IMG/VR virus record: IMGVR_UViG_3300037010_001838 | From: a virus | Taxonomy: Duplodnaviria; Caudoviricetes | Length of the DNA: 64,000 bases | Reading direction: 5' to 3' (one strand) | Part shown: positions 1 to 64,000 of the stretch, piece by piece | Layout of the letters: each line of letters begins with the position of its first letter | How positions within the stretch are numbered: position 1 is the stretch's first letter | Made by a program: the position numbers and the translations under genes | The notes under the pieces: generated by a model | The model's input: the letters and a program-made list of their open reading frames with translations, nothing else | Database searches by the model: none | Told to the model about the DNA's origin: nothing

Positions 1-38
1 TGGTATAGTGTTCTCACTAAATCAACAAAGGTATCAAA

Positions 39-329
39 ATGTTAGTTAACTCAAGTTGTTTCACCTACGACAAATATGGTAAACAGTTTAGCTCTGAAAT
101 CTCTAGTTTGGGTAAAGGTTTCCGGATGGAACGCGTTTACCCTGACGCTTGTGATGTTGGGTTCACGATGGTAAGTGATAAGACTGGCAAACAAGTTGTC
201 TTTGTCGAAGAAGATGAAGTTCGAGATGTTGATAACGATATACTGTACTGGTTATTCGTTCCAACCAAAAACTCAATTCGACAAAATCCAGAACTGATGG
301 GCGTTACTGTTCTCCTCTTTAATGATTAA
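39..329 (+). CDS. hypothetical protein (early region)
   Basis: 96-aa ORF in a co-oriented string of small genes; no recognisable motif. Confidence 0.6.
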   Translation: MLVNSSCFTYDKYGKQFSSEISSLGKGFRMERVYPDACDVGFTMVSDKTGKQVVFVEEDEVRDVDNDILYWLFVPTKNSIRQNPELMGVTVLLFND

Positions 330-570
330 GGAACCCAAAATGAAACATTTCCCCCAATCTGTTTCACTAGAAACTGCGATTCAAACTCGTATCGCTGAAT
401 CTCGGGCAGCTATGAAGTTAATCGAGATTGAATTGGAACAAGTTGAAGCTACTCTTGAAGAAGAACCGAATAAGTTGAACTGGGCAGATGCCGGTTCCGT
501 GTTCCATGTAACTGAAATTTTGGAAGCTCTTGTTTCTTTTCTCAATTGTAGTATAGAAGTTGACAAATGA
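322..570 (+). CDS. hypothetical protein
   Basis: 82-aa ORF overlapping upstream stop; internal AAGGA Shine-Dalgarno suggests start at second Met. Confidence 0.55.
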   Translation: MIKEPKMKHFPQSVSLETAIQTRIAESRAAMKLIEIELEQVEATLEEEPNKLNWADAGSVFHVTEILEALVSFLNCSIEVDK

Positions 571-618
571 CCCTAATTGTGAGACAATAGTCTTACTGAC
601 TAAACAAACGGAACAAAA

Positions 619-1023
619 ATGACTGCAACACTTGCAAAATATTTGGAAGATCCTTCTTCGAGTATTTTCGCTCGCTGCAACAATTTTTACGATTGGTTCT
701 GTAGTGACAAGGCCCTTGTCGCAAAACAGAAGTCTCTTGATGCGAAGGTTCGCAAGATTGCGAAGTCACCCAAAATTGATGTTGATACAATGTATGTGTG
801 GTACAAGAATAACTGTCCCGTAATGGGTAAGTTATATGACGATATTCGAATCAGTGACGTGATTACTGGTGATGTGATCTACAACATCTGTCCCAAGAAT
901 GGTCACAATTCGAAGATTGGTCTGTCCGAAGTGTATTGTCGGGACAACGGTTTTGAGGCCCCTGTTGTGTCGGGCACCTGGAAAGATGTTCTGAATTATT
1001 TTGAAGTAGGTAGTAAAAAGTAG
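619..1023 (+). CDS. hypothetical phage protein
   Basis: 134-aa ORF with SD (GGAAC); FYDWFC...WYKNNCP pattern recalled from other phage hypotheticals, unverified. Confidence 0.65.
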   Translation: MTATLAKYLEDPSSSIFARCNNFYDWFCSDKALVAKQKSLDAKVRKIAKSPKIDVDTMYVWYKNNCPVMGKLYDDIRISDVITGDVIYNICPKNGHNSKIGLSEVYCRDNGFEAPVVSGTWKDVLNYFEVGSKK

Positions 1024-1052
1024 TTGACGTTGTTTGTGATATAGGGTAAGAT
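1024..1052 (+). promoter_or_regulatory. sigma70-like promoter
   Basis: TTGACG-17 nt-TAAGAT upstream of 1088 ORF. Confidence 0.6.
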
Positions 1053-1087
1053 GTTCTTGTTGTTAACCAAACCGTAAGGAGAATCAA

Positions 1088-1477
1088 ATGTCTAAGAAGA
1101 ATGATTTCGTTGTAAAGTATGTGGCCCTGAAGAGCAATTCGGCTTTCAAGGATGCCAAGCGTGGTCAAGTGGTTGCTGAATTGGCCAAGGAAGTGGGTAT
1201 TTCGGTCGCTTGTGCATCCACCTACCTGTCCAACGTGGCAAGTGGTAAGTGGAAGCTGGACGGTTCCGATGTCAAGGAAAAGGCTGTAAAGGCTCCCAAG
1301 ACGCCCAAGGCCCCTCGTGCCAAGAAGAACGCAATGACTGCTGAAGCTATCGCCGCCATGGACACCAAGACTCTGGTCGCGACCTACAACGGCAAAGCTG
1401 AAAAGCCTGTCAAGAAGTTTACCAACCGTGAAGCTGGTATCAAGCGTGTAATGGGCCTGTTCGGTCTGACTGCCTAA
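1088..1477 (+). CDS. basic Lys/Ala-rich putative DNA-binding protein
   Basis: Strong SD (AAGGAGA); HTH-like segment VAELAKEVGISVACASTYLS; KAPK repeats; codon usage distinct from neighbours. Confidence 0.65.
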   Translation: MSKKNDFVVKYVALKSNSAFKDAKRGQVVAELAKEVGISVACASTYLSNVASGKWKLDGSDVKEKAVKAPKTPKAPRAKKNAMTAEAIAAMDTKTLVATYNGKAEKPVKKFTNREAGIKRVMGLFGLTA

Positions 1478-1488
1478 CCGGTCATCAA

Positions 1489-1512
1489 GAGGGTGATCAT
1501 TCGGTCACCCTC
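1489..1512 (+). terminator. hairpin after 1088 gene, possible terminator
   Basis: GAGGGTGA...TCACCCTC stem, no clear U-tract. Confidence 0.4.
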
Positions 1513-1738
1513 AACTTACCAAAGGATACAGATGAAACAACCTCGCTAAATTACAATCGTATCAACTGTTGTAACCACATTCACATATGATCGATATGAT
1601 AACGATCTTAGTGACGATGCTGTGTGTACATGAACACATACCTATCACAGCGTCGCAATTTACAGATGGAAGTTACTGTGAAGCTCGAAAACTTGAAGTG
1701 GTTGATGGACAATCGGGATTGGTACCAGGAGTTGATTA

Positions 1739-2335
1739 CTAATTGATAAACTGGTTACCTTTGTGTTGGTTCTCCTTTTTGGAGAGAATTTGAAGATTAC
1801 CTTCCCAGTGTAAACCACACACGAGTTTGTGTTGAAGTGGTACGATGTGGTCTACTTGATACATTATTCCAGTTTCTCTTGACATAGAAACAGACTGTTC
1901 ATAAATCACAATCATCTTTCCGATATCCGCCCAATCAACGGAAGCACGTTTTATCTGTGCTCTTCGTTTAGAATTATAGTATTGAAGGAGTGGTTTGTTT
2001 CGCTCTCGCCACAGTTTGTTGAATTGAAGTTTGGTTTCTTTGTGAGTGGTGTAATACCGTTTGTGTGTTTCTTTGGCTGACTGTGGATTATTCTTTCTCC
2101 AATCACGAGTTCCAGTATTCACAACATCTTTATTTTTCTGTTGCCATTTGCCTATAATAGAAAGAGCCTGTTCTTTATTCTTCTCATACCAACTATAATG
2201 TCGAAGCCGAGTACATTCTCCGCAATGCCCAGTTGATGTCAATCGTTGTGAAATGTGACCATATTTGCAAGGTTGACCAGTATAATAATGTTTATGACCC
2301 TGTTCTTTTGCATGTTTACGTGATATTAGTTCCAA
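1739..2335 (-). CDS. HNH (homing) endonuclease
   Basis: C-terminal VDHIVPLQ...GLHWEGNLQILSKKENQHKGN; N-terminal CKYGH...CGEC Zn motif; TTG start at 2335 follows AGGGGA SD. Confidence 0.85.
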   Translation of the reverse strand: MELISRKHAKEQGHKHYYTGQPCKYGHISQRLTSTGHCGECTRLRHYSWYEKNKEQALSIIGKWQQKNKDVVNTGTRDWRKNNPQSAKETHKRYYTTHKETKLQFNKLWRERNKPLLQYYNSKRRAQIKRASVDWADIGKMIVIYEQSVSMSRETGIMYQVDHIVPLQHKLVCGLHWEGNLQILSKKENQHKGNQFIN

Positions 2336-2423
2336 TATAATCCCCTGTTGTCTTTTGGGTAAATCTATGTATAATGTATTTATGACATCACGAAGCAACG
2401 ACCACATTCCTCATGGAGAGATC

Positions 2424-3515
2424 ATGATTGACGAAGCCCCCGTTGAAAATTCGAATGAATTTAACATTGATGAATTTTATGGTGAAAAACAAATTCGCTG
2501 GTATCAAGTTGCTGCTCGCAATGCAGTGGCAGATGCGGTTGAACGTGGCGTTCAACGTATTCTTGTAGTTCTTCCTACTGGTGCTGGTAAAACAATTACT
2601 ATCGCTGCATCTTTGTCTTTCCCTCGCATACGAAAAGCGTTGGGAGTAGAAGGTGATCGTCCTCTTCGTGTGTTATTCGTCGCCCACAAACATCGCCTGC
2701 TTACTCAAGCAGAACAAACTTTCACGAAAGAAAGTAACGTAGAATTGATCCTTCAATCTATGTTTACGGATATTCCGGAAGATGTTCTAAAAAACGGTTG
2801 GGACGTCGCAGTTCTTGACGAAAGCCATCACGAATCTTGCATGTCTATGCAGTACCAACTTGAAAAGGTTGGTGATAAAGTGATTATTGGTTTGACGGCT
2901 ACACCTGACCGAGCTGATGGTTGTTTGATCAAATTTGAAGAGATCATTGAACCAATCTCTCGTCAACAGGCAGTTGAAGAAGGTTTTCTTGCTCCAACCA
3001 AAATCTATTCATTTGTTGACGCTCCTGAAAAGAATAAAACTCGTGTGGTCAAAGACATTCTCGATGGCTACATCCATCTGATGGGTCAGACAATGGTTTT
3101 CATGAGAACGAAGAAAGAAGCCAGTGAGATTCATCATTATATCCAATCTCTCGGTTACAAGTCTGTTTTCGTTGACAGCCAACCCAGTCATGAGCTTGAC
3201 CAGATCCTCGACGACTTTAGTGCAGGTCAATACAACTTCGTGGTCAACTGTTCACGTATAAGTGAGGGGGTTGATGTTAAAAAATGTGAGAGTGTCCTAC
3301 TAGGACGAACGTTTGCAAGTTACCCCCTTCTAAATCAGGTCATTGGAAGAGCAGCAAGACCTGACAGTGATTGCAGGGTATGGGAAATTATCAATCCGCT
3401 ATCGGGTTATAACTTGGAAACAACAGCGATTGTTGGAGAACCTGAAATCCATGTTCTGTCTTACCGCAAAAACGGCAAGTGGTTTGAAGAGCAGTTCGAT
3501 TACACTACTGTGTAA
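2424..3515 (+). CDS. superfamily 2 DNA helicase (DExH, UvsW/Res-like)
   Basis: Walker A LPTGAGKT, DESHH, LTATPDR, motif VI QVIGRAAR; ATG 2424 follows GGAGAG SD. Confidence 0.9.
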   Translation: MIDEAPVENSNEFNIDEFYGEKQIRWYQVAARNAVADAVERGVQRILVVLPTGAGKTITIAASLSFPRIRKALGVEGDRPLRVLFVAHKHRLLTQAEQTFTKESNVELILQSMFTDIPEDVLKNGWDVAVLDESHHESCMSMQYQLEKVGDKVIIGLTATPDRADGCLIKFEEIIEPISRQQAVEEGFLAPTKIYSFVDAPEKNKTRVVKDILDGYIHLMGQTMVFMRTKKEASEIHHYIQSLGYKSVFVDSQPSHELDQILDDFSAGQYNFVVNCSRISEGVDVKKCESVLLGRTFASYPLLNQVIGRAARPDSDCRVWEIINPLSGYNLETTAIVGEPEIHVLSYRKNGKWFEEQFDYTTV

Positions 3516-3830
3516 AAGTAAACCTGGATTAAACACTCCTGTAGGTATAATGCTTATGGAGCGAAACGAAGAGCAACACTGAAGGTTGGGTTGAAATAAA
3601 CGAAATTCAATCATTATGTGAACTATGCACTCAACTTTCAGTTCAAACAAATACACCATATGGAGTTGACCACATCGAACCACTAAACAGTAATGAAGTG
3701 TGCGGCTTACATTGTATGTCCAATTTACGGATAATACCTCGAACGGAAAACCGCTAAAAAGGTAACAGTCGTGTTGACATTCAGGGTAAAATATGAGACA
3801 ATGTCTCTGTTAAAACGTAAGGAGTAATAA

Positions 3831-4499
3831 ATGTCTCGAATTGGTGATATCCGTGCAGTAATCGTTGCTCATGGTGGTAACCCCAACTTCACGTATTATG
3901 CAGATGGTCCATCTTCCAACATGCGTGGACATAAAGGTACCCGCCCACGAACCAAGAATGTTGTATACAAAATTGAACGATATTCCGATGGACTGACTCA
4001 CAAAAAACGGGAAAAATGTATTCCTGATTTGATGAAAATTCCTGGTGTTGAAAAGGTCTACATTTCCAAACAACTCAAGCCAGCATATACCGACTATATG
4101 GTTGGTGGACACTTGAAAATTGTATTCAGTAGTGTTGCATCAGTAATTCCAAAAAGTGCTCCAAATATTCCAGTGGTCACTCCTACTGTCATGCCAACGC
4201 AAACAACTAGTGACCTCTCGAACTTTGTAAAAGTGTTTGGAACATTCAAAGCTGAATCTGCTTTTGCAAAATTCGCGATTGAAATGATGGCAGAATCTGT
4301 TGTTTTGATGTGCGAAGATGACCCAACTCAACCAATCCCTAACTCACAAGATGTGGCAAATATGGCAAAGGACTACGCAAACGATATAATAGAAGATTTT
4401 CGTGTTGGTGTTCTTGAACAGATTGATGAACTAATTCTCGAAAATCCAGTGAAATTCGAAGCAAAACGAACAATCAAGATGCACATTAATTTCGACTAA
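3831..4499 (+). CDS. hypothetical protein
   Basis: 222-aa ORF with AAGGAG SD and upstream TTGACA-17-GACAAT promoter (3774-3802). Confidence 0.75.
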   Translation: MSRIGDIRAVIVAHGGNPNFTYYADGPSSNMRGHKGTRPRTKNVVYKIERYSDGLTHKKREKCIPDLMKIPGVEKVYISKQLKPAYTDYMVGGHLKIVFSSVASVIPKSAPNIPVVTPTVMPTQTTSDLSNFVKVFGTFKAESAFAKFAIEMMAESVVLMCEDDPTQPIPNSQDVANMAKDYANDIIEDFRVGVLEQIDELILENPVKFEAKRTIKMHINFD

Positions 4500-4536
4500 A
4501 GGTCCACGAAAGACCATGTTTTGAGGGGAAAAGTAG

Positions 4537-4565
4537 TTGACTTTCCCCTCATTTTCATTTATAAT
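4537..4565 (+). promoter_or_regulatory. sigma70-like promoter
   Basis: TTGACT-17 nt-TATAAT. Confidence 0.75.
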
Positions 4566-4600
4566 GGTTGTGTTCTGTCAATCAGCACATGGAGAAGTAA

Positions 4601-5752
4601 ATGATTCTACCTTTTGATCATTCAAAAGTTCGGTTCCAAAATGTAAAAATCAAACGTGTGTCCACAGCTCTTGGTGGTTCAATGTCCATCCTCGATGAGA
4701 AGGTGTTTGCTGATACTGGCAAAGAGAAATTCATCAAAATTGATATTCCTTTATCTCTTGCTCGTATGTTCAAAGTGAAATATGGAATGTCCCAGTTCTT
4801 CATCCCACATGAAGGTCTAATCATGTGGTACGGTGACAAAGTTATAACGATCGAAAAAGCCAACGAAAACAGTCGGGTAATTGAATCTATTGATGGAACT
4901 GAACGTGTTTGGACTTCAAACACGGAAATTCATTTTCGTAATGCAGTCAGTACTTTCTTTGATAATTCCAATGTTGATTGGCTCTTTGATGGACTATACG
5001 TCTATAACTTTGGAGTACATTGGGACAACCAAACAATGCTTGATTTGGTAAAGTCAAGTAAACAGATTGATGAACATGGACTATTTCGTTCAGTTCCTTG
5101 TGAAGCGATTCATTTCACTTATCTGAATTTCAAACCTGCAGAACAAGAAAGTCGTGCGTGTGTTGCAATTCTTCCGAATTTGGACACATTCAGTATCTCT
5201 GCTCCAATATGGAAGACGCTTGGAACTGAAAATGCACGAATCTTGCATTCATCAGACGTGGAGTCAGATAGTGGAAAACCAGCATCTTTGGTTTCATCTC
5301 TGAAAGGTGTTGACAAACAAATTGCTGTTAATTTGAACTTTGCTCTTCGGTCAGCAAAAGAACTCACTGATCAATTTGGTTACGAGAGTATTCAACCACT
5401 CCAACTTCCAAAAATGATGATTCAACTGAAGACAGTGAACATTCCAAGACTTCCGAAAGAGGTCAAGGCAACAACTGATATTGGTTTGAAATTCACACAT
5501 GCACTGTCGTGGTTATTGGGAATGCAGTACAATGCTACCACTCCTAATCAAATCTTTGCTCTTCGTCAGATTATCAAGTACTTGATGTCGAAAGGTCATT
5601 TTTGGAAAGACAAAACAAAACGGAAATCGATTATCCGTGATACATCCAAAATTGCAATTCCCCTACTGTCAGTTCAAGAATTGGAGACGAGATATAATGA
5701 AAGTTTCGTTGTGAGTTCCCCAAAGATAGTAGATAATGTCTCTGTTGTGTAG
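4601..5752 (+). CDS. hypothetical protein
   Basis: 383-aa ORF with GGAG SD; no motif recognised. Confidence 0.75.
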   Translation: MILPFDHSKVRFQNVKIKRVSTALGGSMSILDEKVFADTGKEKFIKIDIPLSLARMFKVKYGMSQFFIPHEGLIMWYGDKVITIEKANENSRVIESIDGTERVWTSNTEIHFRNAVSTFFDNSNVDWLFDGLYVYNFGVHWDNQTMLDLVKSSKQIDEHGLFRSVPCEAIHFTYLNFKPAEQESRACVAILPNLDTFSISAPIWKTLGTENARILHSSDVESDSGKPASLVSSLKGVDKQIAVNLNFALRSAKELTDQFGYESIQPLQLPKMMIQLKTVNIPRLPKEVKATTDIGLKFTHALSWLLGMQYNATTPNQIFALRQIIKYLMSKGHFWKDKTKRKSIIRDTSKIAIPLLSVQELETRYNESFVVSSPKIVDNVSVV

Positions 5753-5806
5753 ATCACAACAAACGCATCAAAACTTTACTAATCCTTTGAAACGAAAGGT
5801 CACAAA

Positions 5807-6919
5807 ATGCAACTCGAACAACGTGTTCTTACCCCCAAACAACATCAACCTCTCGAGGTGAATGATTGGGCAGTAGTTCAAGCCCAAAAAGTTGAAATCT
5901 CTGAACTGAAGTCCGAAAAAAAGACTTCTGCAATAATCTCCATCAATGACGGTGAAATCATTCATCAATTCAAACCAACGTCACGTGTATCTCAATCACT
6001 CTCTTTTACTCCTCCAGAAGCTTTGGCTAAACGAATGGTCGGTGGAAAATTCTTCACCATCAACAACACACTCGTTGATTTCCGTGATGGATCGTACAAC
6101 GGTTTTATTCAAGATAACACTGCGATCCAACAACTGATTGATACAATCGGTGTTGCTAAAGTCAATCCTTTGGCTCGGGCAATCAAAGTTGATACCACTC
6201 AAAGTGATATTTTGTTGTCCAATCCATGGGGTGAACAAACTCTCGACATCACCGAGTATCAACAAGGTGGATTATTCACGTCACAGTTGAGTTACAGCTG
6301 GTCTCCGTTCAGTCAACATATTCGTGGTGTATTTGAACTGATTCGCCAGATCTGCACGAACGGTATGGTTGGTCTTACTGAATTCTTTAACGCAAAAATT
6401 CCTATGATCAATCGATGGGAAGAACATATGGACATCTCGTACACCCAGATCCAAAACAAAGTCCAGAGTCGTGTCAAAGCTCGGATTCTTGAAATGGGTC
6501 GAGAACGTGCAACAGTTGGTGAGTTACTTGCTATCACCGACCACGCCAATCTTCGGATTAAACAGATGCACGACATACATCCAGATGAACTTCATCGTCT
6601 TCGTACAATCAGTAACATCGCTAATCCACAGATCCATTTGGCTGATATCTATCTTCCAAACGTGTTTGATGATCGTTCAGTTGCACAACGAGTTGTCGGT
6701 CACTTGTCATCTTTTGATGCTTGGAATTTGGTGACTGAAATGTATTCACACACGACCGCATCGACCAACTCTTCCGACATTGGTCTTCAACGGATGGCAA
6801 ATGCATTTTTGCTTGAAGGTGAACAACGTAATAAGAGGCTGTTACATGTTGAACGTGATACTCGTGTTCCAAATGCATTTCTGGACCCAACTCAAGCGTT
6901 TTATGGTGTAATGCAGTAA
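5807..6919 (+). CDS. DUF932-like protein
   Basis: 370-aa ORF; RQICTNGMVG resembles the R-x-x-C-x-NG signature of DUF932. Confidence 0.5.
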   Translation: MQLEQRVLTPKQHQPLEVNDWAVVQAQKVEISELKSEKKTSAIISINDGEIIHQFKPTSRVSQSLSFTPPEALAKRMVGGKFFTINNTLVDFRDGSYNGFIQDNTAIQQLIDTIGVAKVNPLARAIKVDTTQSDILLSNPWGEQTLDITEYQQGGLFTSQLSYSWSPFSQHIRGVFELIRQICTNGMVGLTEFFNAKIPMINRWEEHMDISYTQIQNKVQSRVKARILEMGRERATVGELLAITDHANLRIKQMHDIHPDELHRLRTISNIANPQIHLADIYLPNVFDDRSVAQRVVGHLSSFDAWNLVTEMYSHTTASTNSSDIGLQRMANAFLLEGEQRNKRLLHVERDTRVPNAFLDPTQAFYGVMQ

Positions 6920-6938
6920 ACAACAAGGGTGAAGAGGG

Positions 6939-6967
6939 TTGACTTCTTCACCCTTTTGGTATACAAT
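6939..6967 (+). promoter_or_regulatory. sigma70-like promoter
   Basis: TTGACT-17 nt-TACAAT. Confidence 0.65.
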
Positions 6968-6992
6968 ACATTATACCGTTGAAGGAGTTGAA

Positions 6993-7298
6993 ATGACACA
7001 GTTTGCTGTTAGTGATTCGATTATTCGGTTATTATCGAATCTACATTTCGTAAGCGCGTACGCGAATTCTGATGAAACATTGGAACATTACAAACCCAAC
7101 CAGAATACAGTGATCATGTTTGGGACAGAATATGTTGATGCAGTCAGCCTAGCTGACATCATTGATCCAAGATGTGACCCTGAAGATCGTGGTTTGTATT
7201 TAATATTCAAACTTCGTGGATTGGAAGATGCTGATTGGATTTCATTCAACAATTTCAACTCCAAAATGTTTAGTGTTTATAAAAAGGATCTATCATGA
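6993..7298 (+). CDS. hypothetical protein
   Basis: ATG after AAGGAG SD within 6939 ORF. Confidence 0.6.
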   Translation: MTQFAVSDSIIRLLSNLHFVSAYANSDETLEHYKPNQNTVIMFGTEYVDAVSLADIIDPRCDPEDRGLYLIFKLRGLEDADWISFNNFNSKMFSVYKKDLS

Positions 7299-7492
7299 AA
7301 GACCAACAAATGACTCAACAGATTTTTGACAATGGTGATTCAACACCTGAATTCACCAATAATGAAATTCAACAACTGATGTTTACAGCAGAAGCTTTGA
7401 CAACTTTCTATGATGATCTCATCGTAAGGTCCACCAAAGATTTCAACTTCTTTATTGCACCTCCGACAAACTTCTCATATGGGGTCAACTGA
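7295..7492 (+). CDS. hypothetical protein
   Basis: ATGA overlap with upstream gene. Confidence 0.55.
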   Translation: MKDQQMTQQIFDNGDSTPEFTNNEIQQLMFTAEALTTFYDDLIVRSTKDFNFFIAPPTNFSYGVN

Positions 7493-7746
7493 TGTACAAA
7501 GTAAGCATCGTCGATAAGAAGACCAAATTAATATACGAAGGGTCAGAGAAGACCTTTGATTCCTTCGATGACGCATCAACTGATGCTTTGACAAGATTTG
7601 CACTAAATTTCGGATACGATGTTAATGCGACGTTTGAGTTCATAGACTCTTATACTTCCCCACTCGAAATCTCCAGCGTTGAACTTTTCCCCAAATTCGG
7701 GGATGATGGGGTATTCCTTTTTAAAGATACAGAAGTGATACACTAA
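7492..7746 (+). CDS. hypothetical protein
   Basis: TGATG translational coupling. Confidence 0.55.
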   Translation: MYKVSIVDKKTKLIYEGSEKTFDSFDDASTDALTRFALNFGYDVNATFEFIDSYTSPLEISSVELFPKFGDDGVFLFKDTEVIH

Positions 7747-7747
7747 A

Positions 7748-7957
7748 ATGCGAATGACCAATTACGCTCATATGGAAAAACCGAATCCATACAACGTTCG
7801 GATGTATATTCCATCAATGAACGCCGAACTCAATTACACCCAATACTGCAAACTTGTTAGAACAATGGGTCTCATTAAAGATCCAGCGAATCTATTCTTC
7901 ATCGGGGGATGGCCTGTTTATAATCTTCCTGATGGTACTATTTTTCAATGTGAATAA
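7748..7957 (+). CDS. hypothetical protein
   Basis: Tightly packed ORF in operon. Confidence 0.5.
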   Translation: MRMTNYAHMEKPNPYNVRMYIPSMNAELNYTQYCKLVRTMGLIKDPANLFFIGGWPVYNLPDGTIFQCE

Positions 7958-7971
7958 GGAAAGGAAGTAAA

Positions 7972-8178
7972 ATGAACAATTCTTTTGTAAATCTCAATAT
8001 GTATCCCCTTTACAAGGTAACGATGATTAAGATGGGGGCATGCACAGAAGGACCAACTCAAATTACTGAATACATTCGAGCTTCAGGTATCGGTAACGTA
8101 GCTGAAGAAGCTAAACGCCGCCACCCCGGATATTTACCTTCAGGTCGATACGACAAGATTGACGACGGTATTCGTTAA
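7972..8178 (+). CDS. hypothetical protein
   Basis: AAGGAA SD; followed by terminator. Confidence 0.55.
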   Translation: MNNSFVNLNMYPLYKVTMIKMGACTEGPTQITEYIRASGIGNVAEEAKRRHPGYLPSGRYDKIDDGIR

Positions 8179-8199
8179 CAATCCAAACATTCAACACAC

Positions 8200-8230
8200 A
8201 AAGCCTGGAACTCCCAGGCTTTTTCTTTTT
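8200..8230 (+). terminator. rho-independent terminator
   Basis: AAGCCTGG-AACTC-CCAGGCTT followed by T-tract. Confidence 0.85.
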
Positions 8231-8301
8231 CTTTTTCTGTCGTATGTTAGGGTCAAATGTGGTATAGTGTTCACACTTACTGCTCAAACGGATAAAATCA
8301 A

Positions 8302-8586
8302 ATGAATTCAATTAACCTTATCGAGATTGCTGAAGAGATATCATATGATGAAATGGCAGAATTACTTGCGCGGTTTATCCTGAATGAAGAGCAGTCCTTT
8401 GCGAAGCAGATGATCGGTTCTTCAGACGATACTACAAAAATGATATATCGGAAGGTGTTATCAAATTCAAGCCAATTGGGTCTCGAAGCAGAGGATTTAC
8501 TGCGTGATGTATATTCAAAGAATTTTCTTGAAACTGTAAAAATAACGATTGGATCTGTTGCCGAAGAATACGTAAGGGATGTATAG
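8302..8586 (+). CDS. hypothetical protein
   Basis: 94-aa ORF after promoter-like region. Confidence 0.6.
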   Translation: MNSINLIEIAEEISYDEMAELLARFILNEEQSFAKQMIGSSDDTTKMIYRKVLSNSSQLGLEAEDLLRDVYSKNFLETVKITIGSVAEEYVRDV

Positions 8587-8720
8587 TCTCTTTAGCGTTT
8601 GTGTTCAGACGACATAACAGGTCAGGACTACTATAAACATCACAGTAGAAGCGATTGGGTTGCTCGTACCGCAGCACAAACCTTTATAGGGTCCTGCAAT
8701 GGGGCCCTCTTTTTTATCTG

Positions 8721-8784
8721 TTGTCTTTAGGGTAACAAAAAGGTATAATACTTACATGACATCAGGGGTCAGTGGGGAGGTATA
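8721..8784 (+). repeat. duplicated promoter/leader cassette, copy 1
   Basis: TTGTCT-17-TATAAT then ATAATACTTACATGACATCAGGGGTCAGT(G/A)GGGAGGTATA, repeated at 10257-10296. Confidence 0.8.
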
Positions 8785-8795
8785 GAACAAACGTT

Positions 8796-8861
8796 TTAGG
8801 CCAACCTACCAGGTCAACAGTTGATCTTATTAGGCCAACCTACCAAGTCAACGGTTGATCT
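8796..8861 (+). repeat. tandem duplication of about 34 bp
   Basis: TTAGGCCAACCTACCA(G/A)GTCAAC(A/G)GTTGATCT twice. Confidence 0.85.
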
Positions 8862-8910
8862 CATGTCACATTTGTGAGATAATGTTCACATCAAGTTAAG
8901 GAGAACGTAG

Positions 8911-9249
8911 ATGTCATTTCATATTATGAATTCAGATTTATTTGAATTTGGTTGTTCACCAAGAGCACTGAATATGTATGGTTTCAATATTTCCTCAACG
9001 CTTCTCTCATCAGAAGCCAGTGACAATATATTCTTCAGTAAGACCAAATGTTTGAACTTTATGATTCGTACGATGGAAATTCTCCAACAGGAAATTCTCC
9101 AACAATCGAGTGAAGAATCAACTATCATCTACCAACGTCCTGTTAATAGACTCCCTGTTGTTACATGTATGAACAACGAGAACGTTCCGCTATACACATT
9201 CAGTATGATCAAATTCACAACCCAAGATAGCCCATCGGAGGAACTCTAA
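8911..9249 (+). CDS. hypothetical protein
   Basis: AAGGAG SD, 112 aa. Confidence 0.6.
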   Translation: MSFHIMNSDLFEFGCSPRALNMYGFNISSTLLSSEASDNIFFSKTKCLNFMIRTMEILQQEILQQSSEESTIIYQRPVNRLPVVTCMNNENVPLYTFSMIKFTTQDSPSEEL

Positions 9250-9545
9250 TGTCTTTTATAATCTACAACACAACAAATTTTTCTCTTTATCGGCCCAATT
9301 ATTCTGCAAAGACGTATTCAACAGAACGTAGCGCAAAGGGGGCTCTAACGAAGCTCATCAAACAACAAGAAGAGAATCAATGGTTCATTCCAGAACATTG
9401 GGCCGTAACCACATATGACCACTTCCGATCTATTGAACCAATGGTCGAAGTTAAAAGTTTAATGACCGGGGCACCTGTTCAAATTAGAGCATCAGATGTT
9501 GATTCATGTGTTGACCCATCCACGGAACGATTTTGGAGTATGTAA
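9249..9545 (+). CDS. hypothetical protein
   Basis: TAATG coupling, 98 aa. Confidence 0.65.
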   Translation: MSFIIYNTTNFSLYRPNYSAKTYSTERSAKGALTKLIKQQEENQWFIPEHWAVTTYDHFRSIEPMVEVKSLMTGAPVQIRASDVDSCVDPSTERFWSM

Positions 9546-9549
9546 TTTT

Positions 9550-9595
9550 ACTCTACACCGGTCTCAAACTAAACAAACTCCACTATTCATGCGGA
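9550..9595 (+). repeat. 46-bp perfect direct repeat, copy 1
   Basis: ACTCTACACCGGTCTCAAACTAAACAAACTCCACTATTCATGCGGA identical at 9918-9963. Confidence 0.95.
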
Positions 9596-9649
9596 TCATT
9601 AAAAACGAAAATCGGTCGACTTTCTTCAGTAATTGGGTATAATAGTCTT

Positions 9650-9907
9650 TAGTGAGTTGAGTGGTGGGTATTCACTGATAGGTAAAGGGTTCGAGTACTC
9701 GCTTCGTTAATATGCCAAGTGGTGTAATAGTAAGCACACCTTTCGGCCGCGTTGCTCGTGGTGTTGAGAGGCCGGGAGACGGTTCCAGAATTTCGGACGG
9801 CGCTATGAAAATAGAGGTGTAAGTGGGCGGACGTCCATGAGAGAGAAGCCGTATGACAGAGAATAGAGCTTGGGGCAGGTGTCCACCTTCCCAGGCTCTT
9901 TCTTTTT
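9650..9907 (+). ncRNA. candidate small RNA with own promoter and terminator
   Basis: TCGACT-16-TATAAT (9616-9643); GC-richer non-coding body; terminator AGAGCTTGGG/CCCAGGCTCT plus T-tract (9865-9907). Confidence 0.5.
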
Positions 9908-9917
9908 GTAAAAATCG

Positions 9918-9963
9918 ACTCTACACCGGTCTCAAACTAAACAAACTCCACTATTCATGCGGA
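9918..9963 (+). repeat. 46-bp perfect direct repeat, copy 2
   Basis: Identical to 9550-9595. Confidence 0.95.
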
Positions 9964-10232
9964 ATTGAAAAATTCAAAGTCCTAATAGGGTCACAACTTT
10001 ACAACACATCTTTTACCCTATTACAAAAAGTTCGTAAAAAAATCTCCTGTATAATCAACTAACTACGTTCCAATTTTTTCAACAATCTCTTTATAATCAA
10101 AGAGTTATGATTTCATTTTTTCATGGAAAAACACCAAATTATTTTTCCTTCAATTCTTACTAAAAATAAATATTGTTTATAATCAAAGAGTTACAACGGG
10201 AATCCAAATGTATACCTTTGGTGAACTTTTTG

Positions 10233-10296
10233 TTGACTTTAGGGTAATGATATGAGATAATACTTACATGACATCAGGGGTCAGTAGGGAGGTATA
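10233..10296 (+). repeat. duplicated promoter/leader cassette, copy 2
   Basis: TTGACT-17-GATAAT and a 40-nt segment matching 8745-8784 with one mismatch. Confidence 0.8.
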
Positions 10297-10443
10297 CAAC
10301 TCTTATTTTAGAGCAATTCAGCAGTCAACAAAATTCTTTCTATCAGCACATCAAAACATTCAATGCTCACAACAAGGTGTTCCACAGTATAATGGGCACT
10401 CGTCAACCCACTATTGACGGGGTGGTTCTTTGTGTCAACCTTC

Positions 10444-10721
10444 GCATGGATAGTGGGGTCTGACGCGCTTCAAATCGCGCATCAATAGTGGGTTCAGGCA
10501 CACCCAACCTTCGCATGAATAGTGGGGTTTGATGCGCTTCAAATCCCGGATCAATAGTGGGGTTTGATGCGCTTCAAATCCCGGATCAATAGTGGGGTTT
10601 GATGCGCTTCAAACACCGCATGAACAGTGGGGTTTGATGCGCTTCAAATCCCGCATGAATCGTGGGTTCAGACACACTCAAACCCCGCATGAACAGTGGG
10701 GTTTGACGATCGTCCAAAACC
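10444..10721. repeat. tandem array of eight 34-35 bp palindromic units
   Basis: Consensus GCATGAATAGTGGGGTTTGATGCGCTTCAAATCCC; no unique spacers; GGGGTTTGA/TCAAATCCC internal inverted repeat. Confidence 0.9.
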
Positions 10722-10894
10722 GTTTTGGAACGACATTGATCCGAATTTAACGTTGATTTCCTTGGAAAAATGCGAGATAATGATAGGTTATAGTTTGGAA
10801 CTGGACGACCCTATTACAAACTATAAAAAGGGTAACCGAATCGTTTGTTGACTTTACCCTAATACCCCTCCCCTTTTCAAACCAAAACCAAATA

Positions 10895-11239
10895 CTATTT
10901 AACAGGATGATTATTAGTATGAGATGTACTATAGCCATAAACATCAGTAAGAATAACCGTTTCACCAGGGTTAACAAGATAATCATGTGTAACTTTATGT
11001 ATAGAGATGATACGATATACACTATAAGCAGATACTGTTGAATATGAATCACATACAGTAACAACAGAAGTGTGAGGATCATTGGATATTACAACATTAA
11101 CAACTTCAATAGGTTGGAACACTATCAAACCATCTGTAATATCGTGGATAATACCAACACATTGAATACTATTATCGTTGTTTGTATCATAGTTCATCGT
11201 TATTGGTATACCAATCAAACTTTTCAAAGAATAATCCAT
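10895..11239 (-). CDS. hypothetical protein, possible Sm-like fold
   Basis: Start MDYSLKSLIGIPITM after GAGAAC SD; beta-rich LKSLIG..V....VGIIHD pattern. Confidence 0.5.
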   Translation of the reverse strand: MDYSLKSLIGIPITMNYDTNNDNSIQCVGIIHDITDGLIVFQPIEVVNVVISNDPHTSVVTVCDSYSTVSAYSVYRIISIHKVTHDYLVNPGETVILTDVYGYSTSHTNNHPVK

Positions 11240-11251
11240 TTTGTTCTCTTT

Positions 11252-11336
11252 TTGTTTACTAGTAAACAATAAATCATTTCAAAAAATATGTCAAATTATT
11301 GTTTTCTTCTTTGTTAAGATAAGTTTACTAGTAAAC
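11252..11336. promoter_or_regulatory. two copies of palindrome GTTTACTAGTAAAC
   Basis: 18-bp perfect palindrome 11252-11269 and 14-bp copy 11323-11336. Confidence 0.6.
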
Positions 11337-12028
11337 AAATAAGTATTTTCTCCAATTTCCTTTTAACTCTTTGTTTATTCGAGGATATAAAATTGTCCCA
11401 ACTACCATTAAAGTCACAAAAACCTAGTTACATTGTACCAACCGTGTATTCATGCGGGTTTTCAATCCATCAAACCCCTGTATTGACGCGGGTTATTTCT
11501 TCTGTTAAAACAACAGATTATCTGTGTGTTGACATATTCCTCACACTAATATACAATGACGTTAATAATATATTGATATCATAACAAAGAGGTATAAAAC
11601 AAATACTTCATTCACTTGTGACATCATGAACTTTTGTAAAAAGTAGATAACCCTTTAAGTAATTTTTAATTGGTGAACTGCTTGAAAAAATTTTAACTTA
11701 TATCACATTAGAGTATTCATCTAAAGAACAACAAGTCTACAATGAATGGCATGAGCGTGATGTAATAGATGGATATCAACAAAGAAGCAATTAAGCCTAA
11801 TTCGTATTTTAATCAGGCAACAATAGCGAATGGACTTGATTCGAAAGTGGGATAAGATTTGGGATACTAGTAGTGGCCCGTGTTAGTTCCTGTATCACCA
11901 CCAACAAGGTATTTTTGTAACAGCACACAGGGAAGCAGAGATATAATACATTGATTAACCTTCTTTATTTAATAACAGGAGAAAATGTGAAATGAATATT
12001 AATTTAAACAAAGAATTGGGTTCACGAA

Positions 12029-12310
12029 ATGACTGAAACTGGTTATCGATATCTTGGGTATTACGTTCCCCAAAACACAATTGATGAACTACGTCGATAT
12101 GCGTTTAATGGAGTCCCGTTGGGAGGCTTTTTAGAAGCAGTCGTGTCTAATGATTTAGTTAGTGCAGTCAGTAGAGCCGACTCCTATAATCAAAATAATC
12201 TTCCAGCTCTTGTTGTGTATGTATACAATGAACTTCCTGCCGAATGTTGGGGTTCTAGAGAAACGTATGAACATTGGCTTGATAAATTTAGAGAAAATAC
12301 AAATGAATGA
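12029..12310 (+). CDS. hypothetical phage protein
   Basis: 93 aa; GGFLEAVVSNDL..AVSRAD..N pattern recalled from phage hypotheticals. Confidence 0.7.
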   Translation: MTETGYRYLGYYVPQNTIDELRRYAFNGVPLGGFLEAVVSNDLVSAVSRADSYNQNNLPALVVYVYNELPAECWGSRETYEHWLDKFRENTNE

Positions 12311-12696
12311 TCAACAAAGACAAATCACTACTCTTATTGTGATAGATTTGGTGTTTATAGAATTTGCAGCAGTTGAGTTAGAACAAGAATAGCAACCGAT
12401 TAGTACAGATCCTCTGAACGGTACAAACATTTTACTTTCGGGTGAAATGTATTTGTCCAGGTGATTGGTGAATTAAGACAGGTTACTGGTCTTACATAGA
12501 TAAACAATTTATTTTATATGGAGGGTTGTGGACACCAAGATGCTCAGGCTTATTGGGGTAAAGTTGTTCTCGTATCAGGAGAGTGGTGGGATATTAAAAG
12601 ATGGACAGGATGTTCGGAAACGATTGGTGATAACAACATTGCATCTACCAGATGAGCAATTGTTAGAGCTGCGGCAGAAATTGGAAAGGAAGTTAA

Positions 12697-13164
12697 ATGA
12701 GTGGAAGCATTCGACCCCCAGATGGATATGTTGGAGAATCAATGTTCTTCAACCCACGGAAAGAAACTGCAACATATCTTGTAACTAAAGATGATTTGCT
12801 CCTTGTGGAAAATCAACTTATACACGAATGTGAGTGGACGTCAGCTGATTGTACAGTTAGTGGAATGGAATTTAAGGATGTCCTTAAACTGTATCCTAAC
12901 GTTAAGGGTATAGCAATTCCTATGAAATTTAAATTTGATACACAAGACATCCACTATTTAACAGCGCATTTTGGTTGGAGTTGTTTAGGAATAGGGTTCG
13001 GTCAAATGTTTTTTGAAAAAATTGGGGTCAACGAACCACCAACGTTTGACACGGAATGTATGGGTCGTGAAACTACAAGAAAGATGTTGCATGATTTTGT
13101 TGACTTTATTGTTGACAATGGAATCAGTGATGATTGGAAATCAAAGGAGAACAAAGATGACTAA
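12697..13164 (+). CDS. hypothetical protein
   Basis: AAGGAAG SD, 155 aa. Confidence 0.65.
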   Translation: MSGSIRPPDGYVGESMFFNPRKETATYLVTKDDLLLVENQLIHECEWTSADCTVSGMEFKDVLKLYPNVKGIAIPMKFKFDTQDIHYLTAHFGWSCLGIGFGQMFFEKIGVNEPPTFDTECMGRETTRKMLHDFVDFIVDNGISDDWKSKENKDD

Positions 13165-13466
13165 AGAAGTTTATACAAACAATGGAGATGGTTCTAGTTC
13201 GTTACATTGATTTAAAGACACTCCAATTGAAAAGTTAAAAAACTTGGATGAGGTGTCTGGTGACTACGAATAAATATTGGGGTTCGGGTGATGGGGTTCA
13301 GATTACAACACTAACGTTCCCAGATGATTTTGATTTGAGTATTTTGGGTCTTTCGGAGTATGATTGGGACGATGCTTCAGTTGAAGACATATATGCAGGT
13401 TTAGATGTGTAAACATGTTGTAATTACCTCATTAATAAATACAATATATTAATGGAGTAACTACTA

Positions 13467-13694
13467 ATGATTCCAGGTGGATATGTTTCTTTTTTTAAAG
13501 GTGTTCCAATTCATTCTATTGTAACAAACTCTGTTAATTTAATATGGGATGTTTCAGCAACTCAACAAAAGAACACTGTTAATTTAAGCTGGGATGTTTC
13601 AGCAACTCAACAAAAGAACACTGTTAATTTAAGCTGGGATGTTTCAGCAACTCAACAAACGAACTCTGTTAATTTAATATGGAACGTAGATTAA
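13467..13694 (+). CDS. small protein with 15-aa tandem repeats
   Basis: GGAG SD; (NTVNLSWDVSATQQK)n encoded by 45-bp repeats at 13528-13685. Confidence 0.65.
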   Translation: MIPGGYVSFFKGVPIHSIVTNSVNLIWDVSATQQKNTVNLSWDVSATQQKNTVNLSWDVSATQQTNSVNLIWNVD

Positions 13695-13711
13695 TATAAA
13701 GGAAAACACTT

Positions 13712-14266
13712 ATGGCATTAATTGGAACCGATTTAAAATTTGTAACGGCTGGAAATACTAGTTCGACTCTTGGTGATATGTTAGGTGGGAATTGTTTCTA
13801 TGGAGCGTCTTCAGGAACTTATAGAGCTCTGTTAAGCTCTTCTCTTAACGCTGTGTTCCCAGAAATTACACTTGCTCAAGCTTCTACTGGACAAATAGAC
13901 TATTTTTGCGTAGGGGTGGTAAACACCAACGCAGCGTCAGTTTCCGATAATACAAGAGTATGGTTATCTGCTGATTCGACATCACCCGACACATCTATTC
14001 AAATAGGACTTGGAACCAGTGGAATAGTTACGTGGTCTTCTGGATACAATACTACTATTATAGAACCGAGAACTGCAAATCATTTCGTTGTACCATCTGG
14101 TGTAACATTTGCAAATTATACCGGAACCATAGCAAATTCACTGTTGCTTGGAACACTCCAACCTGGGTATAGTAGAATGTTTTGGATTAAACGAACAGTT
14201 AATCCAGGGGCAGCAACATATTCAGGTGATAATTTTACATTGAACGTCGCAAATGCAACATCATGA
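13712..14266 (+). CDS. putative virion structural protein
   Basis: AAAGGA SD; Ser/Thr/Gly-rich beta protein with IDYFCVGVVNT and WIKRTV motifs typical of jumbo-phage structural proteins. Confidence 0.55.
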   Translation: MALIGTDLKFVTAGNTSSTLGDMLGGNCFYGASSGTYRALLSSSLNAVFPEITLAQASTGQIDYFCVGVVNTNAASVSDNTRVWLSADSTSPDTSIQIGLGTSGIVTWSSGYNTTIIEPRTANHFVVPSGVTFANYTGTIANSLLLGTLQPGYSRMFWIKRTVNPGAATYSGDNFTLNVANATS

Positions 14267-14575
14267 TAAAATAATATTGATGGTTTCGTATTAAACGGTC
14301 AGTTTCTCGTGTCGTTTGATGTTGGGTATGGGATATTCTCCACAAAACTCAATTTTTGGTTTTGTTTATATTGTTTAGAACTTTAACGTGAAGAGTGTAA
14401 CTCATTATGATGTTTACTTATTGTGTAATATATAGGTAATTATATACAAAAGACGATAAAGTATTAACAGAAATTTAACTGGGAACGTTTTGTGTAGATT
14501 ATCGTATATACAGAACAATCACCTCTTTTTATTTTGAGGTGTGTGTTCCAATAAATGGTCTGAAACGAAGAATAA

Positions 14576-14908
14576 CTATCTCCTCATTTTTGCAATGTCT
14601 TCTGCTTCTTCTTGAGAGAAAACTGGAATAGCGTTACTTTTGTGCATTGTACTAATCCCTACAATCTTATCACCTGTATAAACGGGTGATGGAATTTTTG
14701 CTGTATCTCCAATCGTTGGTTTGTGACTATTAATTGGAGGTGGTAGTCTGTCTTCAGGGATTCCTAATTTATATGTTGATTTTGGAGGAGGAGAATCTGG
14801 ATTACATTTCCATTTCTGGTTAATGTAATCCGTCATCGCCTTATCGGCCTTTTGTTTCGCTGATGATTTCTTTTTCCGTTTAGATGAAGACTTCATGTAC
14901 ACAATCAT
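14576..14908 (-). CDS. conserved T4-like phage hypothetical protein
   Basis: C-terminal YTGDKIVGISTMHKSNAIPV...AKMRR motif. Confidence 0.7.
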   Translation of the reverse strand: MIVYMKSSSKRKKKSSAKQKADKAMTDYINQKWKCNPDSPPPKSTYKLGIPEDRLPPPINSHKPTIGDTAKIPSPVYTGDKIVGISTMHKSNAIPVFSQEEAEDIAKMRR

Positions 14909-14909
14909 A

Positions 14910-15656
14910 TCAAACCTCCACTATGAAGTTTGGATTAAACAATACACTTTCATTTCCATATCCCCTTTGGTTTGAAATAATTCGCGTTTTCCCAATCATT
15001 CCATCAAAATTGCTGTGAGTGTGTCCATAGAACCATATACCTTCCCAACCCATAAACTCCTCCATGTTTTCAGTGAAATATGAATTTAAAACATTCGAGC
15101 CATATTTCGGGTCCACGGTTATGGGGTGAGGAGCAAAATGAGAAATTACAACTCGTTTCTGCCCTTCAGTTTCTTTAATCCAATGAGCCAATTCCCGACG
15201 AAAGATTTCATGTTGTTCGATATGGTTTTGTGTTTTCCAAAGAATACGAGGGTCATCCGATACCCGAATTAAAATAAAATCATTGATTCCCCGTTCCACC
15301 TGAAGTCGGGCCAATGCGTCTGTGGTTCCATTCAATGTGAATTGAGTAAACATTGTTCCGCCAAAGAAGTTAATATCATCAATCTTCGTTGAAGAGTTAT
15401 TGAGAAAATGAAAGTTCGGAAACTTGGTTTCTAATTCTGTGTGATAAGAAATAACATCATCCACCAAAGAATGGTAAAATTCATGGTTCCCTATTACACA
15501 CAAAATTTTAACACTAGAAGGAATTTGAATTAAAAACTTATCAAGTCGATTCCTAGTATGTATATCACCAGACAGAATGAGTACATCTTCTCCGTCGTAA
15601 GAATACTTCATATCATATCCTTCAAGGTGGAGGTCTGACAATTGTTTAATTTTCAT
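14910..15656 (-). CDS. calcineurin-like metallophosphoesterase
   Basis: SDLH, GDI, GNHEFY, SHFAP, GHTH motifs. Confidence 0.9.
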   Translation of the reverse strand: MKIKQLSDLHLEGYDMKYSYDGEDVLILSGDIHTRNRLDKFLIQIPSSVKILCVIGNHEFYHSLVDDVISYHTELETKFPNFHFLNNSSTKIDDINFFGGTMFTQFTLNGTTDALARLQVERGINDFILIRVSDDPRILWKTQNHIEQHEIFRRELAHWIKETEGQKRVVISHFAPHPITVDPKYGSNVLNSYFTENMEEFMGWEGIWFYGHTHSNFDGMIGKTRIISNQRGYGNESVLFNPNFIVEV

Positions 15657-15782
15657 ATATAATTCCCTTTAATAAATTTAAACTAAAAGATTATTACACA
15701 TGCTTCACCAAAATTTATCAACAGGCAATGTTGTATTTTTATTAAAACAGTATAAAATGTGTTTTTTGAGGGGCGATATATT

Positions 15783-16127
15783 ATGAAACGATGGGTAGTA
15801 AAATACACTAATGCTAACACACAGACAACTAAATGGGTTACTCTCAATGGTGGAACGTCTGAAAAGGAAGATTCAGCGTTTATGTATACAAAAAAAGGTG
15901 TAGCAGAGAACAGAGTAAAAGATATAAAAAAGTACCATTATGGATGTATAGACGTTGAAATGGTTGAATACGAATTCTATCCAGTAGATGGTAAAACTTC
16001 AAGAGTTTCAAGACAGATGACACCAAAGATGAGAGAGATAATGTTGAGGTGTGAAGAATTTACTGTTGATGAAATGTGGACTATGTTGTTGGCGCTTGCT
16101 GAATCAAATGTAAATGAAAATGAATGA
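15783..16127 (+). CDS. hypothetical protein
   Basis: ATG after GAGGGG SD. Confidence 0.6.
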   Translation: MKRWVVKYTNANTQTTKWVTLNGGTSEKEDSAFMYTKKGVAENRVKDIKKYHYGCIDVEMVEYEFYPVDGKTSRVSRQMTPKMREIMLRCEEFTVDEMWTMLLALAESNVNENE

Positions 16128-16389
16128 TGCTCCATTGTGTATTAATTGTAAACATGAATTTAAAATTTGGGTTATATCATATTGTGACCTACGTCTGTCG
16201 TTGGTTAATGGTAAGCCTGATACGTCATGTTCAGTAATGCGGTTGAGTTTTGGAGAATGTGGACTGAAGGGGCAGTTATTCGAACCAAAAACACCAACAC
16301 CTGACACCAAAGTTGAATCCACTTTAACACAGAAACTAACTTCATGGTGGAAATCATTTTTCATAAATATTAAATCCAAATGGAAATGA
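16114..16389 (+). CDS. hypothetical Cys-rich protein
   Basis: CINCKH...C...C...C pattern. Confidence 0.55.
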   Translation: MKMNDAPLCINCKHEFKIWVISYCDLRLSLVNGKPDTSCSVMRLSFGECGLKGQLFEPKTPTPDTKVESTLTQKLTSWWKSFFINIKSKWK

Positions 16390-16391
16390 TA

Positions 16392-16604
16392 ATGAAATTA
16401 GCAGACTTGTTTGAAAAAGATAACGATTTTGATGCTCAAAATTCAATTGACCACAAAGCTAAAGAGATGACATTCCCTTCTGTTTACGATAAACATGACT
16501 ATGGGAAAGATACTAAACCCAAAAGAGAAAAACTACTTGTCAAAAATACGAAAACAGGTAAAGTGTATGGGGCAAGAATGATTTGGCAACGCGATATAGA
16601 TTAA
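16392..16604 (+). CDS. hypothetical protein with MKLADLFE N-terminus
   Basis: ORF within 16380 frame; shares N-terminal motif with several other genes. Confidence 0.55.
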   Translation: MKLADLFEKDNDFDAQNSIDHKAKEMTFPSVYDKHDYGKDTKPKREKLLVKNTKTGKVYGARMIWQRDID

Positions 16605-16822
16605 ACTAACTTAATCTTCACGATAGAATTAATAGGAACGATAATCGTTTGTTCTATTGGGTTTGTCGTAAACCTTTGACGTTCCTCTGTTTTAATAGCC
16701 ACAAAAACTTCATCATATAATTCAATTGTTCCCACCAGTGATGTCCCATCTATTAATGAAAGAGACAATGTTTTATCAATCAAAAGATTTAGTACATCTT
16801 TTACCTGACCTGTTATATTCAT
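16601..16822 (-). CDS. Sm/Hfq-like small protein
   Basis: LIDKTLSLSLIDGTSLVGTIELYDEVFVAI...IIVPINSIVKI matches Sm1/Sm2 spacing. Confidence 0.55.
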   Translation of the reverse strand: MNITGQVKDVLNLLIDKTLSLSLIDGTSLVGTIELYDEVFVAIKTEERQRFTTNPIEQTIIVPINSIVKIKLV

Positions 16823-16984
16823 AATTAATACTCCATCGTTTAACTTATTTAGATATTTGCTGAAAAGCCATACTTTGAAAAATAATTTAAATAACCCTGT
16901 TGTGTTTCGTTGCTAAATAGTGTTCTTCTATAGTAATATAGAATGGTGATAAAGAAATCACATAACCTAAGGAGATTTAAAAAT

Positions 16985-17644
16985 ATGAAAAATTCAATGC
17001 TTATTGCTTTACTTTTGGGTTCTGTTGTTGCGTCGTCCGCTTTTGCAGGTGGTTTATCAGGTAGTGTTGGTGTTGCATCTGACTACGTTTTCCGTGGTGC
17101 TTCACTTTCAAACAACGACCCGAGTATTCAGGGTAACGTTAAATACACTCTTAATAATTTGACAGTTGGCGCAACCGCAACTTCTGTAAAGAATTCAGGT
17201 GACGACGTTGAACTGGACGCCATGATTAACTATAACATTCCTGTAACCAATGATGTTTCAGTTGATGTGGGTGCTATTAGTTACAACTTTCCTGGTGTTT
17301 CATCTCTCCAAACCACAGAGTATAGTGTTGCTGGAAATTTGAAGTTTGATAATGTCACAACACAGTTGAAAACGTCTTATTCTTCTGACTATTTTGGTTC
17401 TGGAAAACATTCTTTTTATACAGAAGTTAATGGAACATATCAACTTCCTTATGGGTTGATTGGTGTTGGTCACATTGGACATCTTGACCTTGATGGTGCT
17501 TCCAACAAAGCAAATGACTACAAACTTGGACTTAATAAGCAGTTCACCAAGAATATCGTTGGAGAGCTTGCTTGGGTTGACAGTAACAACCTAACTCTTA
17601 CGTCTGGTAAGAGGTGGACAGTTAGTGCCAAGTACAACTTCTAA
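16985..17644 (+). CDS. TorF-family (TIGR02001-like) outer-membrane beta-barrel protein
   Basis: Signal peptide; SDYVFRGASLSNNDPSIQG motif; C-terminal aromatic YNF. Confidence 0.85.
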   Translation: MKNSMLIALLLGSVVASSAFAGGLSGSVGVASDYVFRGASLSNNDPSIQGNVKYTLNNLTVGATATSVKNSGDDVELDAMINYNIPVTNDVSVDVGAISYNFPGVSSLQTTEYSVAGNLKFDNVTTQLKTSYSSDYFGSGKHSFYTEVNGTYQLPYGLIGVGHIGHLDLDGASNKANDYKLGLNKQFTKNIVGELAWVDSNNLTLTSGKRWTVSAKYNF

Positions 17645-17660
17645 CTCTTTGTTTTAACAC

Positions 17661-17692
17661 GAAAAAGGGGGAAGATTATCTTCCCCCTTTTC
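17661..17692 (+). terminator. bidirectional rho-independent terminator
   Basis: AAAAGGGGGAAGA-TTA-TCTTCCCCCTTTT. Confidence 0.85.
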
Positions 17693-17731
17693 TATGTTTG
17701 ATAAATATAGTAACTTTAAAGGGGTTCTATT

Positions 17732-18550
17732 GTGAATAAGGCAAACATCTTAATGTGTGAACCAACTCACTATTCAGTTGATTATGAGATTAATTGTTGG
17801 ATGAATGGGAATGTTGATTGCGTAGATACTGATTTAGCACACAAACAATGGACAGACTTTAAACGAATACTTGAACAACATGCGACAGTTCAAGTTATAT
17901 CTGGTCAACAAGGATTACCAGATATGGTGTTTACTGCTAATGCTGGTTTGGTTGTAGGAAACAGTGTAGTTGTGTCTCAATTTAAAAATAAAGAACGAAA
18001 AGGGGAAACACCTCATTTCCGTAAGTGGTTTAAATGTAACAACTTTGAAGTTGTTCCAATTAATAATCAAATTGTGTTCGAGGGTGCTGGGGATTGTCTG
18101 TTAGGGAACAAAATATATTGGTGTGGGTATGGGTTTAGAACATCAAGAGGTGCTGCCGTCCACCTTCAAAATGTTTTAACGTGGTGGTATAATAAACAAG
18201 TCGTGCCCATTGAGTTGGTAGACGACAGATTTTACCATCTTGATACGTGTTTCTGTCCTTTGAATGATGGAAGTGTTATGTTATATCGTCCTGCGTTGGG
18301 AGATAACAGTTTCAAACACATAGAAACAATATTCGGTAAAGACAATATCATTGAAGTTAGTGAAGAAGATGCTTTAAACTTCGCTTGTAATGCAGTTAAC
18401 GTTGACAAACAAGTAATTACTAATTATGTAAGTGATGAGTTAAGGATGAAGTTAATCACACGAGGTTTTGAAGTCATCACAACACCAATGAGTGAGTTCA
18501 TTAAAAGTGGTGGTGGGTGTAAATGTTTAACTCTACAATTAAGCAATTAA
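17732..18550 (+). CDS. amidinotransferase / dimethylargininase family (pentein) protein
   Basis: PDMVFTANAG, FEGAGD, FYHLDTCFCPL, GGGCKCLTL motifs. Confidence 0.9.
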   Translation: MNKANILMCEPTHYSVDYEINCWMNGNVDCVDTDLAHKQWTDFKRILEQHATVQVISGQQGLPDMVFTANAGLVVGNSVVVSQFKNKERKGETPHFRKWFKCNNFEVVPINNQIVFEGAGDCLLGNKIYWCGYGFRTSRGAAVHLQNVLTWWYNKQVVPIELVDDRFYHLDTCFCPLNDGSVMLYRPALGDNSFKHIETIFGKDNIIEVSEEDALNFACNAVNVDKQVITNYVSDELRMKLITRGFEVITTPMSEFIKSGGGCKCLTLQLSN

Positions 18551-19495
18551 TAGTAACACGCTTAATTGAAACGTCAGTTCGTGAATATTAGACACAAGTT
18601 GTTTGCTTGAATCTTCCCACCACGGTGAACAATTCGATGTAACTATTTGATTCGCTGCGGATATTTCCGATGAATTAACAAAAAACATTTTAACAATTTT
18701 AAAGTTGGTTCGTTGACGTTTTTCGTTTACAGCTAACTTTCCTCCTTGTTCTAGTCTAATTTCAAAAACATTAGATGGGTCGTGATTATAGTGAGCAATA
18801 TACAAAACAGACACGTCTATATTCTGAACCACTTCTATTTTATCGGAGATAGATTTTCCAAGGAACATTCTCCACCCCGGCCAATTCTCAAACACACCTT
18901 CTGGAGAAAGAGGAATATTCAACTGTGGATGTTCTCGGACCCACAACTTATATTCCTCTGGTGAAGACAAGTTTAAAGAATGAACAAACTTCATTGTTTC
19001 TTCTAATGAAAGTCTTGGTTCCGTTTGTTTAGAATAGTGGATATACTTTGAACCTAAAAAATCTTTCCATATCGTCCATTCTGGATAAACGAATTCTGGA
19101 TATCGTGGAATAAAACAGGTATTTGTCTCTTTGTGCCAAGCCCTCCATTGATGACTAGAACCAAGTTCTAATTTCAAAGCAAACTGTTTCGCGTCTTCAT
19201 AAGATAGGTATGGAATGGGTCTTGTTCCCAAAAAGTCAGTATCAGATTTCCACTCTCCGCGTATTGCATATGAACACTGGGGATTAGCTGGAATAAACTT
19301 TGGACGAATCAAACGTCCTTTAAGTGGACCCTTCTTATATCGTAGTTTTGCAAATTTTAACCACTGACGATAGTTCTCAAATCCCAAACGATTTACCCAC
19401 ACTTTTGCGTCTTGATATGGTATAAAATCTTTTTTGGGTTGTCCATTATTGTTTCTTACTTTCATAAAATCAAATGGTTCTTTGTTTTCTGACAT
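18539..19495 (-). CDS. integrase-repeat-unit containing protein
   Basis: Three repeats of YEDAK.F...L.L.S...W..W...P..P...Y..W..W..FLG. Confidence 0.7.
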   Translation of the reverse strand: MSENKEPFDFMKVRNNNGQPKKDFIPYQDAKVWVNRLGFENYRQWLKFAKLRYKKGPLKGRLIRPKFIPANPQCSYAIRGEWKSDTDFLGTRPIPYLSYEDAKQFALKLELGSSHQWRAWHKETNTCFIPRYPEFVYPEWTIWKDFLGSKYIHYSKQTEPRLSLEETMKFVHSLNLSSPEEYKLWVREHPQLNIPLSPEGVFENWPGWRMFLGKSISDKIEVVQNIDVSVLYIAHYNHDPSNVFEIRLEQGGKLAVNEKRQRTNFKIVKMFFVNSSEISAANQIVTSNCSPWWEDSSKQLVSNIHELTFQLSVLLLIA

Positions 19496-19594
19496 AATTA
19501 AAATGTGAAAGTTGATAATATTTATCCTGGAAAACCAACGTTTGTCTTATTTTACATAAATAGATTCATAATATACATTTTATAGGAGTTTATT

Positions 19595-20236
19595 ATGGAC
19601 ATCGGACGTTTAAAAAATCTTGCAGGTATAATGGAATCAGCACCTTCTTCTGGTATGTCTAAGGGAGAAAAGTCAGAAGTTGTAAGCAAAGCAAAGAAAG
19701 GTGAAGACCTTGGTTCTAAAGGAAAAAACTTTAAGAAAATCGAAAAGAAAGCTGCTGCTCGTTATGGCTCTGAAGAAGCGGGTAAGAAAGTTGCTGCAGC
19801 CGTTATGTGGAAGAAAATGGCTAAAGAGGGTATTGATTACTCCGATGAAGACATTGTTCGAATTTTAGAAGCCGCTGAAGAAGCAGATGCTGAAGATACA
19901 GACAAGGATGATAAAAAAGACAAAAAAGAAGAAAATAAGGACGAAGAAAAGAAAGACAAAAAAGAAGATAAAGATAAAGATGAAGATGAAGATGAAGATA
20001 AAGATGAAGAAGATAAAGATGACGTAGAAGAAAGTTTTATGTCTGACATTCGTCGAACTGCTGGAATTGAAACCGACCCAAGCATTGAATCTATGGAAGA
20101 AGAGTCTGATACTTTCATCGTTTTTGAATCCAAAAAGTCTCCAACTGTCATTGGTGTTTTTCATAAAGCAGAAGACGCAAAACAGATTATGAAAAAATAC
20201 AAAAAAGCAGTTTCACGTGGATACAAATCAAAATAA
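19595..20236 (+). CDS. acidic/basic low-complexity protein, probable internal head protein
   Basis: AGGAG SD, ATAAATA upstream, long D/E/K tract. Confidence 0.75.
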   Translation: MDIGRLKNLAGIMESAPSSGMSKGEKSEVVSKAKKGEDLGSKGKNFKKIEKKAAARYGSEEAGKKVAAAVMWKKMAKEGIDYSDEDIVRILEAAEEADAEDTDKDDKKDKKEENKDEEKKDKKEDKDKDEDEDEDKDEEDKDDVEESFMSDIRRTAGIETDPSIESMEEESDTFIVFESKKSPTVIGVFHKAEDAKQIMKKYKKAVSRGYKSK

Positions 20237-20610
20237 TGTCAAAATTTAGTTTGCTCTCTCAAATTACGGAGTCATTGAACGATTCTTTTGACTCCGTAAG
20301 ATATAAATTAAAAAGCAAATATCAGGATAAAGAAGTCGGACCAGTTGTTTGGCAAGTGTTTGGAACTAATGATTTTATTGGTGTGGGGTTCGATTTAACA
20401 TATCGTAGAATGACACCATCTCAAGCGTGGACTCATTTTGCATCCAGGATTACACAAGCCAACGATGTATTAAATTCTATTAACACAGAATTTAAAAACA
20501 AATTTCGTACCGAAATTCATTTAGCGAAGAAACCTTCAGGTGGAAAATATTCCGAATATGAACAAGAATTTGGTGGCGAAATTAAATTATATAAAAAGGA
20601 TTCCAAGTGA
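20236..20610 (+). CDS. hypothetical protein
   Basis: TAATG coupling, 124 aa. Confidence 0.65.
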   Translation: MSKFSLLSQITESLNDSFDSVRYKLKSKYQDKEVGPVVWQVFGTNDFIGVGFDLTYRRMTPSQAWTHFASRITQANDVLNSINTEFKNKFRTEIHLAKKPSGGKYSEYEQEFGGEIKLYKKDSK

Positions 20611-21101
20611 TTGATATAGGACAACTTCGTGTTTATGTAGTCCGTCCAGTCCTTACATATCTTAATATGTGGAGTGATGTGGCTGAAAATTTGGTGATTG
20701 GGACAGCCATTCAGGAATCCCATGCCACATACTTAAAACAAGTTGGTGGTGGTCCAGCAGTTGGAATCTTTCAAATGGAACCATTTACACACGACGATAC
20801 ATGGTCCAATTATATCAATTACCACCCTGATTTAGCTCGACTTCTTCATGGGTTAACAATGTCTATTAGTTCTATTCATCCAAACACAATCAACTCTATT
20901 TCAGCAAATGAAATGATTGGAAACTTATACTATGCCACAGCAATGTGTAGAGTACGATATATGCGTGTTCCAGCAGCATTACCGAACAACGATGTTAATG
21001 GTTTGGCGGCATATTGGAAACAATGGTATAACACACCAAACGGTGCTGGAACAATTCAAGAGTTTGTTAATAATTACAACACATATAATAAAACCGCTTG
21101 A
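20607..21101 (+). CDS. lysozyme-like peptidoglycan hydrolase (putative)
   Basis: GTAIQES...GPAVGIFQMEP...YWKQWYNT pattern of phage lysozyme-fold proteins. Confidence 0.7.
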   Translation: MIDIGQLRVYVVRPVLTYLNMWSDVAENLVIGTAIQESHATYLKQVGGGPAVGIFQMEPFTHDDTWSNYINYHPDLARLLHGLTMSISSIHPNTINSISANEMIGNLYYATAMCRVRYMRVPAALPNNDVNGLAAYWKQWYNTPNGAGTIQEFVNNYNTYNKTA

Positions 21102-21177
21102 GTTGACATAACCTTTAGAATGTAGGATAATTCTCCGCAAAGGTTAAATGCCTATAATATTTCTAAGGAACACAATA

Positions 21178-21618
21178 ATGCAACGCACAGACAACCCAAG
21201 TATTCTTAATAGAGCGGGTCTCATTCCGTTTTATGTGGATGATAAAAACAATATACAAATGATGTTCATGATTCCAACCGAAAATGAGTGGGTAGAAAGT
21301 ATCCCTCAAATTAGTAAGGGTCGGATTGAGCCAGGTGAAATGGTCTTACTTTCGGCAATTCGTGAAGCATCTGAAGAATTAGGACTTAAACGTTCTAATT
21401 TATCACGCATTGAACCGATTGGTCAGTATTCTACAATTATGTTTTATATTGGGCAAATTAAAGATCCAACTGACTTTGATGATTTTGATTCAACAGAAAC
21501 AAAAGCAACTGTTTGGATGACACTGGAACAATATTTAAGTGACGGTAGACAATTACACTCTGTCGTAGTTCGGGATGCTGTTGAAAAGATTGAGGAATTA
21601 GTAAATGTAGCCGAATGA
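21178..21618 (+). CDS. NUDIX hydrolase
   Basis: Nudix box GRIEPGEMVLLSAIREASEELGL. Confidence 0.9.
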   Translation: MQRTDNPSILNRAGLIPFYVDDKNNIQMMFMIPTENEWVESIPQISKGRIEPGEMVLLSAIREASEELGLKRSNLSRIEPIGQYSTIMFYIGQIKDPTDFDDFDSTETKATVWMTLEQYLSDGRQLHSVVVRDAVEKIEELVNVAE

Positions 21619-21824
21619 ATATCCAAACGACTATCACAAATGAACAACCGTTATAGTTCGTCCTACGTTCTAGTGGAGGTTAAAATTGTTGTTTAACCCT
21701 CGCGAGTTAATCTTTTGCTGGAGTGATGAAGCGTGGATATTGGATGGATTCACAAGGGAAGATTATTTTTCATATGATGGATTGCCAGATAAAATAAGAC
21801 ACCGTTTAAAACAAGGAAAATAAA

Positions 21825-22322
21825 ATGAAATTGAATGAAATCACAGAAACTCAACCTGAGATGGTTATGTTGGTAGGACTTCCTGGTTCAGGCAAATCCA
21901 CATATATCGCTCAGTTAAAAAAACATAAGAATTATGTTGTTATCTCAACAGATGATATTTTGGAACAAATTGCGAAAGACTCTGGTATTAGTTATTCGGA
22001 TGCTTTCAACAGTTATTACAAAGAATCAGAAAAGAAAATGTTTATACAGTTGAAACAAGCTATCAACAAAAAACAGAATATTATTATTGACCAAACGAAC
22101 ATGACAGTTGGGTCTCGTAGTCGGAAGTTGGGACTTGTTCCAAACAGTTATACGAAGATTGCTGTGGTGTTTAGTGTGGATTCAGCAGAACTTCAGCGTC
22201 GATTGGATAATAGAGAAAAAGAAACTGGAAAACGTATTCCTTCTTCCGTAATCAAGAGTATGAGAGAAGCATACCAAGAGCCAACAAAAAGCGAAGGTTT
22301 TGCGGAAATTATTAAAGTTTAA
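21825..22322 (+). CDS. P-loop kinase (AAA_33 / polynucleotide kinase-like)
   Basis: GLPGSGKST, ISTDD, IIDQTN, R..R. Confidence 0.85.
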   Translation: MKLNEITETQPEMVMLVGLPGSGKSTYIAQLKKHKNYVVISTDDILEQIAKDSGISYSDAFNSYYKESEKKMFIQLKQAINKKQNIIIDQTNMTVGSRSRKLGLVPNSYTKIAVVFSVDSAELQRRLDNREKETGKRIPSSVIKSMREAYQEPTKSEGFAEIIKV

Positions 22323-22327
22323 AATAT

Positions 22328-22540
22328 TTAATTTGAAACTGTTAGAAGAGCGGGGCACCACTCAGGTGCTCTATCTCTTTCATACCAACAATTTGAAATT
22401 ATTTTATTGTTAACTCCACAGACTACTTGTATTCCTCGGTCATATTCTTCTGGCGTATTACAGTAGTAATCAGTTATTAATTGAGTACATCCTTTACAGT
22501 GATATGTAATTGTCATTGATGGTCCAAAATTGTTTTCCAT
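22328..22540 (-). CDS. hypothetical Cys-rich protein
   Basis: Coupled to guaC stop (TAATG). Confidence 0.55.
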   Translation of the reverse strand: MENNFGPSMTITYHCKGCTQLITDYYCNTPEEYDRGIQVVCGVNNKIISNCWYERDRAPEWCPALLTVSN

Positions 22541-24798
22541 TATCTCACCTTTGTTGTTATGTCTTCATACACCCGATTGTGAGTGTTATTCACTCTAATA
22601 AACGTTGCACGTTTTGAAAGTTCCTTTAGTGTTTTACTTCCTGTATATGTACACGTACTCCGAACCCCACCTAGAATATGGTTAATTGTATCTTTAACTG
22701 GTCCTCGATATGGAAGTTCGATTGTTCGTCCTTCACTCGAGCGATATTCAGCCAAACCCCCACTGTGAGCTTCCATTGCTGTAGATGAACTCATCCCGTA
22801 GAATTGGACAAACTTACGCTCTACTTCCAAACACTCAAGAGAAGAACCATCAATATCTTTTATAACTTCGTTAGTTTTATACCACTTCGAACTTACTTCA
22901 CCTCCACCTTCGTCGTGTCCAGCGAACATTCCACCACTCATTACAAAATCAGCGCCACCTGCAAATGCTTTTGCAAAGTCTCCAGGAGTATTACATCCCC
23001 CATCGGAACACAACCTTCCGCCTAATCCATGAACAGCATCAGCACATTCTATAATTGCACTCAATTGGGGAAAACCAATTCCAGACACTAACCTTGTGGT
23101 ACAAACTGAATTGTGAACAATCATGTTGTTTGCAATGAAACTGTGGGTTGGGTGATCAATTTCCAAATCGTAGACGGGAACCTCACACTCTGTTGGGTTT
23201 TCAATTTCAAGTATTTTTATAACCTGATAATGTGAAAGATGTCTTTTTTTGTGAGAGGTCGCCAGAAAACTTCGATATCCATCTTTTCGGGGGTGTTGCA
23301 TAGGATATGAAGACCGTTTCCCGTTGTTTGACATATTTGGGAAACTCCCAAATATATTAAACGTAATCCAGCTGAATAGTTCCATGAGTTGTTGTGACGT
23401 GTTGTTAAAATTAACCTGGCCTTCTTTTGTAATGTGGCCGTCACTATCAACTAATCCATCATACAATCCCCGCAAATATTCTGTGTTGGTGCACATGAAT
23501 TGGTCTGGAAGATGTTTTTCATGGAACTTTCCAAACTGTTGGAAAAATTCTTCCCACTGTTTACTATACAAGGTGATCGTGGTCAACGTTTTCCGTTTAT
23601 TAGAACATACTGGGATTTTACCCGTAACCATCTCAACAGCAGACATTAATTTAACTACATGATGTTGATCTCTTGAGTTTATATACCACTCAACACCTTC
23701 AGAAAAACTTGAAAATCCCCTGCTGTTGGTTCCTTTTGTTTTTCTTGAAGTACCATCTCCAAGAAAAAAACCAAACACATAACCAGTGTTGTAATCAGAT
23801 TTAACAATAGTGTTATAATTATCCAAATGCTCTTCTCGTATAAAATAACTTGAAATATCGATATGAAAACTATCTGGTGTTTCCCAATTAATATTGATGG
23901 GAAGTAAAGCTACATCTTGTCGTATTTCACTCACCGGTTTCCATTTTATTTTTTCCTCTCCCAAACGAGTAGGAACCTCCAGCGCCTTTTTATACCCTTT
24001 GCTTTGTAGTGTTGTAATACTAATAGAATTTAGATCACCTACGTAACAATGATGGTCAGGAGTTAGTCTCAACGGAATGTTGAAGTGATCATGTTTTATC
24101 TGTGTTGTTTTCTTATATCCTGTGGTATAAGCGGATAACACAGTTGCTGGTTCTCCAGTACTCGTAATTATACGATCCCCAGGTTGAACATCTTTGATAT
24201 TTTTATAAACACCACTGGACATTAAAATTCGAGCATCACCCGTTAAACACCCACTGCCTACTCCAACCTTGATGATATCTGCACCAGATAATACTAATTG
24301 TTCTGCCATTTCAGGTGTAACAACGTTACCAACAAGAAGAGTTGTGTTTGGATATTTGTCTCGTAATTTAGTTACAGTAGATACAAAAGTTTCTGTATAC
24401 CCATTAGCAACGTCAACACACACATTTAAAGGAGGTCTGCCAAACATTTCGATGAAGTGTTCAAGCTTATCGAGGTCACTTTGAGACGTTCCAACTGAAT
24501 AAAAAATATATTGTTCAAATGAGGGATTGTTTTTATAAAAATCTACAAGTTGAACTACTGGATAATGTTTATGTAATGCTACCATCATTTTAAATTCAGC
24601 AAATCGTTCCGCCATTTCAAAAGTTCCAACTCCATCCATATTTGACGCTATAATTGGAATACCAGTCCATTGTTGGTGAGAGTATTTGAATGTGAACGAC
24701 CTTTCAAGAGACACGTCTTTGCGTGAAGTTAGTGATGACCTTTTTGGAATAAGTAGCACATCACCAAAATCCAATTTAACATCCTCTACTATTCTCAT
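22540..24798 (-). CDS. guaC: GMP reductase containing an intein
   Basis: KLDFGDVLLIPKRS, IIASNMDGVG, VDVANGY, KVGVGSG|SVCTTR, FAGGADFVMSGGMFAG, FYGMSS. Confidence 0.92.
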   Translation of the reverse strand: MRIVEDVKLDFGDVLLIPKRSSLTSRKDVSLERSFTFKYSHQQWTGIPIIASNMDGVGTFEMAERFAEFKMMVALHKHYPVVQLVDFYKNNPSFEQYIFYSVGTSQSDLDKLEHFIEMFGRPPLNVCVDVANGYTETFVSTVTKLRDKYPNTTLLVGNVVTPEMAEQLVLSGADIIKVGVGSGCLTGDARILMSSGVYKNIKDVQPGDRIITSTGEPATVLSAYTTGYKKTTQIKHDHFNIPLRLTPDHHCYVGDLNSISITTLQSKGYKKALEVPTRLGEEKIKWKPVSEIRQDVALLPININWETPDSFHIDISSYFIREEHLDNYNTIVKSDYNTGYVFGFFLGDGTSRKTKGTNSRGFSSFSEGVEWYINSRDQHHVVKLMSAVEMVTGKIPVCSNKRKTLTTITLYSKQWEEFFQQFGKFHEKHLPDQFMCTNTEYLRGLYDGLVDSDGHITKEGQVNFNNTSQQLMELFSWITFNIFGSFPNMSNNGKRSSYPMQHPRKDGYRSFLATSHKKRHLSHYQVIKILEIENPTECEVPVYDLEIDHPTHSFIANNMIVHNSVCTTRLVSGIGFPQLSAIIECADAVHGLGGRLCSDGGCNTPGDFAKAFAGGADFVMSGGMFAGHDEGGGEVSSKWYKTNEVIKDIDGSSLECLEVERKFVQFYGMSSSTAMEAHSGGLAEYRSSEGRTIELPYRGPVKDTINHILGGVRSTCTYTGSKTLKELSKRATFIRVNNTHNRVYEDITTKVR
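23110..24249 (-). mobile_element. 380-aa intein with LAGLIDADG homing endonuclease
   Basis: Begins CLTGD, ends IVHN followed by Ser; internal FGFFLGDG and LYDGLVDSDG motifs. Confidence 0.92.
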
Positions 24799-24885
24799 TT
24801 TATCCCCTTTTGTGTTGTCTTTTATGTAATTATTAATTATACTATACGTAACTTAAATTATCTTTACAACATACTGGAGAAACAA

Positions 24886-25194
24886 ATGTGTTATATTATT
24901 CTCATTGTTATTTTAATTAATGGGTTCTTTTTCTTTAATAATTATCGGTTGAATGTTGCTTATCGTTATCGAGATCAAGCGATAGATAAAGTCAGTGAGA
25001 TGAACCACGAAGACGTTGACAATACTTACGCTAATGTTGGTTATACACAAAGAGACATTTGGGAGTTGGAACTCCGTATGAATAAAAGGTGGGATAAGTT
25101 TCATAGTTATTCGGCTGATAAAATGATATGGGAACTTACAAAGTGGAAGTATGATGATTTTTACCCCAAAGGCTTTTTTGAATTAGAGGAATAA
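24886..25194 (+). CDS. hypothetical membrane-anchored protein
   Basis: GGAG SD; hydrophobic N-terminus. Confidence 0.6.
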   Translation: MCYIILIVILINGFFFFNNYRLNVAYRYRDQAIDKVSEMNHEDVDNTYANVGYTQRDIWELELRMNKRWDKFHSYSADKMIWELTKWKYDDFYPKGFFELEE

Positions 25195-25198
25195 CACA

Positions 25199-25624
25199 AT
25201 GACATTACCAGCAAATAATATTAGTTACACACATCGTTTTAGAAATGGACGGATGCACAACTGGGTAGCACTGAATGCACAGTGTCAATGTCATAGCGAT
25301 GAACACCAACACAAATTGATTATCGAGTATGATAACGAGTTTGATTTGTTGTCTTTGACGTTGTATTTTAAAACATGGACTCCAAATTATTGGAACCACC
25401 AAACAGGATTTTTTGGTTGGTTTAAGGACGTTTGGGCAAGTGTTAAATTCCGATTGGAGTGTGTATTCAAGGGATATAATACATTGTCTTATGATTTTAT
25501 TTTTAATGGTGAAGAAGCTATCCAAGATTACATTGATGCTCTTCAAGCGTCTCTAAATCAAATCAAACAGGTAAAAATGGAAGCACAACAAAAAAGGAGC
25601 AACAGAAGTGATAAGCAGCAATGA
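25199..25624 (+). CDS. hypothetical protein
   Basis: GAGGA SD, 141 aa. Confidence 0.65.
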   Translation: MTLPANNISYTHRFRNGRMHNWVALNAQCQCHSDEHQHKLIIEYDNEFDLLSLTLYFKTWTPNYWNHQTGFFGWFKDVWASVKFRLECVFKGYNTLSYDFIFNGEEAIQDYIDALQASLNQIKQVKMEAQQKRSNRSDKQQ

Positions 25625-25834
25625 TGTTTTAGTTGGAACAGTGATTTTGATTTTTTGTTTGTCTGCTATATTCCCATTGATCATATGGGTAGAGTCAACA
25701 GACACATGTGGTTTCAACTTGAAGAATACGAAATAGTAGAGGATCACAGTGGTATTATAATCAAAAAGTAGTTGTTAAAAGCATTGAATACTTTTATAAT
25801 AATTTCACTCTGAATATTTTAAAGGAAACACACA

Positions 25835-26335
25835 ATGAAAATACATTCTGTTGTGATAGGTTTAACCGTTGGTGTTATGTTGTCTGGTTGTGTCGATAGT
25901 GGTAATGGCAATAAGGTTGGTTCAGTCACAAAGTTAGCCCAGGAAGGAGTTTTCTGTAAAACATGGGAAGGTCAACTCATTCGTGGTGGATTTAGTAATG
26001 GTTCTGGTGTAATGGGAGCTCCATTCGAATTTACTATCGAAAACAATCCTGAACTGGTTAAAAAAGTTGCTGAACTTATGGATTCTCAACAAGAAGTCAA
26101 AATCACATACCGAACTGAAGCTATGACTTGGTGTCGTTCAGATTCCAACAATCACTTTTTGACAGATATTGAAGTTCTCGGAAAACAAGCTGAACACCCC
26201 GTGAAGATAGATTCCACTGAACCTATTAAAGTGGAGCCTGTTAAGTCTGACCCAGTGTCTTCGCACGATAAAGTACTCAAATTACTTCAGACGCAACAAC
26301 AAATAATTACTGAACTTGTTAATGAAAAAAACTGA
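25835..26335 (+). CDS. putative lipoprotein
   Basis: Lipobox LSGC; KLAQEGVFCKTWEGQL motif seen in phage lipoproteins. Confidence 0.75.
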   Translation: MKIHSVVIGLTVGVMLSGCVDSGNGNKVGSVTKLAQEGVFCKTWEGQLIRGGFSNGSGVMGAPFEFTIENNPELVKKVAELMDSQQEVKITYRTEAMTWCRSDSNNHFLTDIEVLGKQAEHPVKIDSTEPIKVEPVKSDPVSSHDKVLKLLQTQQQIITELVNEKN

Positions 26336-26497
26336 TAAAAAAGATACAAATGACCCCATTTGATGAAGATATGAAAATATTGTCTGACCTTAGTTTCAAA
26401 CTTTATAATTTAACCAAAGACCCACAACCAGGTTTGTTTATGTGGAAACATGTGTTGGGTACAGTAATGACAGACATGAAAAACACGTTGGAACGAA

Positions 26498-26839
26498 TTG
26501 GTGTTGGTGAGAATGTTTGATTTTAATCTGAATCCACAATCATCTGAACCAACGTCTAAGTGTGTTGTGCGTTTAAAGACATCTGTATGGAACGATAGTC
26601 GTGGTATTCATATTAAAAAAGATATCACATATCTCCGAAGAAAAAGTTTTGGTTTTAATATTTTAGAAGAAGATGTTAGTAATATTGGACCTGAGTTCGT
26701 TGTTTCTGATATCATAAACCTTAACAGTTGTTCTGATGGAATTTACGAAGTAGTTATTTGTAACGAAAGTCATGACTGGGAAACTGGATATGTTGATGCG
26801 TACAACTATAAATTAATAAAGGTGGTAAATGATGAGTGA
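26498..26839 (+). CDS. hypothetical protein
   Basis: 113 aa; HDWETGYVD motif. Confidence 0.6.
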   Translation: MVLVRMFDFNLNPQSSEPTSKCVVRLKTSVWNDSRGIHIKKDITYLRRKSFGFNILEEDVSNIGPEFVVSDIINLNSCSDGIYEVVICNESHDWETGYVDAYNYKLIKVVNDE

Positions 26840-27116
26840 AGAAAACACAATTTGGAAACGTCGTACGAACCTTGATACACATGAAAGAGAATTACGAAAA
26901 GGGTGGATGTACCAATATCACAATACACCTGAATATAAACAATATCAACAGGATATGAAATCTCTCCAAGAAGAATGTGGAAAACTTGGACATGTTCGTG
27001 GGAAGTTTTGGGATAATGGGTTGGGAACAACTTGGTATTATTGTGCCCACTGTGGAGCAACTTTTGATATCGAAAAGTATGATTTGGGTTTATCAGACGC
27101 GGAGGAAGATGAATGA
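26829..27116 (+). CDS. hypothetical Zn-finger protein
   Basis: C..GH and CAHC motifs. Confidence 0.6.
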   Translation: MMSEENTIWKRRTNLDTHERELRKGWMYQYHNTPEYKQYQQDMKSLQEECGKLGHVRGKFWDNGLGTTWYYCAHCGATFDIEKYDLGLSDAEEDE

Positions 27117-27289
27117 CATTTATCAATCTCTCGACTAAGAAAACCCCCAGATGCTTCAGCACCGGGGGTGAACTACCCGATTGCTAAAACAATTGGGTAG
27201 TTCACATGATATCATTGAACAATTAATCGATAATAACACGGAATGTCAGAAATTTGTTGGTGGTATTTCTGATGGAATAGAATGATTCG

Positions 27290-27318
27290 TTGACTTTTAT
27301 AAATAAGTCATATATACT
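27290..27318 (+). promoter_or_regulatory. tRNA-operon promoter 1
   Basis: TTGACT-17-TATACT, identical 29 nt at 50045 and 63401; contains TATAAATA and TGACTT/AAGTCA inverted repeat. Confidence 0.9.
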
Positions 27319-27354
27319 TATAACACTGAATTAATTACTTAAAGGATTTACAAA

Positions 27355-27450
27355 ATGAACACAAACGGATTAGGTTATTGTCTATCACTCGGGTCTTTAT
27401 CCATATTGGATAAGAGCCAGGTCGCCGTTTGGGGAATTACCAAGATGTAA
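27355..27450 (+). CDS. leader (attenuator) peptide 1, MNTNGLGYCLSLGSLSILDKSQVAVWGITKM
   Basis: AAAGGA SD; 31 codons between promoter and terminator; codons 5-18 are only Gly/Leu/Tyr/Cys/Ser/Ile. Confidence 0.8.
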   Translation: MNTNGLGYCLSLGSLSILDKSQVAVWGITKM

Positions 27451-27469
27451 AGAGAAAAAATCCCAAAAG

Positions 27470-27500
27470 AAAGCCTGGCTCGAAAGACCCAGGCTTTTTT
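27470..27500 (+). terminator. attenuator terminator 1
   Basis: AAAGCCTGG...CCAGGCTTT plus T-tract; 5' arm also pairs with GAGCCAGGT (27414-27422). Confidence 0.9.
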
Positions 27501-27506
27501 GTTGTA

Positions 27507-27526
27507 AACTGTTATTTAAAAATTTG
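27507..27526 (+). promoter_or_regulatory. boxA-like antitermination site 1
   Basis: AACTGTTATTTAAAAATTTG, conserved at 50308 and 63748, resembles rrn boxA TGCTCTTTAACAATTT. Confidence 0.6.
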
Positions 27527-27536
27527 AAATATTTTG

Positions 27537-27655
27537 GGGCATGCGGCGAAGTTGGAGAGTCGCGGCGGACTGACTAGAGAGCATTGGTTTTCCAGTGTTC
27601 TCGACTAAATCCGTTCCCTCGTGGTGAGTAGGTTCGATTCCTACCATGCCCACCA
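27537..27655 (+). tRNA. tRNA-Tyr(GTA) with 33-nt insertion in the anticodon
   Basis: GGGCATG/CATGCCC-A-CCA; GCGGA-CTG|insert 27573-27605|TAAA-TCCGT; long variable arm; GGTTCGATTCC. Confidence 0.8.
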
Positions 27656-27661
27656 ATTTAT

Positions 27662-27747
27662 GCGCTAGTGCCGGAGTAGACGAACGGAACTGCCTGCAAA
27701 GCAGATGGTGAAAGCCCACGTGGGTGCAAATCCTACCTAGCGTTCCA
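27662..27747 (+). tRNA. tRNA-Cys(GCA), long variable arm
   Basis: CTGC-CTGCAAA-GCAG arm; U73; CCA. Confidence 0.85.
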
Positions 27748-27754
27748 AAATAAA

Positions 27755-27844
27755 GGGGAGTGAAATAAGGCTAGGTGGTCCTGGCGCAGGGTTGTAGCTC
27801 CTGTCCCTCGTGGCAAGAAGTTCGATTCTGTCCTCTCCCCACCA
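27755..27844 (+). tRNA. atypical tRNA, GTA anticodon (Tyr-like)
   Basis: CAGGG-TTGTAGC-TCCTG; GGGGAG/CTCCCC-A-CCA; weak T-stem. Confidence 0.5.
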
Positions 27845-27853
27845 AAATTTAAT

Positions 27854-27930
27854 ACCCTTCTACGCTAATTGGTAACGCGGCAACGCTTAGAACGTTGTGG
27901 TTCTCAGTTCGAATCTGAGGTTGGGTACCA
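27854..27930 (+). tRNA. tRNA-Leu(TAG), short variable arm
   Basis: CAACG-CTTAGAA-CGTTG; CTCAG-TTCGAAT-CTGAG; CCA; two acceptor mismatches. Confidence 0.75.
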
Positions 27931-28061
27931 AGTTTGTCCTGTTGTGTGTTGTTTGGAACAATCGCTTTGTTGGTGGTATCTGGCTATTCAAACGAACCAT
28001 AATTCGATACACAAGAAAACAGTTAGAACGTACATTTATAAAGATTAAAACATGATAAATT

Positions 28062-28144
28062 GCCCTGGTGACAAATGCAAATTGGTACAGCTACTGCGCT
28101 AAGAACGCAGGTTTTTACGGGTTCGACTCCCGTCTGGGGCACCA
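28062..28144 (+). tRNA. tRNA-Leu(AAG)
   Basis: CTGCG-CTAAGAA-CGCAG; GCCCTGG/CTGGGGC-A-CCA. Confidence 0.85.
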
Positions 28145-28152
28145 AAAATATT

Positions 28153-28248
28153 ACCGTATCATTCCAGTAGGTGCTGGTAAGAATCCATAAGAGTTGTACT
28201 TGGAGTCCAGGTGCAACACAGGCAGAGCGTGACTGCAATACGGTTCCA
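28153..28248 (+). ncRNA. tRNA-like RNA ending in TCCA
   Basis: Terminal 7-bp stem ACCGTAT/ATACGGT plus TCCA; internal hairpins; no canonical T-loop. Confidence 0.45.
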
Positions 28249-28257
28249 AAATTTAAT

Positions 28258-28330
28258 GCGGGTTGTCAAGTGGTGTACGTTTGGCCTTCCAAGCCGAAAG
28301 AGGTGAGTTCGAATCTCATAGCCCGCTCCA
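28258..28330 (+). tRNA. tRNA-Gly(TCC)
   Basis: TTGGC-CTTCCAA-GCCGA; GCGGGTT/AGCCCGC-T-CCA. Confidence 0.9.
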
Positions 28331-28339
28331 AAATATTAT

Positions 28340-28441
28340 GGCGCAGATAGGTGTAGTTGAAACAGCACTGTGGGAGATTCCTCGAGGCGTAGCTCCCATT
28401 CCTCTGGATAAGTGGGTTAAATTCCCATCCTGTGGCCACCA
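28340..28441 (+). tRNA. tRNA-like gene with enlarged 16-nt anticodon loop, isotype unclear
   Basis: GGGAG/CTCCC stem around ATTCCTCGAGGCGTAG; GTGGG-TTAAATT-CCCAT; ACCA. Confidence 0.5.
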
Positions 28442-28509
28442 AACACGTTTGTCTCATTAATCTATATGACAAGGTGAGCGAGGGTTTGAATCCCTCTTTG
28501 GATACTAGT

Positions 28510-28594
28510 CGGCAAGTGGCTTAGGTAAATTGGTACAGCCCCTGGATTTAAGTTCCAGTGCTCTTGGTTGGGTTCGAATCCCCCTTGCCGACCA
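28510..28594 (+). tRNA. tRNA-Leu(TAA), short variable arm
   Basis: CTGGA-TTTAAGT-TCCAG; CGGCAAG/CTTGCCG-A-CCA. Confidence 0.75.
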
Positions 28595-28600
28595 AATATT

Positions 28601-28691
28601 GGAGAGTAGCGTCCATGGTGGACAAACTGCCTAGAAAGCAGTCGCCGGCATCTAAGTAGAGCCGCTGGTTCGATTCCTGTACTCTCCGCCA
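28601..28691 (+). tRNA. tRNA-Ser(AGA)
   Basis: ACTGC-CTAGAAA-GCAGT; long variable arm; G73; CCA. Confidence 0.85.
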
Positions 28692-28696
28692 CATTT

Positions 28697-28780
28697 CCGC
28701 AGGTGGCTTAGGTAAATTGGTACAGCCCCTATCTTCAAACGGTAGTGCTTTTGTGGGTTCGAATCCCTCCCTGCGGACCA
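28697..28780 (+). tRNA. tRNA-Leu(CAA), short variable arm
   Basis: CTATC-TTCAAAC-GGTAG; paralogue of 28510; CCA. Confidence 0.75.
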
Positions 28781-28792
28781 GACAGTTAAATT

Positions 28793-28876
28793 GCCCCCGG
28801 TGACAAATGCAAATTGGTACAGCTACTGCGCTAAGAACACAGGTTTTTACGGGTTTGACTCCCGTCTGGGGCACCA
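28793..28876 (+). tRNA. tRNA-Leu(AAG), degenerate duplicate
   Basis: Near copy of 28062-28144 with anticodon-stem mismatch and T-loop TTTGACT. Confidence 0.6.
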
Positions 28877-28881
28877 AAATT

Positions 28882-28970
28882 ACGAGTGTGGTGTAATTAG
28901 GTAGATGTAACAGGCTTAAACCCTGCCTGCCTGCCGAAAGGTCGTACCGGTTCGAATCCGGTCACTCGGA
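28882..28970 (+). tRNA. tRNA-Leu(TAA), class II, no encoded CCA
   Basis: CAGG-CTTAAAC-CCTG; long variable arm; ACCGG-TTCGAAT-CCGGT. Confidence 0.8.
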
Positions 28971-29029
28971 CTTTTGTTGATATTTTCGTCATTTTAATAT
29001 ATCATTTAATATATGATGAGAGACTAAAA

Positions 29030-29533
29030 ATGAACAGACATTATCAGAATTATCTTTTTAAGAAGTATCCTGCTCTATATAAAGAACACACTCTTCCGAT
29101 GAGTGAAACTTGTATGTGTTGGGGGGTTACTTGTGGAGATGGTTGGTTTAATCTTATTAATCAATTGTCTGAATTTTTGTGCAGCGATTGGATCTATGAG
29201 AAATACACATACGATCGTATGGTGACTAACCTTGGTCAACTTTTGTATCCAGGTAGTCCTGAAAGTGATTTTAACCCTATTATCACAACTGAGTTGATTG
29301 CCGCAGTCAAAGTAAGGATGGATGATGCAGAACTTTCGATTCCTGTTGCTCGGCAAGTGAAAGAAAAATTTGGAACTCTTCGGTTTTATGTTTCTAACGC
29401 AACTGAAGAACAATATTCAGCAATTCAGTTTGCTGAATATCAAAGTAAAATGATTTGTGAAGTGTGTGGTGCACGAGGAACTGTGGGTGGCCGGGGTTGG
29501 ATTTCAACTCGGTGTATTAAACACAGAAAGTGA
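29030..29533 (+). CDS. conserved phage hypothetical protein
   Basis: CGDGWFNLI...QVKEKFGTLRFY...CEVCG motif. Confidence 0.8.
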   Translation: MNRHYQNYLFKKYPALYKEHTLPMSETCMCWGVTCGDGWFNLINQLSEFLCSDWIYEKYTYDRMVTNLGQLLYPGSPESDFNPIITTELIAAVKVRMDDAELSIPVARQVKEKFGTLRFYVSNATEEQYSAIQFAEYQSKMICEVCGARGTVGGRGWISTRCIKHRK

Positions 29534-29538
29534 TATAT

Positions 29539-29629
29539 GGAAGGTAGTGTCTATGGCAGACAAACTGTTTTGAAAGCAGTCGCCGGCATCTAAGTAGAGC
29601 CGCTGGTTCGATTCCTGTACCTTCCGCCA
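29539..29629 (+). tRNA. tRNA-Ser(TGA)
   Basis: ACTGT-TTTGAAA-GCAGT; variable and T arms identical to 28601; G73 CCA. Confidence 0.85.
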
Positions 29630-29648
29630 GTTTTAAAGTTTTAAATTT

Positions 29649-29733
29649 GTCTCGGTGCAGGGAATTGGTAGACTGAATTGTTTCAAAAACAATTGACCGA
29701 AAGGTGGGAGTTCGAGTCTCCCTCGAGACACCA
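29649..29733 (+). tRNA. tRNA-Leu(CAA)
   Basis: ATTGT-TTCAAAA-ACAAT; long variable arm; CCA. Confidence 0.9.
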
Positions 29734-29741
29734 AACAAATT

Positions 29742-29834
29742 GGTCCTGTAGTTTAAAGAAAACAAGATGATTTATAAACATCCAAGGTCCTAGATGAGGG
29801 CAAGTAGTGGGAGCGTTACCCACCAGGACTACCA
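29742..29834 (+). tRNA. atypical tRNA-Ile(TAT)
   Basis: GGTCCTG/CAGGACT-A-CCA; GATG-A-TTTATAA-A-CATC; long variable region; T-loop AGCGTTA. Confidence 0.55.
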
Positions 29835-29837
29835 AAT

Positions 29838-29960
29838 TGTTGTGTGAGGGGGATTGGTATACCCCGGCGGTGGAATCATAGTGGGGAGCTCTGTGAAAAC
29901 AGACTAAAATAGTAACCCTTCCAGTAGCTTGTGTAGGTTCGAGTCCTACCACAACAACCA
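29838..29960 (+). tRNA. tRNA-like gene with structured insertion in anticodon arm
   Basis: TGTTGTG/CACAACA-A-CCA; D-arm; GTAGG-TTCGAGT-CCTAC; about 43 nt between TGGAA/TTCCA. Confidence 0.55.
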
Positions 29961-30176
29961 ATTGTTGACTTTTACTCTCCATTAGTGTAAAGTATCTTTA
30001 CTTTAAATGTTTGTTGATAAGGTGAACTGTGTCGGAACGTGATTATAAAGAACTTCGAAAAATCGCAAACCAGTTTGTTGATTACAACCTAATACAGTGT
30101 TGCGCAGAACTTGCAGCTATAAGTAACAGGACAGGGGGGAAAACCCCGTTCTTTTGGACTTAAATTAAAAACAGGA

Positions 30177-30452
30177 TTGAATATGACTCATACTGATTTA
30201 TTATATGCTCCACCAGGAACGAAAGTAAGGTTTCTTGATGAACACGGTCTTGATTATAATCGCATTCAAGCTAGAAAACTTGGATTGGTTGAAGGTGGAG
30301 AGTATACACTATCATATATGATTATAAGTGATTATCATACAAATATCTTTCTTGAAGAGTTCCCCGGAAAATCCTTTAATTCTGTAATGTTTAGTTGTAA
30401 ATATGAACATCCGAACAGTCTTTGGATAAATACTACAACAATTAAAGGATAA
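30177..30452 (+). CDS. hypothetical protein
   Basis: 91 aa with AGGA SD. Confidence 0.6.
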   Translation: MNMTHTDLLYAPPGTKVRFLDEHGLDYNRIQARKLGLVEGGEYTLSYMIISDYHTNIFLEEFPGKSFNSVMFSCKYEHPNSLWINTTTIKG

Positions 30453-30456
30453 TATT

Positions 30457-30708
30457 ATGACAACAACATCAAGACTCATGGAACTCGCTGGAATTGGTCA
30501 ATCGGAAATGCTTATTGAAGCAGTCGAGATTCCTGATAACGTTTCTTTGGACCAAATTGCATCAATGATGGATGCTGCAAAACGTGGTTTGGGAATTGTT
30601 AACAAGATGAAAAACCCCGTAGATAAGAAGAAACACGCCTCTGCTGTTCTATCTAATATGAATAAAATCCGTTCTGCACTTCAACGTGTAATAAGTTCGA
30701 TGGAGTAA
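30457..30708 (+). CDS. hypothetical protein, probable internal virion protein
   Basis: ATAAATA upstream; RLMELAGI N-terminus shared with 19595. Confidence 0.65.
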   Translation: MTTTSRLMELAGIGQSEMLIEAVEIPDNVSLDQIASMMDAAKRGLGIVNKMKNPVDKKKHASAVLSNMNKIRSALQRVISSME

Positions 30709-30709
30709 T

Positions 30710-31068
30710 ATGTTGTTATAGGAACTATATCAAGAAGATTCGAGCATTATTCGCTCTGAAGGAAATGATTATAGTGTTAATAAATTATTATGAATAATTA
30801 AAAACGTCAAGCCCCAAGAGTTTGAAGTATCTGATTTAATTTGGATTCCCCATACACTAAAACAGAAAAACAGCGAACAATCAAGGCAGATACTTCACAT
30901 CCTATAATTGTTATCAAATCGAGAGGTAAATTGGTAGTATTAGATGGGGTTCATAGACTAGTTAAATCAGTTCAACAACACAAAAAACAAATATTGGGCA
31001 AATTAATTACACAGGACCAACTCAATAAAGCCAAAAATATAAATACCCTTTTTGGAGTTATTGTATGA
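30710..31068 (+). pseudogene. disrupted ParB-like (VLDGVHRL) gene
   Basis: ATG 30710 frame contains TAG (30719) and TGA, then a frameshift near 30850 into the ORF with VVLDGVHRLVK. Confidence 0.6.
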
Positions 31069-31694
31069 AATTTCTATTTGGGCTTCTTTTAGTTTCTTCT
31101 TTCGCGTTTGCAGACTGTCCTCAACTATACCCAGATCATAAACCTTTTAACATTCCTAATACTACTGAACTTTGTAATAGTTTTTACGTATCGGATTATG
31201 ACACTATCAACCACAAGGTAATTGCTGTATCAGAATTATTGAAACACAATTTCCCAGTAGGGTCAGTAAAACGAACAAACAATTTTCATTCTGATGATAG
31301 GGTTGGTTCTGTTCCTAACAACCGCCAATATTTAAAAACACATTATGACAAAGGTCATATGGCACCTGCTGATGATGCATCTTCTTTAGAAGAAATGAAA
31401 GAAACTTTTTTGTTGACAAATATGACTCCACAATCTCCAACTTTAAATAGAGTTGAGTGGAAGTTACTAGAAGAAAAAGTAAGAGGTATTTTTGATTCTT
31501 CAAAAACAGATGTTTATGTTGTAACGATAGCAGTATACGAAAACAAACAAACAATTAATGGTCTTCCAATTCCGTCTGGATATTGGAAAATTGTGTATGC
31601 TGATAACTCTCAATACTTTTTTTATGCTGATAATAATGATGACGCAGTTGTTGTTCAACGTGGTTCAGTTGCATTACCCTCTTTATTTAAATAG
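31065..31694 (+). CDS. DNA/RNA non-specific endonuclease (Serratia Nuc family) with signal peptide
   Basis: YDKGHMAPA, NMTPQSPTLNR..W. Confidence 0.9.
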   Translation: MKFLFGLLLVSSFAFADCPQLYPDHKPFNIPNTTELCNSFYVSDYDTINHKVIAVSELLKHNFPVGSVKRTNNFHSDDRVGSVPNNRQYLKTHYDKGHMAPADDASSLEEMKETFLLTNMTPQSPTLNRVEWKLLEEKVRGIFDSSKTDVYVVTIAVYENKQTINGLPIPSGYWKIVYADNSQYFFYADNNDDAVVVQRGSVALPSLFK

Positions 31695-32162
31695 TTATTG
31701 ACGTTTATTCACTTTTAAGTTAATCTGACCACACAGTGTTCAGGCAGGTGTATGAACGTATATCGGTCTGCTGTGGACAATTTGAAGACTCCAACTAATG
31801 GGGAATAATCATGAAATTTAATTTAACATTTAAAGACCCCCGATGGTGTATCTGAAAGTATTGCTAACGCCGTTAAACAGAGTATGGTAGACGTAACAGG
31901 TCTTTCATCACAAGAAATTGAATCAATACGTGATGACCGAAGTGAAGAACTTTATGATATCATATCACCGTGGGTTAGATATGGAGAATATTTAATTATT
32001 ATCGACACTGATGCTGAAACGGCTGAAGTGAAAATTAATAATAAATGTTGACACCAACTGATGTTTAATAGATAATGGGTTATCTTTTGTTCCATGTGTT
32101 CGCAAAACACAAAGGTTCGCCAAACCACGAGCAAGAATTCTTAACTTTAAAGGTAAAAATAA

Positions 32163-32612
32163 ATGTCTCTTATTGAACAAATTAAAACTGACCAAATTGT
32201 TGCACGTAAATCTAAATCCGACGCTGCAAGTTTGTTGACCACACTTTACAGTGAAGCGTTGATGGTTGGAAAAAATGCTACACCACCTAGAGACCCAACC
32301 GATGCAGAAGTTATAAACACAATTAAAAAATTCCTTAAAGGTGTCAACGAAAATATATCTTACGCTGGTGACCGACAGGATGCTGACTGGCGTGACGCGT
32401 TAGAAATTGAACGAGAAATTTTGGAATATTACCTTCCGAAACAACTTTCCGTTGAAGAATTGACTTCTATTATTACTAAATTTATTTTAAATGGTGGGAT
32501 TGCAACCCCAAAAGGAACAGGTCTTATTATGCAATATCTAAAAAATACATACGAGGGCATGTATGACGGGAAAGTTGCATCTGATATTATTAAAGGATTA
32601 CTAAAACAATGA
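32163..32612 (+). CDS. GatB/YqeY domain protein
   Basis: MSLIEQIKTDQIVARK...LLTTL...YLPKQLS.EEL...G.IM...Y.G..DGK. Confidence 0.85.
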   Translation: MSLIEQIKTDQIVARKSKSDAASLLTTLYSEALMVGKNATPPRDPTDAEVINTIKKFLKGVNENISYAGDRQDADWRDALEIEREILEYYLPKQLSVEELTSIITKFILNGGIATPKGTGLIMQYLKNTYEGMYDGKVASDIIKGLLKQ

Positions 32613-32878
32613 TAACTCAATATTACAAAATAAAAGCAACTCAAGAGAATATTGAGCATGGATATCCTGGATGTTTCGTCCTAGACGATTCTGATGATAA
32701 AATCGTCGGTTTCGTTGATTTTGTTTCTGATTGTGAAATGGCTATTATGTTATTTGAACCAATGGATATAAACGTCCCAGGAATGGTAAATATTAGTTCA
32801 ACATGTGACTGGGAAAAACGTCTTGTTGATATATTAGAGAACGATGTCGATATGGCACTCCAGTGGCTTTCACACTGA
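32609..32878 (+). CDS. hypothetical protein
   Basis: ATGA overlap. Confidence 0.6.
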   Translation: MITQYYKIKATQENIEHGYPGCFVLDDSDDKIVGFVDFVSDCEMAIMLFEPMDINVPGMVNISSTCDWEKRLVDILENDVDMALQWLSH

Positions 32879-32884
32879 ATTCTG

Positions 32885-33217
32885 ATGAATGAAGAAAAAA
32901 CTTTTGACTATTGGATGAATCTATTCAAGGATAATCCAACAGAGTTCAACAAACAACGTAATGAAGCAATTCATGATGCTGTTATGGGGTGGCAAGAAGA
33001 CCCCGATAAACAGAAACAAATGGAAGCTAAAATATTCAACATGAACCTCCGATTAGACCGTATTCATGATTCAACAGAACGGTTCAATAAGGTTCAATCT
33101 ATATTTTGGACCCAATTCTATGCGTTTCAGTATGAGATGCAAGTGTTTAGTGGGGAAATTCGTTCCAATGTAGAACAGTCAAGATTAAGGATTGTTGTTG
33201 ACAACACAAAACAGTAA
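32885..33217 (+). CDS. DUF3135-like protein
   Basis: FDYWMNLFKDNPTEF...R...I pattern. Confidence 0.5.
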   Translation: MNEEKTFDYWMNLFKDNPTEFNKQRNEAIHDAVMGWQEDPDKQKQMEAKIFNMNLRLDRIHDSTERFNKVQSIFWTQFYAFQYEMQVFSGEIRSNVEQSRLRIVVDNTKQ

Positions 33218-33226
33218 AGGAAAATC

Positions 33227-33691
33227 ATGCTTGAAATGAAAGATGGCTCACCAATAGAAGTTTCAATATCAAACGGCTTTAAATTAACCGAAGCACTCCC
33301 CGTTGTTCGAAAGTTCTTGCGGGGTCGTGATTATATTCGCCTATACGGAACTACAGTAATTTCACTTGAAGGTGTTCAAACAGTTGTTGATGATTGTGTT
33401 GTTATGTTTGACGATTTTAATACAATGACCGGTTATCCTGTTGGCCAAAGCTCTTTTGACAAATATGAAATTATGAACGATTCGAATGGAACAAACCCCG
33501 GAACAGCAACAAAAAGAGATACTACGATTTATCTTTCCAAACAATTCAAAGAAGACACATTTAGGTGTTCTATTTGGAATGGTAGTGTTTTGGAAAGTAT
33601 TCCAAGTGATTATCTGGTTGCAAATGTAAGCAATGAAGACTATCGAGTTTTAAAAAGCAATATTTTTGATATTTCGTACAAAGCAATATAA
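33227..33691 (+). CDS. hypothetical protein
   Basis: AAAGGA SD, 154 aa. Confidence 0.65.
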   Translation: MLEMKDGSPIEVSISNGFKLTEALPVVRKFLRGRDYIRLYGTTVISLEGVQTVVDDCVVMFDDFNTMTGYPVGQSSFDKYEIMNDSNGTNPGTATKRDTTIYLSKQFKEDTFRCSIWNGSVLESIPSDYLVANVSNEDYRVLKSNIFDISYKAI

Positions 33692-33815
33692 CAATTTCAA
33701 TGTATAACTGGCCGCCTTGGTTATATTGGATTTGGGGACAAACGATTCGAACGATTCTTTTACCCTTGGTGTTGATTGTTAGATTGTTTGAGTGGGTTTA
33801 TAAATACACTAACAT

Positions 33816-33892
33816 GCGGGAGTAGCTCAGTTGGTTAGAGCGCAACTTTGCCAAAGTTGAGGTCGAGAGTTCAAGTCTCTTTTCCCGCTCCA
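33816..33892 (+). tRNA. tRNA-Gly(GCC)
   Basis: Canonical cloverleaf, CAACT-TTGCCAA-AGTTG, CCA; TATAAATA at 33799 upstream. Confidence 0.95.
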
Positions 33893-33939
33893 AAAATTCT
33901 TTCTTAATGGAGATAAACATTAAGTGGTGGGTTGACTTT

Positions 33940-33963
33940 AAACGGGCTTCGGTCCGTTTTTTG
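33940..33963 (+). terminator. rho-independent terminator
   Basis: AAACGGGC-TTCG-GTCCGTTT plus T-tract. Confidence 0.85.
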
Positions 33964-34083
33964 TTATCTGTTGACATCACAGTGATTTAAGTGTAAAATT
34001 CAGTTATGTTCAAAATTACAGAGATAATCTGATGATTCGTTACGCCGTTCAATATACGCACACTTCCTCAAATAAGATTTGTT

Positions 34084-34545
34084 ATGAGTCCATTGGTAAG
34101 GGTTCATCAGAGAACCGCCAAGATGCTCACCTTTACACAAACTCCAACCTCGCTAACGACAAAGTTAGGTATTATTCAACAACACCCCCAGTGGTATACA
34201 AACGTCGAGGTTGTTCCCGTTGAAGCAATTTGTCTTGACGACAAATTTCATTTAATGAATGATGAACTAATGATGATTAATCACAAATGTATGAAAGAAG
34301 AGTGGCACGATCGCTGTTGTTGTAACTGTTTCTGGCGATGGACAGATTATGGTCACCCCTGGACAAACAAAACTAGCGTTACTACTCCAAGAGGTTATGT
34401 TTGTGCTAGTCCTGAGCTTTGGCGTGATGGTGAAATGAGTGTGTTGAGTGAATGGGGTGAACACGGACTTTGTGAAGTTTGGACTGGAAAAGATGAAGTA
34501 GTGTTAACGATTGATTATAAACAAAGAAACAAAAATGAATCTTGA
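34084..34545 (+). CDS. hypothetical Cys-rich protein (true start probably downstream)
   Basis: CCCNC and C...W motifs in 3' half. Confidence 0.5.
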   Translation: MSPLVRVHQRTAKMLTFTQTPTSLTTKLGIIQQHPQWYTNVEVVPVEAICLDDKFHLMNDELMMINHKCMKEEWHDRCCCNCFWRWTDYGHPWTNKTSVTTPRGYVCASPELWRDGEMSVLSEWGEHGLCEVWTGKDEVVLTIDYKQRNKNES

Positions 34546-35017
34546 AATCGAACGAAAGTTTCTAGTAAAAAACGATAATTGGAAGAACAATATCGTTCGA
34601 ACTTTTCATATTAAACAAGCATACATTGCTCCGAATACTCGAGTTCGGATAAAGACTGAATCTGTTCCCCAGGTCCTGTCTTGGTACAGAATGACTATTA
34701 AAAAAGACACTGGTGATATGTTGAGGCGGGAGGAATTCGAATTTGATATCGAACCAACGTTAGCCAAGGAGTTATTTTCAGCCTTTGAACATAATTCCAT
34801 AGAGAAGGTTCGCTACATTGTTAAAAATAATTATCACTTGTGGGAAGTTGATGTGTTTAGGGGAAAACACGAGGGGCTTATCGTAGCCGAAATCGAGTTT
34901 AATCAAAACAAATCTCAGCTAGAAATTGATAGTTTAATTTTACCAGATTGGGTTGGTGAAGAAGTTACGAACGACCACCAATACACTAACAGTTGTATTG
35001 CTTTTAATAGGGTCTAA
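34535..35017 (+). CDS. CYTH domain (triphosphate tunnel metalloenzyme) protein
   Basis: EIERKFLV, IEKVRY, WEVDVF, GLIVAEIE, W.G.EVT.D..Y.N. Confidence 0.9.
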   Translation: MNLEIERKFLVKNDNWKNNIVRTFHIKQAYIAPNTRVRIKTESVPQVLSWYRMTIKKDTGDMLRREEFEFDIEPTLAKELFSAFEHNSIEKVRYIVKNNYHLWEVDVFRGKHEGLIVAEIEFNQNKSQLEIDSLILPDWVGEEVTNDHQYTNSCIAFNRV

Positions 35018-35018
35018 T

Positions 35019-35273
35019 ATGATGAATACAGAAATTTTTAAATTTGCGGCTCAATATACCATATTCGACCCTTCTAATCGTGAACATAGGACAATTGTTT
35101 ATGAATTTTTACGAACGAAATCCTGGCGGCACACAAATGTTCGTTTTGTGTTGGAACGTTCCTATTCGGATGTAATCCGCATGATTACAGAAAAATTGGC
35201 TGACTATTACATGAAAAACGAGTTTAATTTTTCCAAAAATGAACCCACTATTCATGCGGGAATTGGTATTTAA
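35019..35273 (+). CDS. hypothetical protein
   Basis: ATG directly after CYTH stop. Confidence 0.6.
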   Translation: MMNTEIFKFAAQYTIFDPSNREHRTIVYEFLRTKSWRHTNVRFVLERSYSDVIRMITEKLADYYMKNEFNFSKNEPTIHAGIGI

Positions 35274-35364
35274 AGTCAGCGAACTCCTTGTTTATAGTAA
35301 ATAAATTCAATGAGAAACATTTGTTGACATTATTTAAAAGAACAAGTAATATTAGCAAATGATT

Positions 35365-35436
35365 GCTCAATTGGCTTAATGGTAAAGCAGGTGCTTCTAA
35401 AACACTTGACCGTCGGTTCGATTCCGACATTGGGCA
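35365..35436 (+). tRNA. amber suppressor tRNA (anticodon CTA)
   Basis: GCTCAAT/ATTGGGC-A; canonical D and T arms; GGTGC-TTCTAAA-ACACT puts CTA at 35397-35399. Confidence 0.75.
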
Positions 35437-35443
35437 CCGAGAA

Positions 35444-35603
35444 GTTAGAAAAGGGTGTGGTTCAATTCCACAGGAAGGGATCCGAAGCTCTATAAAGGAC
35501 CGAGCGTTTCTAACGATGATTAAAAGTGTAGTAAATTGGAGATAACATCAATGATCAGGACTGGTACGCCATTCTTTAGTGAAAAACAGACCGTCTACAC
35601 TTT
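35444..35603 (+). ncRNA. structured non-coding elements between tRNAs
   Basis: Stems GTTAGAAA/TTTCTAAC (enclosing T-arm-like TGTGG-TTCAATT-CCACA) and AAAGTGTAG/CTACACTTT. Confidence 0.4.
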
Positions 35604-35612
35604 CGTATTAAT

Positions 35613-35688
35613 TGCGGGGTAGAGGAGGTAGTTCATCACCGGTCTCATAAGCCGAAATAGGTCAGTGCAAGTCTGACCCCCGCTACCA
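35613..35688 (+). tRNA. tRNA-Met(CAT), initiator-like
   Basis: Unpaired 1-72, CTCATAA loop, CCA. Confidence 0.8.
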
Positions 35689-35959
35689 ATTTCTTACTAT
35701 AGAAAGATGAATGGTATATGACGACCCGTCTTGGTACGAAAAAGTGTGAAATGAAGGACCGTTTTTATTTCACGTGTGAACGTGAGTTTACATCGGTTTT
35801 ATCAAAGATTAGAGAATACCATAATGTAGTTGTGGAAATTGGGCGACTGGTTACGTAACAGACGATGAAGAAATAGAATGTGATTTTGAAGTTAGTACAA
35901 AATTAGTTGTTGACAATACGAAATAAAGTAGTAAAATAGACTTTGAGTTGTTTTTGTTG

Positions 35960-36075
35960 TGTTGTGCTCTCGCAAGGAGCTCACCCAGGTTGGGTTAGTT
36001 TGGATTGTTCTTCGAAATCAACCAGGAGAAGGCAAGGTGGTTACTCCAAGTGTAAGAGAACATGAGGAGTAAACA
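35960..36075 (+). ncRNA. candidate small structured RNA or 5' module of the large RNA
   Basis: GCTC-TCGCAAG-GAGC and TACTC/GAGTA stems downstream of TTGACA promoter at 35910. Confidence 0.35.
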
Positions 36076-36179
36076 ATACAACAAAAATAATTTAAATATC
36101 TGTTGACTTAATGAAGAAGTTAGTATAAAGTATACAGATAGTATTAAGAAAGTCACTCTTTTAATTAGTTCTGTGAATT

Positions 36180-37056
36180 CAGAACGTTTCATCAGAAACA
36201 ATTTAAAAGATAAAGAATTACGCGCTTGTGCAAAGTAACCAACAGCGATGTTGTGAAAGCGGTAGGTCCTACAACTACCGCGCCCTGTAAGGGGTACAAA
36301 CAAGCAAGCCTGACCTACTCCGAAAGGAGCTGATTATCGCCAACGGTAGTCATATGAGGGAAGTTAGGGGTGTGGAAAGAACGAATGTTTACAAGCCTGC
36401 TCTGCAGGGAACTTGGGCATTTGGAGAGTAACGGGTTGTGCCGACCTCACGCCTACACAAACTAGCCATCTCAAAAGGTAAAGGGTAGTACAGTGGTCCG
36501 AACCCGCAAGTAAGGGCTGTTGTGCAAGTTGAGGGGGTTTTGGTACCTGTAATAGGGTGTCACGATTCCTGAAAACTGGTTGAGTAGTCGGCAGATGAAA
36601 AACATGAGGAGTGTGGTATTTTTATACTCAAAAGGTATGAAATCCACTGGAAACGCACTTCTTGGTAGGTTTAACAATGTTAGGGTTAACAGCCCATATA
36701 AATTTGGATTATATTACATAAAACGCAAAGACGTTTCCAGTGTAAAGTGAAAATGGCTTAATCCTTCAGCCGCAAGGTAATGAAGGCGTCCAAAACTCGC
36801 AAGGTCGAGGATGTTGAAAGAAAGTCGCACGCAGAGAGTTAGCGCTCTTGTACAGCTCGCAAGGTTGGCGGTAGACAGATAATCGAGTAGCTTTACATGT
36901 TGGTGGAAAAGCAACCACTTAAAAAATGCAGTCATGTTGATAGACATAGTTGTGCGAAAGCTGATTATGTGGATAAGAGAAGAACTCTAGCTGTAGCAGG
37001 TGATGAGATAATGTCTCGAAGGTATCAATAGTATAGGTTTAATCTCAACCTTATAC
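36180..37056 (+). ncRNA. large structured RNA, GOLLD-like
   Basis: About 880 nt non-coding, many GNRA-capped hairpins (CTCC-GAAA-GGAG, GCC-GCAA-GGT, CTC-GCAA, TGC-GAAA-GC); terminal hairpin with TAATCTC loop; next to phage tRNAs. Confidence 0.65.
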
Positions 37057-37079
37057 AAAGTAAATGCCTCGATTGGGGT

Positions 37080-37159
37080 GTCTGCTTTAAACAATCTGTG
37101 TAGAACCTCCCTTGTAAAAGGGGTTAGAGAGTTGGTAATGTAGATTGTTTAAAGCAGAC
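37080..37159. other. 18-bp perfect inverted repeat hairpin
   Basis: GTCTGCTTTAAACAATCT / AGATTGTTTAAAGCAGAC. Confidence 0.85.
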
Positions 37160-37179
37160 TTATGAACTGCCACTTTGAA

Positions 37180-37580
37180 AAAAGAGAGTACACGCTCTTG
37201 ATAAATCGTGTCAATGGGCCAGACCATTGGGAAAAATTTTCCGATAACTGCGAATAATATCGTTGATTTTTGATTTTAATCACCGTAAAATGTCTTTATT
37301 GAAGTTTGAGACACATATAGCAAACCAAAATTCTGCGCTTCACGGCGCACATTGGAGTGTGATCCACTTAAAACATCGGCTGATTGGACCTTCCAGTTGG
37401 TGTCTCGTAAAAAGTTTAAGACGCACACAGCAATCTTTTGACTTTGAGAAGTTGTGGAGAATCTGGGAAGTGGAGGAGCTTGCTCTTGTGAAGCTTCCCA
37501 GTGGAGACTACAACAAAAACGTGCTACCGTGTTTCAATACGGTAGGTGTTGACCGAGCTTCGGTTGGCGTCTTGTTAAAT
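37180..37580 (+). ncRNA. candidate structured RNA of about 400 nt
   Basis: Stems CTGGGAAG/CTTCCCAG, TACCGTG/TACGGTA, GCGC/GCGC, GAGACAC/GTGTCTC. Confidence 0.4.
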
Positions 37581-37597
37581 TAACGAAAAGGATCAAA

Positions 37598-37819
37598 ATG
37601 ACTACCAAAAAAGCAAAGAAAGATCAAGCAGTTGCAGTGATTATTGGAAAACCCAACCGGCATTTTAAGTTACCAGGATCAATTAAGCGTGTGATGGTTT
37701 CAATTGAAGATAAGCATGCACGTGGAGCATATAAACGTGCTATGATTTCAGCTGAATTGACATACCAAGCAAACAAAAAGAAGCGTGTTGAACGAACTGA
37801 TACTAGTAAAGATGAATAA
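37598..37819 (+). CDS. conserved small basic phage protein
   Basis: AAAGGA SD; KPNRHFKL...KR...RGAYKRAMI.AEL. Confidence 0.65.
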   Translation: MTTKKAKKDQAVAVIIGKPNRHFKLPGSIKRVMVSIEDKHARGAYKRAMISAELTYQANKKKRVERTDTSKDE

Positions 37820-38043
37820 TGGATTCTCAACCAGTTATTAATTTTAACACCGTATTGGTGGAAATTTCAAAACTGGAACTTAATCCAGGTGATGTTTTAG
37901 TCATAAAAGTTCATGACGATTCTCTATTTAAGAAGAGTAACATAATAGAAATTTCGAACGCACTTGACAAAGCGTTGCCTAAAGACGTAAAAGCAGTTAT
38001 AGTTCCATCACAATATGAATTTCAAGTTATAAGAAATCTTTAA
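37819..38043 (+). CDS. hypothetical protein
   Basis: TAATG coupling. Confidence 0.6.
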   Translation: MDSQPVINFNTVLVEISKLELNPGDVLVIKVHDDSLFKKSNIIEISNALDKALPKDVKAVIVPSQYEFQVIRNL

Positions 38044-38050
38044 TAGTTTA

Positions 38051-38112
38051 AAGACACTAACAGCAATCGCATAATACATTAGACATTTAATCTAACCAGT
38101 AAAATGTGTCTT
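38051..38112 (+). ncRNA. AAGACAC-TAACAGCAA...GTGTCTT stem-loop motif, copy 1
   Basis: 7-bp closing stem with conserved TAACAGCAA; second copy 52387-52442. Confidence 0.55.
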
Positions 38113-38129
38113 GATAAAAGGAGAAACAA

Positions 38130-39632
38130 GTGAGCAAAGAATTTGTGGATGCCCTTTCTATTACAACCAATGTAGCGCACACGGAAAATGGTGCTGTTGC
38201 ATTTGATACAACCAAATCAGCTATGTTGGATTTGTTTGCACAAGGGGGTGCACTCCGCAATCGTGCTGATGATGAAATTCTTCGTTTGTTTTCAAAAGCT
38301 TATGCAGAAAATGCATTGTTTGCCACTCGTGCTATGTTCTATTTCAGGGACGCTCGTGGTGGTCAAGGTGAACGCGATACATTTAGAAAGCAATTAAAGT
38401 GGTTGATTAACGTTAACCCTGACGCTGTCCGTAAAAACATTAAACTTATTCCATACTTTGGACGTTGGGATGATTTGTATGTGTTATTTGATACAGAACT
38501 TGAAACAGATGCAATTACACTAATCTTTACACAGATTGCCGAAGACACGGCATCTGAACATCCCTCGTTGCTTGCAAAATGGTTGAAAAGTGAAAACGCT
38601 TCTTCAAAAGAAACGAAACGACTTGCAACAAAAACTCGTATAGGTCTTAAATTAAGTTCCAAAGCATATCGCTTGATGTTGAGCACTCTTCGTAAGAAAA
38701 TTAACATCGTTGAACGGTTGGTGTCTGCCAATCAGTGGGATAGTATTGAATACAGTGCCGTTCCTTCTCAAGCTAACTTGTTATATGGGAAAGCTTTCTT
38801 CACGCATGACGCTGAACGCCGTAAGAAATTCTTGGATTCTTTAAAGACTGGCGAAAAGAAAATCAATGCGAGTGTTCTTTTTCCATATGAAATCGTCCAT
38901 AAAGCACTTACGGTGGGCAGGAACACACCACAACACGAACGCCAACTCATAGATGCGTTGTGGGACGCTCTTCCAAACTATATTGGAGATAAACAAGAAA
39001 ATGCTCTTGCTGTAGTTGATGTGTCTGGTTCTATGGCTGGTCTTCCATTGGAAGTTGCTATTTCGGTTGGAATGTATTTGGCTGAACGTAACACTTGTGA
39101 AGCTTATCATAACAAGTTCATTACTTTTAGCTCTACACCTCAACTACTTAAAATTCAGGGAGCTGACCTTGTTGAAAAAATAGCTAATATGAATAGTTCT
39201 GCATGGGAAATGAATACAGATATTCAAGCTGTGTTCCGTTTGATTCTTACTGTTGCCAAACAAAACAAGTTAGCACAATCTGAATTACCACAGAAGTTGT
39301 ATATCATTTCTGATATGGAATTTGATGCCGCTATAAGCAACGCTAGATATTCTTATAAGAATCAATGTCGGGGTGTGGTTGACGAAAAATTTTTCCAAAC
39401 AATTTCTAAAGAATTTAGTGAGTGTGGATATACAATGCCCAATTTGGTGTTTTGGAATGTTGATGCTCGGAACCAACAGTTTCCAATGAGTATGGATGAG
39501 CGTGGTTTTCAAATGGTTAGTGGATGTAGTCCGTCTATCTTTAAGCACACAATAGGTGGAGAATTTATGTCTGCTTATGATTTGATGCTTGATGTTATTA
39601 ACAGTGAACGTTATCAACTCGTTACAATTTAA
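38130..39632 (+). CDS. DUF2828 / TROVE-like vWA domain protein (Ro60-related)
   Basis: TENGA, RDARGGQGER, GRWDDL, AKWLKSE, MIDAS VVDVSGSM, FITFS, ISDMEFD, LVFWNV. Confidence 0.85.
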   Translation: MSKEFVDALSITTNVAHTENGAVAFDTTKSAMLDLFAQGGALRNRADDEILRLFSKAYAENALFATRAMFYFRDARGGQGERDTFRKQLKWLINVNPDAVRKNIKLIPYFGRWDDLYVLFDTELETDAITLIFTQIAEDTASEHPSLLAKWLKSENASSKETKRLATKTRIGLKLSSKAYRLMLSTLRKKINIVERLVSANQWDSIEYSAVPSQANLLYGKAFFTHDAERRKKFLDSLKTGEKKINASVLFPYEIVHKALTVGRNTPQHERQLIDALWDALPNYIGDKQENALAVVDVSGSMAGLPLEVAISVGMYLAERNTCEAYHNKFITFSSTPQLLKIQGADLVEKIANMNSSAWEMNTDIQAVFRLILTVAKQNKLAQSELPQKLYIISDMEFDAAISNARYSYKNQCRGVVDEKFFQTISKEFSECGYTMPNLVFWNVDARNQQFPMSMDERGFQMVSGCSPSIFKHTIGGEFMSAYDLMLDVINSERYQLVTI

Positions 39633-39635
39633 CTT

Positions 39636-40001
39636 TTGAAATATAATATGAGTAAATATACACCAGATTGTTGGGTTAAGGTCAAATTCACAAATGATGA
39701 ATTTGGAGAAATAGAAAAGATTTTTGCAGGTTGGTATGGTGGATACCTTAATGGTGACAGTTGGAAGTTAAGTTCAGGTATTACACAACAAGAAGAATTC
39801 GATGACCGTTATGAATTTACAAATTCTTCTGGTTCCGTGTATGTTTGTTATAAGGGGTCTGAACGTATGAGTGGTATAATGGGTAGTGTGTATGCGTCAT
39901 TTGCGGAACAGATTCGAGAAGCAAATGAAAAAAACTCAACGAACAAAACTTTAATGGAAATTATTCCTGTAACAGGAGATGGCGATGTTGTAACGAGTTA
40001 A
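39636..40001 (+). CDS. conserved T4-like hypothetical protein
   Basis: YTPDCWV...GWYGGYLNGDSWKLSSGI...SGSVYVC. Confidence 0.8.
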   Translation: MKYNMSKYTPDCWVKVKFTNDEFGEIEKIFAGWYGGYLNGDSWKLSSGITQQEEFDDRYEFTNSSGSVYVCYKGSERMSGIMGSVYASFAEQIREANEKNSTNKTLMEIIPVTGDGDVVTS

Positions 40002-40089
40002 AGAGGGAGATTGGTTTGGAAAGAAACTAGTCGATGTGTTGGAGAAAGAATTTGTTGTTGGGGACAAAGTTGTTCGAGTAAATAGTATC

Positions 40090-40177
40090 GGAAGTATGCC
40101 AGAGCGGCTTATTGGCGCTGCCTTGAAAGCAGATGGTCCGAAAGGGCACGTGGGTTCAAATCCTACTACTTCCGCCA
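40090..40177 (+). tRNA. tRNA-Ser(TGA)
   Basis: CTGC-CTTGAAA-GCAG, long variable arm, G73 CCA. Confidence 0.9.
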
Positions 40178-40383
40178 AACACAACAGAAGTAAATCATGC
40201 AAATAAATCAAGATTGTCGTCCTTGATGTATCAACAAAGACAAAATTCGCCCTGGATACGAAATTCACGATTGTCCAAATATGAAAAGAGACCCAAAAGA
40301 TAAAGACATGGACACAGAAGGATATAAATGTGATGTGTGCGGACGGCGCGATTGGTTATATTATAGTGAGATGAGTTAAATAG

Positions 40384-41172
40384 ATGAAATTTCTTATTCA
40401 ACACAATTTAATGGATAAAGAACAACTTCAGTTAACAAAAGCTGCTGTTGAACAATACCCACATGAATTTGTTGGATTAATTCCTTTCTCTCGAGAAATA
40501 ACTTCAACCGAACCATTAACAGGAACCAAATACATTCCTTATGGTTCAACACTATTAACAAACCTTGCTTATGAATTAAAATGGGAAGGTCTCTATTTTG
40601 ATTTAGCTAAATTCAATTACGAAGCTGCTGCATCCAACCGTGACGATATGATGAATGCACAGTTCATTAAACCATTGAACGTGACGATTGAGTTTTTACA
40701 CACGAGACCAGATAACGAACTTTGGTTTATTCGTCCTTCAGAAGATCTGAAACAATTTTCTGGACAAATTATTGAAGCGAAAGAATGTAGAGAATGGCTC
40801 AAAGATGCAATGGAATGTGACATGTCTGGTACTTATAAAATGGAACCGGAAACGATGATTGTTCTTGCTGAACCACAGACGATTCAAGCTGAATGGCGTT
40901 GGTTTGTTGTTGGAGGGGAAATTGTTGACGGTTCCATGTACCGTGCAAATGGACAATTAATTAAAAATCATGAAACGGAAACTGGCGTTATAAAAGAAGC
41001 ACAAAAATTCGCCGATAAATGGGTACCAAGTCCGTGTTGTGTTATGGACACAGCTCTTGTCGATGACAAAATAAAGGTTATAGAATTTAACTGTATTAAC
41101 TCATCAGGTTTTTACAATCATAACGTATCAAAAATATTTTCAGCCTTATATGATTACTCAATCAATCGTTGA
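40384..41172 (+). CDS. ATP-grasp domain protein (DUF4343-like)
   Basis: WFIRPSEDLKQFSG, EWRWFVVGGEIV, VMDTA, IEFNCINSSGFY. Confidence 0.8.
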   Translation: MKFLIQHNLMDKEQLQLTKAAVEQYPHEFVGLIPFSREITSTEPLTGTKYIPYGSTLLTNLAYELKWEGLYFDLAKFNYEAAASNRDDMMNAQFIKPLNVTIEFLHTRPDNELWFIRPSEDLKQFSGQIIEAKECREWLKDAMECDMSGTYKMEPETMIVLAEPQTIQAEWRWFVVGGEIVDGSMYRANGQLIKNHETETGVIKEAQKFADKWVPSPCCVMDTALVDDKIKVIEFNCINSSGFYNHNVSKIFSALYDYSINR

Positions 41173-41207
41173 AAGGTTTGCGGTGTTAGTTTAAAATGTA
41201 ATTTTTT

Positions 41208-41800
41208 ATGGAGTTTCTTGAAAATAAGACAAACGAATTTGAATTAAATAATAAATTTGCTGACTTAAGTAGGTTATTTGTTTATTACAATGAACGCAAC
41301 ATGGAAGGAACAATTACTAAAGATGCTGGTGCAAGAATTTGTGATGGAATCCAAACGTTAGCAACATTTGGTGTGTGTTCAGAAGATGTTTGGCCATACT
41401 TAACTTAGCGTTTCGCCATTAAACCTGTTGATTCCGCTTATTCTGGTGCACTCTCAAGAAAAAATTTCAGCTTATGCTCGTGTGGATCGTTCAAACGGTG
41501 TAAACGGTATTAAACAAGTTTTGGCTTCAGGTTATCCTATCATATTCGGGTTTACAGTTTTCGGTAGTTTTGAAAGTGATCAAGTAGCCCAAACGGGAAT
41601 ACTGAATATGCCTGTTGATGGTGAACAATGTCAAGGAGGACACGCTGTTCTTATGGTGGGATATGATAATGCTACTCAACGAGTAATCGTCCGCAATTTT
41701 TTGGGGGGCAAGTTGGGGGCAGGGTGGATACTTTACAATGCCATATCAATACGTGGTAGATCGAAATTTAGCAAGCGATTTGTGGACAATAACCAAATAA
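41208..41800 (+). pseudogene. disrupted papain-like (C1) cysteine peptidase
   Basis: SRLFVYYNER, GVCSE..WPY, GGHAVLMVGYD, VRN; split by stop and frameshifts; catalytic Cys region missing. Confidence 0.7.
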
Positions 41801-41819
41801 AATATAACATTACTCACAC

Positions 41820-41844
41820 AAAAAGGCGCTTTGGCGCCTTTTTT
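41820..41844 (+). terminator. rho-independent terminator
   Basis: AAAAGGCGC-TTTG-GCGCCTTTT. Confidence 0.8.
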
Positions 41845-41938
41845 GTTGATCACTGCGTTGACCTTAAATATTTTTTAATATATTATATTAACAATGAGAA
41901 CTAACCTCATTTAACCAGCAACGAAAGGAAAACAAATT

Positions 41939-42424
41939 ATGACGAACATTTCAATTACAAATCTCTCTTGGGGTCAGCGTTTTGCCCTAATTAACGCATA
42001 CCATCCATCTGACGATCAAGCATGTACGGTTCTTGGGGTTACTTCTCAAGAACTTAATACTGCAAAAGCACTAATTTCAAAGGGCGTTTTTCAAGTAGAT
42101 ACAACTTTAAACGTTGAACCTTATGGAGTTTTATTTGGGCGTGTAAGTTCCAATAAACCAAAAATCAAAAACATAGCTTCCACGACTACCGAAAAAAAGC
42201 GCGGGCGTAAGGGTGATAAAATTCAAACAGCGTTCTTAGCCATCACCGAAACTCCTGTTCCTGCAGAACAATTCATCGAAAAATATGGAATTTCGATGCC
42301 TGTTCTTCGCCAATTCAAACGGTTTGATAAAACAGGACTTCCAGGGCACGTAAACGTTCGAAAACAGGAAGGTGTTTTAATGGTTTGGCGCAGTGTGGAT
42401 CCAACACCCGAAACACAAACGTAA
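41939..42424 (+). CDS. hypothetical protein, possible HTH DNA-binding
   Basis: AAAGGA SD; DQACTVLGVTSQELN helix-turn-helix-like. Confidence 0.65.
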   Translation: MTNISITNLSWGQRFALINAYHPSDDQACTVLGVTSQELNTAKALISKGVFQVDTTLNVEPYGVLFGRVSSNKPKIKNIASTTTEKKRGRKGDKIQTAFLAITETPVPAEQFIEKYGISMPVLRQFKRFDKTGLPGHVNVRKQEGVLMVWRSVDPTPETQT

Positions 42425-42475
42425 CCAAGCGTTATGTTGGAGAGTGGATTTATTTAAACAACTGTTTGACTTTAG

Positions 42476-42483
42476 TATAAATA
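42476..42483 (+). promoter_or_regulatory. T4-like late promoter TATAAATA
   Basis: Exact T4 late consensus, also at 33799 and 43345; ATAAATA precedes many structural-type genes. Confidence 0.55.
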
Positions 42484-42509
42484 CGTTCACTCTCTATACT
42501 GGAAACAAA

Positions 42510-42746
42510 ATGAAATTAAACCAACTCCTCGAAACCACCAAAGATGAATACTCAAATGTATCAGAAGCAGACTATAAGTTATGGGTCGAGACATTAGCGG
42601 ACATGATCGAGAATGATAAAATGTCCTTCGACGAAGCGATAGACGTAATGCTTGACAATGATCCTAAATTCGAACACCTATCTACATCTGCTCAAAAGAA
42701 ATGTATTTCTAACATAAAGAAACGATACTACGATTCTATTCATTAA
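42510..42746 (+). CDS. hypothetical protein with MKLNQLLE N-terminus
   Basis: ATG after late promoter and GGAAAC. Confidence 0.65.
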   Translation: MKLNQLLETTKDEYSNVSEADYKLWVETLADMIENDKMSFDEAIDVMLDNDPKFEHLSTSAQKKCISNIKKRYYDSIH

Positions 42747-42931
42747 GGAGTTTATATGCGGGATAGGGTAAGTTGTGATATTTTACAGCTATACCTCGCG
42801 AAGGGAATTGCTCTTCATCCAACGTATTACTCTGATTTTCTTAACCAAATATGTTTTTTACATAGAAAGGGACTGGTTTCACCAGTCCCTATTGCTTTAC
42901 TTGATAGTTACAACATGAAAACCAAACACGG

Positions 42932-43282
42932 TTAATACATGTAATCAGAACCAATCGAAAAATTATCAAAATTACTTCCACTCCAATCATCAGACGTCCA
43001 ACGAGTTGTTGAATAACTATCCATCACGGAACCATAATCTTCTTCTATTTCAGGTAAAGAATTTTTTGATATACCCTTTTCAGGGAATTCTTCTAAATTT
43101 GTATTAGGTTGAACTTTTAAATTAATTTGATTCTTACGAGGACGTCCTCGAGGACGCTTTTCTTTAACTTCAACCAACTCTATTGGTATTTTACGAGGAC
43201 GTCCTCGAGGACGTTTTTCTGTTTGAACTACTTCGATAACATTTTCTTTATTTCTGTTCTTGCTACCTTTTGGTCTAGCCAT
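42932..43282 (-). CDS. AT-hook containing DNA-binding protein
   Basis: Two RPRGRPRK motifs plus ARPKGSKN. Confidence 0.75.
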   Translation of the reverse strand: MARPKGSKNRNKENVIEVVQTEKRPRGRPRKIPIELVEVKEKRPRGRPRKNQINLKVQPNTNLEEFPEKGISKNSLPEIEEDYGSVMDSYSTTRWTSDDWSGSNFDNFSIGSDYMY

Positions 43283-43385
43283 ACACAACTCCTAAATGTC
43301 AAATTAAATGATAAAACATATAAATTAAAACGTCAACATAATTTTATAAATATCTTATGTGAAGTGTAATGATTAGGAGCCGTAT

Positions 43386-46300
43386 ATGCAGTTATCTTTT
43401 AGACAGGGGTTGGTTCAATATCAATCAAATTTTTTATCTTGGTCAACTGTTAGAAGTGATAGTATCTCTCTTTCAACAACGAACAAACCTGTAACCGTAA
43501 CATTTTCTCAACAAAGTTCAGAATATCTTCTCGTTGAACCATTGGGCCAGAATGCGACTGTACGTTGGACTGGTCTTCCTGTTTCTAACAGTTCCGATTT
43601 TTGGATTTTTTGGGACATAGATAATCTTACAGCTCTCGTAACGTATGGTTTCACGACAGTAGCTCCCGTGTTCGGTCCTATTGACCCATTTCAAACTACT
43701 ATCCCGTTCCCAACAATTCCAGCAACTGGACAACATTGGTTTGATACTTCTTCAATGACAATGAAGGTATGGAGTGGTTCGTCTTGGACTCCAAAGATTA
43801 GAGTATTTGCTGCAAAAATTGAAAATGGTTCTATCATTGTTCCATATCCTCCTGGAACACAAGTGGGGGTTGCGTCTCCTATTAAATCAGGACGCATTTT
43901 ACGAGACGGTACTGGAACTCCAATTAAAAAAGCTAACAAGACTTTCGTCACATCAGAAGATAGGTTTTTTATAGAAAATTCTGATGTTCGGACGGCAGAA
44001 CTTGAAACTTCTATTGTTGTCGGGATTGCAAGAGAAAGTATTCCTTCTTATTCAGCAGTGAAGTTAGAAGATTTCAATGATTATTATTTGGCTAACTATG
44101 AAGACACAACAGCTGGGTTTATAGGTATGGCTATTGATAGTGCAACATACGGAGAAAGTTTATTTGTTACAATCCAAGGAATGATTACTAATCCTGCTTG
44201 GGATTGGCAAACACCAAATGCAAAAATATGGATTGACTCTAACGGTCAACTAACTGATGTAAATCCCGGGATAGCCACCCCTACGAGAGGTTTTCAACAG
44301 CCAATTGCCAGAGTGATATCACCAACCTCAATTATATTTGGTCAAGGATATTTCAATGATGCGGGTACTGTAACCAATACTGTCGTAACTCAAAAAGCTT
44401 CTGGTTCTATTATTGGTATCACTGAATTATCTCTAGATCCACTTAATTTAAACACTCCAATCGCTGTTGGAGATAATGACCCAAGAATGTCGGATGCGAG
44501 AACACCACTGGCTCACACACACCAATCAACTGATGTTTTCTATCAAGGAACCCCCTTAGATACAACGTTAAATCTAATTATGTCAGACCTCTCTGGTAAG
44601 GTCTCCAAATCTGGCGACACGATGACGGGTTTCTTGACTTTGAATGCAAACCCAGTTGCTAATCTACAAGCTGCTACAAAACAGTACGTCGATAGTGCCG
44701 CTAATCAAACAATTACCTTGTCGGGTGATATTAGTGGTTCGGGTACAAGTGGTATTACAACTACTCTTTCAAACAGCGGAGTTACAGCTGGAACATATAA
44801 CAACAGTGCTCTAACTTCTACCCCATTTACCGTCGACGCGAAAGGACGTGTAACAGCAACAGGAACCCCTATTACAATTACTCCTGATTGGGCTTCTGTA
44901 TTATGGAAACCTACAACTCTTGCTGGTTATGGGATAACCGACGGTCAACCACTCAACGTTGATTTAACAGCAATTTCTAATCTCGCAACCGGAACAACAG
45001 GTGTATTAACAAAAACCGGACCAGGAACTTGGACACTTGGAGCTGCATCATCCGGTGCAAGTAACACGATTTTTCAAGAAGATACATCATTAACGATTAC
45101 AGATTCTGGAACTAATGGAACTATGTCATACGTTGTTGATGGTAGACTCGTTATGACAACTGATACAAGAAATATTCGGTTTTTCAGTGGAGCACCAGAT
45201 TCTTGGGTATCTGTTGTTGAAAGTGGAGCATTTACATTGGACAACACTGGAGGTTCAACTGTAAAAATTGACAGTTTGGGAAACATTATAACTCTTGGTT
45301 CTGTAAATCAAAGTTCTCTTACAAGTGTATTGGTAATTAAGGTCGATTCTACAGGAAATACTATATGGCAACGACTTATAAGTGATAATAATGGGACATC
45401 TGGAGCAACAGCAGATGCTAGTGCGATTGACTCTCAAGATAACATAATTATGGCAGTAAATGTTAATCATTATGGTACATCGGATACGCAACCCATACTT
45501 AAATTAGATTCAGATGGTAACATCTTATGGCAGGTAGGTGTTACTCAAAACATTGATATAAATTCTCCCCCAGGAACGTATCAACCCCAAATCACAGACA
45601 TTGTAGTCGATTCCTCAAATGACGTTTACGCTGGTGGATTTTTAATAATTCAAAATCCAGACAATCCAGGACTTCGAACGAACGCTGGTTTAATTGTAAA
45701 ACTGTCGGGTATCGATGGTTCCGTTATGTGGCAACAGTTGATTCAAGATTCAACATCATCGAGGGGTGATTGTCATTTAACAGGAATAACATATAATCCT
45801 TCTCTGAATCAGATATATGTGTGTGGAAATTTACTTACTAAGGATTCATTTTCCAATTCCAGTAACAACGGTTTTGTTGCAGCTTATGATTCTGCAGGAA
45901 ATAGACAGTGGATTAGCTTAAGTGATGTATCTGGAGACACTACTCACATAAACGATCAAGCGTATGATGCGCATGGTAACTTAGTTAACTATAAGACATT
46001 TTCGGGTATAACTCTTGGGGTTGGAAGTACATTACACAACTCTGGGGGAACTTCAATTTATGTGTGTGGACAAGCTTTCACTCCAAGATTGACCAACTTC
46101 TGTATATGTGAATATATTGCCACACAAGGTGCAGGAATAACAGCTACGATAGGTGAGTTGGTGACATCTCGAACATATGACAATTCTTATGGAAATCATA
46201 GTCAACTCTATGAAATTGTGGCAACTCCAACTGAATTAATAGCTGTTGGAAATCCTCAAACGAATACATTTGGTAGTGACTGGTCAATACTAAAAATAAG

Positions 46301-46520
46301 TCTTCCAAGTCTAACTCTTGATTGGTCTTCCGATATAGGTTTTGCAAGTTCAGAAGGTTTGTTATGGAATTTCTCAAATCGTTGTTTGGATGTTCGTAAT
46401 AATCAAGTAGCAGTTACAGGATACACGTACCAAAATGGAGCAGGAACAAATAATAGCCAAATGATGACTGTGAAAATACCGGTTGCCAACGTATTATTTT
46501 CTGTGGGGAATTGTAAATAA
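43386..46520 (+). CDS. large virion tail/fibre structural protein
   Basis: 1044 aa, Ser/Thr/Gly-rich; GDTMTG.L.L..NP...LQAATKQYVD fibre motif; C-terminal propeller-like repeats. Confidence 0.8.
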   Translation: MQLSFRQGLVQYQSNFLSWSTVRSDSISLSTTNKPVTVTFSQQSSEYLLVEPLGQNATVRWTGLPVSNSSDFWIFWDIDNLTALVTYGFTTVAPVFGPIDPFQTTIPFPTIPATGQHWFDTSSMTMKVWSGSSWTPKIRVFAAKIENGSIIVPYPPGTQVGVASPIKSGRILRDGTGTPIKKANKTFVTSEDRFFIENSDVRTAELETSIVVGIARESIPSYSAVKLEDFNDYYLANYEDTTAGFIGMAIDSATYGESLFVTIQGMITNPAWDWQTPNAKIWIDSNGQLTDVNPGIATPTRGFQQPIARVISPTSIIFGQGYFNDAGTVTNTVVTQKASGSIIGITELSLDPLNLNTPIAVGDNDPRMSDARTPLAHTHQSTDVFYQGTPLDTTLNLIMSDLSGKVSKSGDTMTGFLTLNANPVANLQAATKQYVDSAANQTITLSGDISGSGTSGITTTLSNSGVTAGTYNNSALTSTPFTVDAKGRVTATGTPITITPDWASVLWKPTTLAGYGITDGQPLNVDLTAISNLATGTTGVLTKTGPGTWTLGAASSGASNTIFQEDTSLTITDSGTNGTMSYVVDGRLVMTTDTRNIRFFSGAPDSWVSVVESGAFTLDNTGGSTVKIDSLGNIITLGSVNQSSLTSVLVIKVDSTGNTIWQRLISDNNGTSGATADASAIDSQDNIIMAVNVNHYGTSDTQPILKLDSDGNILWQVGVTQNIDINSPPGTYQPQITDIVVDSSNDVYAGGFLIIQNPDNPGLRTNAGLIVKLSGIDGSVMWQQLIQDSTSSRGDCHLTGITYNPSLNQIYVCGNLLTKDSFSNSSNNGFVAAYDSAGNRQWISLSDVSGDTTHINDQAYDAHGNLVNYKTFSGITLGVGSTLHNSGGTSIYVCGQAFTPRLTNFCICEYIATQGAGITATIGELVTSRTYDNSYGNHSQLYEIVATPTELIAVGNPQTNTFGSDWSILKISLPSLTLDWSSDIGFASSEGLLWNFSNRCLDVRNNQVAVTGYTYQNGAGTNNSQMMTVKIPVANVLFSVGNCK

Positions 46521-46581
46521 TAGCCAAACGATGACTGTAAAAATACCGGTTGCCAACGTATTATTTTCTGTGGGGAATTGT
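46448..46581 (+). repeat. 67-bp tandem duplication at end of tail gene
   Basis: 46448-46514 and 46515-46581, two mismatches. Confidence 0.9.
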
Positions 46582-46622
46582 GCGGTTGGTGGCGGTGGAT
46601 AACAATAAAAGGAGAATGACAA

Positions 46623-47471
46623 GTGCCAATATCAGTACCACCAACAAGTCCAATAGTAGGATCTTTTAATTTTTGCTCTTTTCACATTTTACCAGATGAT
46701 TTTATTGAAACAAGTGTAGATACACTACTTTCCAATAACATAAATTCGTTAATATCGGGGGAAGAGTGGTTATTAACAGCTGTAGCGTCAGGACCTACAA
46801 CCTTTGTAACTCCTTCAGCAGTGTCATATTCAATTGATGCTTCTCAATATAGCACATTAGAGATTGACACTTTACCTTTCTCTTCAACGGTTTATACATT
46901 AACCGTTGATACAATTAACTCTTCAACTATTGTTAATGGAACTTTAACTTCTGATAATATAACATCTACTAATATAACCAATTCAGGAATTATAAGCACT
47001 AATACATTGAATGTTACTACTGGTATTAATTTTGGAACAAATACAACAAGTCCTCCAAACACAGTTATAATATCTGATTCAGGTGGACACCAACTTTGGG
47101 CAAATCCAAGTAGTTTGATAACGTCTCAATCTAATATATGGACAGCAGGCCAACGTGGACAATATGTTTATTTGGTTTCTTCTGGAGGAATTATCAATCT
47201 AGATATGGATTCAGGAAACAACTTCTCCGTTGTTATGACAGAAAATTCAACACTCAACTCTCCTGTTAATTCTGGTGCTGGTCAGAGTGGAATAATCGTA
47301 ATTCAAAATGGAACAACTCCGAGCACTTTAACCTTTAATTCATACTGGAAGTTTGCTGGTGGTGTTGCTCCAACGTTAACACCAACAGCAAACGCAGTTG
47401 ATGTGTTGAGTTATATGGTAAGTCCATCAGGAAATTTTGCAATTTGTCAAATTCTGAATGATATAAAATGA
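46623..47471 (+). CDS. tail fibre-related protein
   Basis: C-terminal WTAGQRG...GNNF...GQSG.I.I......LTFNSYWKFAGGVAPTLT....VDVLSY domain. Confidence 0.75.
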   Translation: MPISVPPTSPIVGSFNFCSFHILPDDFIETSVDTLLSNNINSLISGEEWLLTAVASGPTTFVTPSAVSYSIDASQYSTLEIDTLPFSSTVYTLTVDTINSSTIVNGTLTSDNITSTNITNSGIISTNTLNVTTGINFGTNTTSPPNTVIISDSGGHQLWANPSSLITSQSNIWTAGQRGQYVYLVSSGGIINLDMDSGNNFSVVMTENSTLNSPVNSGAGQSGIIVIQNGTTPSTLTFNSYWKFAGGVAPTLTPTANAVDVLSYMVSPSGNFAICQILNDIK

Positions 47472-47706
47472 TACCTGGAATCTTTGTACCACTTTGGGGG
47501 AAAATCAGGAACATGTGATAAACTTTGGAACAAAGTTTTCTATTGTTTATGGAAATGGAAAATTTGTAACTGTTGGTTATGGAGCAACAAAAGTTTCAGC
47601 TGTAAGTCCTGATGGAATAAATTGGACGCAATCTGGGTTACCTGTTGCAAGTACATATAGTTCTATTGCACACGGAAACGGACATAAATATCCTTGTCCT
47701 TTATGA
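47468..47706 (+). pseudogene. truncated tail beta-propeller gene remnant
   Basis: SIVYGNGKFVTVG...SPDGINWT repeat in a short broken frame. Confidence 0.45.
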
Positions 47707-47812
47707 AAGATAGAACTCAATATGTTAATTATGAAACTCATACGAGCACATTTGACGTTTATTATTCCTCCATACTGTCAAACATGTTCTTATTTAAAAG
47801 GTAAAAAATAAA

Positions 47813-48448
47813 ATGAATAAAATAGACGTTCACATATGTAGGTTTGGTGATTATGATAAAAAACTATATGAACAGTGTCTAAAATCTATAGAACCTGCTT
47901 CACATTTAATAAACATACATTTCGTTGATGATATATCACCTCTCAAAAAAGCCCGATACGTAGGCTATGGTACAGGTTCGGCTGAATACATTTGTCACGT
48001 AGACCACGACGATTATGTGTTTCCAGAAGCATTTCAAGCGTGTTTGGAAGAAATAGAAAAAGATAAAACGCTTTCAGGTGTATATACTAACTCTTTTATA
48101 GTCAATCCGTATAAAAACATAAGAAGACAATTTTACAGTGAAACAACAGAGTGGACAAGAGAGTATCACATTCAAACACCAATTCCTGTTCATCCATTAT
48201 GCATAATGAGACGTTCTGTGTTCGATAAAGTGAAAGACGAATATTTAGAACATGGGTTAGAATTTCGTACAGACCAATATCTTTTTACGTTGATGGCTCG
48301 AGAAGGAGATTTTAAATTTCTTGGAAAAAAATATGGATACGCATGGAGAGATTTTAAAACCGGACACCATGTAAAAAACAACTCCCCAAAAGATAAACAA
48401 CATTTGATAGAATTCAAGAGACAAGTTCTTGGACCTTCCAAAAATTAA
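47813..48448 (+). CDS. glycosyltransferase family 2
   Basis: YICHVDHDDY DxD motif, GT-A pattern. Confidence 0.8.
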   Translation: MNKIDVHICRFGDYDKKLYEQCLKSIEPASHLINIHFVDDISPLKKARYVGYGTGSAEYICHVDHDDYVFPEAFQACLEEIEKDKTLSGVYTNSFIVNPYKNIRRQFYSETTEWTREYHIQTPIPVHPLCIMRRSVFDKVKDEYLEHGLEFRTDQYLFTLMAREGDFKFLGKKYGYAWRDFKTGHHVKNNSPKDKQHLIEFKRQVLGPSKN

Positions 48449-48507
48449 TCATTGACAGATAACTATAAAACGAGTACAATATTAAAAATTTTATAGACTG
48501 AATTGAT

Positions 48508-48885
48508 GTGTCTGATATACTTGAACAAAATTCGAATACCGAAAACGTCGAAGATATAGATTTAAACATTCAACGTTTTATACAAGCATTTAACAAAGCA
48601 CGAACCGTTATTTTAACGGCTATAGTATATCTGTATCCAGAAAACTGGTCTGCAAGGTGTTCATTAGCAGACACCAAATTTGATAACACAATTTGGGCTT
48701 TTGATATTTTAAATGAAAACGGTGAAGTTCACGCGCAATACCTTATTGATGATATTGTGGCTGTATTAAATACGGCGCGTGAAGAAGCAACAGAATTACT
48801 CGAAAAGAACCCACACTATAAAGATACAAAATATCTTATTGGTGTGGGAACTGAAAGAGCGTTACAACAATTTAATGTTAACTGA
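48508..48885 (+). CDS. hypothetical protein
   Basis: 125-aa ORF. Confidence 0.6.
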   Translation: MSDILEQNSNTENVEDIDLNIQRFIQAFNKARTVILTAIVYLYPENWSARCSLADTKFDNTIWAFDILNENGEVHAQYLIDDIVAVLNTAREEATELLEKNPHYKDTKYLIGVGTERALQQFNVN

Positions 48886-49157
48886 ACACCAAGAATGAAG
48901 ACCCTGGACCGGCGTCGGTTGTTACTTGATTTTCATAATGCAATACCCTAAATACAGATGTGGTAATTGACCCTACGGTATACAGCAAAAACGACCGATG
49001 GTGTTCCAATAACATAATATCTGGATACGGATGTATATGTTGGAATAGTACCAAATGTTTGGAGTGGGGTTGTGTTTATTGCTGGCATGATGTATTTTTC
49101 TTAAAACTTAATAATAAATATAAAGGTATAAACGACAAACTTAAAAGGAACAATCAA

Positions 49158-49709
49158 ATGAAATTAAAAGACCTAATTCCTCTAACAGAAAATACTACAG
49201 ACTGGGTTGTGTATAAAGTTACCAACTCTAACAACCATAGCACTTATTATGGGTATGGAAAGGGTAATTTAAGACAGACGTTCTTAGCTGGTGCTAATCG
49301 GAACGCTGCCGATAGAACAGAAGCAAAATATGTGAACGCAGCAGGTGGAATTGATAATTGCAAATTTAAAGAGATGGAAATTTTTGATAGCGAATATGAA
49401 GCTTTTATGGAACGAAACGATCTTCGTTCAAAAGATCCAGATTCAATCACAGGGCCATCACGTTTACCATCAGGAATGTTCGAACGTGCCCTAAAAGAAA
49501 ATCCAAAACGAGTTAGTGGATGGAAATTAGGAGCTAGTATTAATGACGAGACTGCAAGAGGAGCCATGAAGAATTTTCCTGAAGAATGTGTGTATGATAC
49601 TAAGAGACTGAGAGATCTTGTTGGAACAGATAAAAAATTAGAAGCTCAAGTTAAAAAAGATTTGGACAGTATGACTTATCCTGCATTTATAAAGAAGTAC
49701 AACCTGTAA
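49158..49709 (+). CDS. GIY-YIG-like protein with MKLKDL N-terminus
   Basis: AAAGGA SD; VVYKVTN...YYGY...E.FM.E pattern. Confidence 0.55.
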   Translation: MKLKDLIPLTENTTDWVVYKVTNSNNHSTYYGYGKGNLRQTFLAGANRNAADRTEAKYVNAAGGIDNCKFKEMEIFDSEYEAFMERNDLRSKDPDSITGPSRLPSGMFERALKENPKRVSGWKLGASINDETARGAMKNFPEECVYDTKRLRDLVGTDKKLEAQVKKDLDSMTYPAFIKKYNL

Positions 49710-49789
49710 CTTATATTATTATAGTGAACTGGACATCAACGGATGTATCAAGTTGACTCTTTGATTAAAAAGATATATAATATTTTATT

Positions 49790-50030
49790 GATTTGTGGTG
49801 CCCGAATCCCTTTATGGTAAAGACACCACGAAAATAGTCCAGTGGACCTCAGAAACGGTGTATGTGTAGTGGTAGGCGCTAAACGTTGATACATACACTA
49901 GCCGTAAGGACCTCCTGAAGTAACAGGACACCTTGGATATTGCGGGTTAAGAACCTGTTGCCAAGGATGCGATAGTGTGAAGCCGACGAAGACGGGCTCA
50001 AACCTGGCAAGGAAGTGGAAAGCTTCCAAA
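49790..50030 (+). ncRNA. candidate structured small RNA of about 240 nt
   Basis: TTGACT-17-TATAAT (49753-49781); stems GTGGTG/CACCAC, GTGTATGT/ACATACAC, CCTTGG/CCAAGG, GGAAG/CTTCC. Confidence 0.6.
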
Positions 50031-50044
50031 TTTAAACTTTTTTG

Positions 50045-50073
50045 TTGACTTTTATAAATAAGTCATATATACT
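50045..50073 (+). promoter_or_regulatory. tRNA-operon promoter 2
   Basis: Identical to 27290-27318 and 63401-63429. Confidence 0.9.
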
Positions 50074-50127
50074 TGTATCAACAGTTGAGCAAAGTGCTCA
50101 ATAAATTTAATTAATGGAGATTTGCAA

Positions 50128-50226
50128 ATGATTTTTACGACTTTCTTTACAGCGTTTACAACCCCTGAGGCATGGCATGCCCCAGAGATGGCTGTGTGCG
50201 CTCTTGAGGAAGGTTGGAAAAACTAA
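50128..50226 (+). CDS. leader (attenuator) peptide 2, MIFTTFFTAFTTPEAWHAPEMAVCALEEGWKN
   Basis: GGAG SD; 32 codons; codons 3-22 are only Phe/Thr/Ala/Pro/Glu/Trp/His/Met. Confidence 0.8.
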   Translation: MIFTTFFTAFTTPEAWHAPEMAVCALEEGWKN

Positions 50227-50244
50227 AAAGTTTCCAGAAATTCT

Positions 50245-50276
50245 AAAAAGGGCGCTCCGAAAAAGCGCCCTTTTTT
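50245..50276 (+). terminator. attenuator terminator 2
   Basis: AAAAAGGGCGCT/AGCGCCCTTTTT; 5' arm also pairs with GCGCTCTT (50198-50205). Confidence 0.9.
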
Positions 50277-50307
50277 ATTGTTTGTTGATTTTGTAGTAAA
50301 TGTTTTA

Positions 50308-50327
50308 AACTGTTCATTAACAATTTG
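50308..50327 (+). promoter_or_regulatory. boxA-like site 2
   Basis: AACTGTTCATTAACAATTTG. Confidence 0.65.
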
Positions 50328-50338
50328 GATTCGTTTGT

Positions 50339-50412
50339 CAGGGTGTGGGAAAGTTTGGTAATCCGCGAGTTTTGGAAACTCGAGACCACTGGTTCAAATC
50401 CAGTCATCCTGA
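50339..50412 (+). tRNA. tRNA-Pro(TGG)
   Basis: CAGGGTG/CATCCTG-A; CGAGT-TTTGGAA-ACTCG. Confidence 0.9.
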
Positions 50413-50440
50413 CAAACGAATTCTAAACAAAAAATATTAT

Positions 50441-50516
50441 CTCTGTGTGGTGCAATCTGGTAGCATAGCTGGTCCGGAGCCAGGCGATCAAGGTTCAAAT
50501 CCTTGCATGGAGACCA
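50441..50516 (+). tRNA. tRNA-Pro(CGG)
   Basis: CTGG-TCCGGAG-CCAG (C33 atypical); CCA. Confidence 0.7.
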
Positions 50517-50523
50517 AACGAAT

Positions 50524-50602
50524 GGGGTTAGGGACTGCTTGGCGTGGTCGCCGCACTTGCAATACGGAAAACAGCTCGGTTCAAATCCGAGTAGCTCCAC
50601 CA
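50524..50602 (+). tRNA. tRNA-Ala(TGC)
   Basis: GGGGTTA/TAGCTCC with G3-U70; CTTGCAA loop; CCA. Confidence 0.9.
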
Positions 50603-50605
50603 AAT

Positions 50606-50653
50606 GGGTGATTCGGGTGGCTAAGGCGGGTTCGATTCCCGTATGCTCCACCA
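50606..50653 (+). tRNA. truncated tRNA (T-arm plus CCA only)
   Basis: GCGGG-TTCGATT-CCCGT-ATGCTCC-ACCA in 48 nt. Confidence 0.45.
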
Positions 50654-50685
50654 AAAGAACTTTTAAATGTTGAAGTTCTTTTAAT

Positions 50686-50744
50686 GGGGGCATGATGGTT
50701 GCTGCCGACGGGCAAGACGAGTTCGATTCTCGTATCGTCCACCA
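50686..50744 (+). tRNA. truncated tRNA lacking D-arm
   Basis: ACGAG-TTCGATT-CTCGT-ATCGTCC-ACCA in 59 nt. Confidence 0.45.
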
Positions 50745-50793
50745 AAGTTTGTAAACCAAAGTTTGTAATTAGAGTGTGCTAAAACTAAAAAAT

Positions 50794-50880
50794 GCACGGG
50801 AAGTCAGATGGATTGGACACCACCCTTTCAAGGTGGCAGGTGAAAACCGTTTGCGGGTTCGAGTCCCGTTCCGTGCTCCA
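50794..50880 (+). tRNA. tRNA-Glu(TTC) with long variable arm
   Basis: CCACC-CTTTCAA-GGTGG; 16-nt variable region; CCA. Confidence 0.85.
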
Positions 50881-50900
50881 ATTTTCACAAGTAAAACAAC

Positions 50901-50972
50901 TTTCAGTATAGTGTAATGGTTAGCACGACCCCGTTGGTGGGTTAGAGTGTGGTTCGATTCCCACCTGAATAT
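50901..50972 (+). pseudogene. degenerate tRNA
   Basis: D-arm GTGT/GCAC and T-arm GTGG-TTCGATT-CCCAC present; anticodon loop and acceptor degraded. Confidence 0.4.
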
Positions 50973-51042
50973 GACAACTAGAGAGCAAGCTACTCTTTCA
51001 TTGGTGGTCTGATCAACTAAGATGACAAGTGAAACGATTAAC

Positions 51043-51120
51043 GTAACTGTAGCTCCAATCACGCAGAGCATTTGTCTAAAAAGCAAAGTGTTGCGGGTCC
51101 GAATCCTACTGGTTACACCA
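51043..51120 (+). tRNA. tRNA-Phe(AAA)
   Basis: GTAACTG/TGGTTAC-A-CCA; GCTC/GAGC; TTTGT-CTAAAAA-GCAAA. Confidence 0.75.
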
Positions 51121-51149
51121 AACGAATTTACTTACAAATTCGTTATAAA

Positions 51150-51225
51150 GCCGCTATAGCAAAGATGGTCTATGCGACGGACTGAAAATCCGAGGATCTC
51201 CGATCGTTACGGAGTGGCGGCGCCA
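51150..51225 (+). tRNA. tRNA-Phe(GAA)
   Basis: CGGA-CTGAAAA-TCCG; atypical T-loop ATCGTTA; CCA. Confidence 0.8.
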
Positions 51226-51230
51226 AACAA

Positions 51231-51356
51231 CGCTCCAACAAGTGCTGTGGGTAAGCCTATCGTTAAAAAACGAGATTGAAATCTCGGCTGAGGTTTCATT
51301 GAGTTTTACAAAACGGTGAAAATTCTAGACAGGGTTCGATTCCCTACGAGTGACCA
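51231..51356 (+). ncRNA. 126-nt tRNA-like RNA ending in ACCA
   Basis: CGCTC/GAGTG terminal stem, AGGG-TTCGATT-CCCT, internal CGAGAT/ATCTCG hairpin. Confidence 0.45.
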
Positions 51357-51490
51357 ACAACGGACACTAGACATTTGACATAGTGTCCACTGAATTAAAT
51401 CTTGGTTTTCTAGTATACTAAGAGTATAATTAACATTATATTTGTAATTTGCGTTTTCGAATAAATATACCACTTGTTGGAAAAATTAAC

Positions 51491-52093
51491 ATGATCAAAA
51501 ATTTTATGTTTTTAATGATGCTGGTTGTTTCAACACATGTTTACGCTCTTAGTTATTCTATTGTAAATTGGAGACTGATATTGTCGGGTGATATCACGAA
51601 AAAAGATTTAACCGAAATGCCAAAATATCTGACAAATCAAATAGATACAGTTGTGTTTGATAGTGTAAATGGAGGAGATGCTGGAACGACTTTAGAGTTG
51701 CTTCCATTATTTGAAGCAAGACCGAGAGTTCATATCGTTTCTGGGTTTTGTGAAAGTTCCTGTGTAATTATGTTTTTAGCCGGAACAGATAGAATATCTT
51801 ATGGTATAATTGGACTCCATTCTGTATATTCGTATGACACAAACAAGATAAACCCCCATCTAAGCCATCTCTTTAATAAGTATGTTGAAAAAAGACTTGG
51901 TTCAAAGTATGACAAGCAGTTATTTTCTTTTGTTTTTAATAAAATGATAGACCACAATGAATTGTTGATTTTTAGCAAAAATGATTTTGGAAAATTGTGT
52001 GGTTCTGATTCTTGTGGGACACCAATCGCAAGAACTGCTGAAGAACTGGGATTGACAACAGATAAACATTTTATGTTAACATCCAACTGGTAA
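51491..52093 (+). CDS. secreted protein with ClpP/crotonase-like motifs
   Basis: Signal peptide; FDSVNGGD, CESSCVIMFLAG, IGLHS. Confidence 0.6.
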   Translation: MIKNFMFLMMLVVSTHVYALSYSIVNWRLILSGDITKKDLTEMPKYLTNQIDTVVFDSVNGGDAGTTLELLPLFEARPRVHIVSGFCESSCVIMFLAGTDRISYGIIGLHSVYSYDTNKINPHLSHLFNKYVEKRLGSKYDKQLFSFVFNKMIDHNELLIFSKNDFGKLCGSDSCGTPIARTAEELGLTTDKHFMLTSNW

Positions 52094-52098
52094 CAAAC

Positions 52099-52172
52099 GC
52101 CGCCTTCGTATAATGGTATTACGCAACCTTTGTAACGTTGATATGTCAGTTCGATTCTGACAGGTGGCTCCA
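52099..52172 (+). tRNA. tRNA-Thr(TGT)
   Basis: TTTGTAA loop; GCCGCCT/AGGTGGC-T-CCA. Confidence 0.9.
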
Positions 52173-52266
52173 AATTGATTGTAAAATTTGACTTGCAAGC
52201 AACCGAGTTGGAATAGCTGGAGTGACTCTGGTAGACGGTTCAATTCCGTATCAATCAATTAACAAT

Positions 52267-52342
52267 GGTGACCATAGTGTAAAGGTAGCATTTCTCGCTG
52301 TGAACGAGGAGGAGTGGGTTCAATTTCCCACTGGTCACCCCA
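52267..52342 (+). tRNA. tRNA-His(GTG)
   Basis: 8-bp acceptor with G-1, CTGTGAA loop, CCA. Confidence 0.9.
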
Positions 52343-52386
52343 ATTCAATCGTTGACTTTTTATAATAAATCTGTAAAATTAGTTTT

Positions 52387-52442
52387 AAGACACTAACAGC
52401 AACTCAAAAAACTTTCTATGCTAAGGAAACTAAACGTGTCTT
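52387..52442 (+). ncRNA. AAGACAC-TAACAGCAA...GTGTCTT motif, copy 2
   Basis: Same ends as 38051-38112 with a different loop. Confidence 0.55.
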
Positions 52443-52567
52443 GTTCACAAAAACAGTAACTAAAACAAGGAGGGTAGGGAAATGCTAAACGCAAACAAAA
52501 ATGGAAGAAACACTTCGGTCTAAGACAAGTAGGAATAACTACCGACAACAAACCAGTTATCAGTGGT

Positions 52568-52804
52568 TTGGATGTATTCAAACACACAGAAACTCTTGGT
52601 ATCCCTCTCGAATTTATAATTGACCATATTAAAGAAAACAACTGTGTTGTAAATTGGTTGGAGTTTTTAACTGTGTCGATTGAGCACGGGTGGAACATAA
52701 AATCAACAATAACAAAAATTGAATATGCTCTCGTTGATGTATACGATAAGGTGTATGCAAACGAAGTAATTTCAAGGTTAAAACAACTAATCGCTTTCAA
52801 TTAG
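52568..52804 (+). CDS. hypothetical protein (F...T.G.PL motif, AlaRS-like fragment)
   Basis: FKHTETLGIPLEFI; start uncertain, frame opens near 52485. Confidence 0.5.
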   Translation: MDVFKHTETLGIPLEFIIDHIKENNCVVNWLEFLTVSIEHGWNIKSTITKIEYALVDVYDKVYANEVISRLKQLIAFN

Positions 52805-52899
52805 TAAGGAACATTAAATTCAAATTTCCCCTAAACTGGTTTGATAAATATAAAATGGTTTGATAAATAGTGCTACAATATCGACCCAAAGGAAATCAA

Positions 52900-53946
52900 A
52901 TGTCAAAAGTTCTATTTATATTGAAGCGAAAAGAAAATTACGGTGTGGCTAATTTTCATGAACCAAGAGGATTGTCAACGGGTTTACTAAATTCAGCGTC
53001 ATATGTAAGTGATATGTTAAACAGTATTGGAATTTCATCAGAGATTGAAATTGCTGTCGATAATAATTGCATTGACAGGATTGTAACACAACACAAACCT
53101 TCCGTTGTGATTATAGAAGCTTTGTGGGTTGTTCCAGAAAAATTTGAAATTCTTCAAAAACTTCATCCTAGTATTCGTTGGATTGTAAGACTTCACAGTG
53201 AAGTTCCGTTTATGGCTCAAGAAGGAATTGCATTCGCTTGGATTACTGACTATTTAAAATATAAAAACGTTTACGTTGGTGTCAATTCACTAAGAATGGT
53301 TAAAAGTTTAATAAACCTTCATTTGAATAGTGAGGGGGCTGAAGATAAGTTTTTGTTTATGCCAAACTATTATCCAATTTTAAACACAAAAACAAAAGTT
53401 CCTGATTATAAATCAGAGGAACTCAACATTGGATGCTTTGGGGCTGTTAGACCATTGAAAAATCATATACACCAAGCACTAGCAGCAATTCACTTTGCTG
53501 ACAAAGAAAACAAAAAACTTAATTTTCACATTAACGCTAACAGACTTGAAATGAAAGGGGAACCAATTCTCCACAATTTACGAAGAATGTTTGACCGTCA
53601 GAAACAACATGGTCATAAATTAGTCGAACACGCATGGCAACCAAGAGAAGAATTTTTGGAATTGTGCGGGCAAGTGGATGTTGGAATGCAGGTGTCTTTT
53701 AGTGAAACGTTTAATATTGTTGGGGCGGACCTTATAAATCAAGGGATTCCAGTTGTTTCTTCAAGTGAAATTCCATGGGCAGTAGGATTTTTTGGTGCAA
53801 GTCCAGTAGACCAAGATTCCATCGAACGTGGGTTAAGTAGAGCATATCATTGTCCGAGAACGAATAGATATCTCAACTTCTTGAAATTACATTCTTATTC
53901 AGAAAATAGTTTAAGTGTGTGGAAAAAATTATTTTCTAATGTGTAA
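52900..53946 (+). CDS. glycosyltransferase (GT-B, family 4-like)
   Basis: GCFGAVRPLKN, SFSETFNIVGAD, GIPVVSS. Confidence 0.8.
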   Translation: MSKVLFILKRKENYGVANFHEPRGLSTGLLNSASYVSDMLNSIGISSEIEIAVDNNCIDRIVTQHKPSVVIIEALWVVPEKFEILQKLHPSIRWIVRLHSEVPFMAQEGIAFAWITDYLKYKNVYVGVNSLRMVKSLINLHLNSEGAEDKFLFMPNYYPILNTKTKVPDYKSEELNIGCFGAVRPLKNHIHQALAAIHFADKENKKLNFHINANRLEMKGEPILHNLRRMFDRQKQHGHKLVEHAWQPREEFLELCGQVDVGMQVSFSETFNIVGADLINQGIPVVSSSEIPWAVGFFGASPVDQDSIERGLSRAYHCPRTNRYLNFLKLHSYSENSLSVWKKLFSNV

Positions 53947-53980
53947 TTAATTGAATTAACCACGAGGAGATTAAAGAACT

Positions 53981-54349
53981 ATGAAGATTGAAGAGTTAAT
54001 GGAAAGTTTGGTTGTTTGGAAACCAATTGACGGTTGGTCAAACTATGAAGTTTCTAACACAGGACAAGTTCGTTCGACTAAAACAAATAAAGTTTTGGCC
54101 CAAGAAGAACACTACGGTCACGACAAAAAATCTCCGTATATGAGAGTTCACTTGTCACAAAATGGAGTCAAAAAACACCTTAGAGTGAACAGGTTAGTTG
54201 CATATGCTTTTATTGGACCACCACCAGATCGTAATATGCACGTAGACCATAAAGATAATAACACCAGAAATAACAAATCAACAAATCTTCAGTGGCTTAC
54301 TCCTACTGAAAATTTAAAAAAACGTCTAGCACATAAGTCAGAACATTAA
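53981..54349 (+). CDS. NUMOD4-HNH homing endonuclease
   Basis: WKPIDGWSNYEVSNTGQVRS; HVDHKDNNTRNNKSTNLQWLT..EN. Confidence 0.9.
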   Translation: MKIEELMESLVVWKPIDGWSNYEVSNTGQVRSTKTNKVLAQEEHYGHDKKSPYMRVHLSQNGVKKHLRVNRLVAYAFIGPPPDRNMHVDHKDNNTRNNKSTNLQWLTPTENLKKRLAHKSEH

Positions 54350-54375
54350 TTACAAAAACTGTTTCTATTTCAAAA

Positions 54376-54450
54376 GCCACATAAGCAGAACTGGTGATGC
54401 GCCTGTTTCGTAATCAGGAAATACGTTGGGTTCAAGTCCCCGATGTGGCA
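54376..54450 (+). tRNA. tRNA-Thr(CGT)
   Basis: CCTG-T-TTCGTAA-T-CAGG; GCCACAT/ATGTGGC. Confidence 0.85.
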
Positions 54451-54459
54451 CCTACACAA

Positions 54460-54760
54460 AAATAACTAAACCTTCTATATCTATAAATTTATCGATAATA
54501 GCGTCTTCAATTAAAGATTTGTTTCCAGAAAAGGTGTCTCATCAAATAGTTGGTCTTGAACTTATTGGTGATGAATTAATCGCAACGCTTGAAACTTTGG
54601 ATACACCAGAAGGAATTGAAGTCAAAACACTGATTGAGAATGTCCCCACTGAATGTCGACCAACCGGAGTTGGGTATATCGTTGATGACCCAACAGGACA
54701 ATCATCTGGAATAATTAAAGAAGAATTTAGGATTTACGAATGTTGCGATAGTTCCAAAAG
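54460..54760 (+). pseudogene. prohead protease (T4 gp21-like) fragment
   Basis: KVSHQIVGLELIGDELIATLETLDTPEG..VK.LI...RPTGVG resembles gp21 core; no clear start. Confidence 0.45.
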
Positions 54761-54766
54761 ATTAAT

Positions 54767-54840
54767 AGACCACAAGTGTTACGGTAGCACAGCGGCCTCC
54801 AAAGCCGCGGGTCGGGGTTCGACTCCCTGGTGGTCTGCCA
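54767..54840 (+). tRNA. tRNA-Trp(CCA)
   Basis: GCGGC-CTCCAAA-GCCGC; G73 CCA. Confidence 0.92.
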
Positions 54841-54918
54841 AATGGATGAAAATGTATAGATTTGAAGTGTACGTGATAGATCGAGAAGGTTTTGGTCCAC
54901 ATGGTGCAAGATAATATT

Positions 54919-54995
54919 GGTGATGTGGGTGAAAAGGTAATACCGCCTTGCTCATAACGAGGAACATTCCAGTTCGATTCTGGACATCACCACCA
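54919..54995 (+). tRNA. tRNA-Met(CAT), elongator (or Ile2)
   Basis: CCTTG-CTCATAA-CGAGG; paired 1-72; CCA. Confidence 0.85.
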
Positions 54996-55028
54996 AGACA
55001 TTAAAACGCAAAAAACGTGTCTTGTTGC

Positions 55029-55102
55029 GCCCTTATAGTATATTGGTATTACTCTTCTCTGGTATAGAAGGAAATGCAGTTCAATTCTGCATGAGGGCAC
55101 CA
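55029..55102 (+). tRNA. tRNA-Thr(GGT)
   Basis: CTTCT-CTGGTAT-AGAAG; CCA. Confidence 0.88.
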
Positions 55103-55129
55103 TAAATAATAAAAACTGGAGAATCTAAC

Positions 55130-55366
55130 ATGAAAATTCGTGATTTCTTAAATGAAACTGTTTACAATTTAAATAAAACTGATGATATAGATAAAGGAAA
55201 TATTGATCCAGAGAAATATTATGTGTTTATCAGAACTGTTGACCCAACACTTGTCGGACCTTTTAACACATCAAGTGAAGCACATAAATACATGAATGGA
55301 GAGTATGTTACTGATCGTGTAGAAAAGATCGTTGTAAGTGGAACTGAAGCAAAAAGATTATTTTAA
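55130..55366 (+). CDS. hypothetical protein with MKIRDFLNE N-terminus
   Basis: GGAG SD, ATAAATA upstream. Confidence 0.65.
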   Translation: MKIRDFLNETVYNLNKTDDIDKGNIDPEKYYVFIRTVDPTLVGPFNTSSEAHKYMNGEYVTDRVEKIVVSGTEAKRLF

Positions 55367-55395
55367 ACGAATCCAACTTGTTTGTTGATATTAGT

Positions 55396-55510
55396 GTTGT
55401 TGTATATCAGTTGGTTAGAGATAACGTCTGCTCGAGGGTGTAGCCCCCGGTAAAGGACCGCAACGCTGCAGATAAAACGTTCGCCGATGGTTCGAGTCCA
55501 TCCAACAACA
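55396..55510 (+). tRNA. tRNA with about 42-nt insertion in the anticodon loop (CTG|TAAA gives GTA; isotype uncertain)
   Basis: GTTGTTG/CAACAAC-A; AACGT/ACGTT stem; GATGG-TTCGAGT-CCATC; insert 55431-55472. Confidence 0.7.
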
Positions 55511-55519
55511 CTAGATTTT

Positions 55520-55593
55520 GGGGCTGTAGTATAAAGGGATTACGGAAGCTTTGCAAGCTTTTTATCGGGGTTCGATTCCCCGCAGTTCCACCA
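55520..55593 (+). tRNA. tRNA-Ala(TGC)
   Basis: GGGGCTG/CAGTTCC-A-CCA with G3-U70; TTTGCAA loop. Confidence 0.9.
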
Positions 55594-55742
55594 AATTTTA
55601 CAATACAGGAAAGTAACGGAACCGAGAGCCTGTATCTCTCCGACGTTCCAGCCTTTTAATTCAGTTGTCTTCAAATTTAACATCTGGTATAATCTCTTAT
55701 AATAAATACTTTACAAATATAACTATAATGGAGAACAATATT

Positions 55743-56096
55743 ATGTCAATAAAAGAACTTGTAGCAATAAGTGATACACCATCAAAGATAGAAAAGGTGG
55801 AAAAGATATCTTCTGACATTTTAATAATTGTTCGAGATATGATAGCAACTATGGAACACCATAACCTCAAATATATTACAGCTCCAGACATTGGTGTTAA
55901 CCAACAAATTATCGCAGTTGATGTTACAGATCACGAACTTGGTATTTTAATAGCAGTAAATCCTGAAGTTGTGTACGATGAAGATGAGGTGTTAATTGTT
56001 GAATATGTTGATTTGTCAGGTCAAGTACAATCATCAGTATTCCACAAAAAACTCGCTAGTTTTATTCGCCACGCGTTATATGAAATTGGGGTATAA
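55743..56096 (+). CDS. peptide deformylase-like protein, catalytic motifs degenerate
   Basis: DMIATM, APDIGVNQQI, VNPEV, VEYVDLSG present; EGCLS absent, HExxH replaced by HALYE. Confidence 0.6.
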   Translation: MSIKELVAISDTPSKIEKVEKISSDILIIVRDMIATMEHHNLKYITAPDIGVNQQIIAVDVTDHELGILIAVNPEVVYDEDEVLIVEYVDLSGQVQSSVFHKKLASFIRHALYEIGV

Positions 56097-56098
56097 CA

Positions 56099-56359
56099 AT
56101 GTTGAAAGTAGCTTTTTTACAAACATGGAAACGTCACAGCTTTGAATTCGTTTTATTAATGATAATATCTGTCCTTTCTTTGAAATTCATTTTCTTGGAA
56201 ATTGACTGTACTAAAGGAATTACTACAGCGGAATTGTTGATAGCAGGGTTTTTTTGGTTAGTAACTGTATTATATCCCATATTGTCGTTTTTAACTTTTT
56301 ATTTTCAAGCTAAAATAGATCGATTACAAGAGGAGATTGACGAAAATGGCAAAGTTTGA
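56099..56359 (+). CDS. small membrane protein
   Basis: Two hydrophobic segments. Confidence 0.6.
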   Translation: MLKVAFLQTWKRHSFEFVLLMIISVLSLKFIFLEIDCTKGITTAELLIAGFFWLVTVLYPILSFLTFYFQAKIDRLQEEIDENGKV

Positions 56360-57218
56360 GTGGAGTGAAGTTTTTACTTCAATAGAAGGTGAAGGACCTT
56401 ATGCTGGTGTACCAACAGCATATATCCGATTCACAAAGTGCAACTTTATGTGTAAAGGTTTTAATAATCCAACCCACATAGATACCGAAACAAACATAGG
56501 GTTAGGATTTGACCCCACGAAATTTAAAACATTAAAAGAACTACCACCAATTACTCTTGGGTGTGATAGCATTTATGCTTGGGACAATCGTTTTGCTCAT
56601 TTGTGGCAGTCTGGAAATGAGGAACAATTAATTGATGCTGTATTAGATACTATTCCCCACAAATCTTGGGTTCATCCTGTAACTGGACAACCAGTCATCT
56701 TGAGTTTAACAGGTGGAGAACCAACTCTCCGTCAAAAACAACTTTCTGCTTTGTTAAATCATCCAAAGATGGACGATTGTAAACATCTATTAATTGAAAC
56801 AAATTGTTCAGTTCCTATACGTGATGATTTCATTAATTTACTAAATTCGTGGTGGAAACCTGGACGAAAGATCACATTTGCCAATTCACCAAAACTCCGG
56901 GCAAGTGGAGAAAAATGGGAAGATGCGATTAAACCAGAGGTCGCGTTAGCGCAACAAAGAGTAAAGCGTGCTGAACAATATTTTAAATTTGTGTGTGATG
57001 CAAATGCAGAAGATTTTGATGAAGTTGAACGAGCGATGAAAGTTTATTGGGATGCTGGTGTTGTTCAACTAAATAATGTTCTAATTATGCCAACCGCGTG
57101 TACTGAAGAGCAACAAACAAACATAGCGGCGACTGTTGCTAATATGTGTATTGAAAAAGGGTATACATTCTGTTATAGAGTGCATGTTCCTGTATTTAAG
57201 AACGCAATTGGAACTTAA
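56346..57218 (+). CDS. queE: 7-carboxy-7-deazaguanine synthase (radical SAM)
   Basis: EVFTSIEGEG..AGVPTAYIRFTKCNFMC...CDS, LTGGEP, IETNC, SPKL. Confidence 0.85.
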   Translation: MAKFEWSEVFTSIEGEGPYAGVPTAYIRFTKCNFMCKGFNNPTHIDTETNIGLGFDPTKFKTLKELPPITLGCDSIYAWDNRFAHLWQSGNEEQLIDAVLDTIPHKSWVHPVTGQPVILSLTGGEPTLRQKQLSALLNHPKMDDCKHLLIETNCSVPIRDDFINLLNSWWKPGRKITFANSPKLRASGEKWEDAIKPEVALAQQRVKRAEQYFKFVCDANAEDFDEVERAMKVYWDAGVVQLNNVLIMPTACTEEQQTNIAATVANMCIEKGYTFCYRVHVPVFKNAIGT

Positions 57219-57331
57219 ATGAGTGACTTATATGAAGTGTCCTGATACTAACCATCAGGCTTCCTTCTGTAGTATTGATTTATGTTGGTATTGATATTTT
57301 ACGAAACAACTCACACAAATATAGGTGAAAT

Positions 57332-58294
57332 GTGTCTCTTTCAAATGTTAAGATTTTCGCTGGAAATTCAAATATTGAATTCGCCACAAAGATAGCAAGT
57401 AGGATGGGGTTAGCACTCGGTAAGGCTAAAGTAAGTAAGTTCAAAGACGGTGAAACATCTGTTGAAATTGAAGAGTCGGTTAGAGGAAGTGTTGTATTTG
57501 TTATTCAGTCAACGTGCAATCCTGTTAACGACAATTTAATGGAATTATTGACAATGACAGACGCATTAAGAAGAGCTGCTGCAAAACGCATTATTGCAGT
57601 TGTTCCTTATTATGGATATTCCAGACAAGATAGGCGTCCAGGATTTAGCCGTGGACCAATTACTTCCCGTCTTGTAGCAGATGTGATTCAAGCAGCTGGT
57701 ATTGACCATTTAGTATCGGTTGATATTCATTCTCTTCAACAACAAGGGTTTTTTACGATTCCCTTTACTAACATTTCCGCTTCCGTTGAATTCATTAAAG
57801 ATATCAGAATGATGTATCGTAAAGAAAAAGAAGAAAAAACACTTATGGTTGTTTCTCCTGATATCGGTGGAGTATTACGTTCTAGACAAATTGCAGAACA
57901 GTTAAACGGTGACACTCAATTAGCTATTGTGGATAAACGTCGCCCACGAGCTGGTGAATCAGAAGTTATGAACATCATCGGTGACGTAGAGGGAAAAGTT
58001 TGTATTATGGTTGATGATATTGTAGATACAGCTGGAACTTTATGTAAGGCTGCGAAATCTTTAAAGGACCATGGTGCTCTTAAAGTTGTTGCTTATGCCA
58101 CTCACCCTGTATTATCAGATAATGCTTACGAGAATTTAACTCATTCAGTGTTAGACGAATTAGTAGTAACAGATACAATTCCACTAATAGGCAATGTTCC
58201 AAATAACATCAGACAATTATCAATTAGTGATTTGGTTGCAGAAACTATACGAAGAATGAGGTCCAAGCAGTCTGTTAGTCAAATATATGTTTAA
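57332..58294 (+). CDS. prs: ribose-phosphate pyrophosphokinase
   Basis: FKDGETSVEI, YGYSRQDRR, DIHS, VSPDIGGV, VDDIVDTAGTL, THPVLS. Confidence 0.96.
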   Translation: MSLSNVKIFAGNSNIEFATKIASRMGLALGKAKVSKFKDGETSVEIEESVRGSVVFVIQSTCNPVNDNLMELLTMTDALRRAAAKRIIAVVPYYGYSRQDRRPGFSRGPITSRLVADVIQAAGIDHLVSVDIHSLQQQGFFTIPFTNISASVEFIKDIRMMYRKEKEEKTLMVVSPDIGGVLRSRQIAEQLNGDTQLAIVDKRRPRAGESEVMNIIGDVEGKVCIMVDDIVDTAGTLCKAAKSLKDHGALKVVAYATHPVLSDNAYENLTHSVLDELVVTDTIPLIGNVPNNIRQLSISDLVAETIRRMRSKQSVSQIYV

Positions 58295-58346
58295 AATATT
58301 TTAAAATTGCTGTATAGTTCTACAACAATTAAATTGGAGAAAAAAA

Positions 58347-59309
58347 ATGATAACACAAATCCCAGATAGTTTCAAAGAACCAGAATCATCAACAATGTTT
58401 CTCAGCAATTTAACCGTTGTTGATCACGCCTATATTGATAACGAAGGCTGTGTTAAAGGTGGGTCTTTCAATCCCAGTTTTATCGTATCTGGTCGTCCTG
58501 ACCCAACAGAAAAAGTCGTTGTAGACTTTTCCACTATTAAAAAAGATATTAAAACTGCTATTGATAAACACGAATTTGATATACACAAAAATGGTTTTGA
58601 TCATAAATTGTGGATAATTGAAGGATATTCGAACGTTGTCTCTATTGATGATAGTTCCGACGATGTTGTTACAATTGTAACACCAAATATGACTTTAATT
58701 TTGGCAAAAGACGCTGTTCGAGTCATAGAACAAGAAATGAACACAAATTCAGAATACAGTGTCTACTATATTGGTGATGCTTTTCAACGACACGTTCAAA
58801 CATATCTACAAACAAAGTATCCAGATATTAATGTAAAGGTTCAATGTTTTAATAATGTGGATGAACATTTAATTGACATTATGGTTGCTACAGCCACATT
58901 TCACTACGTTCACGGATTAAAAGATTCAACATCGTTTGGTTGTCAAAACATTGCTCATGGTCATCGTTCGTTTATCCATACCGATAACGTAAGTTATAAT
59001 AGTTTGGTATATGATGAATTGTGTGAAATTGCTAAAGAGTTGGACGACACAGTGTTTGTTCGTAAAGATAACGTATTATCAATTACACCCAACGAAATAG
59101 TGATTGGTTATTCAACCGAACAGCGTGGACGTTTCAAAATGACACTGAACACTGATTATCATAAAGTTGTAGTTCTTCCTACTGAAACAACCGTTGAGTT
59201 TTTAGCTGCGTATATTAAGCAATATTATAGTACGAAATTGAAAGTCCTTGGAGCACGAGAAATTTATGTTAGCGAAGGACTTTCCAAAGGTGCTGTTGAA
59301 CATCTATAA
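58347..59309 (+). CDS. queD: 6-carboxytetrahydropterin synthase-like (two-domain QueD type)
   Basis: LTVVDHAY, VDFSTIKK.IK..ID...FDHKL, HGLK...GCQNIAHGHRS, ETTVE, EGLSKGA; adjacent to queE. Confidence 0.7.
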   Translation: MITQIPDSFKEPESSTMFLSNLTVVDHAYIDNEGCVKGGSFNPSFIVSGRPDPTEKVVVDFSTIKKDIKTAIDKHEFDIHKNGFDHKLWIIEGYSNVVSIDDSSDDVVTIVTPNMTLILAKDAVRVIEQEMNTNSEYSVYYIGDAFQRHVQTYLQTKYPDINVKVQCFNNVDEHLIDIMVATATFHYVHGLKDSTSFGCQNIAHGHRSFIHTDNVSYNSLVYDELCEIAKELDDTVFVRKDNVLSITPNEIVIGYSTEQRGRFKMTLNTDYHKVVVLPTETTVEFLAAYIKQYYSTKLKVLGAREIYVSEGLSKGAVEHL

Positions 59310-59490
59310 TTATGACAGTTAAAATCTTCAAATATCTAATGTATTTGATGGTTTGTGAAGTGATCGTATGGAATTCTTAAAACTACTACTTCTCATATTT
59401 GAAACTGAAGGAATGGTAATTGTGGTATTTCTATTATTTATGTGGTTAGTTGCACCCAAATTAAGGTTTGAGAAAGACGAAGAAAGTTAA

Positions 59491-59682
59491 ATGCCTCTTT
59501 ATACTTATCAATGTTCATCGTGTCATTCGAAAGAAGATGTGCTCGAAAAAGTCCAAGAATCCAATGAACCAAAAATTTGTCCATCTTGTGGAAAACCAAC
59601 GTTTTTGAGAATTATCTCACAAGGAATACCCTTTCATCTAAAAGGTGAAGGGTATTACGAAACTGACTTTAAAAACAAGTAG
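59491..59682 (+). CDS. FmdB-family zinc ribbon protein
   Basis: MPLYTYQCSSC...CPSCG...FHLKGEGYYETDF. Confidence 0.85.
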   Translation: MPLYTYQCSSCHSKEDVLEKVQESNEPKICPSCGKPTFLRIISQGIPFHLKGEGYYETDFKNK

Positions 59683-59699
59683 TCAATCGCGTTCTTTGT
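59601..59699 (+). repeat. 99-bp perfect direct repeat, copy 1
   Basis: Identical to 60990-61088. Confidence 0.95.
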
Positions 59700-59869
59700 T
59701 CAATGGCTTCGGAGATGAACGTGATCAACTCCGTATACTCTGTCGGATCATACACCATTACTACCGTTGTTTTTAGTGGGCTGGTTTGTCTAAAATAGTC
59801 GTCCACCACCACATCAAACAATTGATTGTCAACATAATCAATTGTCCAAGTGGTTTCCCCAAATAGCAA
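59669..59869 (-). CDS. hypothetical protein (insert cassette)
   Basis: 66-aa ORF ending inside the repeat. Confidence 0.4.
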   Translation of the reverse strand: MLFGETTWTIDYVDNQLFDVVVDDYFRQTSPLKTTVVMVYDPTEYTELITFISEAIEQRTRLTTCF

Positions 59870-59880
59870 ATACTGCGGTA

Positions 59881-60051
59881 CTATTCTGTGGGTGACTTAA
59901 TTTTGATTCTGTATTTTGAGTGAGGTGATCCTGTAGGCTCGGTTCTCACCCAGAGAACAGTTCCTGGTGGGAGGCCTGTATTGTGGGAGGAAAAGTTTAA
60001 CATCTCATACAGAGATGGTTCAAAGTATTCATTCAATTCTGTTAATTTCAT
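59881..60051 (-). CDS. hypothetical protein with MKLTELNE N-terminus
   Basis: ATG at 60051 within 60087 frame. Confidence 0.5.
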   Translation of the reverse strand: MKLTELNEYFEPSLYEMLNFSSHNTGLPPGTVLWVRTEPTGSPHSKYRIKIKSPTE

Positions 60052-60083
60052 GTGGTCATTATACCACCAACTGATGACGAAAG

Positions 60084-60374
60084 TCAACCACCTTCTCTGA
60101 TCTTACGAATTGCTTCGTCTCGGTCAGATGATTCTTTCTTCATCTGGTATGCAGCTTCTGTGCAATCGTCAACGCTGACCATACCCGTTGCAATCGCAAC
60201 CACGCACAGTGCCCGGATTTCATCTGAGTGCAGCGAAATGTGTTTTTGATCGTCAAAGTTGAATGTCAATCCTTCACCGTTCCACCATTCAGAAAAGTGA
60301 ACGCTAACGGGGACGAGGCTTGTGTCATCTTCGAACAATCCGGAGATCGTGTTATATCGTATGTCTTTTGTCAT
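60084..60374 (-). CDS. hypothetical protein
   Basis: ATGA overlap; FSEWWNGEG motif. Confidence 0.6.
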   Translation of the reverse strand: MTKDIRYNTISGLFEDDTSLVPVSVHFSEWWNGEGLTFNFDDQKHISLHSDEIRALCVVAIATGMVSVDDCTEAAYQMKKESSDRDEAIRKIREGG

Positions 60375-60616
60375 TCAGTTGAATCCCGATCGTCTGTTAC
60401 GTGTGCCTTCAACTGTTTAAGAATTTTATTGATAGCTTGTTGGTCGTGCACTCTGCACGACGTTATGATGGTTGGGTGAAATACTCTACCCGAATCACTT
60501 TCTTCTGTCATATCAAGGTAGTAGAAGAATTCTTTCACCAATTGCTTTAATGTGTCCTGACCAGTCGCTGTTACTTCAGCAAGGTCTGTTAGCGTTTTAT
60601 CAGTGTACATATTCAT
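60371..60616 (-). CDS. hypothetical protein
   Basis: LVKEFFYYLD..EESDSGRVFHP motif recalled from phage hypotheticals. Confidence 0.6.
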   Translation of the reverse strand: MNMYTDKTLTDLAEVTATGQDTLKQLVKEFFYYLDMTEESDSGRVFHPTIITSCRVHDQQAINKILKQLKAHVTDDRDSTE

Positions 60617-60989
60617 TTAGAATTCAATTTCAAGTGCGTTTGCAAACACGTTGGCATCTGCAATTGCGCGTGTAGAAAGGTGTTGAAGTTTGATCACAAA
60701 TACTCCAGATAAAATAACAGGATGAAGCAATCATCTCACATTCACCCCATAAAGTCAACAATCACTTTTTCAACGGTAAAAACACAACGGTAAAGGATGT
60801 ATTCCAGAGTATGGTTTTGTTCCTGATGCTTTTTCCACTCATCGTGAAACTTCCACTCAAGAGGTTCACGCGATAAGCGGTGGACGTTCTTACCGTCGTG
60901 CGCCATTACTCTGTAACCTCTTCTTCTGTGAACAGTACCCAAGTTCCTGGTGCGTATGCAACAGCAACCAGGCCAGATTCCATCAAAAT

Positions 60990-61088
60990 GTTTTTGAGAA
61001 TTATCTCACAAGGAATACCCTTTCATCTAAAAGGTGAAGGGTATTACGAAACTGACTTTAAAAACAAGTAGTCAATCGCGTTCTTTGT
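60990..61088 (+). repeat. 99-bp perfect direct repeat, copy 2
   Basis: Identical to 59601-59699. Confidence 0.95.
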
Positions 61089-61608
61089 AAAATGTAAGGT
61101 GCTTTGTTTTTAACACTTCAACAAAACTTGGAGATACTGCCCAAGAAGGTGTAACTCGTTCATCGTGAAAATGTGTAGCACCGTGTGTTATATCTGTACG
61201 TTGTTGAATTACAAATGCGTGCATAATACTTGCAGCAATTTCTTGAGCACTGGCCCATTTATCAGATTCCGTGTTTATGTCTTTATCCCCCTCACATTGA
61301 TATGAGAATTGACACACGTGCTTTCCGGACCGAGTTTTGGTTGTTTGATGTGTAACTGCACACACTGTTTTAGGATAGTCTGAATCTATTACACGATTTA
61401 TTACTACGTTTGCAACAGCAAGTTGTGATTTTTTATAATCTGCAGCTTCAAAATATATTGTTTCAGCTAAACAGTATCGTTGTTTGTCAATAGAGCTTTT
61501 ATTTGTATCAATAAGTTGTTGTAAATTGTTCTGTTTTTCTTGGTATTCAGAACCCGCGTAAACTGTAGATGTAACTAACAAAAAAATGGACAATAGTATC
61601 CCTCTCAT
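61072..61608 (-). CDS. cell wall hydrolase (SleB / Hydrolase_2)
   Basis: CLAETIYFEA, AVANVVINRV, YP.TVC.V, CQFSY.C, GATHFH. Confidence 0.9.
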   Translation of the reverse strand: MRGILLSIFLLVTSTVYAGSEYQEKQNNLQQLIDTNKSSIDKQRYCLAETIYFEAADYKKSQLAVANVVINRVIDSDYPKTVCAVTHQTTKTRSGKHVCQFSYQCEGDKDINTESDKWASAQEIAASIMHAFVIQQRTDITHGATHFHDERVTPSWAVSPSFVEVLKTKHLTFYKERD

Positions 61609-61800
61609 GTTTTCTCCTTAATTAAGAAAATGTATCATCACAAAATCTGATGATGAGAAGGGGCTTGTTGGAGCCCTCTGTTGAAGTATATGGTAATTAT
61701 ATTTTATATTTTATATTTATACAACTAATAAATATGTTGACTTTCATTGGGGAATGTGTATGATTCACTCACTCGAATTAAGATTTAATAAGGAAAATGT

Positions 61801-62106
61801 ATGACGACAAACACAGAAGTATATGATGAAGCTGAATTGGCTGAATTTACAGAACGAGCAGAACGCGAGTCTGGTGTAAATGAAATTCGATCAAAGGTGT
61901 TCCAGGGAACGAAAGAAGAAGCAGCAAAATTGGCCGACCCAAACAAATTATGTCAAGACTGTGAATTACCAATTCCTGTTGAACGACAGTTGGCATATCC
62001 AACAGCAAAATTTTGCATTGATTGCCAAGAGTGGCACGATGCAACAGAAGAACGCAAACGTCGTATGACTGGAACTGGATTTAATGTTTTGGGAGTATTC
62101 GGATGA
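61801..62106 (+). CDS. TraR/DksA C4-type zinc finger protein
   Basis: CQDC..PIPVERQLAYP.AKFCIDCQ; N-terminal DEAELA. Confidence 0.85.
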   Translation: MTTNTEVYDEAELAEFTERAERESGVNEIRSKVFQGTKEEAAKLADPNKLCQDCELPIPVERQLAYPTAKFCIDCQEWHDATEERKRRMTGTGFNVLGVFG

Positions 62107-62366
62107 GTTGTCATTGGAATCATCGATTGGTTCAGTGTGAAAGTGGTGGTGAAGTTTACTTTGAAATTCGTGAAGTATACTACAACAATGCTGGAAATGT
62201 TACAGCAATGACCGAAGACGCTATCGGAGTTGGAGGATACAGTGTTGAAGAAATTCTTGTGACTCTAGAACGAATGAAAGTTGCGTGTTCTAAAGAAGTC
62301 ATTATTGAAAAAGATTTTGTATACGATAAGTGGGATGATGAATTTGAACACGGAGATGATGATTAA
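62103..62366 (+). CDS. conserved phage hypothetical protein
   Basis: WNHRLV...EIREVYY motif. Confidence 0.7.
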   Translation: MSCHWNHRLVQCESGGEVYFEIREVYYNNAGNVTAMTEDAIGVGGYSVEEILVTLERMKVACSKEVIIEKDFVYDKWDDEFEHGDDD

Positions 62367-62426
62367 GACAGCAACGTATCCGACTCAAACTCCTGACACA
62401 ATAAAGCATGTTCTGCTATTAATGAG

Positions 62427-62849
62427 TTGAAAGTTAAACTAAACAATGAGGGAGGACCAGATGAGTTTTGGAACGAATTTTTAGTATCTCTGTCAACAGC
62501 ATCCATGTTTGTTGCTAACAATCTTGAACGGAGATATATGGAGATAACTGAAACTGAACGTCAGATTTTATTGAGAGGTCTTCTCTATTCCATAAAAATG
62601 AGTAATAATTTGATTAAAACTCATAAAGACATAGCGCTGTGGATTGCGTTAGAAGATTTTATCGGAGATAAAGATTTCTCTTTCCGAATAGCTCTAACAG
62701 TGCCGAATGCTTGTGAATATTCAAGAGACGCATCAGGAATTCTCCATTTATATTCTGAAGATAGTGCGCACCGTTTGTTAACAAGGAAAAGAATGTCTTT
62801 TTATGTTCAAGGACGAAGAAGTGAATTTCTTAAAAGGGATGTAATATGA
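62427..62849 (+). CDS. hypothetical protein
   Basis: 140-aa ORF. Confidence 0.55.
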   Translation: MKVKLNNEGGPDEFWNEFLVSLSTASMFVANNLERRYMEITETERQILLRGLLYSIKMSNNLIKTHKDIALWIALEDFIGDKDFSFRIALTVPNACEYSRDASGILHLYSEDSAHRLLTRKRMSFYVQGRRSEFLKRDVI

Positions 62850-62993
62850 GCTGCCCAATGTGCGACGATGGTCATTTTCCAAACAAAGTAATGATTCCTG
62901 TAAAAGACAAAAAGACAGGCGAGTGAATTTGGTTGAGTGTGAAATCAGAAACTTATTCTAAATTAGAAAAATCAATTCAAGAAATATATAAAA

Positions 62994-63296
62994 ATGGCAG
63001 AAAATGATTTATGTCCATTGTGTGGAAGAACACTGGGTGACATTAATGTGGATTTCCACCATTTAATTCCAAAGACGTTTAAAGGGAAAGATGGAGTTAT
63101 GCTCCACCGTGTTTGCCATAGATATATCCACGCCACATTCAGTGAACGTGAATTGGCTAATTATTATCACACGATTGAACGTTTATTGGAGTATGAAAAC
63201 ATCCAAAAGTTTGTTAAGTGGATTACAAAAAAACCACCTGAATATTATGTAAGTGCTAATGAAAGCATTGAACGAAAAAAGAAAAGAAAAAGATAA
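62994..63296 (+). CDS. HNH endonuclease
   Basis: CPLCGR...HHLIPK...LHRVCHRYIH. Confidence 0.85.
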   Translation: MAENDLCPLCGRTLGDINVDFHHLIPKTFKGKDGVMLHRVCHRYIHATFSERELANYYHTIERLLEYENIQKFVKWITKKPPEYYVSANESIERKKKRKR

Positions 63297-63400
63297 ATCG
63301 TTAGTTTAAAAATACTATATCTTTTAAGGAGACATAAGATGTCAACGACGTATATGATGCTCCAAGCACCAGATGTGTTCTTGAGATTGATAAATAAATG

Positions 63401-63429
63401 TTGACTTTTATAAATAAGTCATATATACT
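63401..63429 (+). promoter_or_regulatory. tRNA-operon promoter 3
   Basis: Identical 29 nt to 27290 and 50045; further shares TGTATCAACAGTTGAGCAAAGTGCT with copy 2. Confidence 0.9.
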
Positions 63430-63587
63430 TGTATCAACAGTTGAGCAAAGTGCTTAACTAAATAGTTAGGTGTTGAAAGCTAGGACGTCCCGGTACTAAC
63501 AAAACATAGAAATATGTGGGTGCGTAGAAGCGTATATTAAGCAGACGATAAAGTAGTAAACACCATTTAATTTAAGGAGCTTTACAA

Positions 63588-63683
63588 ATGTTCGTAACCA
63601 GACAACAACAGAGTATTAGTATCATTCGCCGACGCCAAGTGCGTCGCGACAGTGATATTATTATGTCTGGAGGCTGGGTATAG
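63588..63683 (+). CDS. leader (attenuator) peptide 3, MFVTRQQQSISIIRRRQVRRDSDIIMSGGWV
   Basis: AAGGAG SD; 31 codons; codons 5-25 are only Arg/Gln/Ser/Ile/Val/Asp. Confidence 0.8.
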   Translation: MFVTRQQQSISIIRRRQVRRDSDIIMSGGWV

Positions 63684-63705
63684 CATAAAGCTAAATTCTT
63701 AAAAA

Positions 63706-63744
63706 GAAAAACCCAGTTTCCAAAAGAGACTGGGTTTTTCGTTT
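63706..63744 (+). terminator. attenuator terminator 3
   Basis: GAAAAACCCAGTTTC/GAGACTGGGTTTTTC; 5' arm also pairs with TGGAGGCTGGGT (63668-63679). Confidence 0.9.
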
Positions 63745-63747
63745 TAC

Positions 63748-63767
63748 AACTGTTCATTAAAAATTTG
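63748..63767 (+). promoter_or_regulatory. boxA-like site 3
   Basis: AACTGTTCATTAAAAATTTG. Confidence 0.65.
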
Positions 63768-63776
63768 AAAATATAT

Positions 63777-63849
63777 TGGGAAGAAGCCGATTGGTCGAGG
63801 CGGTGCGTTCTGAGCGCATTCGTATAGAGTTCGATTCTCTACTTCCTAG
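63777..63849 (+). tRNA. tRNA-Gln(CTG)
   Basis: TGGGAAG/CTTCCTA-G; GTGCG-TTCTGAG-CGCAT. Confidence 0.85.
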
Positions 63850-63857
63850 CCTTTAAT

Positions 63858-63931
63858 TGGCCCGTGGTGTAGCGGTAGCACAGAAGATTTTGAATCTTCT
63901 AGTCCAAGTTCAACTCTTGGTGGGCTTGCCA
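63858..63931 (+). tRNA. tRNA-Gln(TTG)
   Basis: GAAGA-TTTTGAA-TCTTC; G73 CCA. Confidence 0.88.
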
Positions 63932-63944
63932 TTTGAAGTATAAT

Positions 63945-64000
63945 ACCGTCGTAGCTCTCGGGGAGAGCATCTCACTGTCTATGAGATTCAGGTGGGTTCG
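63945..64000 (+). tRNA. tRNA-Asp(GTC), truncated by window end
   Basis: GCTC/GAGC D-arm; TCTCA-CTGTCTA-TGAGA; start of T-arm GTGGGTTCG. Confidence 0.8.

Follow-up and report, generated by a model that had tools for sequence, protein, structure and literature searches.

We propose that the five genes with anticodons rarely used by bacteria, found in the 64,000-nucleotide stretch of DNA analysed here (the window), fall into three groups, and on balance we favour this explanation as a whole. Ser(AGA) and the first copy of Leu(AAG) would be working phage tRNAs. The second copy of Leu(AAG) and Phe(AAA) would be duplicates with relaxed constraint, and the A of Phe(AAA) would be recent and strain-specific. 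The TAT element would belong to a conserved, structurally unusual phage family and would most likely serve AUA codons. The explanation is based on sequences and their folds, on conservation and covariation, and on gene content and codon usage; expression, charging, decoding and modification state we infer from these.

An earlier, sequence-only reading of this DNA had taken the five genes as one class of intact cloverleaves. We checked all coordinates and found the five anticodon loops where it had placed them. Ser(AGA) and Leu(AAG) copy 1 indeed looked intact, but Leu(AAG) copy 2 and Phe(AAA) had defects and the TAT element had odd loops. The single class was not upheld, since the anticodon of Phe(AAA) is a strain-specific change and Leu(AAG) copy 2 is degenerate. 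The rarity in bacteria of A-starting anticodons besides Arg(ACG) agrees with a 2026 preprint (Raval et al., doi 10.64898/2026.05.15.725136), in which such tRNAs are called absent from phages. The intact-looking Leu(AAG) and Ser(AGA) described here are of that very type.

The phage, its sister strain and codon use

The window is a part of a giant uncultured (jumbo) phage. The closest genome was a 178.8-kb IMG/VR contig with 98% identity and 1.83% divergence genome-wide, called the sister strain below. The completeness of this contig is 52%, and our statements on gene absence cover these 178.8 kb and the window. The major capsid protein encoded on the contig shared 64% identity with its counterpart in Xanthomonas phage XacN1. 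The contig carried 47 tRNA genes, and because Arg(ACG) was among them, host TadA is probably needed by the lineage in any case. Neither Leu(GAG) nor Ser(GGA) was present among the 47 tRNA genes of this 52% complete contig.

The tRNA complement was a near-complete private set with many unusual members. C32 and A38 were frequent among the tRNAs of the phage, and the class I isotypes Cys, Glu and Ile-GAT of the lineage also bore extra variable-arm hairpins. The phage is AT-rich and favours U-ending codons (CTT, TCT). We observed that CTT made up 25% of Leu codons, TCT 29% of Ser codons, TTT 69% of Phe codons and ATA 27% of Ile codons.

All features described below lie on the + strand. Each tRNA block was preceded by a short leader ORF, and the cognate codons that had been reported in the leaders were indeed there. 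Leader 1 (27355..27450, 31 codons) includes CTC, TCT, TCC and ATA in codons 5-18, and its remaining codons also match tRNAs of block 1. By eye, its stop is followed on the 3' side by an apparent G+C-rich hairpin and then a T run. Leader 2 (50128..50226, 32 codons) has three TTT and one TTC, and a hairpin with a T run was seen by eye downstream, at about 50250-50280. Any argument from leader codons presupposes a putative attenuator model.

Ser(AGA) and Leu(AAG) copy 1

The tRNA-Ser(AGA) gene (28601..28691, anticodon 28633-28635) has a long variable arm, G73 and the loop CTAGAAA, and it was detected by ARAGORN at default settings. The anticodon stem is a perfect 5 bp, the acceptor 8 bp and the T stem 4 bp, with a compact D arm. 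Its Rfam score was higher with the tRNA-Sec model (36.5 bits) than with that for tRNA. The T stem contains a U.U mismatch and was absent from the predicted fold. The acceptor and D stems of Ser(AGA) differ by compensatory changes from those of its U34 paralogue, tRNA-Ser(TGA) (29539..29629; ARAGORN and Rfam). Relatives in L087, L302 and Aeromonas phage TS3 had the anticodon TGA. The L087 relative has an anticodon stem identical to that of Ser(AGA), and a separate Ser(GGA) gene is present there too. Because the nearest relatives carry TGA, Ser(AGA) would have arisen by a change of U34 to A.

The tRNA-Leu(AAG) copy 1 (28062..28144, anticodon 28101-28103) has the loop CTAAGAA with A37, A73-CCA, a 6-nt variable region and a 22-nt D region. 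Every pair was formed in its acceptor, anticodon and T stems (7/5/5), and no D stem could be defined. ARAGORN at default settings misses this gene, and the Rfam tRNA model gave only 20.9 bits. We found no variant of it among those listed for contigs of four metagenome runs. Further, we analysed its family (n = 25), in which all members have a Leu anticodon. Pairing was 97.6% and 16 of 17 pairs were altered on both sides; these values were reached by none of 500 shuffles. The closest members have the stem CTGCG/CGCAG in common with copy 1, but their loop is TTTAGAC, with the anticodon TAG. Because these nearest relatives carry TAG, Leu(AAG) would also have arisen by a change of U34 to A.

Leu(AAG) genes with full stems were present in about ten further IMG/VR lineages (L165, L107, L167, L169, L170, L172, L348, L365, L378), and their stems differ. 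They usually adjoin TAG, TAA and CAA genes, without GAG. In L348, well-formed Thr(AGT) and Val(AAC) accompany Leu(AAG). In our window, the CUN-box U34 partner tRNA-Leu(TAG) (27854..27930, short variable region, Rfam 48.1 bits) and two Ser(TGA) genes are retained in the same block as the A34 genes. From sequence we also recognised two Leu-type genes with short variable arms, one with the loop TTTAAGT and anticodon TAA (28510..28594), of the AAG-gene family, and one with the loop TTCAAAC and anticodon CAA (28697..28780). The latter was called Lys(ctt) by ARAGORN, which we rejected as a miscall.

No differences from the sister strain were observed in Leu(AAG) copy 1, Ser(AGA) or the TAT element, 268 nt altogether; at the genome-wide rate P is about 0.007, which is weak evidence, as the strains are very close. 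These results support the view that Ser(AGA) and Leu(AAG) copy 1 behave as selected genes. We propose that a U34 gene (Ser-TGA or Leu-TAG) was duplicated and U34 then changed to A. The A34 genes would thus occupy the slot usual for the G34 isoacceptors GGA and GAG, and would read the pyrimidine-ending UCU/UCC and CUU/CUC codons favoured in this AT-rich phage. The A34 could decode either unmodified, as works in E. coli, or after conversion to inosine by host TadA. A replacement of this kind is known in bacteria, where GNN was replaced by ANN in AT-rich lineages favouring U-ending codons, and every ANN tRNA tested in E. coli was functional (Raval et al. 2026).

Leu(AAG) copy 2 and Phe(AAA)

The second Leu(AAG) gene (28793..28876, anticodon 28833-28835) is a degenerate duplicate of copy 1. 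It has an extra C in the acceptor, the T loop TTTGACT and, in this strain only, a C.A mismatch in the anticodon stem. It differs from the sister strain at 2 positions, and its predicted fold was devoid of the anticodon hairpin.

The Phe(AAA) element (51043..51120, anticodon 51078-51080, Rfam 37.9 bits) is a diverging second Phe-type gene. It lacks G18G19, has the T loop TCCGAAT and a T-stem mismatch, and no cloverleaf was formed in its predicted minimum-energy fold. In the sister strain the anticodon reads GAA, and with 6 further differences the two strains differ at 7 of 78 positions. The adjoining main gene, tRNA-Phe(GAA) (51150..51225; ARAGORN and Rfam), differs by 1. Judging by these comparisons, AAA is a strain-specific change of G34 to A in a fast-diverging copy, and both Phe(AAA) and Leu(AAG) copy 2 look like decaying copies.

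The TAT element

The TAT element (29741..29834, anticodon 29773-29775) is a five-armed tRNA-like RNA with a long variable arm, G1.U72 and A73-CCA. Its anticodon loop is A-TTTATAA-A, closed by A.A, the D loop is AAAGA and the T loop AGCGTTA. It scored 29.3 bits in Rfam and was found by ARAGORN only at a lowered (95%) threshold, and the predicted minimum-energy fold was the five-arm cloverleaf. We rejected its identification as a normal tRNA-Ile on the grounds of the long variable arm and the unusual D, T and anticodon loops. A 9-nt loop is possible, and if it forms, TAT would not necessarily act as an anticodon.

Acinetobacter phages Acj61, P577, BS46 and Bestia kept the element, and compensated changes were observed at 8 of its 24 pairs. 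The variable-arm loop TAGATRA was conserved, and so were the D and T loops devoid of the usual elbow bases. In GenBank records of cultured Acinetobacter phages it is given as a pseudo-tRNA or is unannotated. A wider family has ordinary D and T loops and the variable-arm loop CTAGAT. The conservation and compensated pairs support the TAT element as a gene that behaves as selected.

Alternative explanations

Reading by inosine would refine the preferred explanation of the working A34 genes and does not replace it. The A34 of Leu(AAG) and Ser(AGA) would be deaminated by a broadened host TadA or by a phage enzyme encoded elsewhere, and if so, each tRNA would read U-, C- and A-ending codons. We regard this as possible but doubtful. 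It agrees with the probable reliance on host TadA for Arg(ACG), with the use of the C-ending CTC and TCC in leader 1 and with the modified Leu(AAG) reported from some bacteria (Raval et al. 2026). The Leu loop CTAAGAA is also one position apart from the Arg loop CTACGAA, but as C32 and A38 are common in tRNAs of this phage, the likeness of loops is weak evidence. The sequence-only reading had allowed for a phage TadA, but we found neither a TadA-like deaminase nor any gene with a cytidine/deoxycytidylate deaminase fold in the window or in the 178.8-kb sister contig (52% complete). Further, four-codon-box A34 tRNAs, Ser(AGA) included, were tolerated and unmodified in E. coli (Raval et al. 2026). 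It is unlikely, in turn, that the TAT element is something other than an Ile tRNA, namely a long-variable-arm tRNA charged otherwise or a tRNA-like RNA with a non-decoding job. A73 would suit leucine, as in nematode V-arm tRNAs with UAU, which accept leucine in vitro (PMC3333845), and the conserved TAGATRA loop, the A.A closure or 9-nt loop, the missing elbow bases and the pseudo or absent GenBank label point the same way. However, Cys, Glu and Ile-GAT here also have variable-arm hairpins, so the arm is no pointer to Leu or Ser identity, ATA is among the leader 1 codons that match block tRNAs, and it accounts for more than a quarter of Ile codons.

All five genes might instead be dead copies or passengers that remain from duplication and recombination in a rapidly changing tRNA array. 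Debris is present in the arrays (a 51-nt partial tRNA 3' piece at 50604-50653, missing from the sister strain), neighbouring genes have indels, several of the five score poorly in standard finders, and two of them are degenerate. Nevertheless, we consider this very unlikely for the set, given that the remaining three genes are unchanged despite the genome-wide divergence, covariation is strong in the Leu(AAG) and TAT families, Leu(AAG) recurs on different stems in other phage lineages, and the odd loops of the TAT element are kept in cultured Acinetobacter phages. The sequence-only reading had proposed that the A34 and TAT genes are substitutes uncut by host PrrC, colicins, VapC and PARIS-type enzymes. 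Phage tRNAs have been proposed to evade such enzymes via anticodon-loop changes (PMC10264068), and three independent changes to A34 in one genome, with many unusual tRNAs in a near-complete private set, would be in keeping with it. We find it highly improbable, since the ordinary U34 partners Leu-TAG and Ser-TGA (two genes) remain in the block, Ser(AGA) retains the GA dinucleotide at which Ser anticodons are cleaved according to PMC10264068, and codon use together with the absent G34 genes already accounts for the pattern. An A34 that fills an empty G34 slot in a phage with U-ending codons would be the simpler reading and fits these data.

Comparison with known systems

The bacterial tRNA-Leu(AAG) of Lactobacillus, Lactococcus, Streptococcus and Leuconostocaceae (Raval et al. 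2026 and papers cited there) is alike in that AAG replaces GAG in an AT-rich background with a preference for U-ending codons. In contrast to its long arm, the phage gene has the 6-nt variable region, and it differs also in the A37 of the loop CTAAGAA and in the 22-nt D region. The engineered E. coli serX-AGA and pheV-AAA (Raval et al. 2026) have the same anticodons AGA and AAA, whereas the phage genes occur naturally and their tRNA bodies are unusual. In E. coli, Ser(AGA) was tolerated, whereas Phe(AAA) imposed a cost and was partly converted to inosine, which parallels the intact Ser(AGA) and decaying Phe(AAA) of the phage.

Judged by capsid protein, the nearest cultured relative is Xanthomonas jumbo phage XacN1 (AP018399.1), which likewise has a large tRNA set, amber-suppressor tRNAs, class I variable-arm hairpins and an Ile(GAT) loop CCGATAA. 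However, A34 tRNAs and the TAT element are both missing from its tRNA region, whose G+C is 51%, versus 35-44% in the window. The same five-arm RNA as at 29741-29834 is present in Acinetobacter phages Acj61, P577, BS46, Bestia and YMC13/03/R2096 at 72-77% identity, with common motifs in the anticodon, D and variable-arm loops, G1.U72 and A73-CCA. There it is unannotated or labelled 'tRNA-pseudo (tRNA-OTHER)', the host and phage type differ, and a function was apparently never assigned. The nematode nev-tRNA (UAU; PMC3333845) also combines a long variable arm with the isoleucine anticodon UAU, but it is eukaryotic, nematode-specific and charged with leucine in vitro, and common descent of the two is unlikely. 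Phage tRNAs proposed to resist nucleases (PMC10264068) resemble these genes in having unusual anticodon loops within large tRNA sets. There, the proposed changes are at loop positions flanking an anticodon that stays the same, whereas in the genes described here the change is in the wobble base itself and affects decoding.

Leucine tRNA genes with the AAG anticodon

The anticodon loops of all five elements, Leu(AAG) copy 1 (28062-28144), Leu(AAG) copy 2 (28793-28876), Ser(AGA) (28601-28691), Phe(AAA) (51043-51120) and the TAT element (29741-29834), were found at the positions where the sequence-only reading had placed them. The loops are real, but the description of all five as intact cloverleaves held only in part: their quality is unequal, Leu(AAG) copy 2 and Phe(AAA) being degraded and the TAT element aberrant. 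The presence of cognate codons in the leaders was confirmed in ORFs 27355-27450 and 50128-50226. Codons 5-18 of the former read GGA TTA GGT TAT TGT CTA TCA CTC GGG TCT TTA TCC ATA TTG, while the latter contains three TTT codons and one TTC.

Leu(AAG) copy 1 displayed the features of a bacterial-type Leu(AAG): a 7-nt loop CTAAGAA, a 5-bp stem (CTGCG/CGCAG), A73-CCA and a leucine-type body. Its variable region was only 6 nt long (GTTTTT). Neither copy of Leu(AAG) was called by ARAGORN at default settings or scored above the Rfam cut-off. We scanned IMG/VR for the D-region motif GYAAATTGGTACAGCY, which is common to four genes of tRNA block 1, and obtained a family of approximately 83-nt genes present in many viral contigs. 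Twenty-three distinct sequences had an acceptor stem of 7 bp, anticodon and T stems of 5 bp each, a variable region of 6-7 nt and A73. Their anticodons were all leucine anticodons (TAG in 10, GAG, TAA and AAG in 3 each, CAG and CAA in 2 each). In an alignment of 25 sequences the three helices were 97.6% paired and 16 of 17 pairs had changed on both sides, values that shuffled sequences and slid registers came nowhere near. The D stem of the family could not be defined from this alignment; since its 3' strand is invariant, it offers no usable covariation. An ARAGORN reading of 28062 at low threshold, in which the AAG hairpin was taken for a variable arm, was rejected, as the family alignment makes this hairpin the anticodon arm.

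The Leu(AAG) of the window fits this short-variable-arm family by the GYAAATTGGTACAGCY motif, the 7/5/5-bp stems, A73 and the leucine anticodon, and it is the sole A34 sequence (anticodon starting with A) among the 25 aligned. Its nearest relatives, in viral contigs L097, L133 and L100, have the same anticodon stem with the loop TTTAGAC, that is TAG. Therefore we infer that AAG was derived from TAG. Family members from cultured Acinetobacter Saclayvirus phages are annotated as tRNA-Leu. Others lie without annotation between annotated tRNAs in complete GenBank genomes: a tRNA-Leu(TAG) in Rhizobium phage RHph_I1_18 (L161, 1501-1583) and tRNA-Leu genes with CAA and TAA in Synechococcus phage BUCT-ZZ01 (L163, 1501-1583 and ~1675-1750).

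We compared the window with a sister contig from IMG/VR (178,796 bp, approximately 98% identity, CheckV completeness 52%), which served as a proxy for its wider genome. Leu(AAG) copy 1 showed zero differences between the two strains. Copy 2 had an additional acceptor base and a T-loop C56 to T change. Other changes in copy 2 were specific to one strain, among them a stem mismatch in the window strain, and its anticodon hairpin was absent from the predicted fold.

The serine tRNA gene with the AGA anticodon

Ser(AGA) was called by ARAGORN at default settings and was unchanged in the sister strain. It combines an acceptor stem of 8 bp, a T stem of 4 bp and a compact D arm with the long variable arm, G73 discriminator and serine anticodon that define a bacterial tRNA-Ser. 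The 8-bp acceptor and 4-bp T stem appeared both in the ARAGORN drawing and in the predicted fold, and the eighth pair was kept in viral contigs L087 and L302 and in Aeromonas phage TS3. The gene shared 88% identity with the Ser(TGA) gene (29539-29629), with compensated pair differences in the acceptor and D stems. A pattern scan for further members of this serine family gave TGA genes only. In Aeromonas and Klebsiella phages, relatives carry the annotation tRNA-Ser(tga), the TS3 copy among them. Because the L087, L302 and TS3 relatives all carry TGA, and the L087 gene shares its anticodon stem with the window gene, AGA appears to be derived from TGA in a duplicate. L087 has a separate Ser(GGA) gene besides.

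In contigs from four DNA runs of microbial mat and sediment, which represent near-identical strains, none of the variants listed fell in the anticodons of Leu(AAG) copy 1 or Ser(AGA). Both are probably working A34 tRNAs, of a kind known from a few bacteria.

The Phe(AAA) gene and apparently decaying copies

In the sister strain the Phe element carries GAA and differs at six more positions, and different stems are broken in each strain. With seven differences in 78 nt it ranks among the 2.3% most divergent windows of equal size, and its divergence is approximately nine times the tRNA-gene average (1.0%). The matches obtained with Phe(AAA) as a query were all partial and fell in tRNA-Arg genes from other jumbo phages. 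Phe(AAA) is followed after 30 nt by the intact Phe(GAA) gene. Bacterial two-codon boxes have ANN tRNAs sporadically, and a GNN gene is always found alongside; in E. coli, Phe(AAA) is costly and partly deaminated (Raval et al. 2026, doi 10.64898/2026.05.15.725136). We read Phe(AAA) as a copy that is apparently under relaxed constraint. Our verdict is that Phe(AAA) and Leu(AAG) copy 2 are two decaying copies.

The TAT element and other unusual tRNA bodies

The predicted fold of the TAT element was a five-arm cloverleaf. BLAST relatives with 72-77% identity were found in Acinetobacter phages Acj61, P577, BS46, Bestia and YMC13/03/R2096, where the copies are labelled tRNA-pseudo or have no annotation; these cultured phages are tractable. 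In an alignment of five sequences all five helices held, being 99.2% paired with 8 of 24 pairs compensated. Apart from a single change at position 38 of the Acj61 copy, all five sequences kept the loop A-TTTATAA-A, the D loop AAAGA, the variable-arm loop TAGATRA, the T loop RGCRKTA, G1.U72 and A73-CCA. A wider set of TAT tRNAs with long variable arms, in approximately 20 other viral contigs, had ordinary D and T loops, the loop CTTATAA and the variable-arm loop CTAGAT. One of these canonical-loop genes (from L248) had no match when used as a query against cultured phages, and our literature search found no paper on the TAT element. We regard the element as a conserved tRNA-like RNA.

Extra variable-arm hairpins were observed in class I isotypes of both the window lineage and Xanthomonas jumbo phage XacN1, and several Leu genes lacked theirs. 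In the window these hairpins occurred in an 86-nt Cys tRNA (27662-27747) and an 87-nt Glu tRNA (50794-50880); in XacN1 (L306) they occurred in class I tRNAs for Lys (89 nt), Gly (86 nt), Thr (91 nt), Cys (89 nt) and Asn (89 nt). Since other class I isotypes carry such hairpins too, the variable arm alone is no argument for a leucine or serine identity of the TAT RNA. An Ile(GAT) gene with C at position 33 (loop CCGATAA) was present in the sister contig (75691-75775) and in XacN1 (17110-17185), the former additionally with a 16-nt variable arm. The main Phe(GAA) gene of the window (51150-51225) has an unusual T loop, ATCGTTA, resembling AGCGTTA of the TAT element; this type of T loop may be a feature of the lineage rather than a sign of decay.

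Gene content, codon use and decoding

ARAGORN at a slightly lowered threshold detected 47 tRNA genes in the sister contig. The CUN box was served by TAG and AAG genes and the UCN box by TGA, AGA and CGA genes; neither Leu(GAG) nor Ser(GGA) was among the 47 genes of this contig, which is 52% complete. Arg(ACG) and Ile(GAT) genes were present. U-ending codons were preferred: CTT made up 25% of leucine codons (CTC 8%), TCT 29% of serine codons and TTT 69% of phenylalanine codons. ATA accounted for 27% of isoleucine codons. With a G+C content of 35-44%, the window is AT-rich and prefers U-ending codons, as do bacteria with Leu(AAG).

ANN tRNAs replace GNN tRNAs in AT-rich bacterial lineages preferring U-ending codons, and in E. 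coli those of four-codon boxes, including Ser(AGA), are functional and unmodified (Raval et al. 2026, doi 10.64898/2026.05.15.725136). In our analysis the gene content and codon use of the phage appear to match both this bacterial pattern and the E. coli results. The sequence-only reading had proposed that the A34 and TAT tRNAs might escape host nucleases or depend on a phage or broadened TadA. Bacterial Leu(AAG) is reported to have A34 converted to inosine by TadA in some species. Profile searches with PF14437 and PF00383 in the 52%-complete sister contig and a scan of window ORFs for the HAE...PCxxC motif gave no enzyme of the cytidine/deoxycytidylate deaminase fold. Resemblance between the Leu loop and the phage Arg(ACG) loop, considered as a sign of TadA action, was set aside because C32 and A38 are common in the tRNAs of this phage. 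Nuclease escape, an idea that draws on PMC10264068, would require the loop to differ from that of the host tRNA where a host anticodon nuclease recognises or cuts it. The A34 tRNAs for Leu and Ser could in principle form, with the five-armed UAU RNA, a private decoding set, deliberately non-host-like, that would resist host defence directed at tRNAs. A codon-matched leader would sense these RNAs, and the UAU RNA would be charged with some amino acid in place of isoleucine, changing how AUA is read in infection. We consider this scheme very improbable.

A34 tRNA genes in other phages

Scanning IMG/VR for the Leu D loop combined with the AAG loop, we found well-formed Leu(AAG) genes in approximately 10 other viral lineages. 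These were called by ARAGORN at default settings, had short or long variable arms and differed in their stems in a compensated manner. Their usual neighbours were TAG, TAA and CAA genes, usually without GAG. Before filtering, the pattern gave 71 AAG and 20 GAG matches, numbers that were discarded, as the extra AAG matches were mostly coding sequence; after a stem check approximately 10 AAG and 5 GAG lineages remained, with GAG undercounted because the pattern requires A37. Contig L348 (IMGVR_UViG_3300010365_001407, 30% G+C) contained three well-formed A34 tRNAs at 4833-4907, 5872-5946 and 7559-7646, namely Thr(AGT), Val(AAC) and Leu(AAG), and Val(AAC) was also present in L378. The Leu(AAG) of L107 had no match among cultured phages.

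The near-universal absence of A34 tRNAs for four-codon boxes has been treated as a paradox, and they were said to be absent from bacteriophages (Raval et al. 2026, doi 10.64898/2026.05.15.725136). Contrary to that statement, phages do keep Leu(AAG), in the window and in approximately 10 other lineages. In some, Ser(AGA), Thr(AGT) or Val(AAC) is retained as well; typically the genome is AT-rich and the A34 gene apparently stands in for its G34 counterpart. Such genes are natural test cases for decoding by plain A34 or by inosine. Two recurrent phage RNA families, the short-variable-arm tRNA-Leu and the five-armed UAU tRNA-like RNA, have been overlooked by standard tRNA finders and GenBank records.

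Genomic surroundings

ARAGORN at default settings called 25 tRNA genes on the + strand of the window, and the Rfam search gave 21 tRNAs and a GOLLD RNA at 36606-37051. The latter scored 198.8 bits and lies approximately 1 kb upstream of a Ro60/TROVE-like gene (38130-39632), both between tRNA blocks. The large ORFs matched phage families, namely a helicase, the Ro60/TROVE-like RNA-binding protein and an IMPDH-like protein. An intein that contains a homing endonuclease region of the LAGLIDADG type splits the gene of the last (IMP dehydrogenase/GMP reductase domain, 22540-24798, - strand). The major capsid protein of the sister contig was 64% identical to its XacN1 counterpart. Microbial-mat and sediment metagenomes contained DNA near-identical to the window, and megablast of 8 kb of the window against cultured phages gave no match.

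A well-formed amber-suppressor tRNA (anticodon CTA, 63.9 bits) was located at 35365-35438. TAG was the stop codon in just 9 of 82 crude window ORF calls, and two suppressor tRNAs are annotated in XacN1. A 51-nt 3' piece of a tRNA (T arm, acceptor strand and CCA, 50604-50653) is inserted after tRNA-Ala and was not present in the sister strain, and a 14-nt duplication lies near 50745. The tRNA arrays of the window recombine, leaving debris. Stretches at 28150-28250, 28335-28445, 28447-28505 and 29840-29960 have a T arm, acceptor strand and CCA at their end. Excess length or irregularity puts them beyond the tRNA finders, and they may be interrupted tRNA genes.

Comparison with known tRNAs

Allo-tRNAs, a term associated with Mukai et al. 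2017, have an 8/4 or 9/3 cloverleaf. Ser(AGA) shares the 8/4 form, but allo-tRNAs have an anticodon mismatched to a serine body, whereas AGA and TGA of the window both fit serine identity; therefore we did not file it as an allo-tRNA. The canonical class II bacterial tRNA-Leu has a long variable arm, while Leu(AAG) of the window is without one. Bacterial tRNA-Ile(UAU) of the Mycoplasma mobile type belongs to class I; its cloverleaf has standard D and T loops, and its anticodon loop measures 7 nt. The TAT element is unlike it in its long variable arm, its A.A closure or 9-nt loop, its D loop AAAGA and its T loop AGCGTTA. Nematode V-arm tRNAs resemble the element in combining a long variable arm with a UAU anticodon, a likeness of form only; the nematode tRNAs accept leucine in vitro (PMC3333845). 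Finally, the tRNA region of XacN1, at 51% G+C, contains no A34 gene.

Follow-up and report, generated by a model that had tools for sequence, protein, structure and literature searches.

The results presented here indicate that leader 2, a short open reading frame of an uncultured giant phage, likely acts as a multivalent attenuator of transcription, mediated by the ribosome, and thereby gates an operon of phage tRNA genes. We show the sequence elements of this unit, their statistics, their alternative folds and their conservation; translation of the leader, ribosome stalling and read-through are inferred, and no expression data are available, as the sequencing runs listed for this DNA, from microbial mat and sediment, include no RNA run. 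All coordinates refer to the window, i.e. the whole 64,000-nt stretch of DNA analyzed, and all features located in it lie on the + strand.

The leader 2 ORF (50128-50226) translates into 32 codons followed by TAA, and a Shine-Dalgarno motif, GGAG (50116-50119), is read in the sequence 8 nt upstream of its ATG at 50128. Translation confirmed the original observation that codons 3-22 (50134-50193), hereafter the sensor run, are confined to codons for F, T, A, P, E, W, H and M. These eight residues make up 0.33 of the window proteins, which gives a chance of 0.33^20 = 2.8e-10 for a run of 20 codons, and elsewhere in the window none of the six frames has a run of this set longer than 9. The sensor set is exactly that of the eight isotypes of the canonical tRNAs in the array downstream, and 19 of the 21 codons from 2 to 22 are readable by the array anticodons. 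The further claim that every array isotype is represented in the leader, together with all four Thr codons (ACG, ACT, ACA and ACC), held for the eight isotypes; the exception is an insert-bearing tRNA-like gene within array 2 (55396-55511), read as Ser(CGA), for which leader 2 has no codon. Leader 2 had no match to the Rfam leader families at E up to 1, and a search of metagenome contigs with its 19-nt core returned five matches, all of them in unrelated coding DNA.

The leader 2 unit (50045-50338) opens with a 30-nt promoter element (50045-50074) made up of TTGACT (-35), a 17-nt spacer and TATACT (-10), which occurs in three exact copies in the window (at 50045, 27290 and 63401) where none would be expected. 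Directly after the inferred transcription start lies a 5' hairpin (50084-50102), which leader 3 also has. Three alternative structures follow: (i) a protector (1:2) hairpin (50138-50216; -34.6 kcal/mol), in which the sensor codons are paired with region 2, (ii) an antiterminator (2:3) (50198-50255), composed of an outer helix between 50198-50205 and 50248-50255 plus two inner helices, and (iii) an intrinsic terminator (3:4) (50245-50277) with a 12-pair stem, a 7-nt loop and T6, 62 nt upstream of tRNA-Pro. The predicted pairing of GCGCTCTT (50198-50205) with AAGGGCGC (50248-50255) held, being present in the minimum-energy fold of the RNA without region 1, and the antiterminator is more stable than the terminator (-21.3 vs -17.3 kcal/mol). 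Of the criteria for a leader-peptide attenuator, a promoter, an ORF with a ribosome-binding site, related codons and a terminator are met by sequence, and a mutually exclusive antiterminator overlapping the 3' part of the ORF is met by folding only. The proposal that this leader peptide acts as an attenuator of tRNA cluster 2 is thus supported to the extent that every sequence-level element is present and correctly placed, its translation and regulated read-through being inferred.

The position at which a stalled ribosome would matter was estimated with a model in which only the RNA 3' of the ribosome is folded, region 4 is not yet made and the ribosome footprint is assumed; it is a thermodynamic simplification. 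In this model the antiterminator forms with A-site codons 1-17, 1-20, 1-25 and 1-18 in leaders 1-4, respectively, and is lost beyond them. For leader 2, the permissive window (codons 1-20) compares well with the sensor run (codons 3-22), and similar agreement was found in seven other leaders. When eight leaders were pooled, 121 of 140 codons inside the permissive window were matched to the array vs 37 of 110 after it (Fisher 3e-18, the leaders not being independent). The untranslated RNA of leaders 1, 3 and 4 is predicted to form the antiterminator and not the terminator, so these leaders would lack the classical state in which absence of translation gives termination. RNAduplex comparisons of region 2 with the terminator arms of other leaders indicated only moderate specificity.

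Leader 2 is not alone in the window. Unit 1 (27290-27524) comprises the promoter, the leader 1 ORF (27355-27450), a terminator (27470-27500) and a boxA-like site, and precedes tRNAs for Tyr, Cys, Leu, Gly, Ser, Leu, Ser, Leu and Ile(TAT). Unit 3 (63401-63766) has the same composition, with the leader 3 ORF at 63588-63683 and the terminator at 63707-63739, and precedes Gln, Gln and more tRNAs in an array that extends past the window end. A fourth copy of the promoter and architecture (leader 4) is found in a near-identical contig. The Shine-Dalgarno-spacer-ATG block is alike across all leaders and, together with the common promoter, leaves little doubt that all of them descend from one cassette. 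Each leader nevertheless fits its own array: in a leader-by-cluster matrix of codons 2-22, the diagonal values are 16, 20, 16 and 9 of 21 for leaders 1-4, vs off-diagonal values of 0-6. Leader 3 reaches 21 consecutive matched codons once the Ser(GCT) of cluster 3 is counted, and the match of leader 4 spans only 8 codons; run probabilities across leaders range from 2e-7 to 4e-10. The match extends to codon families, as (i) Ser is encoded by UCN in leader 1 (Ser-TGA and Ser-AGA in cluster 1) vs AGT in leader 3 (Ser-GCT), (ii) Ile by AUA in leader 1 (Ile-TAT) vs AUY in leader 3 (Ile-GAT), and (iii) Val by GUR in leader 3 (Val-TAC), with a joint probability of 9e-5 under phage codon usage. The three to four paralogous units together partition all 20 amino acids. 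None of leaders 1-4 matched an Rfam amino-acid operon leader family at the gathering threshold; below the cutoffs, leaders 1 and 3 scored 25.6 and 27.1 bits with Thr_leader (RF00506, cutoff 55), and leader 4 scored 29.8 bits with His_leader (RF00514, cutoff 49).

Leader-2 orthologues were found in three further phage lineages, on contigs whose QueE is 76%, 63% and 55% identical, and they keep 20-24 consecutive in-set codons despite sequence divergence. Identity between the window and the most distant orthologue is limited to 10 of 24 sensor columns, yet 23 of the 25 residues at differing columns belong to the set. The terminator stems vary between lineages while region 2 stays complementary, with compensatory changes in the antiterminator. 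Near and distant searches of 50,697 phage records with the leader and array DNA returned only tRNA-Pro similarity or chance fragments, and the cassette was not found in cultured phages among these records. Among 55 loci of less closely related giant phages, a scan for small ORFs that fit the tRNAs behind them yielded one architecturally complete unit, in which a promoter, a Lys/Tyr/Asp-rich leader, a terminator and an exact boxA are followed by Tyr, Lys, Lys, Tyr and Asp tRNAs; at another locus, a suggestive 15-codon ORF precedes Arg, Lys, Pro and His tRNAs. The composition of these two candidates from the 55-locus scan was, on its own, not significant after multiple testing. A boxA pattern scan of the same 55 loci was discarded as giving mostly false positives in coding DNA.

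The array behind leader 2 contains 13 tRNA genes. Between 50339 and 55593, ARAGORN detects Pro(TGG), Pro(CGG), Ala(TGC), Glu(TTC), Phe(GAA), Thr(TGT), His(GTG), Thr(CGT), Trp(CCA), Met(CAT), Thr(GGT) and Ala(TGC); Phe(AAA) (51043-51117) is recognized as a tRNA by Rfam alone (37.9 bits), unless the ARAGORN threshold is lowered. The proximal block (50339-51225) holds Pro(TGG), Pro(CGG), Ala(TGC), Glu(TTC), Phe(AAA) and Phe(GAA), along with degenerate tRNA-like elements without assignable isotype (50626-50700, 50717-50786 and 50902-50970). It is followed by an ORF of 214 aa (51449-52093) with a weak protease-like match (phrog_26024, E 3e-4), by tRNA-Thr(TGT) and tRNA-His(GTG) (52099-52342) and, directly after the latter, by a promoter-like site inside the array (52352-52379; TTGACT-16-TAAAAT), which is a consensus match only. 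Further downstream lie an ORF of 358 aa (52870-53946), which shows weak similarity to glycosyltransferases and is conserved across many giant phages, and an HNH homing endonuclease gene (NUMOD4 + HNH_3; 53981-54349), inserted in the array ahead of the distal tRNAs (54376-55593), namely Thr(CGT), Trp(CCA), Met(CAT), Thr(GGT), the Ser(CGA)-like gene and Ala(TGC). One relative carries the same tRNAs, including Trp and Met, in a compact 1.4-kb array without ORFs; it is therefore likely that the distal tRNAs of the window were split off by insertions. In the nearest isolates by the 358-aa protein, the Ralstonia phages RsoM2USA and phiRSL1, no tRNAs were found near its gene.

A boxA-like site with its spacer (50311-50327) lies 12 nt upstream of tRNA-Pro, and such a site precedes the first tRNA by 12-14 nt in all three window units. 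The E. coli rrn boxA has the sequence UGCUCUUUA, with the spacer ACAAUUUA (PMC2724277); counted by eye, the window sites are identical to this boxA-spacer at 15 of 17 positions, and one relative carries the exact UGCUCUUUA. Within the window the motif is confined to the three predicted places, with the caveats that a degenerate pattern allowing one mismatch is not rare by chance and that the site is missing in the most distant leader-2 orthologue. The suggestion that a 5-kb array with interspersed protein genes fits processive antitermination has gained support from the boxA-like site, binding of NusB/NusE being inferred. As for one leader serving the whole array up to 55593, the dependence of the distal tRNAs on the promoter at 50045 is unproven, and the promoter-like site after tRNA-His could also feed them.

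We propose the following model. Host RNA polymerase would start at the sigma70-type promoter (50045-50073), and a ribosome would translate the leader as the polymerase nears the terminator (50245-50277). A fast ribosome, once between about codon 22 and the stop, would cover region 2, the terminator would form and the array would be off; without a ribosome, region 2 would stay locked in the 1:2 hairpin, with the same outcome. Scarcity of any sensor-codon tRNA would stall the ribosome within codons 3-20 and leave region 2 free to pair with the 5' arm of the terminator, so that the polymerase reads through. The transcribed boxA-like site would then probably recruit NusB/NusE, an inferred step, and confer termination resistance over the 5-kb array and its inserted ORFs. 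Such a circuit is a negative feedback because it yields the very tRNAs by which the sensor codons are read. It would hold decoding capacity for these codons when, for instance, host tRNAs are depleted in infection or cut by tRNA-targeting defences, although the trigger is itself inferred.

Among the alternatives, the one that best survives is that the leader controls only the proximal tRNAs from Pro to His (50339-52342), and that an internal promoter drives the inserted ORFs together with the distal tRNAs for Thr, Trp, Met, Thr and Ala. This remains possible, as the promoter-like site at 52352-52379 is suitably placed and about 2 kb of protein-coding DNA, including the homing endonuclease gene, divides the two parts. 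However, Trp and Met codons are part of the sensor run, yet tRNA-Trp and tRNA-Met occur only in the distal part; the relative has both inside its gapless array, and the boxA-like site fits long-range read-through. Under a second alternative, the unit is a true attenuator that responds not to tRNA abundance but to a shortage of amino acids (uncharged tRNA), like the leaders of the trp, his and ilv operons. In its favor, a stalled ribosome cannot distinguish a missing from an uncharged tRNA, the architecture is that of amino-acid operon leaders, and sub-threshold matches to the Thr and His leaders were obtained. Notwithstanding, we consider it unlikely, since extra tRNA would not relieve an amino-acid shortage and the match at the level of codon families and isoacceptors is sensible only if the tRNA species is what is sensed and supplied. 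That the terminator is a constitutive or leaky stop, which keeps basal expression of the array low or insulates it, with an ORF that has no regulatory role, translated or not, and owes its composition to RNA structure or paralogue descent, could draw on the sequence constraint that pairing with region 2 imposes on region 1 of leader 2 and on the descent of the leaders from one cassette with a common promoter and SD-ATG block, but it is very improbable given that the paralogues carry four different residue sets, each fitting its own tRNAs, that orthologues diverged in sequence and kept the residue set, that the stretch of matched codons stops at the point beyond which, in the stall model, a stall has no further effect, and that the run probabilities are 2e-7 to 4e-10.

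Returning to the attenuator reading, a bolder version of it, which we favor by a narrow margin, is that giant phages carry a modular tRNA-demand sensor, in which three to four codon-matched attenuators each gauge the decoding speed of one codon set and induce only the block that restores it. This would answer host tRNA loss, including cleavage by antiphage nucleases, without constant overproduction. The reasons for which phages carry tRNAs, and the uses they make of them, are under active study. Recent work shows that tRNAs of phages can rescue infection from the tRNA-cleaving defence PARIS (PMC11464382) and from tRNA-cleaving retron effectors (PMC11555353), and to our knowledge the regulation of phage tRNA genes is essentially undescribed; the literature searched contained nothing relevant on leader peptides or attenuators that act on tRNA genes or on the tRNA arrays of phages. 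If the model is right, phage tRNA supply follows demand block by block, and the isotypes are grouped into blocks for a functional reason. The cassette is small (about 300 nt) and uses host-type signals (sigma70 promoter, intrinsic terminator and boxA), so the idea is testable with reporters or in a defined cell-free system, and the cassette could also be used to gauge the decoding capacity for chosen codons in a compact format.

The proposed unit can be compared with several known systems. As in rrn-type boxA/Nus antitermination, a boxA-like site with an AAUU-containing spacer opens a long, largely untranslated and highly structured RNA operon; in contrast, the phage site sits after an attenuator, precedes tRNAs instead of rRNA and, in the window, has two mismatches to the E. 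coli consensus. The T-box riboswitches of Firmicutes, which control synthetase and amino-acid genes, bind uncharged tRNA via a specifier codon without translation. They share with the proposed phage unit a transcription attenuation that reports the state of a specific tRNA through the choice between terminator and antiterminator, whereas in the phage unit a ribosome would read an ORF; Rfam found no T-box at the phage locus. In E. coli, the aminoacyl-tRNA synthetase operon pheST is attenuated via the pheM leader, so that, as proposed for the phage unit, part of the translation machinery responds to how quickly its own cognate codons are read; however, pheST involves a single amino acid and a protein product, while the phage products are the tRNAs themselves, of many isotypes. 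Closest are the amino-acid operon leaders of enterobacteria, such as trpL, hisL, pheL and leuL and the multivalent leaders of ilvGMEDA and ilvBN (Ile/Leu/Val) and thr (Thr/Ile). Common to both are the promoter, the short ORF of regulatory codons, the mutually exclusive 1:2, 2:3 and 3:4 helices, the terminator and, as inferred for the phage units, the decision of the fold by ribosome position and the sensing of several amino acids by one leader. The phage units differ in that they are phage-encoded and present in three to four paralogous copies, that their leaders list particular codon families and as many as eight amino acids, and that they would control tRNAs instead of biosynthetic enzymes, so that the output feeds back on decoding. 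If this is correct, classic attenuation has here been turned from amino-acid to tRNA sensing, in what would be the first class of attenuators whose output is the tRNAs it senses.

In this work, we analyzed the unit built around leader 2, the ORF of 32 codons (50128-50226) lying before tRNA array 2. All its elements are on the + strand: a sigma70-type promoter (TTGACT-17-TATACT, 50045-50073), a short 5' hairpin (50084-50102), a GGAG Shine-Dalgarno sequence 8 nt 5' of the ATG, the leader ORF, an intrinsic terminator of 12 pairs followed by T6 (50245-50277), a conserved boxA-like motif (50311-50327) and the first tRNA, starting at 50339. The promoter sits in a 30-nt element with exact copies at 27290 and 63401 (none expected by chance). 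Array 2 extends to 55593 and, combining ARAGORN and Rfam, holds 13 confident tRNA genes of eight isotypes (Pro x2, Ala x2, Glu, Phe x2, Thr x3, His, Trp and Met), the Phe(AAA) call depending on Rfam (37.9 bits) together with ARAGORN at a lowered threshold. The original prediction, that leader 2 lists the isotypes of this array, held in every detail that could be checked: codons 3-22 encode exactly the eight residues and no others, and all four Thr codons are present. These residues account for 0.33 of the window's protein sequence, which puts the probability of 20 in a row at 2.8e-10, and the next-longest in-set run in all six frames of the 64 kb is 9. An insert-bearing tRNA-like gene (55396-55511), read as Ser(CGA), has no codon in leader 2.

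A stronger argument against chance than this probability is the recurrence of the design, each time with other codons and tRNAs. Leader 1 (27355-27450) lies upstream of Tyr, Cys, Leu, Gly, Ser and Ile(TAT) tRNAs and has 14 consecutive codons from exactly those residues; leader 3 (63588-63683) has 21 consecutive codons matching the Gln, Asp, Arg, Val, Ile(GAT) and Ser(GCT) tRNAs downstream, which were read in a near-identical contig because array 3 extends beyond the window. That contig also carries unit 4, with the run Asn-Asn-Val-Asn-Val-Asn-Asn-Lys before Val, Asn and three Lys tRNAs. When codons 2-22 of the four leaders were compared with the four clusters, the diagonal of the matrix gave 16, 20, 16 and 9 matches of 21 and the off-diagonal cells 0-6; taken together, the four blocks leave out none of the 20 amino acids. 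Furthermore, for amino acids whose isoacceptors are divided among blocks, the codons in a leader belong to the family read by the tRNAs of its own block. Ser is encoded by UCA, UCU and UCC in leader 1 (Ser-TGA, Ser-AGA) versus three AGU codons in leader 3 (Ser-GCT); Ile by AUA in leader 1 (Ile-TAT) versus five AUU/AUC codons in leader 3 (Ile-GAT); and Val in leader 3 by GUA and GUG (Val-TAC). Given the phage's own codon usage, the joint probability of these choices is ~9e-5, which points to the sensing of tRNA species rather than amino acids.

Several peculiarities of these units were also recorded. The 5' untranslated region of leader 3 (63437-63587, +) is ~150 nt long from the inferred start to the ATG, versus 30-50 nt in leaders 1 and 2, and contains predicted hairpins; the 5' one, immediately downstream of the start, also occurs in leader 2 (50084-50102). 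The leader 3 stop codon (63681-63683) is TAG in this phage and TAA in a relative, and an amber-suppressor-type tRNA (anticodon CTA) is encoded at 35365-35438 (+); if active, this suppressor could conceivably let ribosomes read through into the unit 3 terminator, although TAG recoding is untested. The 84-nt gene at 28697-28780 (+) was called Lys(CTT) by ARAGORN with a poor anticodon stem, while in another register the stem has 5 pairs and the anticodon is CAA (Leu), so that the identity of the gene is ambiguous. Inserts of 31-33 nt in or beside the anticodon loop occur in Tyr(GTA), the first gene of array 1 (27537-27655, +), and in the Ser(CGA)-like gene of array 2 (55396-55511, +); a Lys(TTT) gene in one relative bears a 38-nt insert.

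Folding predictions describe a switch. The full leader 2 RNA folds with -72.4 kcal/mol (z -6.0 versus shuffles). Region 1, the sensor codons, is predicted to pair with region 2 (50191-50216), the 3' part of the ORF, in a hairpin of -34.6 kcal/mol, and the terminator (regions 3:4) then forms; with region 1 deleted, region 2 instead captures the terminator's 5' arm. This antiterminator (-21.3 versus -17.3 kcal/mol for the terminator) is three-tiered, and the originally proposed helix, 50198-50205 with 50248-50255, held as its outer part. We modelled stalling by folding only RNA 3' of the ribosome footprint (A site plus 12 nt), treating region 4 as not yet transcribed and forbidding pairs that span the ribosome. 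In this model the terminator arm of leader 2 is sequestered while the A site is at codons 1-20, and it is free once codon 22 is reached; the corresponding permissive window spans codons 1-17 in leader 1, 1-25 in leader 3 and 1-18 in leader 4, and each matched run ends at its boundary. Pooling eight leaders, 121/140 codons match inside the permissive window versus 37/110 after it, the latter being approximately the background rate (Fisher's test, 3e-18, descriptive only because the leaders are related). Among leaders 1-4, only leader 2 has a complete classical 1:2 protector. For leaders 1, 3 and 4 without translation, the predicted fold is the antiterminator, and the model predicts that their termination would need a ribosome that gets to the 3' end of the leader ORF.

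Anchored on neighbouring genes, our search located orthologues of leader 2 in three further contigs; relative to the QueE-like protein of the window, theirs have 76%, 63% and 55% identity. All three units share the promoter family, contain a Shine-Dalgarno site, a leader and a terminator, and precede an array of the same isotypes; each leader has 20-24 consecutive in-set codons. Compared with the window, the most distant orthologue has only 10/24 sensor columns identical, and 23/25 residues at the differing columns are still in-set. Terminator stems vary among lineages, region 2 stays complementary to its own terminator arm, and several antiterminator pairs have changed on both sides. The peptide has thus diverged while codon content and complementarity were kept, which argues for selection on these and not on the peptide. 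A leader-1-like cassette (promoter, leader and terminator) was also seen on the reverse strand of IMGVR_UViG_3300020048_000168 (~55221-55600 of the reoriented copy), without a boxA-like site and followed by a protein-coding gene, not directly by tRNAs; the contig ends ~700 nt later, and its unit order is 2, 3, 1, unlike the window.

As to the reach of the transcript, a boxA-like motif lies 12-14 nt upstream of the first tRNA in all three window units, close to the E. coli rrn boxA UGCUCUUUA and the spacer ACAAUUUA that follows it (PMC2724277). Counted by eye, the site of unit 2 agrees at 15/17 positions, and exact CGCUCUUUA or UGCUCUUUA versions are present in relatives; it is absent from the most distant leader 2 orthologue. 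The processive antitermination originally proposed fits such a site, which would suit a polymerase that has passed the attenuator and become termination-resistant on a long, mostly untranslated array, but rests on sequence resemblance only. With a promoter-like site at 52352-52379, inside array 2, the distal tRNAs may also have a promoter of their own. One relative has a compact array, with 11 tRNAs in 1.4 kb, Trp and Met included; the 2 kb of ORFs dividing array 2 in the window, an HNH homing endonuclease among them, are probably later insertions.

The window comes from a giant phage that has not been cultured; the record closest to it is a 178.8-kb IMG/VR contig estimated as 52% complete, and DNA of this phage occurs in microbial-mat and sediment metagenomes. 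Inside array 2, a 358-aa ORF (52870-53946, +) with only weak glycosyltransferase-like matches has relatives (39-54% identity), often adjoining tRNA genes, in 54 other IMG/VR contigs (loci L019-L073) and in the Ralstonia phages RsoM2USA and phiRSL1. Directly downstream of the array (55665-58294, +) is a translation-related neighbourhood of peptide deformylase-like, QueE-like radical SAM (queuosine pathway, a tRNA modification) and ribose-phosphate pyrophosphokinase genes. Elsewhere, a full-length GOLLD RNA lies between tRNA clusters (36606-37051, +; RF02032, 198.8 bits versus a cutoff of 150), a 500-aa protein with DUF2828 and DUF7788 domains is encoded between solitary tRNAs (38130-39632, +), and an IMP dehydrogenase/GMP reductase-like gene (22540-24798, -) is split by an intein with Hint and LAGLIDADG signatures.

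Altogether, sequence, folding and comparative evidence support the attenuation reading to the extent that such evidence can, and leader 2 is likely a functional attenuator gating array 2, although there are no expression data. It is tempting to speculate that the trigger is depletion of host tRNAs or a tRNA-targeting defence (PMC11464382, PMC11555353), an inference that remains open. In the full-text literature searched we found no account in which a tRNA gene or a phage tRNA array is under the control of an attenuator or leader peptide; a survey of phage tRNAs from 2026 mentions no such control. Leader 2 matched no curated Rfam leader family, and its paralogues gave only sub-threshold matches to the Thr and His leaders.

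Inferred from sequence alone, the leader 2 unit meets every sequence-level criterion of a ribosome-mediated attenuator, and it is not a T-box. The tRNA-array leaders would work in the manner of the multivalent leader-peptide attenuators known from the ilv and thr operons of enterobacteria, and share with pheST attenuation the logic of a translation component governed by the reading of its own codons. In contrast to all of these, what is regulated here would be the very tRNAs by which the sensor codons are read. What appears to be new, again judging from sequence, is this target and the loop it closes, a sensing resolved to isoacceptor codon families, and a set of paralogous cassettes in a phage.

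What the first reader, a model, noticed from the sequence alone, without database searches (positions are those of the whole stretch)
55396..55510. Second anticodon-loop intron with the same CTG|TAAA junction
A complete tRNA body (7-bp acceptor, D-arm, T-arm) carries a 42-nt structured insert (55431-55472; hairpins GGGT/GCCC and CGGT/ACCG, closing CTGC/GCAG). Removing it restores a 7-nt loop CTGTAAA, the same exon junction as the Tyr tRNA at 27537, although the insert sequences are unrelated. Other registers (GCA, GCT, or GAT with an 8-nt loop) cannot be excluded, and the body is class I, which is atypical for bacterial Tyr. Two independent inserts at one position would point to a dedicated splicing activity.
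Basis: partly seen in the sequence, partly recalled or inferred. Interest (0 to 1): 0.7.

Follow-up and report, generated by a model that had tools for sequence, protein, structure and literature searches.

The report
Interrupted tRNA-like gene in jumbo phage
A giant phage carries an otherwise perfect tRNA gene whose anticodon loop is filled with about 42 extra, unstructured bases; no way of cutting them out gives a tRNA that fits this phage's own rules, so it is more likely a broken or non-decoding tRNA look-alike than a second spliced tyrosine tRNA.

Summary
The tRNA body at 55396-55510 is real: a 7-bp acceptor stem, D arm, perfect T arm and a 5-bp anticodon stem. That stem encloses 49 nt instead of 7.

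- **The insert is not structured.** Shuffled inserts fold as well in 51% of trials. The tRNA-Tyr hairpin insert at 27537 beats 1000 of 1000 shuffles.
- **The "same CTG|TAAA junction" is a choice of register.** Four 42-nt deletions give a normal loop, with anticodons ATA, GTA, GCA and GCT, and ARAGORN prefers a fifth reading.

Only GTA fits discriminator A73. But the body is class I, and every tRNA-Tyr in 55 related loci and two complete relatives is class II, with one per complete genome. The codon-matched leader peptide of this tRNA cluster has no Tyr codon.

I found no homologue, no insert-less allele and no RNA data.

My odds are 0.65 that it is not spliced (relic 0.38, tRNA-like RNA 0.27) and 0.35 that it is spliced (GUA 0.25).

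The kind itself, short "enigmatic" introns in large-phage tRNAs, is published (Devoto 2019). This scan has noted it many times on other DNA: 86 notes in at least 74 genomes. This copy is the weakest example.

The parts
55396..55402 (+). acceptor stem, 5' strand (GTTGTTG)
   Evidence: Pairs 7 of 7 with 55503-55509.
55403..55423 (+). U8 A9 plus the D arm
   Evidence: Two readings: TATC / AGTTGGTTA / GAGA with an A11-G24 mismatch and T26, or a perfect TATC/GATA stem with an 11-nt loop. G18 G19, A14 and A21 are present.
55423..55427 (+). anticodon stem, 5' strand (AACGT)
   Evidence: Pairs 5 of 5 with 55477-55481 at the canonical distance from the D and T arms.
55428..55430 (+). CTG: C32 U33 and a possible G34
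   Evidence: Read from the sequence. It also pairs, with C55431, to GCAG 55468-71.
55431..55472 (+).
   Evidence: Unique in the window, in G001 and in IMG/VR. Not more structured than shuffled sequence. Holds two 6-bp palindromes, CTCGAG and CTGCAG.
55473..55476 (+). TAAA: possible U35 A36 A37 A38
   Evidence: Read from the sequence. Part of a 5-nt A-rich bulge (ATAAA or TAAAA) between two helices.
55477..55481 (+). anticodon stem, 3' strand (ACGTT)
55482..55485 (+). 4-nt variable loop (CGCC), so a class I body
55486..55502 (+). T arm GATGG-TTCGAGT-CCATC
   Evidence: It is the only part matched by Rfam's tRNA model (11.7 bits).
55503..55510 (+). acceptor stem 3' strand (CAACAAC) plus discriminator A73, followed by CTAG and no encoded CCA
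55520..55593 (+). canonical tRNA-Ala(TGC), 9 nt downstream and in the same operon
27537..27655 (+). comparator: class II tRNA-Tyr(GTA) with a 33-nt insert, an 11-bp hairpin set in a 7x7 internal loop
50128..50226 (+). leader peptide of tRNA cluster 2 (MIFTTFFTAFTTPEAWHAPEMA...) followed by a terminator hairpin; it has no Tyr codon

Best explanation
This is a tRNA gene disrupted in its anticodon loop by a lineage-specific insertion of about 41-42 nt. It is not turned into a working decoder.

How it would behave:
- It sits in a tRNA operon, between a 78-aa orphan ORF and tRNA-Ala. No promoter-like site lies just upstream of it on its own strand.
- Its acceptor/T-arm half is intact. Host RNase P, RNase Z and the CCA-adding enzyme should therefore cut it out and finish it. 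This step is inferred.
- The product would be a roughly 115-nt tRNA-shaped RNA with a floppy 49-nt region in place of the 7-nt anticodon loop.

I think the most likely single reading is a young relic of the rapid gain, loss and rearrangement seen in these phages' tRNA arrays (0.38). The same RNA kept for a job of its own, such as a tRNA look-alike or decoy, is the near neighbour of that reading (0.27, listed as a rival). 'Not spliced to a decoder' therefore totals about 0.65.

Shown: the anatomy, the lack of structure in the insert, the lack of any coherent register, and the lack of relatives. Inferred: transcription, end-processing and the absence of splicing.
For: 1. No excision register gives a tRNA that passes the checks every other tRNA of this phage passes.
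   - GTA needs a class II body. All Tyr in relatives are 85-92 nt, and each complete genome has one.
   - GCA needs U73. GCT and CGA need G73 and a long variable arm.
   - GAT needs an 8-nt loop.
2. The insert is no more structured than shuffled sequence (51% of shuffles fold as well). The Tyr hairpin is 5 sd better than its shuffles.
3. The element exists only in this phage lineage.
   - The exons have no match in 55 related loci.
   - Exact scans of IMG/VR find only G001.
   - The metagenome scan returned 14 non-tRNA chance hits.
   - No insert-less allele was found.
4. The leader peptide of its tRNA cluster uses only F, T, A, P, E, W, H and M in codons 3-22. Those are exactly the isotypes of the canonical tRNAs of that cluster. 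The cluster 1 leader contains Y, and cluster 1 holds tRNA-Tyr. A ninth, unlisted isotype would be the only exception among 14.
5. tRNA arrays in this clade turn over fast and hold debris.
   - Array content differs between all relatives.
   - CCA-ended tRNA pieces lie at 50606-50744 and odd bodies at 28062, 28340 and 29838.
   - A 5' acceptor segment is duplicated upstream of tRNA-Asp in G001.
6. There is no encoded CCA, unlike 21 of 27 tRNAs here.
7. No tRNA splicing endonuclease and no RtcB were found in the 179-kb sister contig.
Against: - The body is flawless: acceptor 7 of 7, T arm 5 of 5, anticodon stem 5 of 5, and U8, A14, G18, G19, T54 and A58 all present. A long-dead gene would have decayed.
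- The insert lies exactly inside the loop, leaving C32 U33 on one side and A37 A38 on the other. That is also true of the hairpin inserts at 34|35 in tRNA-Tyr 27537 and in Lys and Glu tRNAs of relatives.
- In strain variants, all six nearby differences fall outside this gene and tRNA-Ala. By my hand calculation, p is about 0.005 for both tRNAs together, 0.07 for this gene and 0.43 for the insert alone.
- The phage and both complete relatives encode an Rnl5-like RNA ligase.
- No source for the inserted DNA was found.
- G001 is only about 52% of the genome, so absent enzymes may lie elsewhere.
Confidence: 0.38

Rival explanations
1. It is a protein-spliced mini-intron. An unknown endonuclease, positioned by the mature tRNA body, cuts after G34 and before U35. 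A phage RNA ligase joins the halves. The result is a 73-nt class I tRNA with anticodon GUA. Lacking the long variable arm, it could escape defence nucleases that cut the variable arm of tRNA-Tyr.
For: - The 34|35 register matches the position of the hairpin inserts in tRNA-Tyr 27537 and in Lys(ttt) of L039 and L055 and Glu(ctc) of L045.
- The product is a canonical cloverleaf with U33 and A37, which ARAGORN calls Tyr(gta).
- GTA is the only register consistent with A73.
- The body is intact and invariant in strain variants.
- An Rnl5-like RNA ligase lies next to a tRNA cluster in G001 and occurs in 2 of 2 complete relatives.
- Septu and retron-Eco7 cut the variable arm of tRNA-Tyr, and phage tRNA-Tyr variants counter them (PMC13096335).
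Against: - The insert is unstructured and unlike the hairpin class.
- The register is one of at least four.
- Class I tRNA-Tyr is unknown in bacteria (textbook knowledge) and absent from all relatives examined.
- The cluster's leader peptide has no Tyr codon.
- No endonuclease candidate, RtcB, EndA or TyrRS was found in G001.
- No homologue shows conservation.
Confidence: 0.25
2. It is a functional but unspliced tRNA look-alike. The tRNA body gives stability and processing, and the 49-nt central region is the working part. It could act as a decoy or sponge for a tRNA-targeting host nuclease or a tRNA-binding protein, or as a small RNA carried on a tRNA scaffold.
For: - The same phage has other tRNA bodies with an intact acceptor, T arm and CCA whose centres cannot be resolved into any anticodon loop (28340-28441, 29838-29960).
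- The candidate shares short motifs with them: CTCGAGG..GTAGC.CCC with 28340, and TCTGY/RCAGA followed by (C)TAAAA with 29838, including one compensatory pair.
- The body is perfectly kept.
- The window also encodes a GOLLD RNA and a DUF2828/DUF7788 protein.
Against: - The motif sharing is not significant after correction: p = 0.01 for the best pair and 0.09 for any of 7 targets.
- The central region has no stable fold.
- It has no complementarity to anything in the phage.
- There is no conservation outside the lineage.
- No partner protein is identified. The upstream 78-aa ORF is an orphan.
Confidence: 0.27
3. Another register is the true one. The candidates are (a) ARAGORN's reading, with stem GTCTG/CAGAT, loop CTCGAGG, anticodon CGA and a 31-nt intron that can be placed at the canonical 37/38 site; (b) a relaxed bulge-helix-bulge reading giving loop CTGCTAA, Ser(GCU); and (c) removal of 41 nt giving the 8-nt loop CTGATAAA, Ile(GAU).
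For: (a)
- It is ARAGORN's own top call.
- The helix GTCTGC/GCAGAT is the RNAfold MFE helix.

(b)
- The 4-bp helix CTGC/GCAG lies between a 3'-strand bulge and a 5'-strand bulge, which is the topology of an archaeal BHB.
- GCT is the one box for which G001 has no tRNA.

(c)
- The body is class I with A73.
- The nearest tRNA among 220 from relatives is an Ile(gat), though the score is weak.
Against: (a)
- It needs 2 nt between the D and anticodon stems and an unpaired 12-nt variable region.
- It has A73, whereas this phage's Ser tRNAs have G73 and long arms.

(b)
- The bulges are 5 and 4 nt rather than 3, and there is no outer helix.
- Neither EndA nor RtcB was found.
- A Ser body is missing.
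- The Tyr insert has no such motif.

(c)
- 8-nt anticodon loops are not normal decoders.
Confidence: 0.1

Closest known systems
'Enigmatic' short introns in tRNA genes of Lak megaphages and other jumbo phages (Devoto et al. 2019, PMC6784885; also noted in PMC13037316, 2026)
   Same: An insert of tens of nucleotides in the anticodon loop of a large phage's tRNA gene. It is far too small to self-splice, and no splicing route is known. tRNA-Tyr(GTA) is among the interrupted genes reported.
   Different: Lak introns are reported as conserved, often identical, across cohorts, and some have insert-less alleles that fix the boundaries. This insert has no relatives, no insert-less allele, no significant fold and no unambiguous register.
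Hairpin insert of the same phage's tRNA-Tyr (27537-27655), and of Lys/Glu tRNAs in related IMG/VR contigs (L039, L055, L045)
   Same: An anticodon-loop position compatible with 34|35. The flanks can be read as C-U-N34 | N35-N36-A-A. The phage clade is the same.
   Different: Those inserts are single stable hairpins of 8-15 bp. For the Tyr insert, the one tested, 0 of 1000 shuffles fold as well, and it sits in a body that matches its anticodon (class II Tyr). The candidate's insert is branched or unstructured, and its body does not match any anticodon it could yield.
Archaeal bulge-helix-bulge tRNA introns cut by EndA and joined by RtcB
   Same: Short size, and protein-dependent removal would be needed. 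A 4-bp helix (CTGC/GCAG) lies between two unpaired stretches on opposite strands.
   Different: - The bulges are 5 and 4 nt rather than 3+3, and there is no outer helix.
- The register implied gives C37, or a Ser anticodon on a non-Ser body.
- EndA and RtcB are not detected in G001.
- The phage has bacterial hallmarks: encoded CCA, a class II Tyr, a peptide-deformylase-like gene and a group I intron in tRNA-Leu.
Group I intron in tRNA-Leu(UAA) at U34|A35 (cyanobacterial type; one is present in the sister contig G001 at 9390-9709)
   Same: Insertion site inside the anticodon, and the same phage genome.
   Different: It is 235 nt with a catalytic core, against 42 nt with none. The two share no sequence similarity, Rfam finds no ribozyme, and the 5' exon would end in G, not U.
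Anticodon-loop break-and-repair in T4 (host PrrC nuclease; phage Pnkp and Rnl1), from textbook knowledge
   Same: A phage RNA ligase acting on tRNA anticodon loops is the only precedent for rejoining tRNA halves in phage-infected bacteria. This phage encodes an RNA ligase.
   Different: That pathway repairs a single nick and removes nothing. The ligase here is of the OB-fold plus RNA_ligase (Rnl5-like) type, not Rnl1. I did not search for a Pnkp-type kinase/phosphatase.

Membership tests
Canonical tRNA (Rfam RF00005) | 7-bp acceptor stem, D arm with G18 G19, T arm with a TPsiC loop | tested here: met
Canonical tRNA (Rfam RF00005) | 7-nt anticodon loop; the whole gene reaches the family's gathering score | tested here: not met
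   There are 49 nt between the anticodon-stem strands. Rfam matches only the T arm, at 11.7 bits against a threshold of 29. Default ARAGORN does not call it.
Phage hairpin mini-introns (as in tRNA-Tyr 27537; Lak 'enigmatic introns') | Insert in the anticodon loop whose removal restores a 7-nt loop with U33 and a purine at 37 | tested here: met
   Met for four registers (ATA, GTA, GCA, GCT), so it does not discriminate between them.
Phage hairpin mini-introns (as in tRNA-Tyr 27537; Lak 'enigmatic introns') | Insert forms a stable hairpin or otherwise significant structure | tested here: not met
   51% of shuffled inserts fold as well; z is -0.3 to -0.6. For the Tyr insert, 0 of 1000 shuffles do.
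Phage hairpin mini-introns (as in tRNA-Tyr 27537; Lak 'enigmatic introns') | Conserved in related phages and/or an insert-less allele defines the boundaries | tested here: not met
   It occurs only in near-identical strains, and no insert-less form exists in them, in IMG/VR or in the metagenome scan.
Phage hairpin mini-introns (as in tRNA-Tyr 27537; Lak 'enigmatic introns') | A spliced product exists | not testable with these tools
   No RNA run holds the locus.
Bacterial-type tRNA-Tyr | Anticodon GUA and discriminator A73 | tested here: inconclusive
   A73 is present. GUA arises in only one of several registers.
Bacterial-type tRNA-Tyr | Long variable arm (class II) | tested here: not met
   The variable loop is 4 nt. 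All Tyr(gta) genes in relatives are 85-92 nt.
Archaeal BHB intron | Two 3-nt bulges separated by a 4-bp helix; EndA and RtcB available | tested here: not met
   The 4-bp helix is present, but the bulges are 5 and 4 nt and there is no outer helix (sequence). Neither PF01974 nor PF01139 was found in G001, which is about 52% of the genome.
Group I intron or small self-cleaving ribozyme | Catalytic core recognisable by a covariance model | tested here: not met
   No Rfam family reaches E of 10 or better apart from a tRNA T arm and a chance plastid UTR hit. It shows no similarity to the phage's own group I intron.

The most novel reading that the evidence does not exclude
The transcript is spliced at G34|U35 by a body-measuring phage or host endonuclease and sealed by the phage's Rnl5-like ligase. 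This would yield an 'arm-less' class I tRNA-Tyr. Such a tRNA would have no precedent in bacteria or phages. It would be intrinsically resistant to defence nucleases (Septu or retron-Eco7 PtuAB) that cut the long variable arm of tRNA-Tyr. It would also show that the splicing activity does not need a hairpin in the intron.
Probability: 0.1. Interest if true: 0.8.

Novelty: new member of a known kind. Interest (0 to 1): 0.33.

Why it matters
If it were spliced, this locus would show two things. The unknown activity that handles short inserts in large-phage tRNAs would tolerate an unstructured intron. A phage could also field a tyrosine tRNA without the arm that defence nucleases attack.

As the evidence stands, its main value is as a caution. 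A perfect tRNA body lets gene finders call a 'tRNA with intron' for half of all possible deletions, so censuses of phage tRNA introns will include disrupted genes and tRNA look-alikes. The cleaner hairpin-interrupted genes, such as tRNA-Tyr at 27537, are the ones to take to the bench.

Tried and rejected
**Searches for relatives or alleles (all blank)**
- blastn of the region against 50,697 phage records found only neighbouring tRNAs.
- Exon halves against 59 fetched loci gave nothing.
- Exact IMG/VR scans with the T arm plus acceptor, and with the insert core, found only the sister contig G001.
- A junction-anchored pattern in JGI metagenomes gave 14 hits, all non-tRNA, about the number expected by chance.
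- A degenerate pattern for an insert-less allele in IMG/VR gave 0 hits.
- A scan with the 29838 motif gave 0 hits.

**RNA evidence**
- No RNA holder is listed for this DNA.
- DNA contigs of four runs were laid on the region.

**Enzymes, searched in G001, which is about 52% of a genome**
- No match for RtcB (PF01139), tRNA_int_endo (PF01974) or tRNA-synt_1b.
- The RNA_lig_T4_1 search is uninformative because its control genomes did not ring.
- Pfam on 35 window and G001 ORFs gave no obvious tRNA endonuclease. It found only a non-specific Endonuclease_NS, a CYTH-like protein and an HNH.

**Origin of the insert**
- No similarity to the phage's group I intron.
- No similarity to any other place in the phage or its relatives.

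**Motifs shared with the odd tRNA-like bodies at 28340 and 29838**
- I followed these up, but they are not significant after correction.

**Ideas rejected**
- Archaeal host: the tRNA features, the deformylase-like gene and the encoded CCA are bacterial.
- Hammerhead-like ribozyme: the core motifs are absent.
- tRNA-shaped intron cut by RNase P/Z, a lead from earlier notes: there is no minihelix, T loop or CCA in the insert.

**Upstream ORF**
- The upstream 78-aa ORF has no homologues.

Full report
**Context**

The window is part of a large T4-like phage. A sister contig, IMG/VR UViG_3300035181_001013 (here G001), is 178.8 kb and about 52% complete, and it is 98-100% identical over the regions compared. 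The DNA occurs in microbial-mat and sediment metagenomes.

The window holds 25 canonical tRNAs, a GOLLD RNA and an amber-suppressor tRNA. G001 holds 45 tRNA genes covering all 20 amino acids, including a group I intron in tRNA-Leu(UAA).

**The observation**

Reading 55396-55510 confirms a tRNA body.
- The acceptor stem GTTGTTG/CAACAAC is 7 of 7 paired.
- U8, A9 and a D arm with G18 G19 are present.
- The T arm is GATGG-TTCGAGT-CCATC, and the discriminator is A.
- A perfect 5-bp stem AACGT/ACGTT stands exactly where an anticodon stem should, but it encloses 49 nt instead of 7.

Deleting 55431-55472 gives a 73-nt class I cloverleaf with loop CTGTAAA. It has a 4-nt variable loop and one A11-G24 mismatch in the D stem, and ARAGORN calls it Tyr(gta).

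The gene is missed by default ARAGORN and by Rfam, which matches the T arm only at 11.7 bits. It lacks an encoded CCA, unlike 21 of 27 tRNAs here.

**What does not hold: structure**

The insert is not demonstrably structured.
- With the anticodon stem enforced, the real insert gives -13.8. Shuffled inserts give -14.2 +/- 2.9, and 51% fold as well.
- Whole-gene and arm z-scores are -0.6 and -0.3.
- The 33-nt insert of tRNA-Tyr at 27537 is an 11-bp hairpin in a 7x7 internal loop. It scores -23.0 against -10.4 +/- 2.5, with 0 of 1000 shuffles as good.

The two inserts are therefore different kinds of object.

**What does not hold: the junction**

The sequence does not dictate the junction.
- Because the body is so good, ARAGORN calls a tRNA for 288 of 567 deletion variants.
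- Deletions of 42 nt yield anticodons ATA, GTA, GCA or GCT, all with U33 and A37.
- With introns allowed, ARAGORN itself chooses another stem (GTCTG/CAGAT), the loop CTCGAGG and a 31-nt intron, calling it 'Ser(cga)'. That helix is also the RNAfold MFE helix.
- A relaxed bulge-helix-bulge reading around the 4-bp helix CTGC/GCAG would give GCT.

**Testing the registers against the phage's own rules**

In this phage Tyr has A73, Cys has U73, and all three Ser tRNAs have G73 and long arms. With A73, the candidate fits only GTA.

A GUA tRNA with a 4-nt variable loop has no counterpart, however. Every Tyr(gta) in the 55 related loci is 85-92 nt. The two complete relatives, G005 (385 kb) and G006 (368 kb), each have a single uninterrupted 86-nt Tyr. 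No register therefore yields a tRNA whose body agrees with its anticodon.

**An independent check from the operon's control region**

I re-read it.
- The ORF at 50128-50226 reads MIFTTFFTAFTTPEAWHAPEMA..., followed by a terminator hairpin.
- Codons 3-22 use only F, T, A, P, E, W, H and M. Those are exactly the isotypes of the canonical tRNAs between 50339 and 55593, including Trp and Met, which occur only in the distal block next to the candidate.
- The cluster 1 leader (27355-27450...GLGYCLSLGSLSILDKS...) contains Tyr, and cluster 1 holds tRNA-Tyr 27537.

A functional Tyr, Ser or Cys decoder at 55396 would be the one unlisted isotype.

**Relatives**

A neighbouring 358-aa protein recovered 55 related IMG/VR loci at 39-54% identity. 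Their tRNA arrays differ widely.
- None has a tRNA resembling the candidate.
- Exact scans of IMG/VR with the T arm plus acceptor, the insert core and an insert-less junction found only G001 or nothing.
- The single metagenome scan gave 14 chance hits in protein-coding DNA.
- In strain-level variants from four runs, no contig lacks the insert. All six differences of strain X4 within 55300-55620 lie outside the candidate and tRNA-Ala.
- By my hand calculation this is significant for the two tRNAs together (about 0.005), marginal for the candidate (0.07) and uninformative for the insert (0.43).

**The wider class**

Short inserts compatible with position 34|35 do occur in this clade.
- They are Lys(ttt) in L039 and L055, Glu(ctc) in L045 and Tyr here. 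All are hairpins.
- Devoto et al. (2019) reported 'enigmatic' introns in Lak megaphage tRNAs, including Tyr(GTA).
- A 2026 survey again noted intronic sequences in jumbo-phage tRNAs.
- I found no paper giving a mechanism.
- This scan holds 86 notes in at least 74 genomes on such inserts, several of them in this genome.

**Enzymes**

G001 encodes an RNA ligase with a PHA02142 OB-fold domain followed by an RNA_ligase domain. I call this architecture Rnl5-like from my own knowledge. It lies 0.8 kb upstream of a tRNA cluster. The family is present in both complete relatives. RtcB, the archaeal splicing endonuclease and TyrRS were not found in G001, but half of the genome is unseen.

**Other leads followed**

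The insert shares CTCGAGG..GTAGC.CCC with the odd tRNA-like body at 28340. It shares a TCTGY/RCAGA helix followed by (C)TAAAA with the body at 29838. A permutation test gives p = 0.01 for the best pair and 0.09 after allowing for seven targets, so I treat this as unproven. The insert shows no similarity to the phage's group I intron or to any other sequence.

**Verdict**

My odds:

| Reading | Odds |
|---|---|
| Not spliced: recent relic of array turnover | 0.38 |
| Not spliced: RNA retained as a tRNA look-alike | 0.27 |
| Spliced to GUA | 0.25 |
| Spliced in another register | 0.10 |

- The 'not spliced to a decoder' readings total 0.65. The reasons are that no register is coherent, the insert is unstructured, the element is lineage-specific, and the leader does not list its isotype.
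- The spliced readings total 0.35. The reasons are the intact body, the position inside the loop, and the presence in the same phage of better examples of the class.

The most novel reading still open is an arm-less tRNA-Tyr that would evade nucleases targeting the variable arm (Septu and retron-Eco7; PMC13096335). I put it at about 0.1.

Sequencing the mature RNA would settle the matter.

Noticed in passing
window 36606-37051 and 38130-39632: A GOLLD RNA (198.8 bits) lies about 1 kb upstream of a 500-aa protein with DUF2828 and DUF7788 domains, inside the tRNA-rich region.
   Followed up: no
window 35365-35438: A tRNA with anticodon CTA, an amber suppressor that ARAGORN labels 'Pyl'. Relatives have one or two as well. 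This raises the question of TAG recoding in part of the genome.
   Followed up: no
window 27662-27747, 28697-28780, 50794-50880; L008:6126-6233, L011:7134-7240: Many normally class I isotypes here carry long variable regions: Cys 86 nt, Lys 84 nt, Glu 87 nt. In relatives, Asn, Thr, Ile, Trp and Gly reach 83-96 nt. The 'Thr with intron' calls in L008 and L011 read more simply as a GTC anticodon arm plus a 37-nt variable-arm hairpin.
   Followed up: partly
window 28062-28144, 28340-28444, 29742-29836, 29838-29960, 50606-50744: Further tRNA-like bodies or pieces. Most end in CCA, and their centres cannot be read as an anticodon arm. 50606-50744 looks like two tRNA 3' halves separated by a terminator-like hairpin.
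   Followed up: partly
window 50128-50226 and 27355-27450: Short leader ORFs whose codons list the isotypes of the tRNA genes downstream. The first is followed by a terminator hairpin. This was already reported by this scan, and I re-read it here.
   Followed up: partly
window 22540-24798 (- strand): An IMPDH/GMP-reductase-like gene interrupted by an intein, with Hint and LAGLIDADG hits.
   Followed up: no
window 54341-54626 and 54845: Strain polymorphism. One run's contig lacks 284 nt that include tRNA-Thr(cgt), and it has a 13-nt insertion after 54845. This shows that the tRNA array is in flux at strain level.
   Followed up: no
L062:1021-2028 (G001 7382-8389): A 335-aa RNA ligase with a PHA02142 OB-fold domain followed by an RNA_ligase domain. 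It lies 0.8 kb upstream of tRNA-Met and the group-I-interrupted tRNA-Leu(UAA).
   Followed up: partly
L045:1515-1643, 1913-2041, 3337-3456: Three long tRNA genes of one related phage. Two share the insert motif TTGACCGGCAACGGTACG, and all three end their inserts in CGTTAWC. This suggests a family of related inserts within one genome.
   Followed up: no
window 53981-54349: A free-standing HNH/NUMOD4 homing-endonuclease-like gene lies directly upstream of the distal tRNA block.
   Followed up: no
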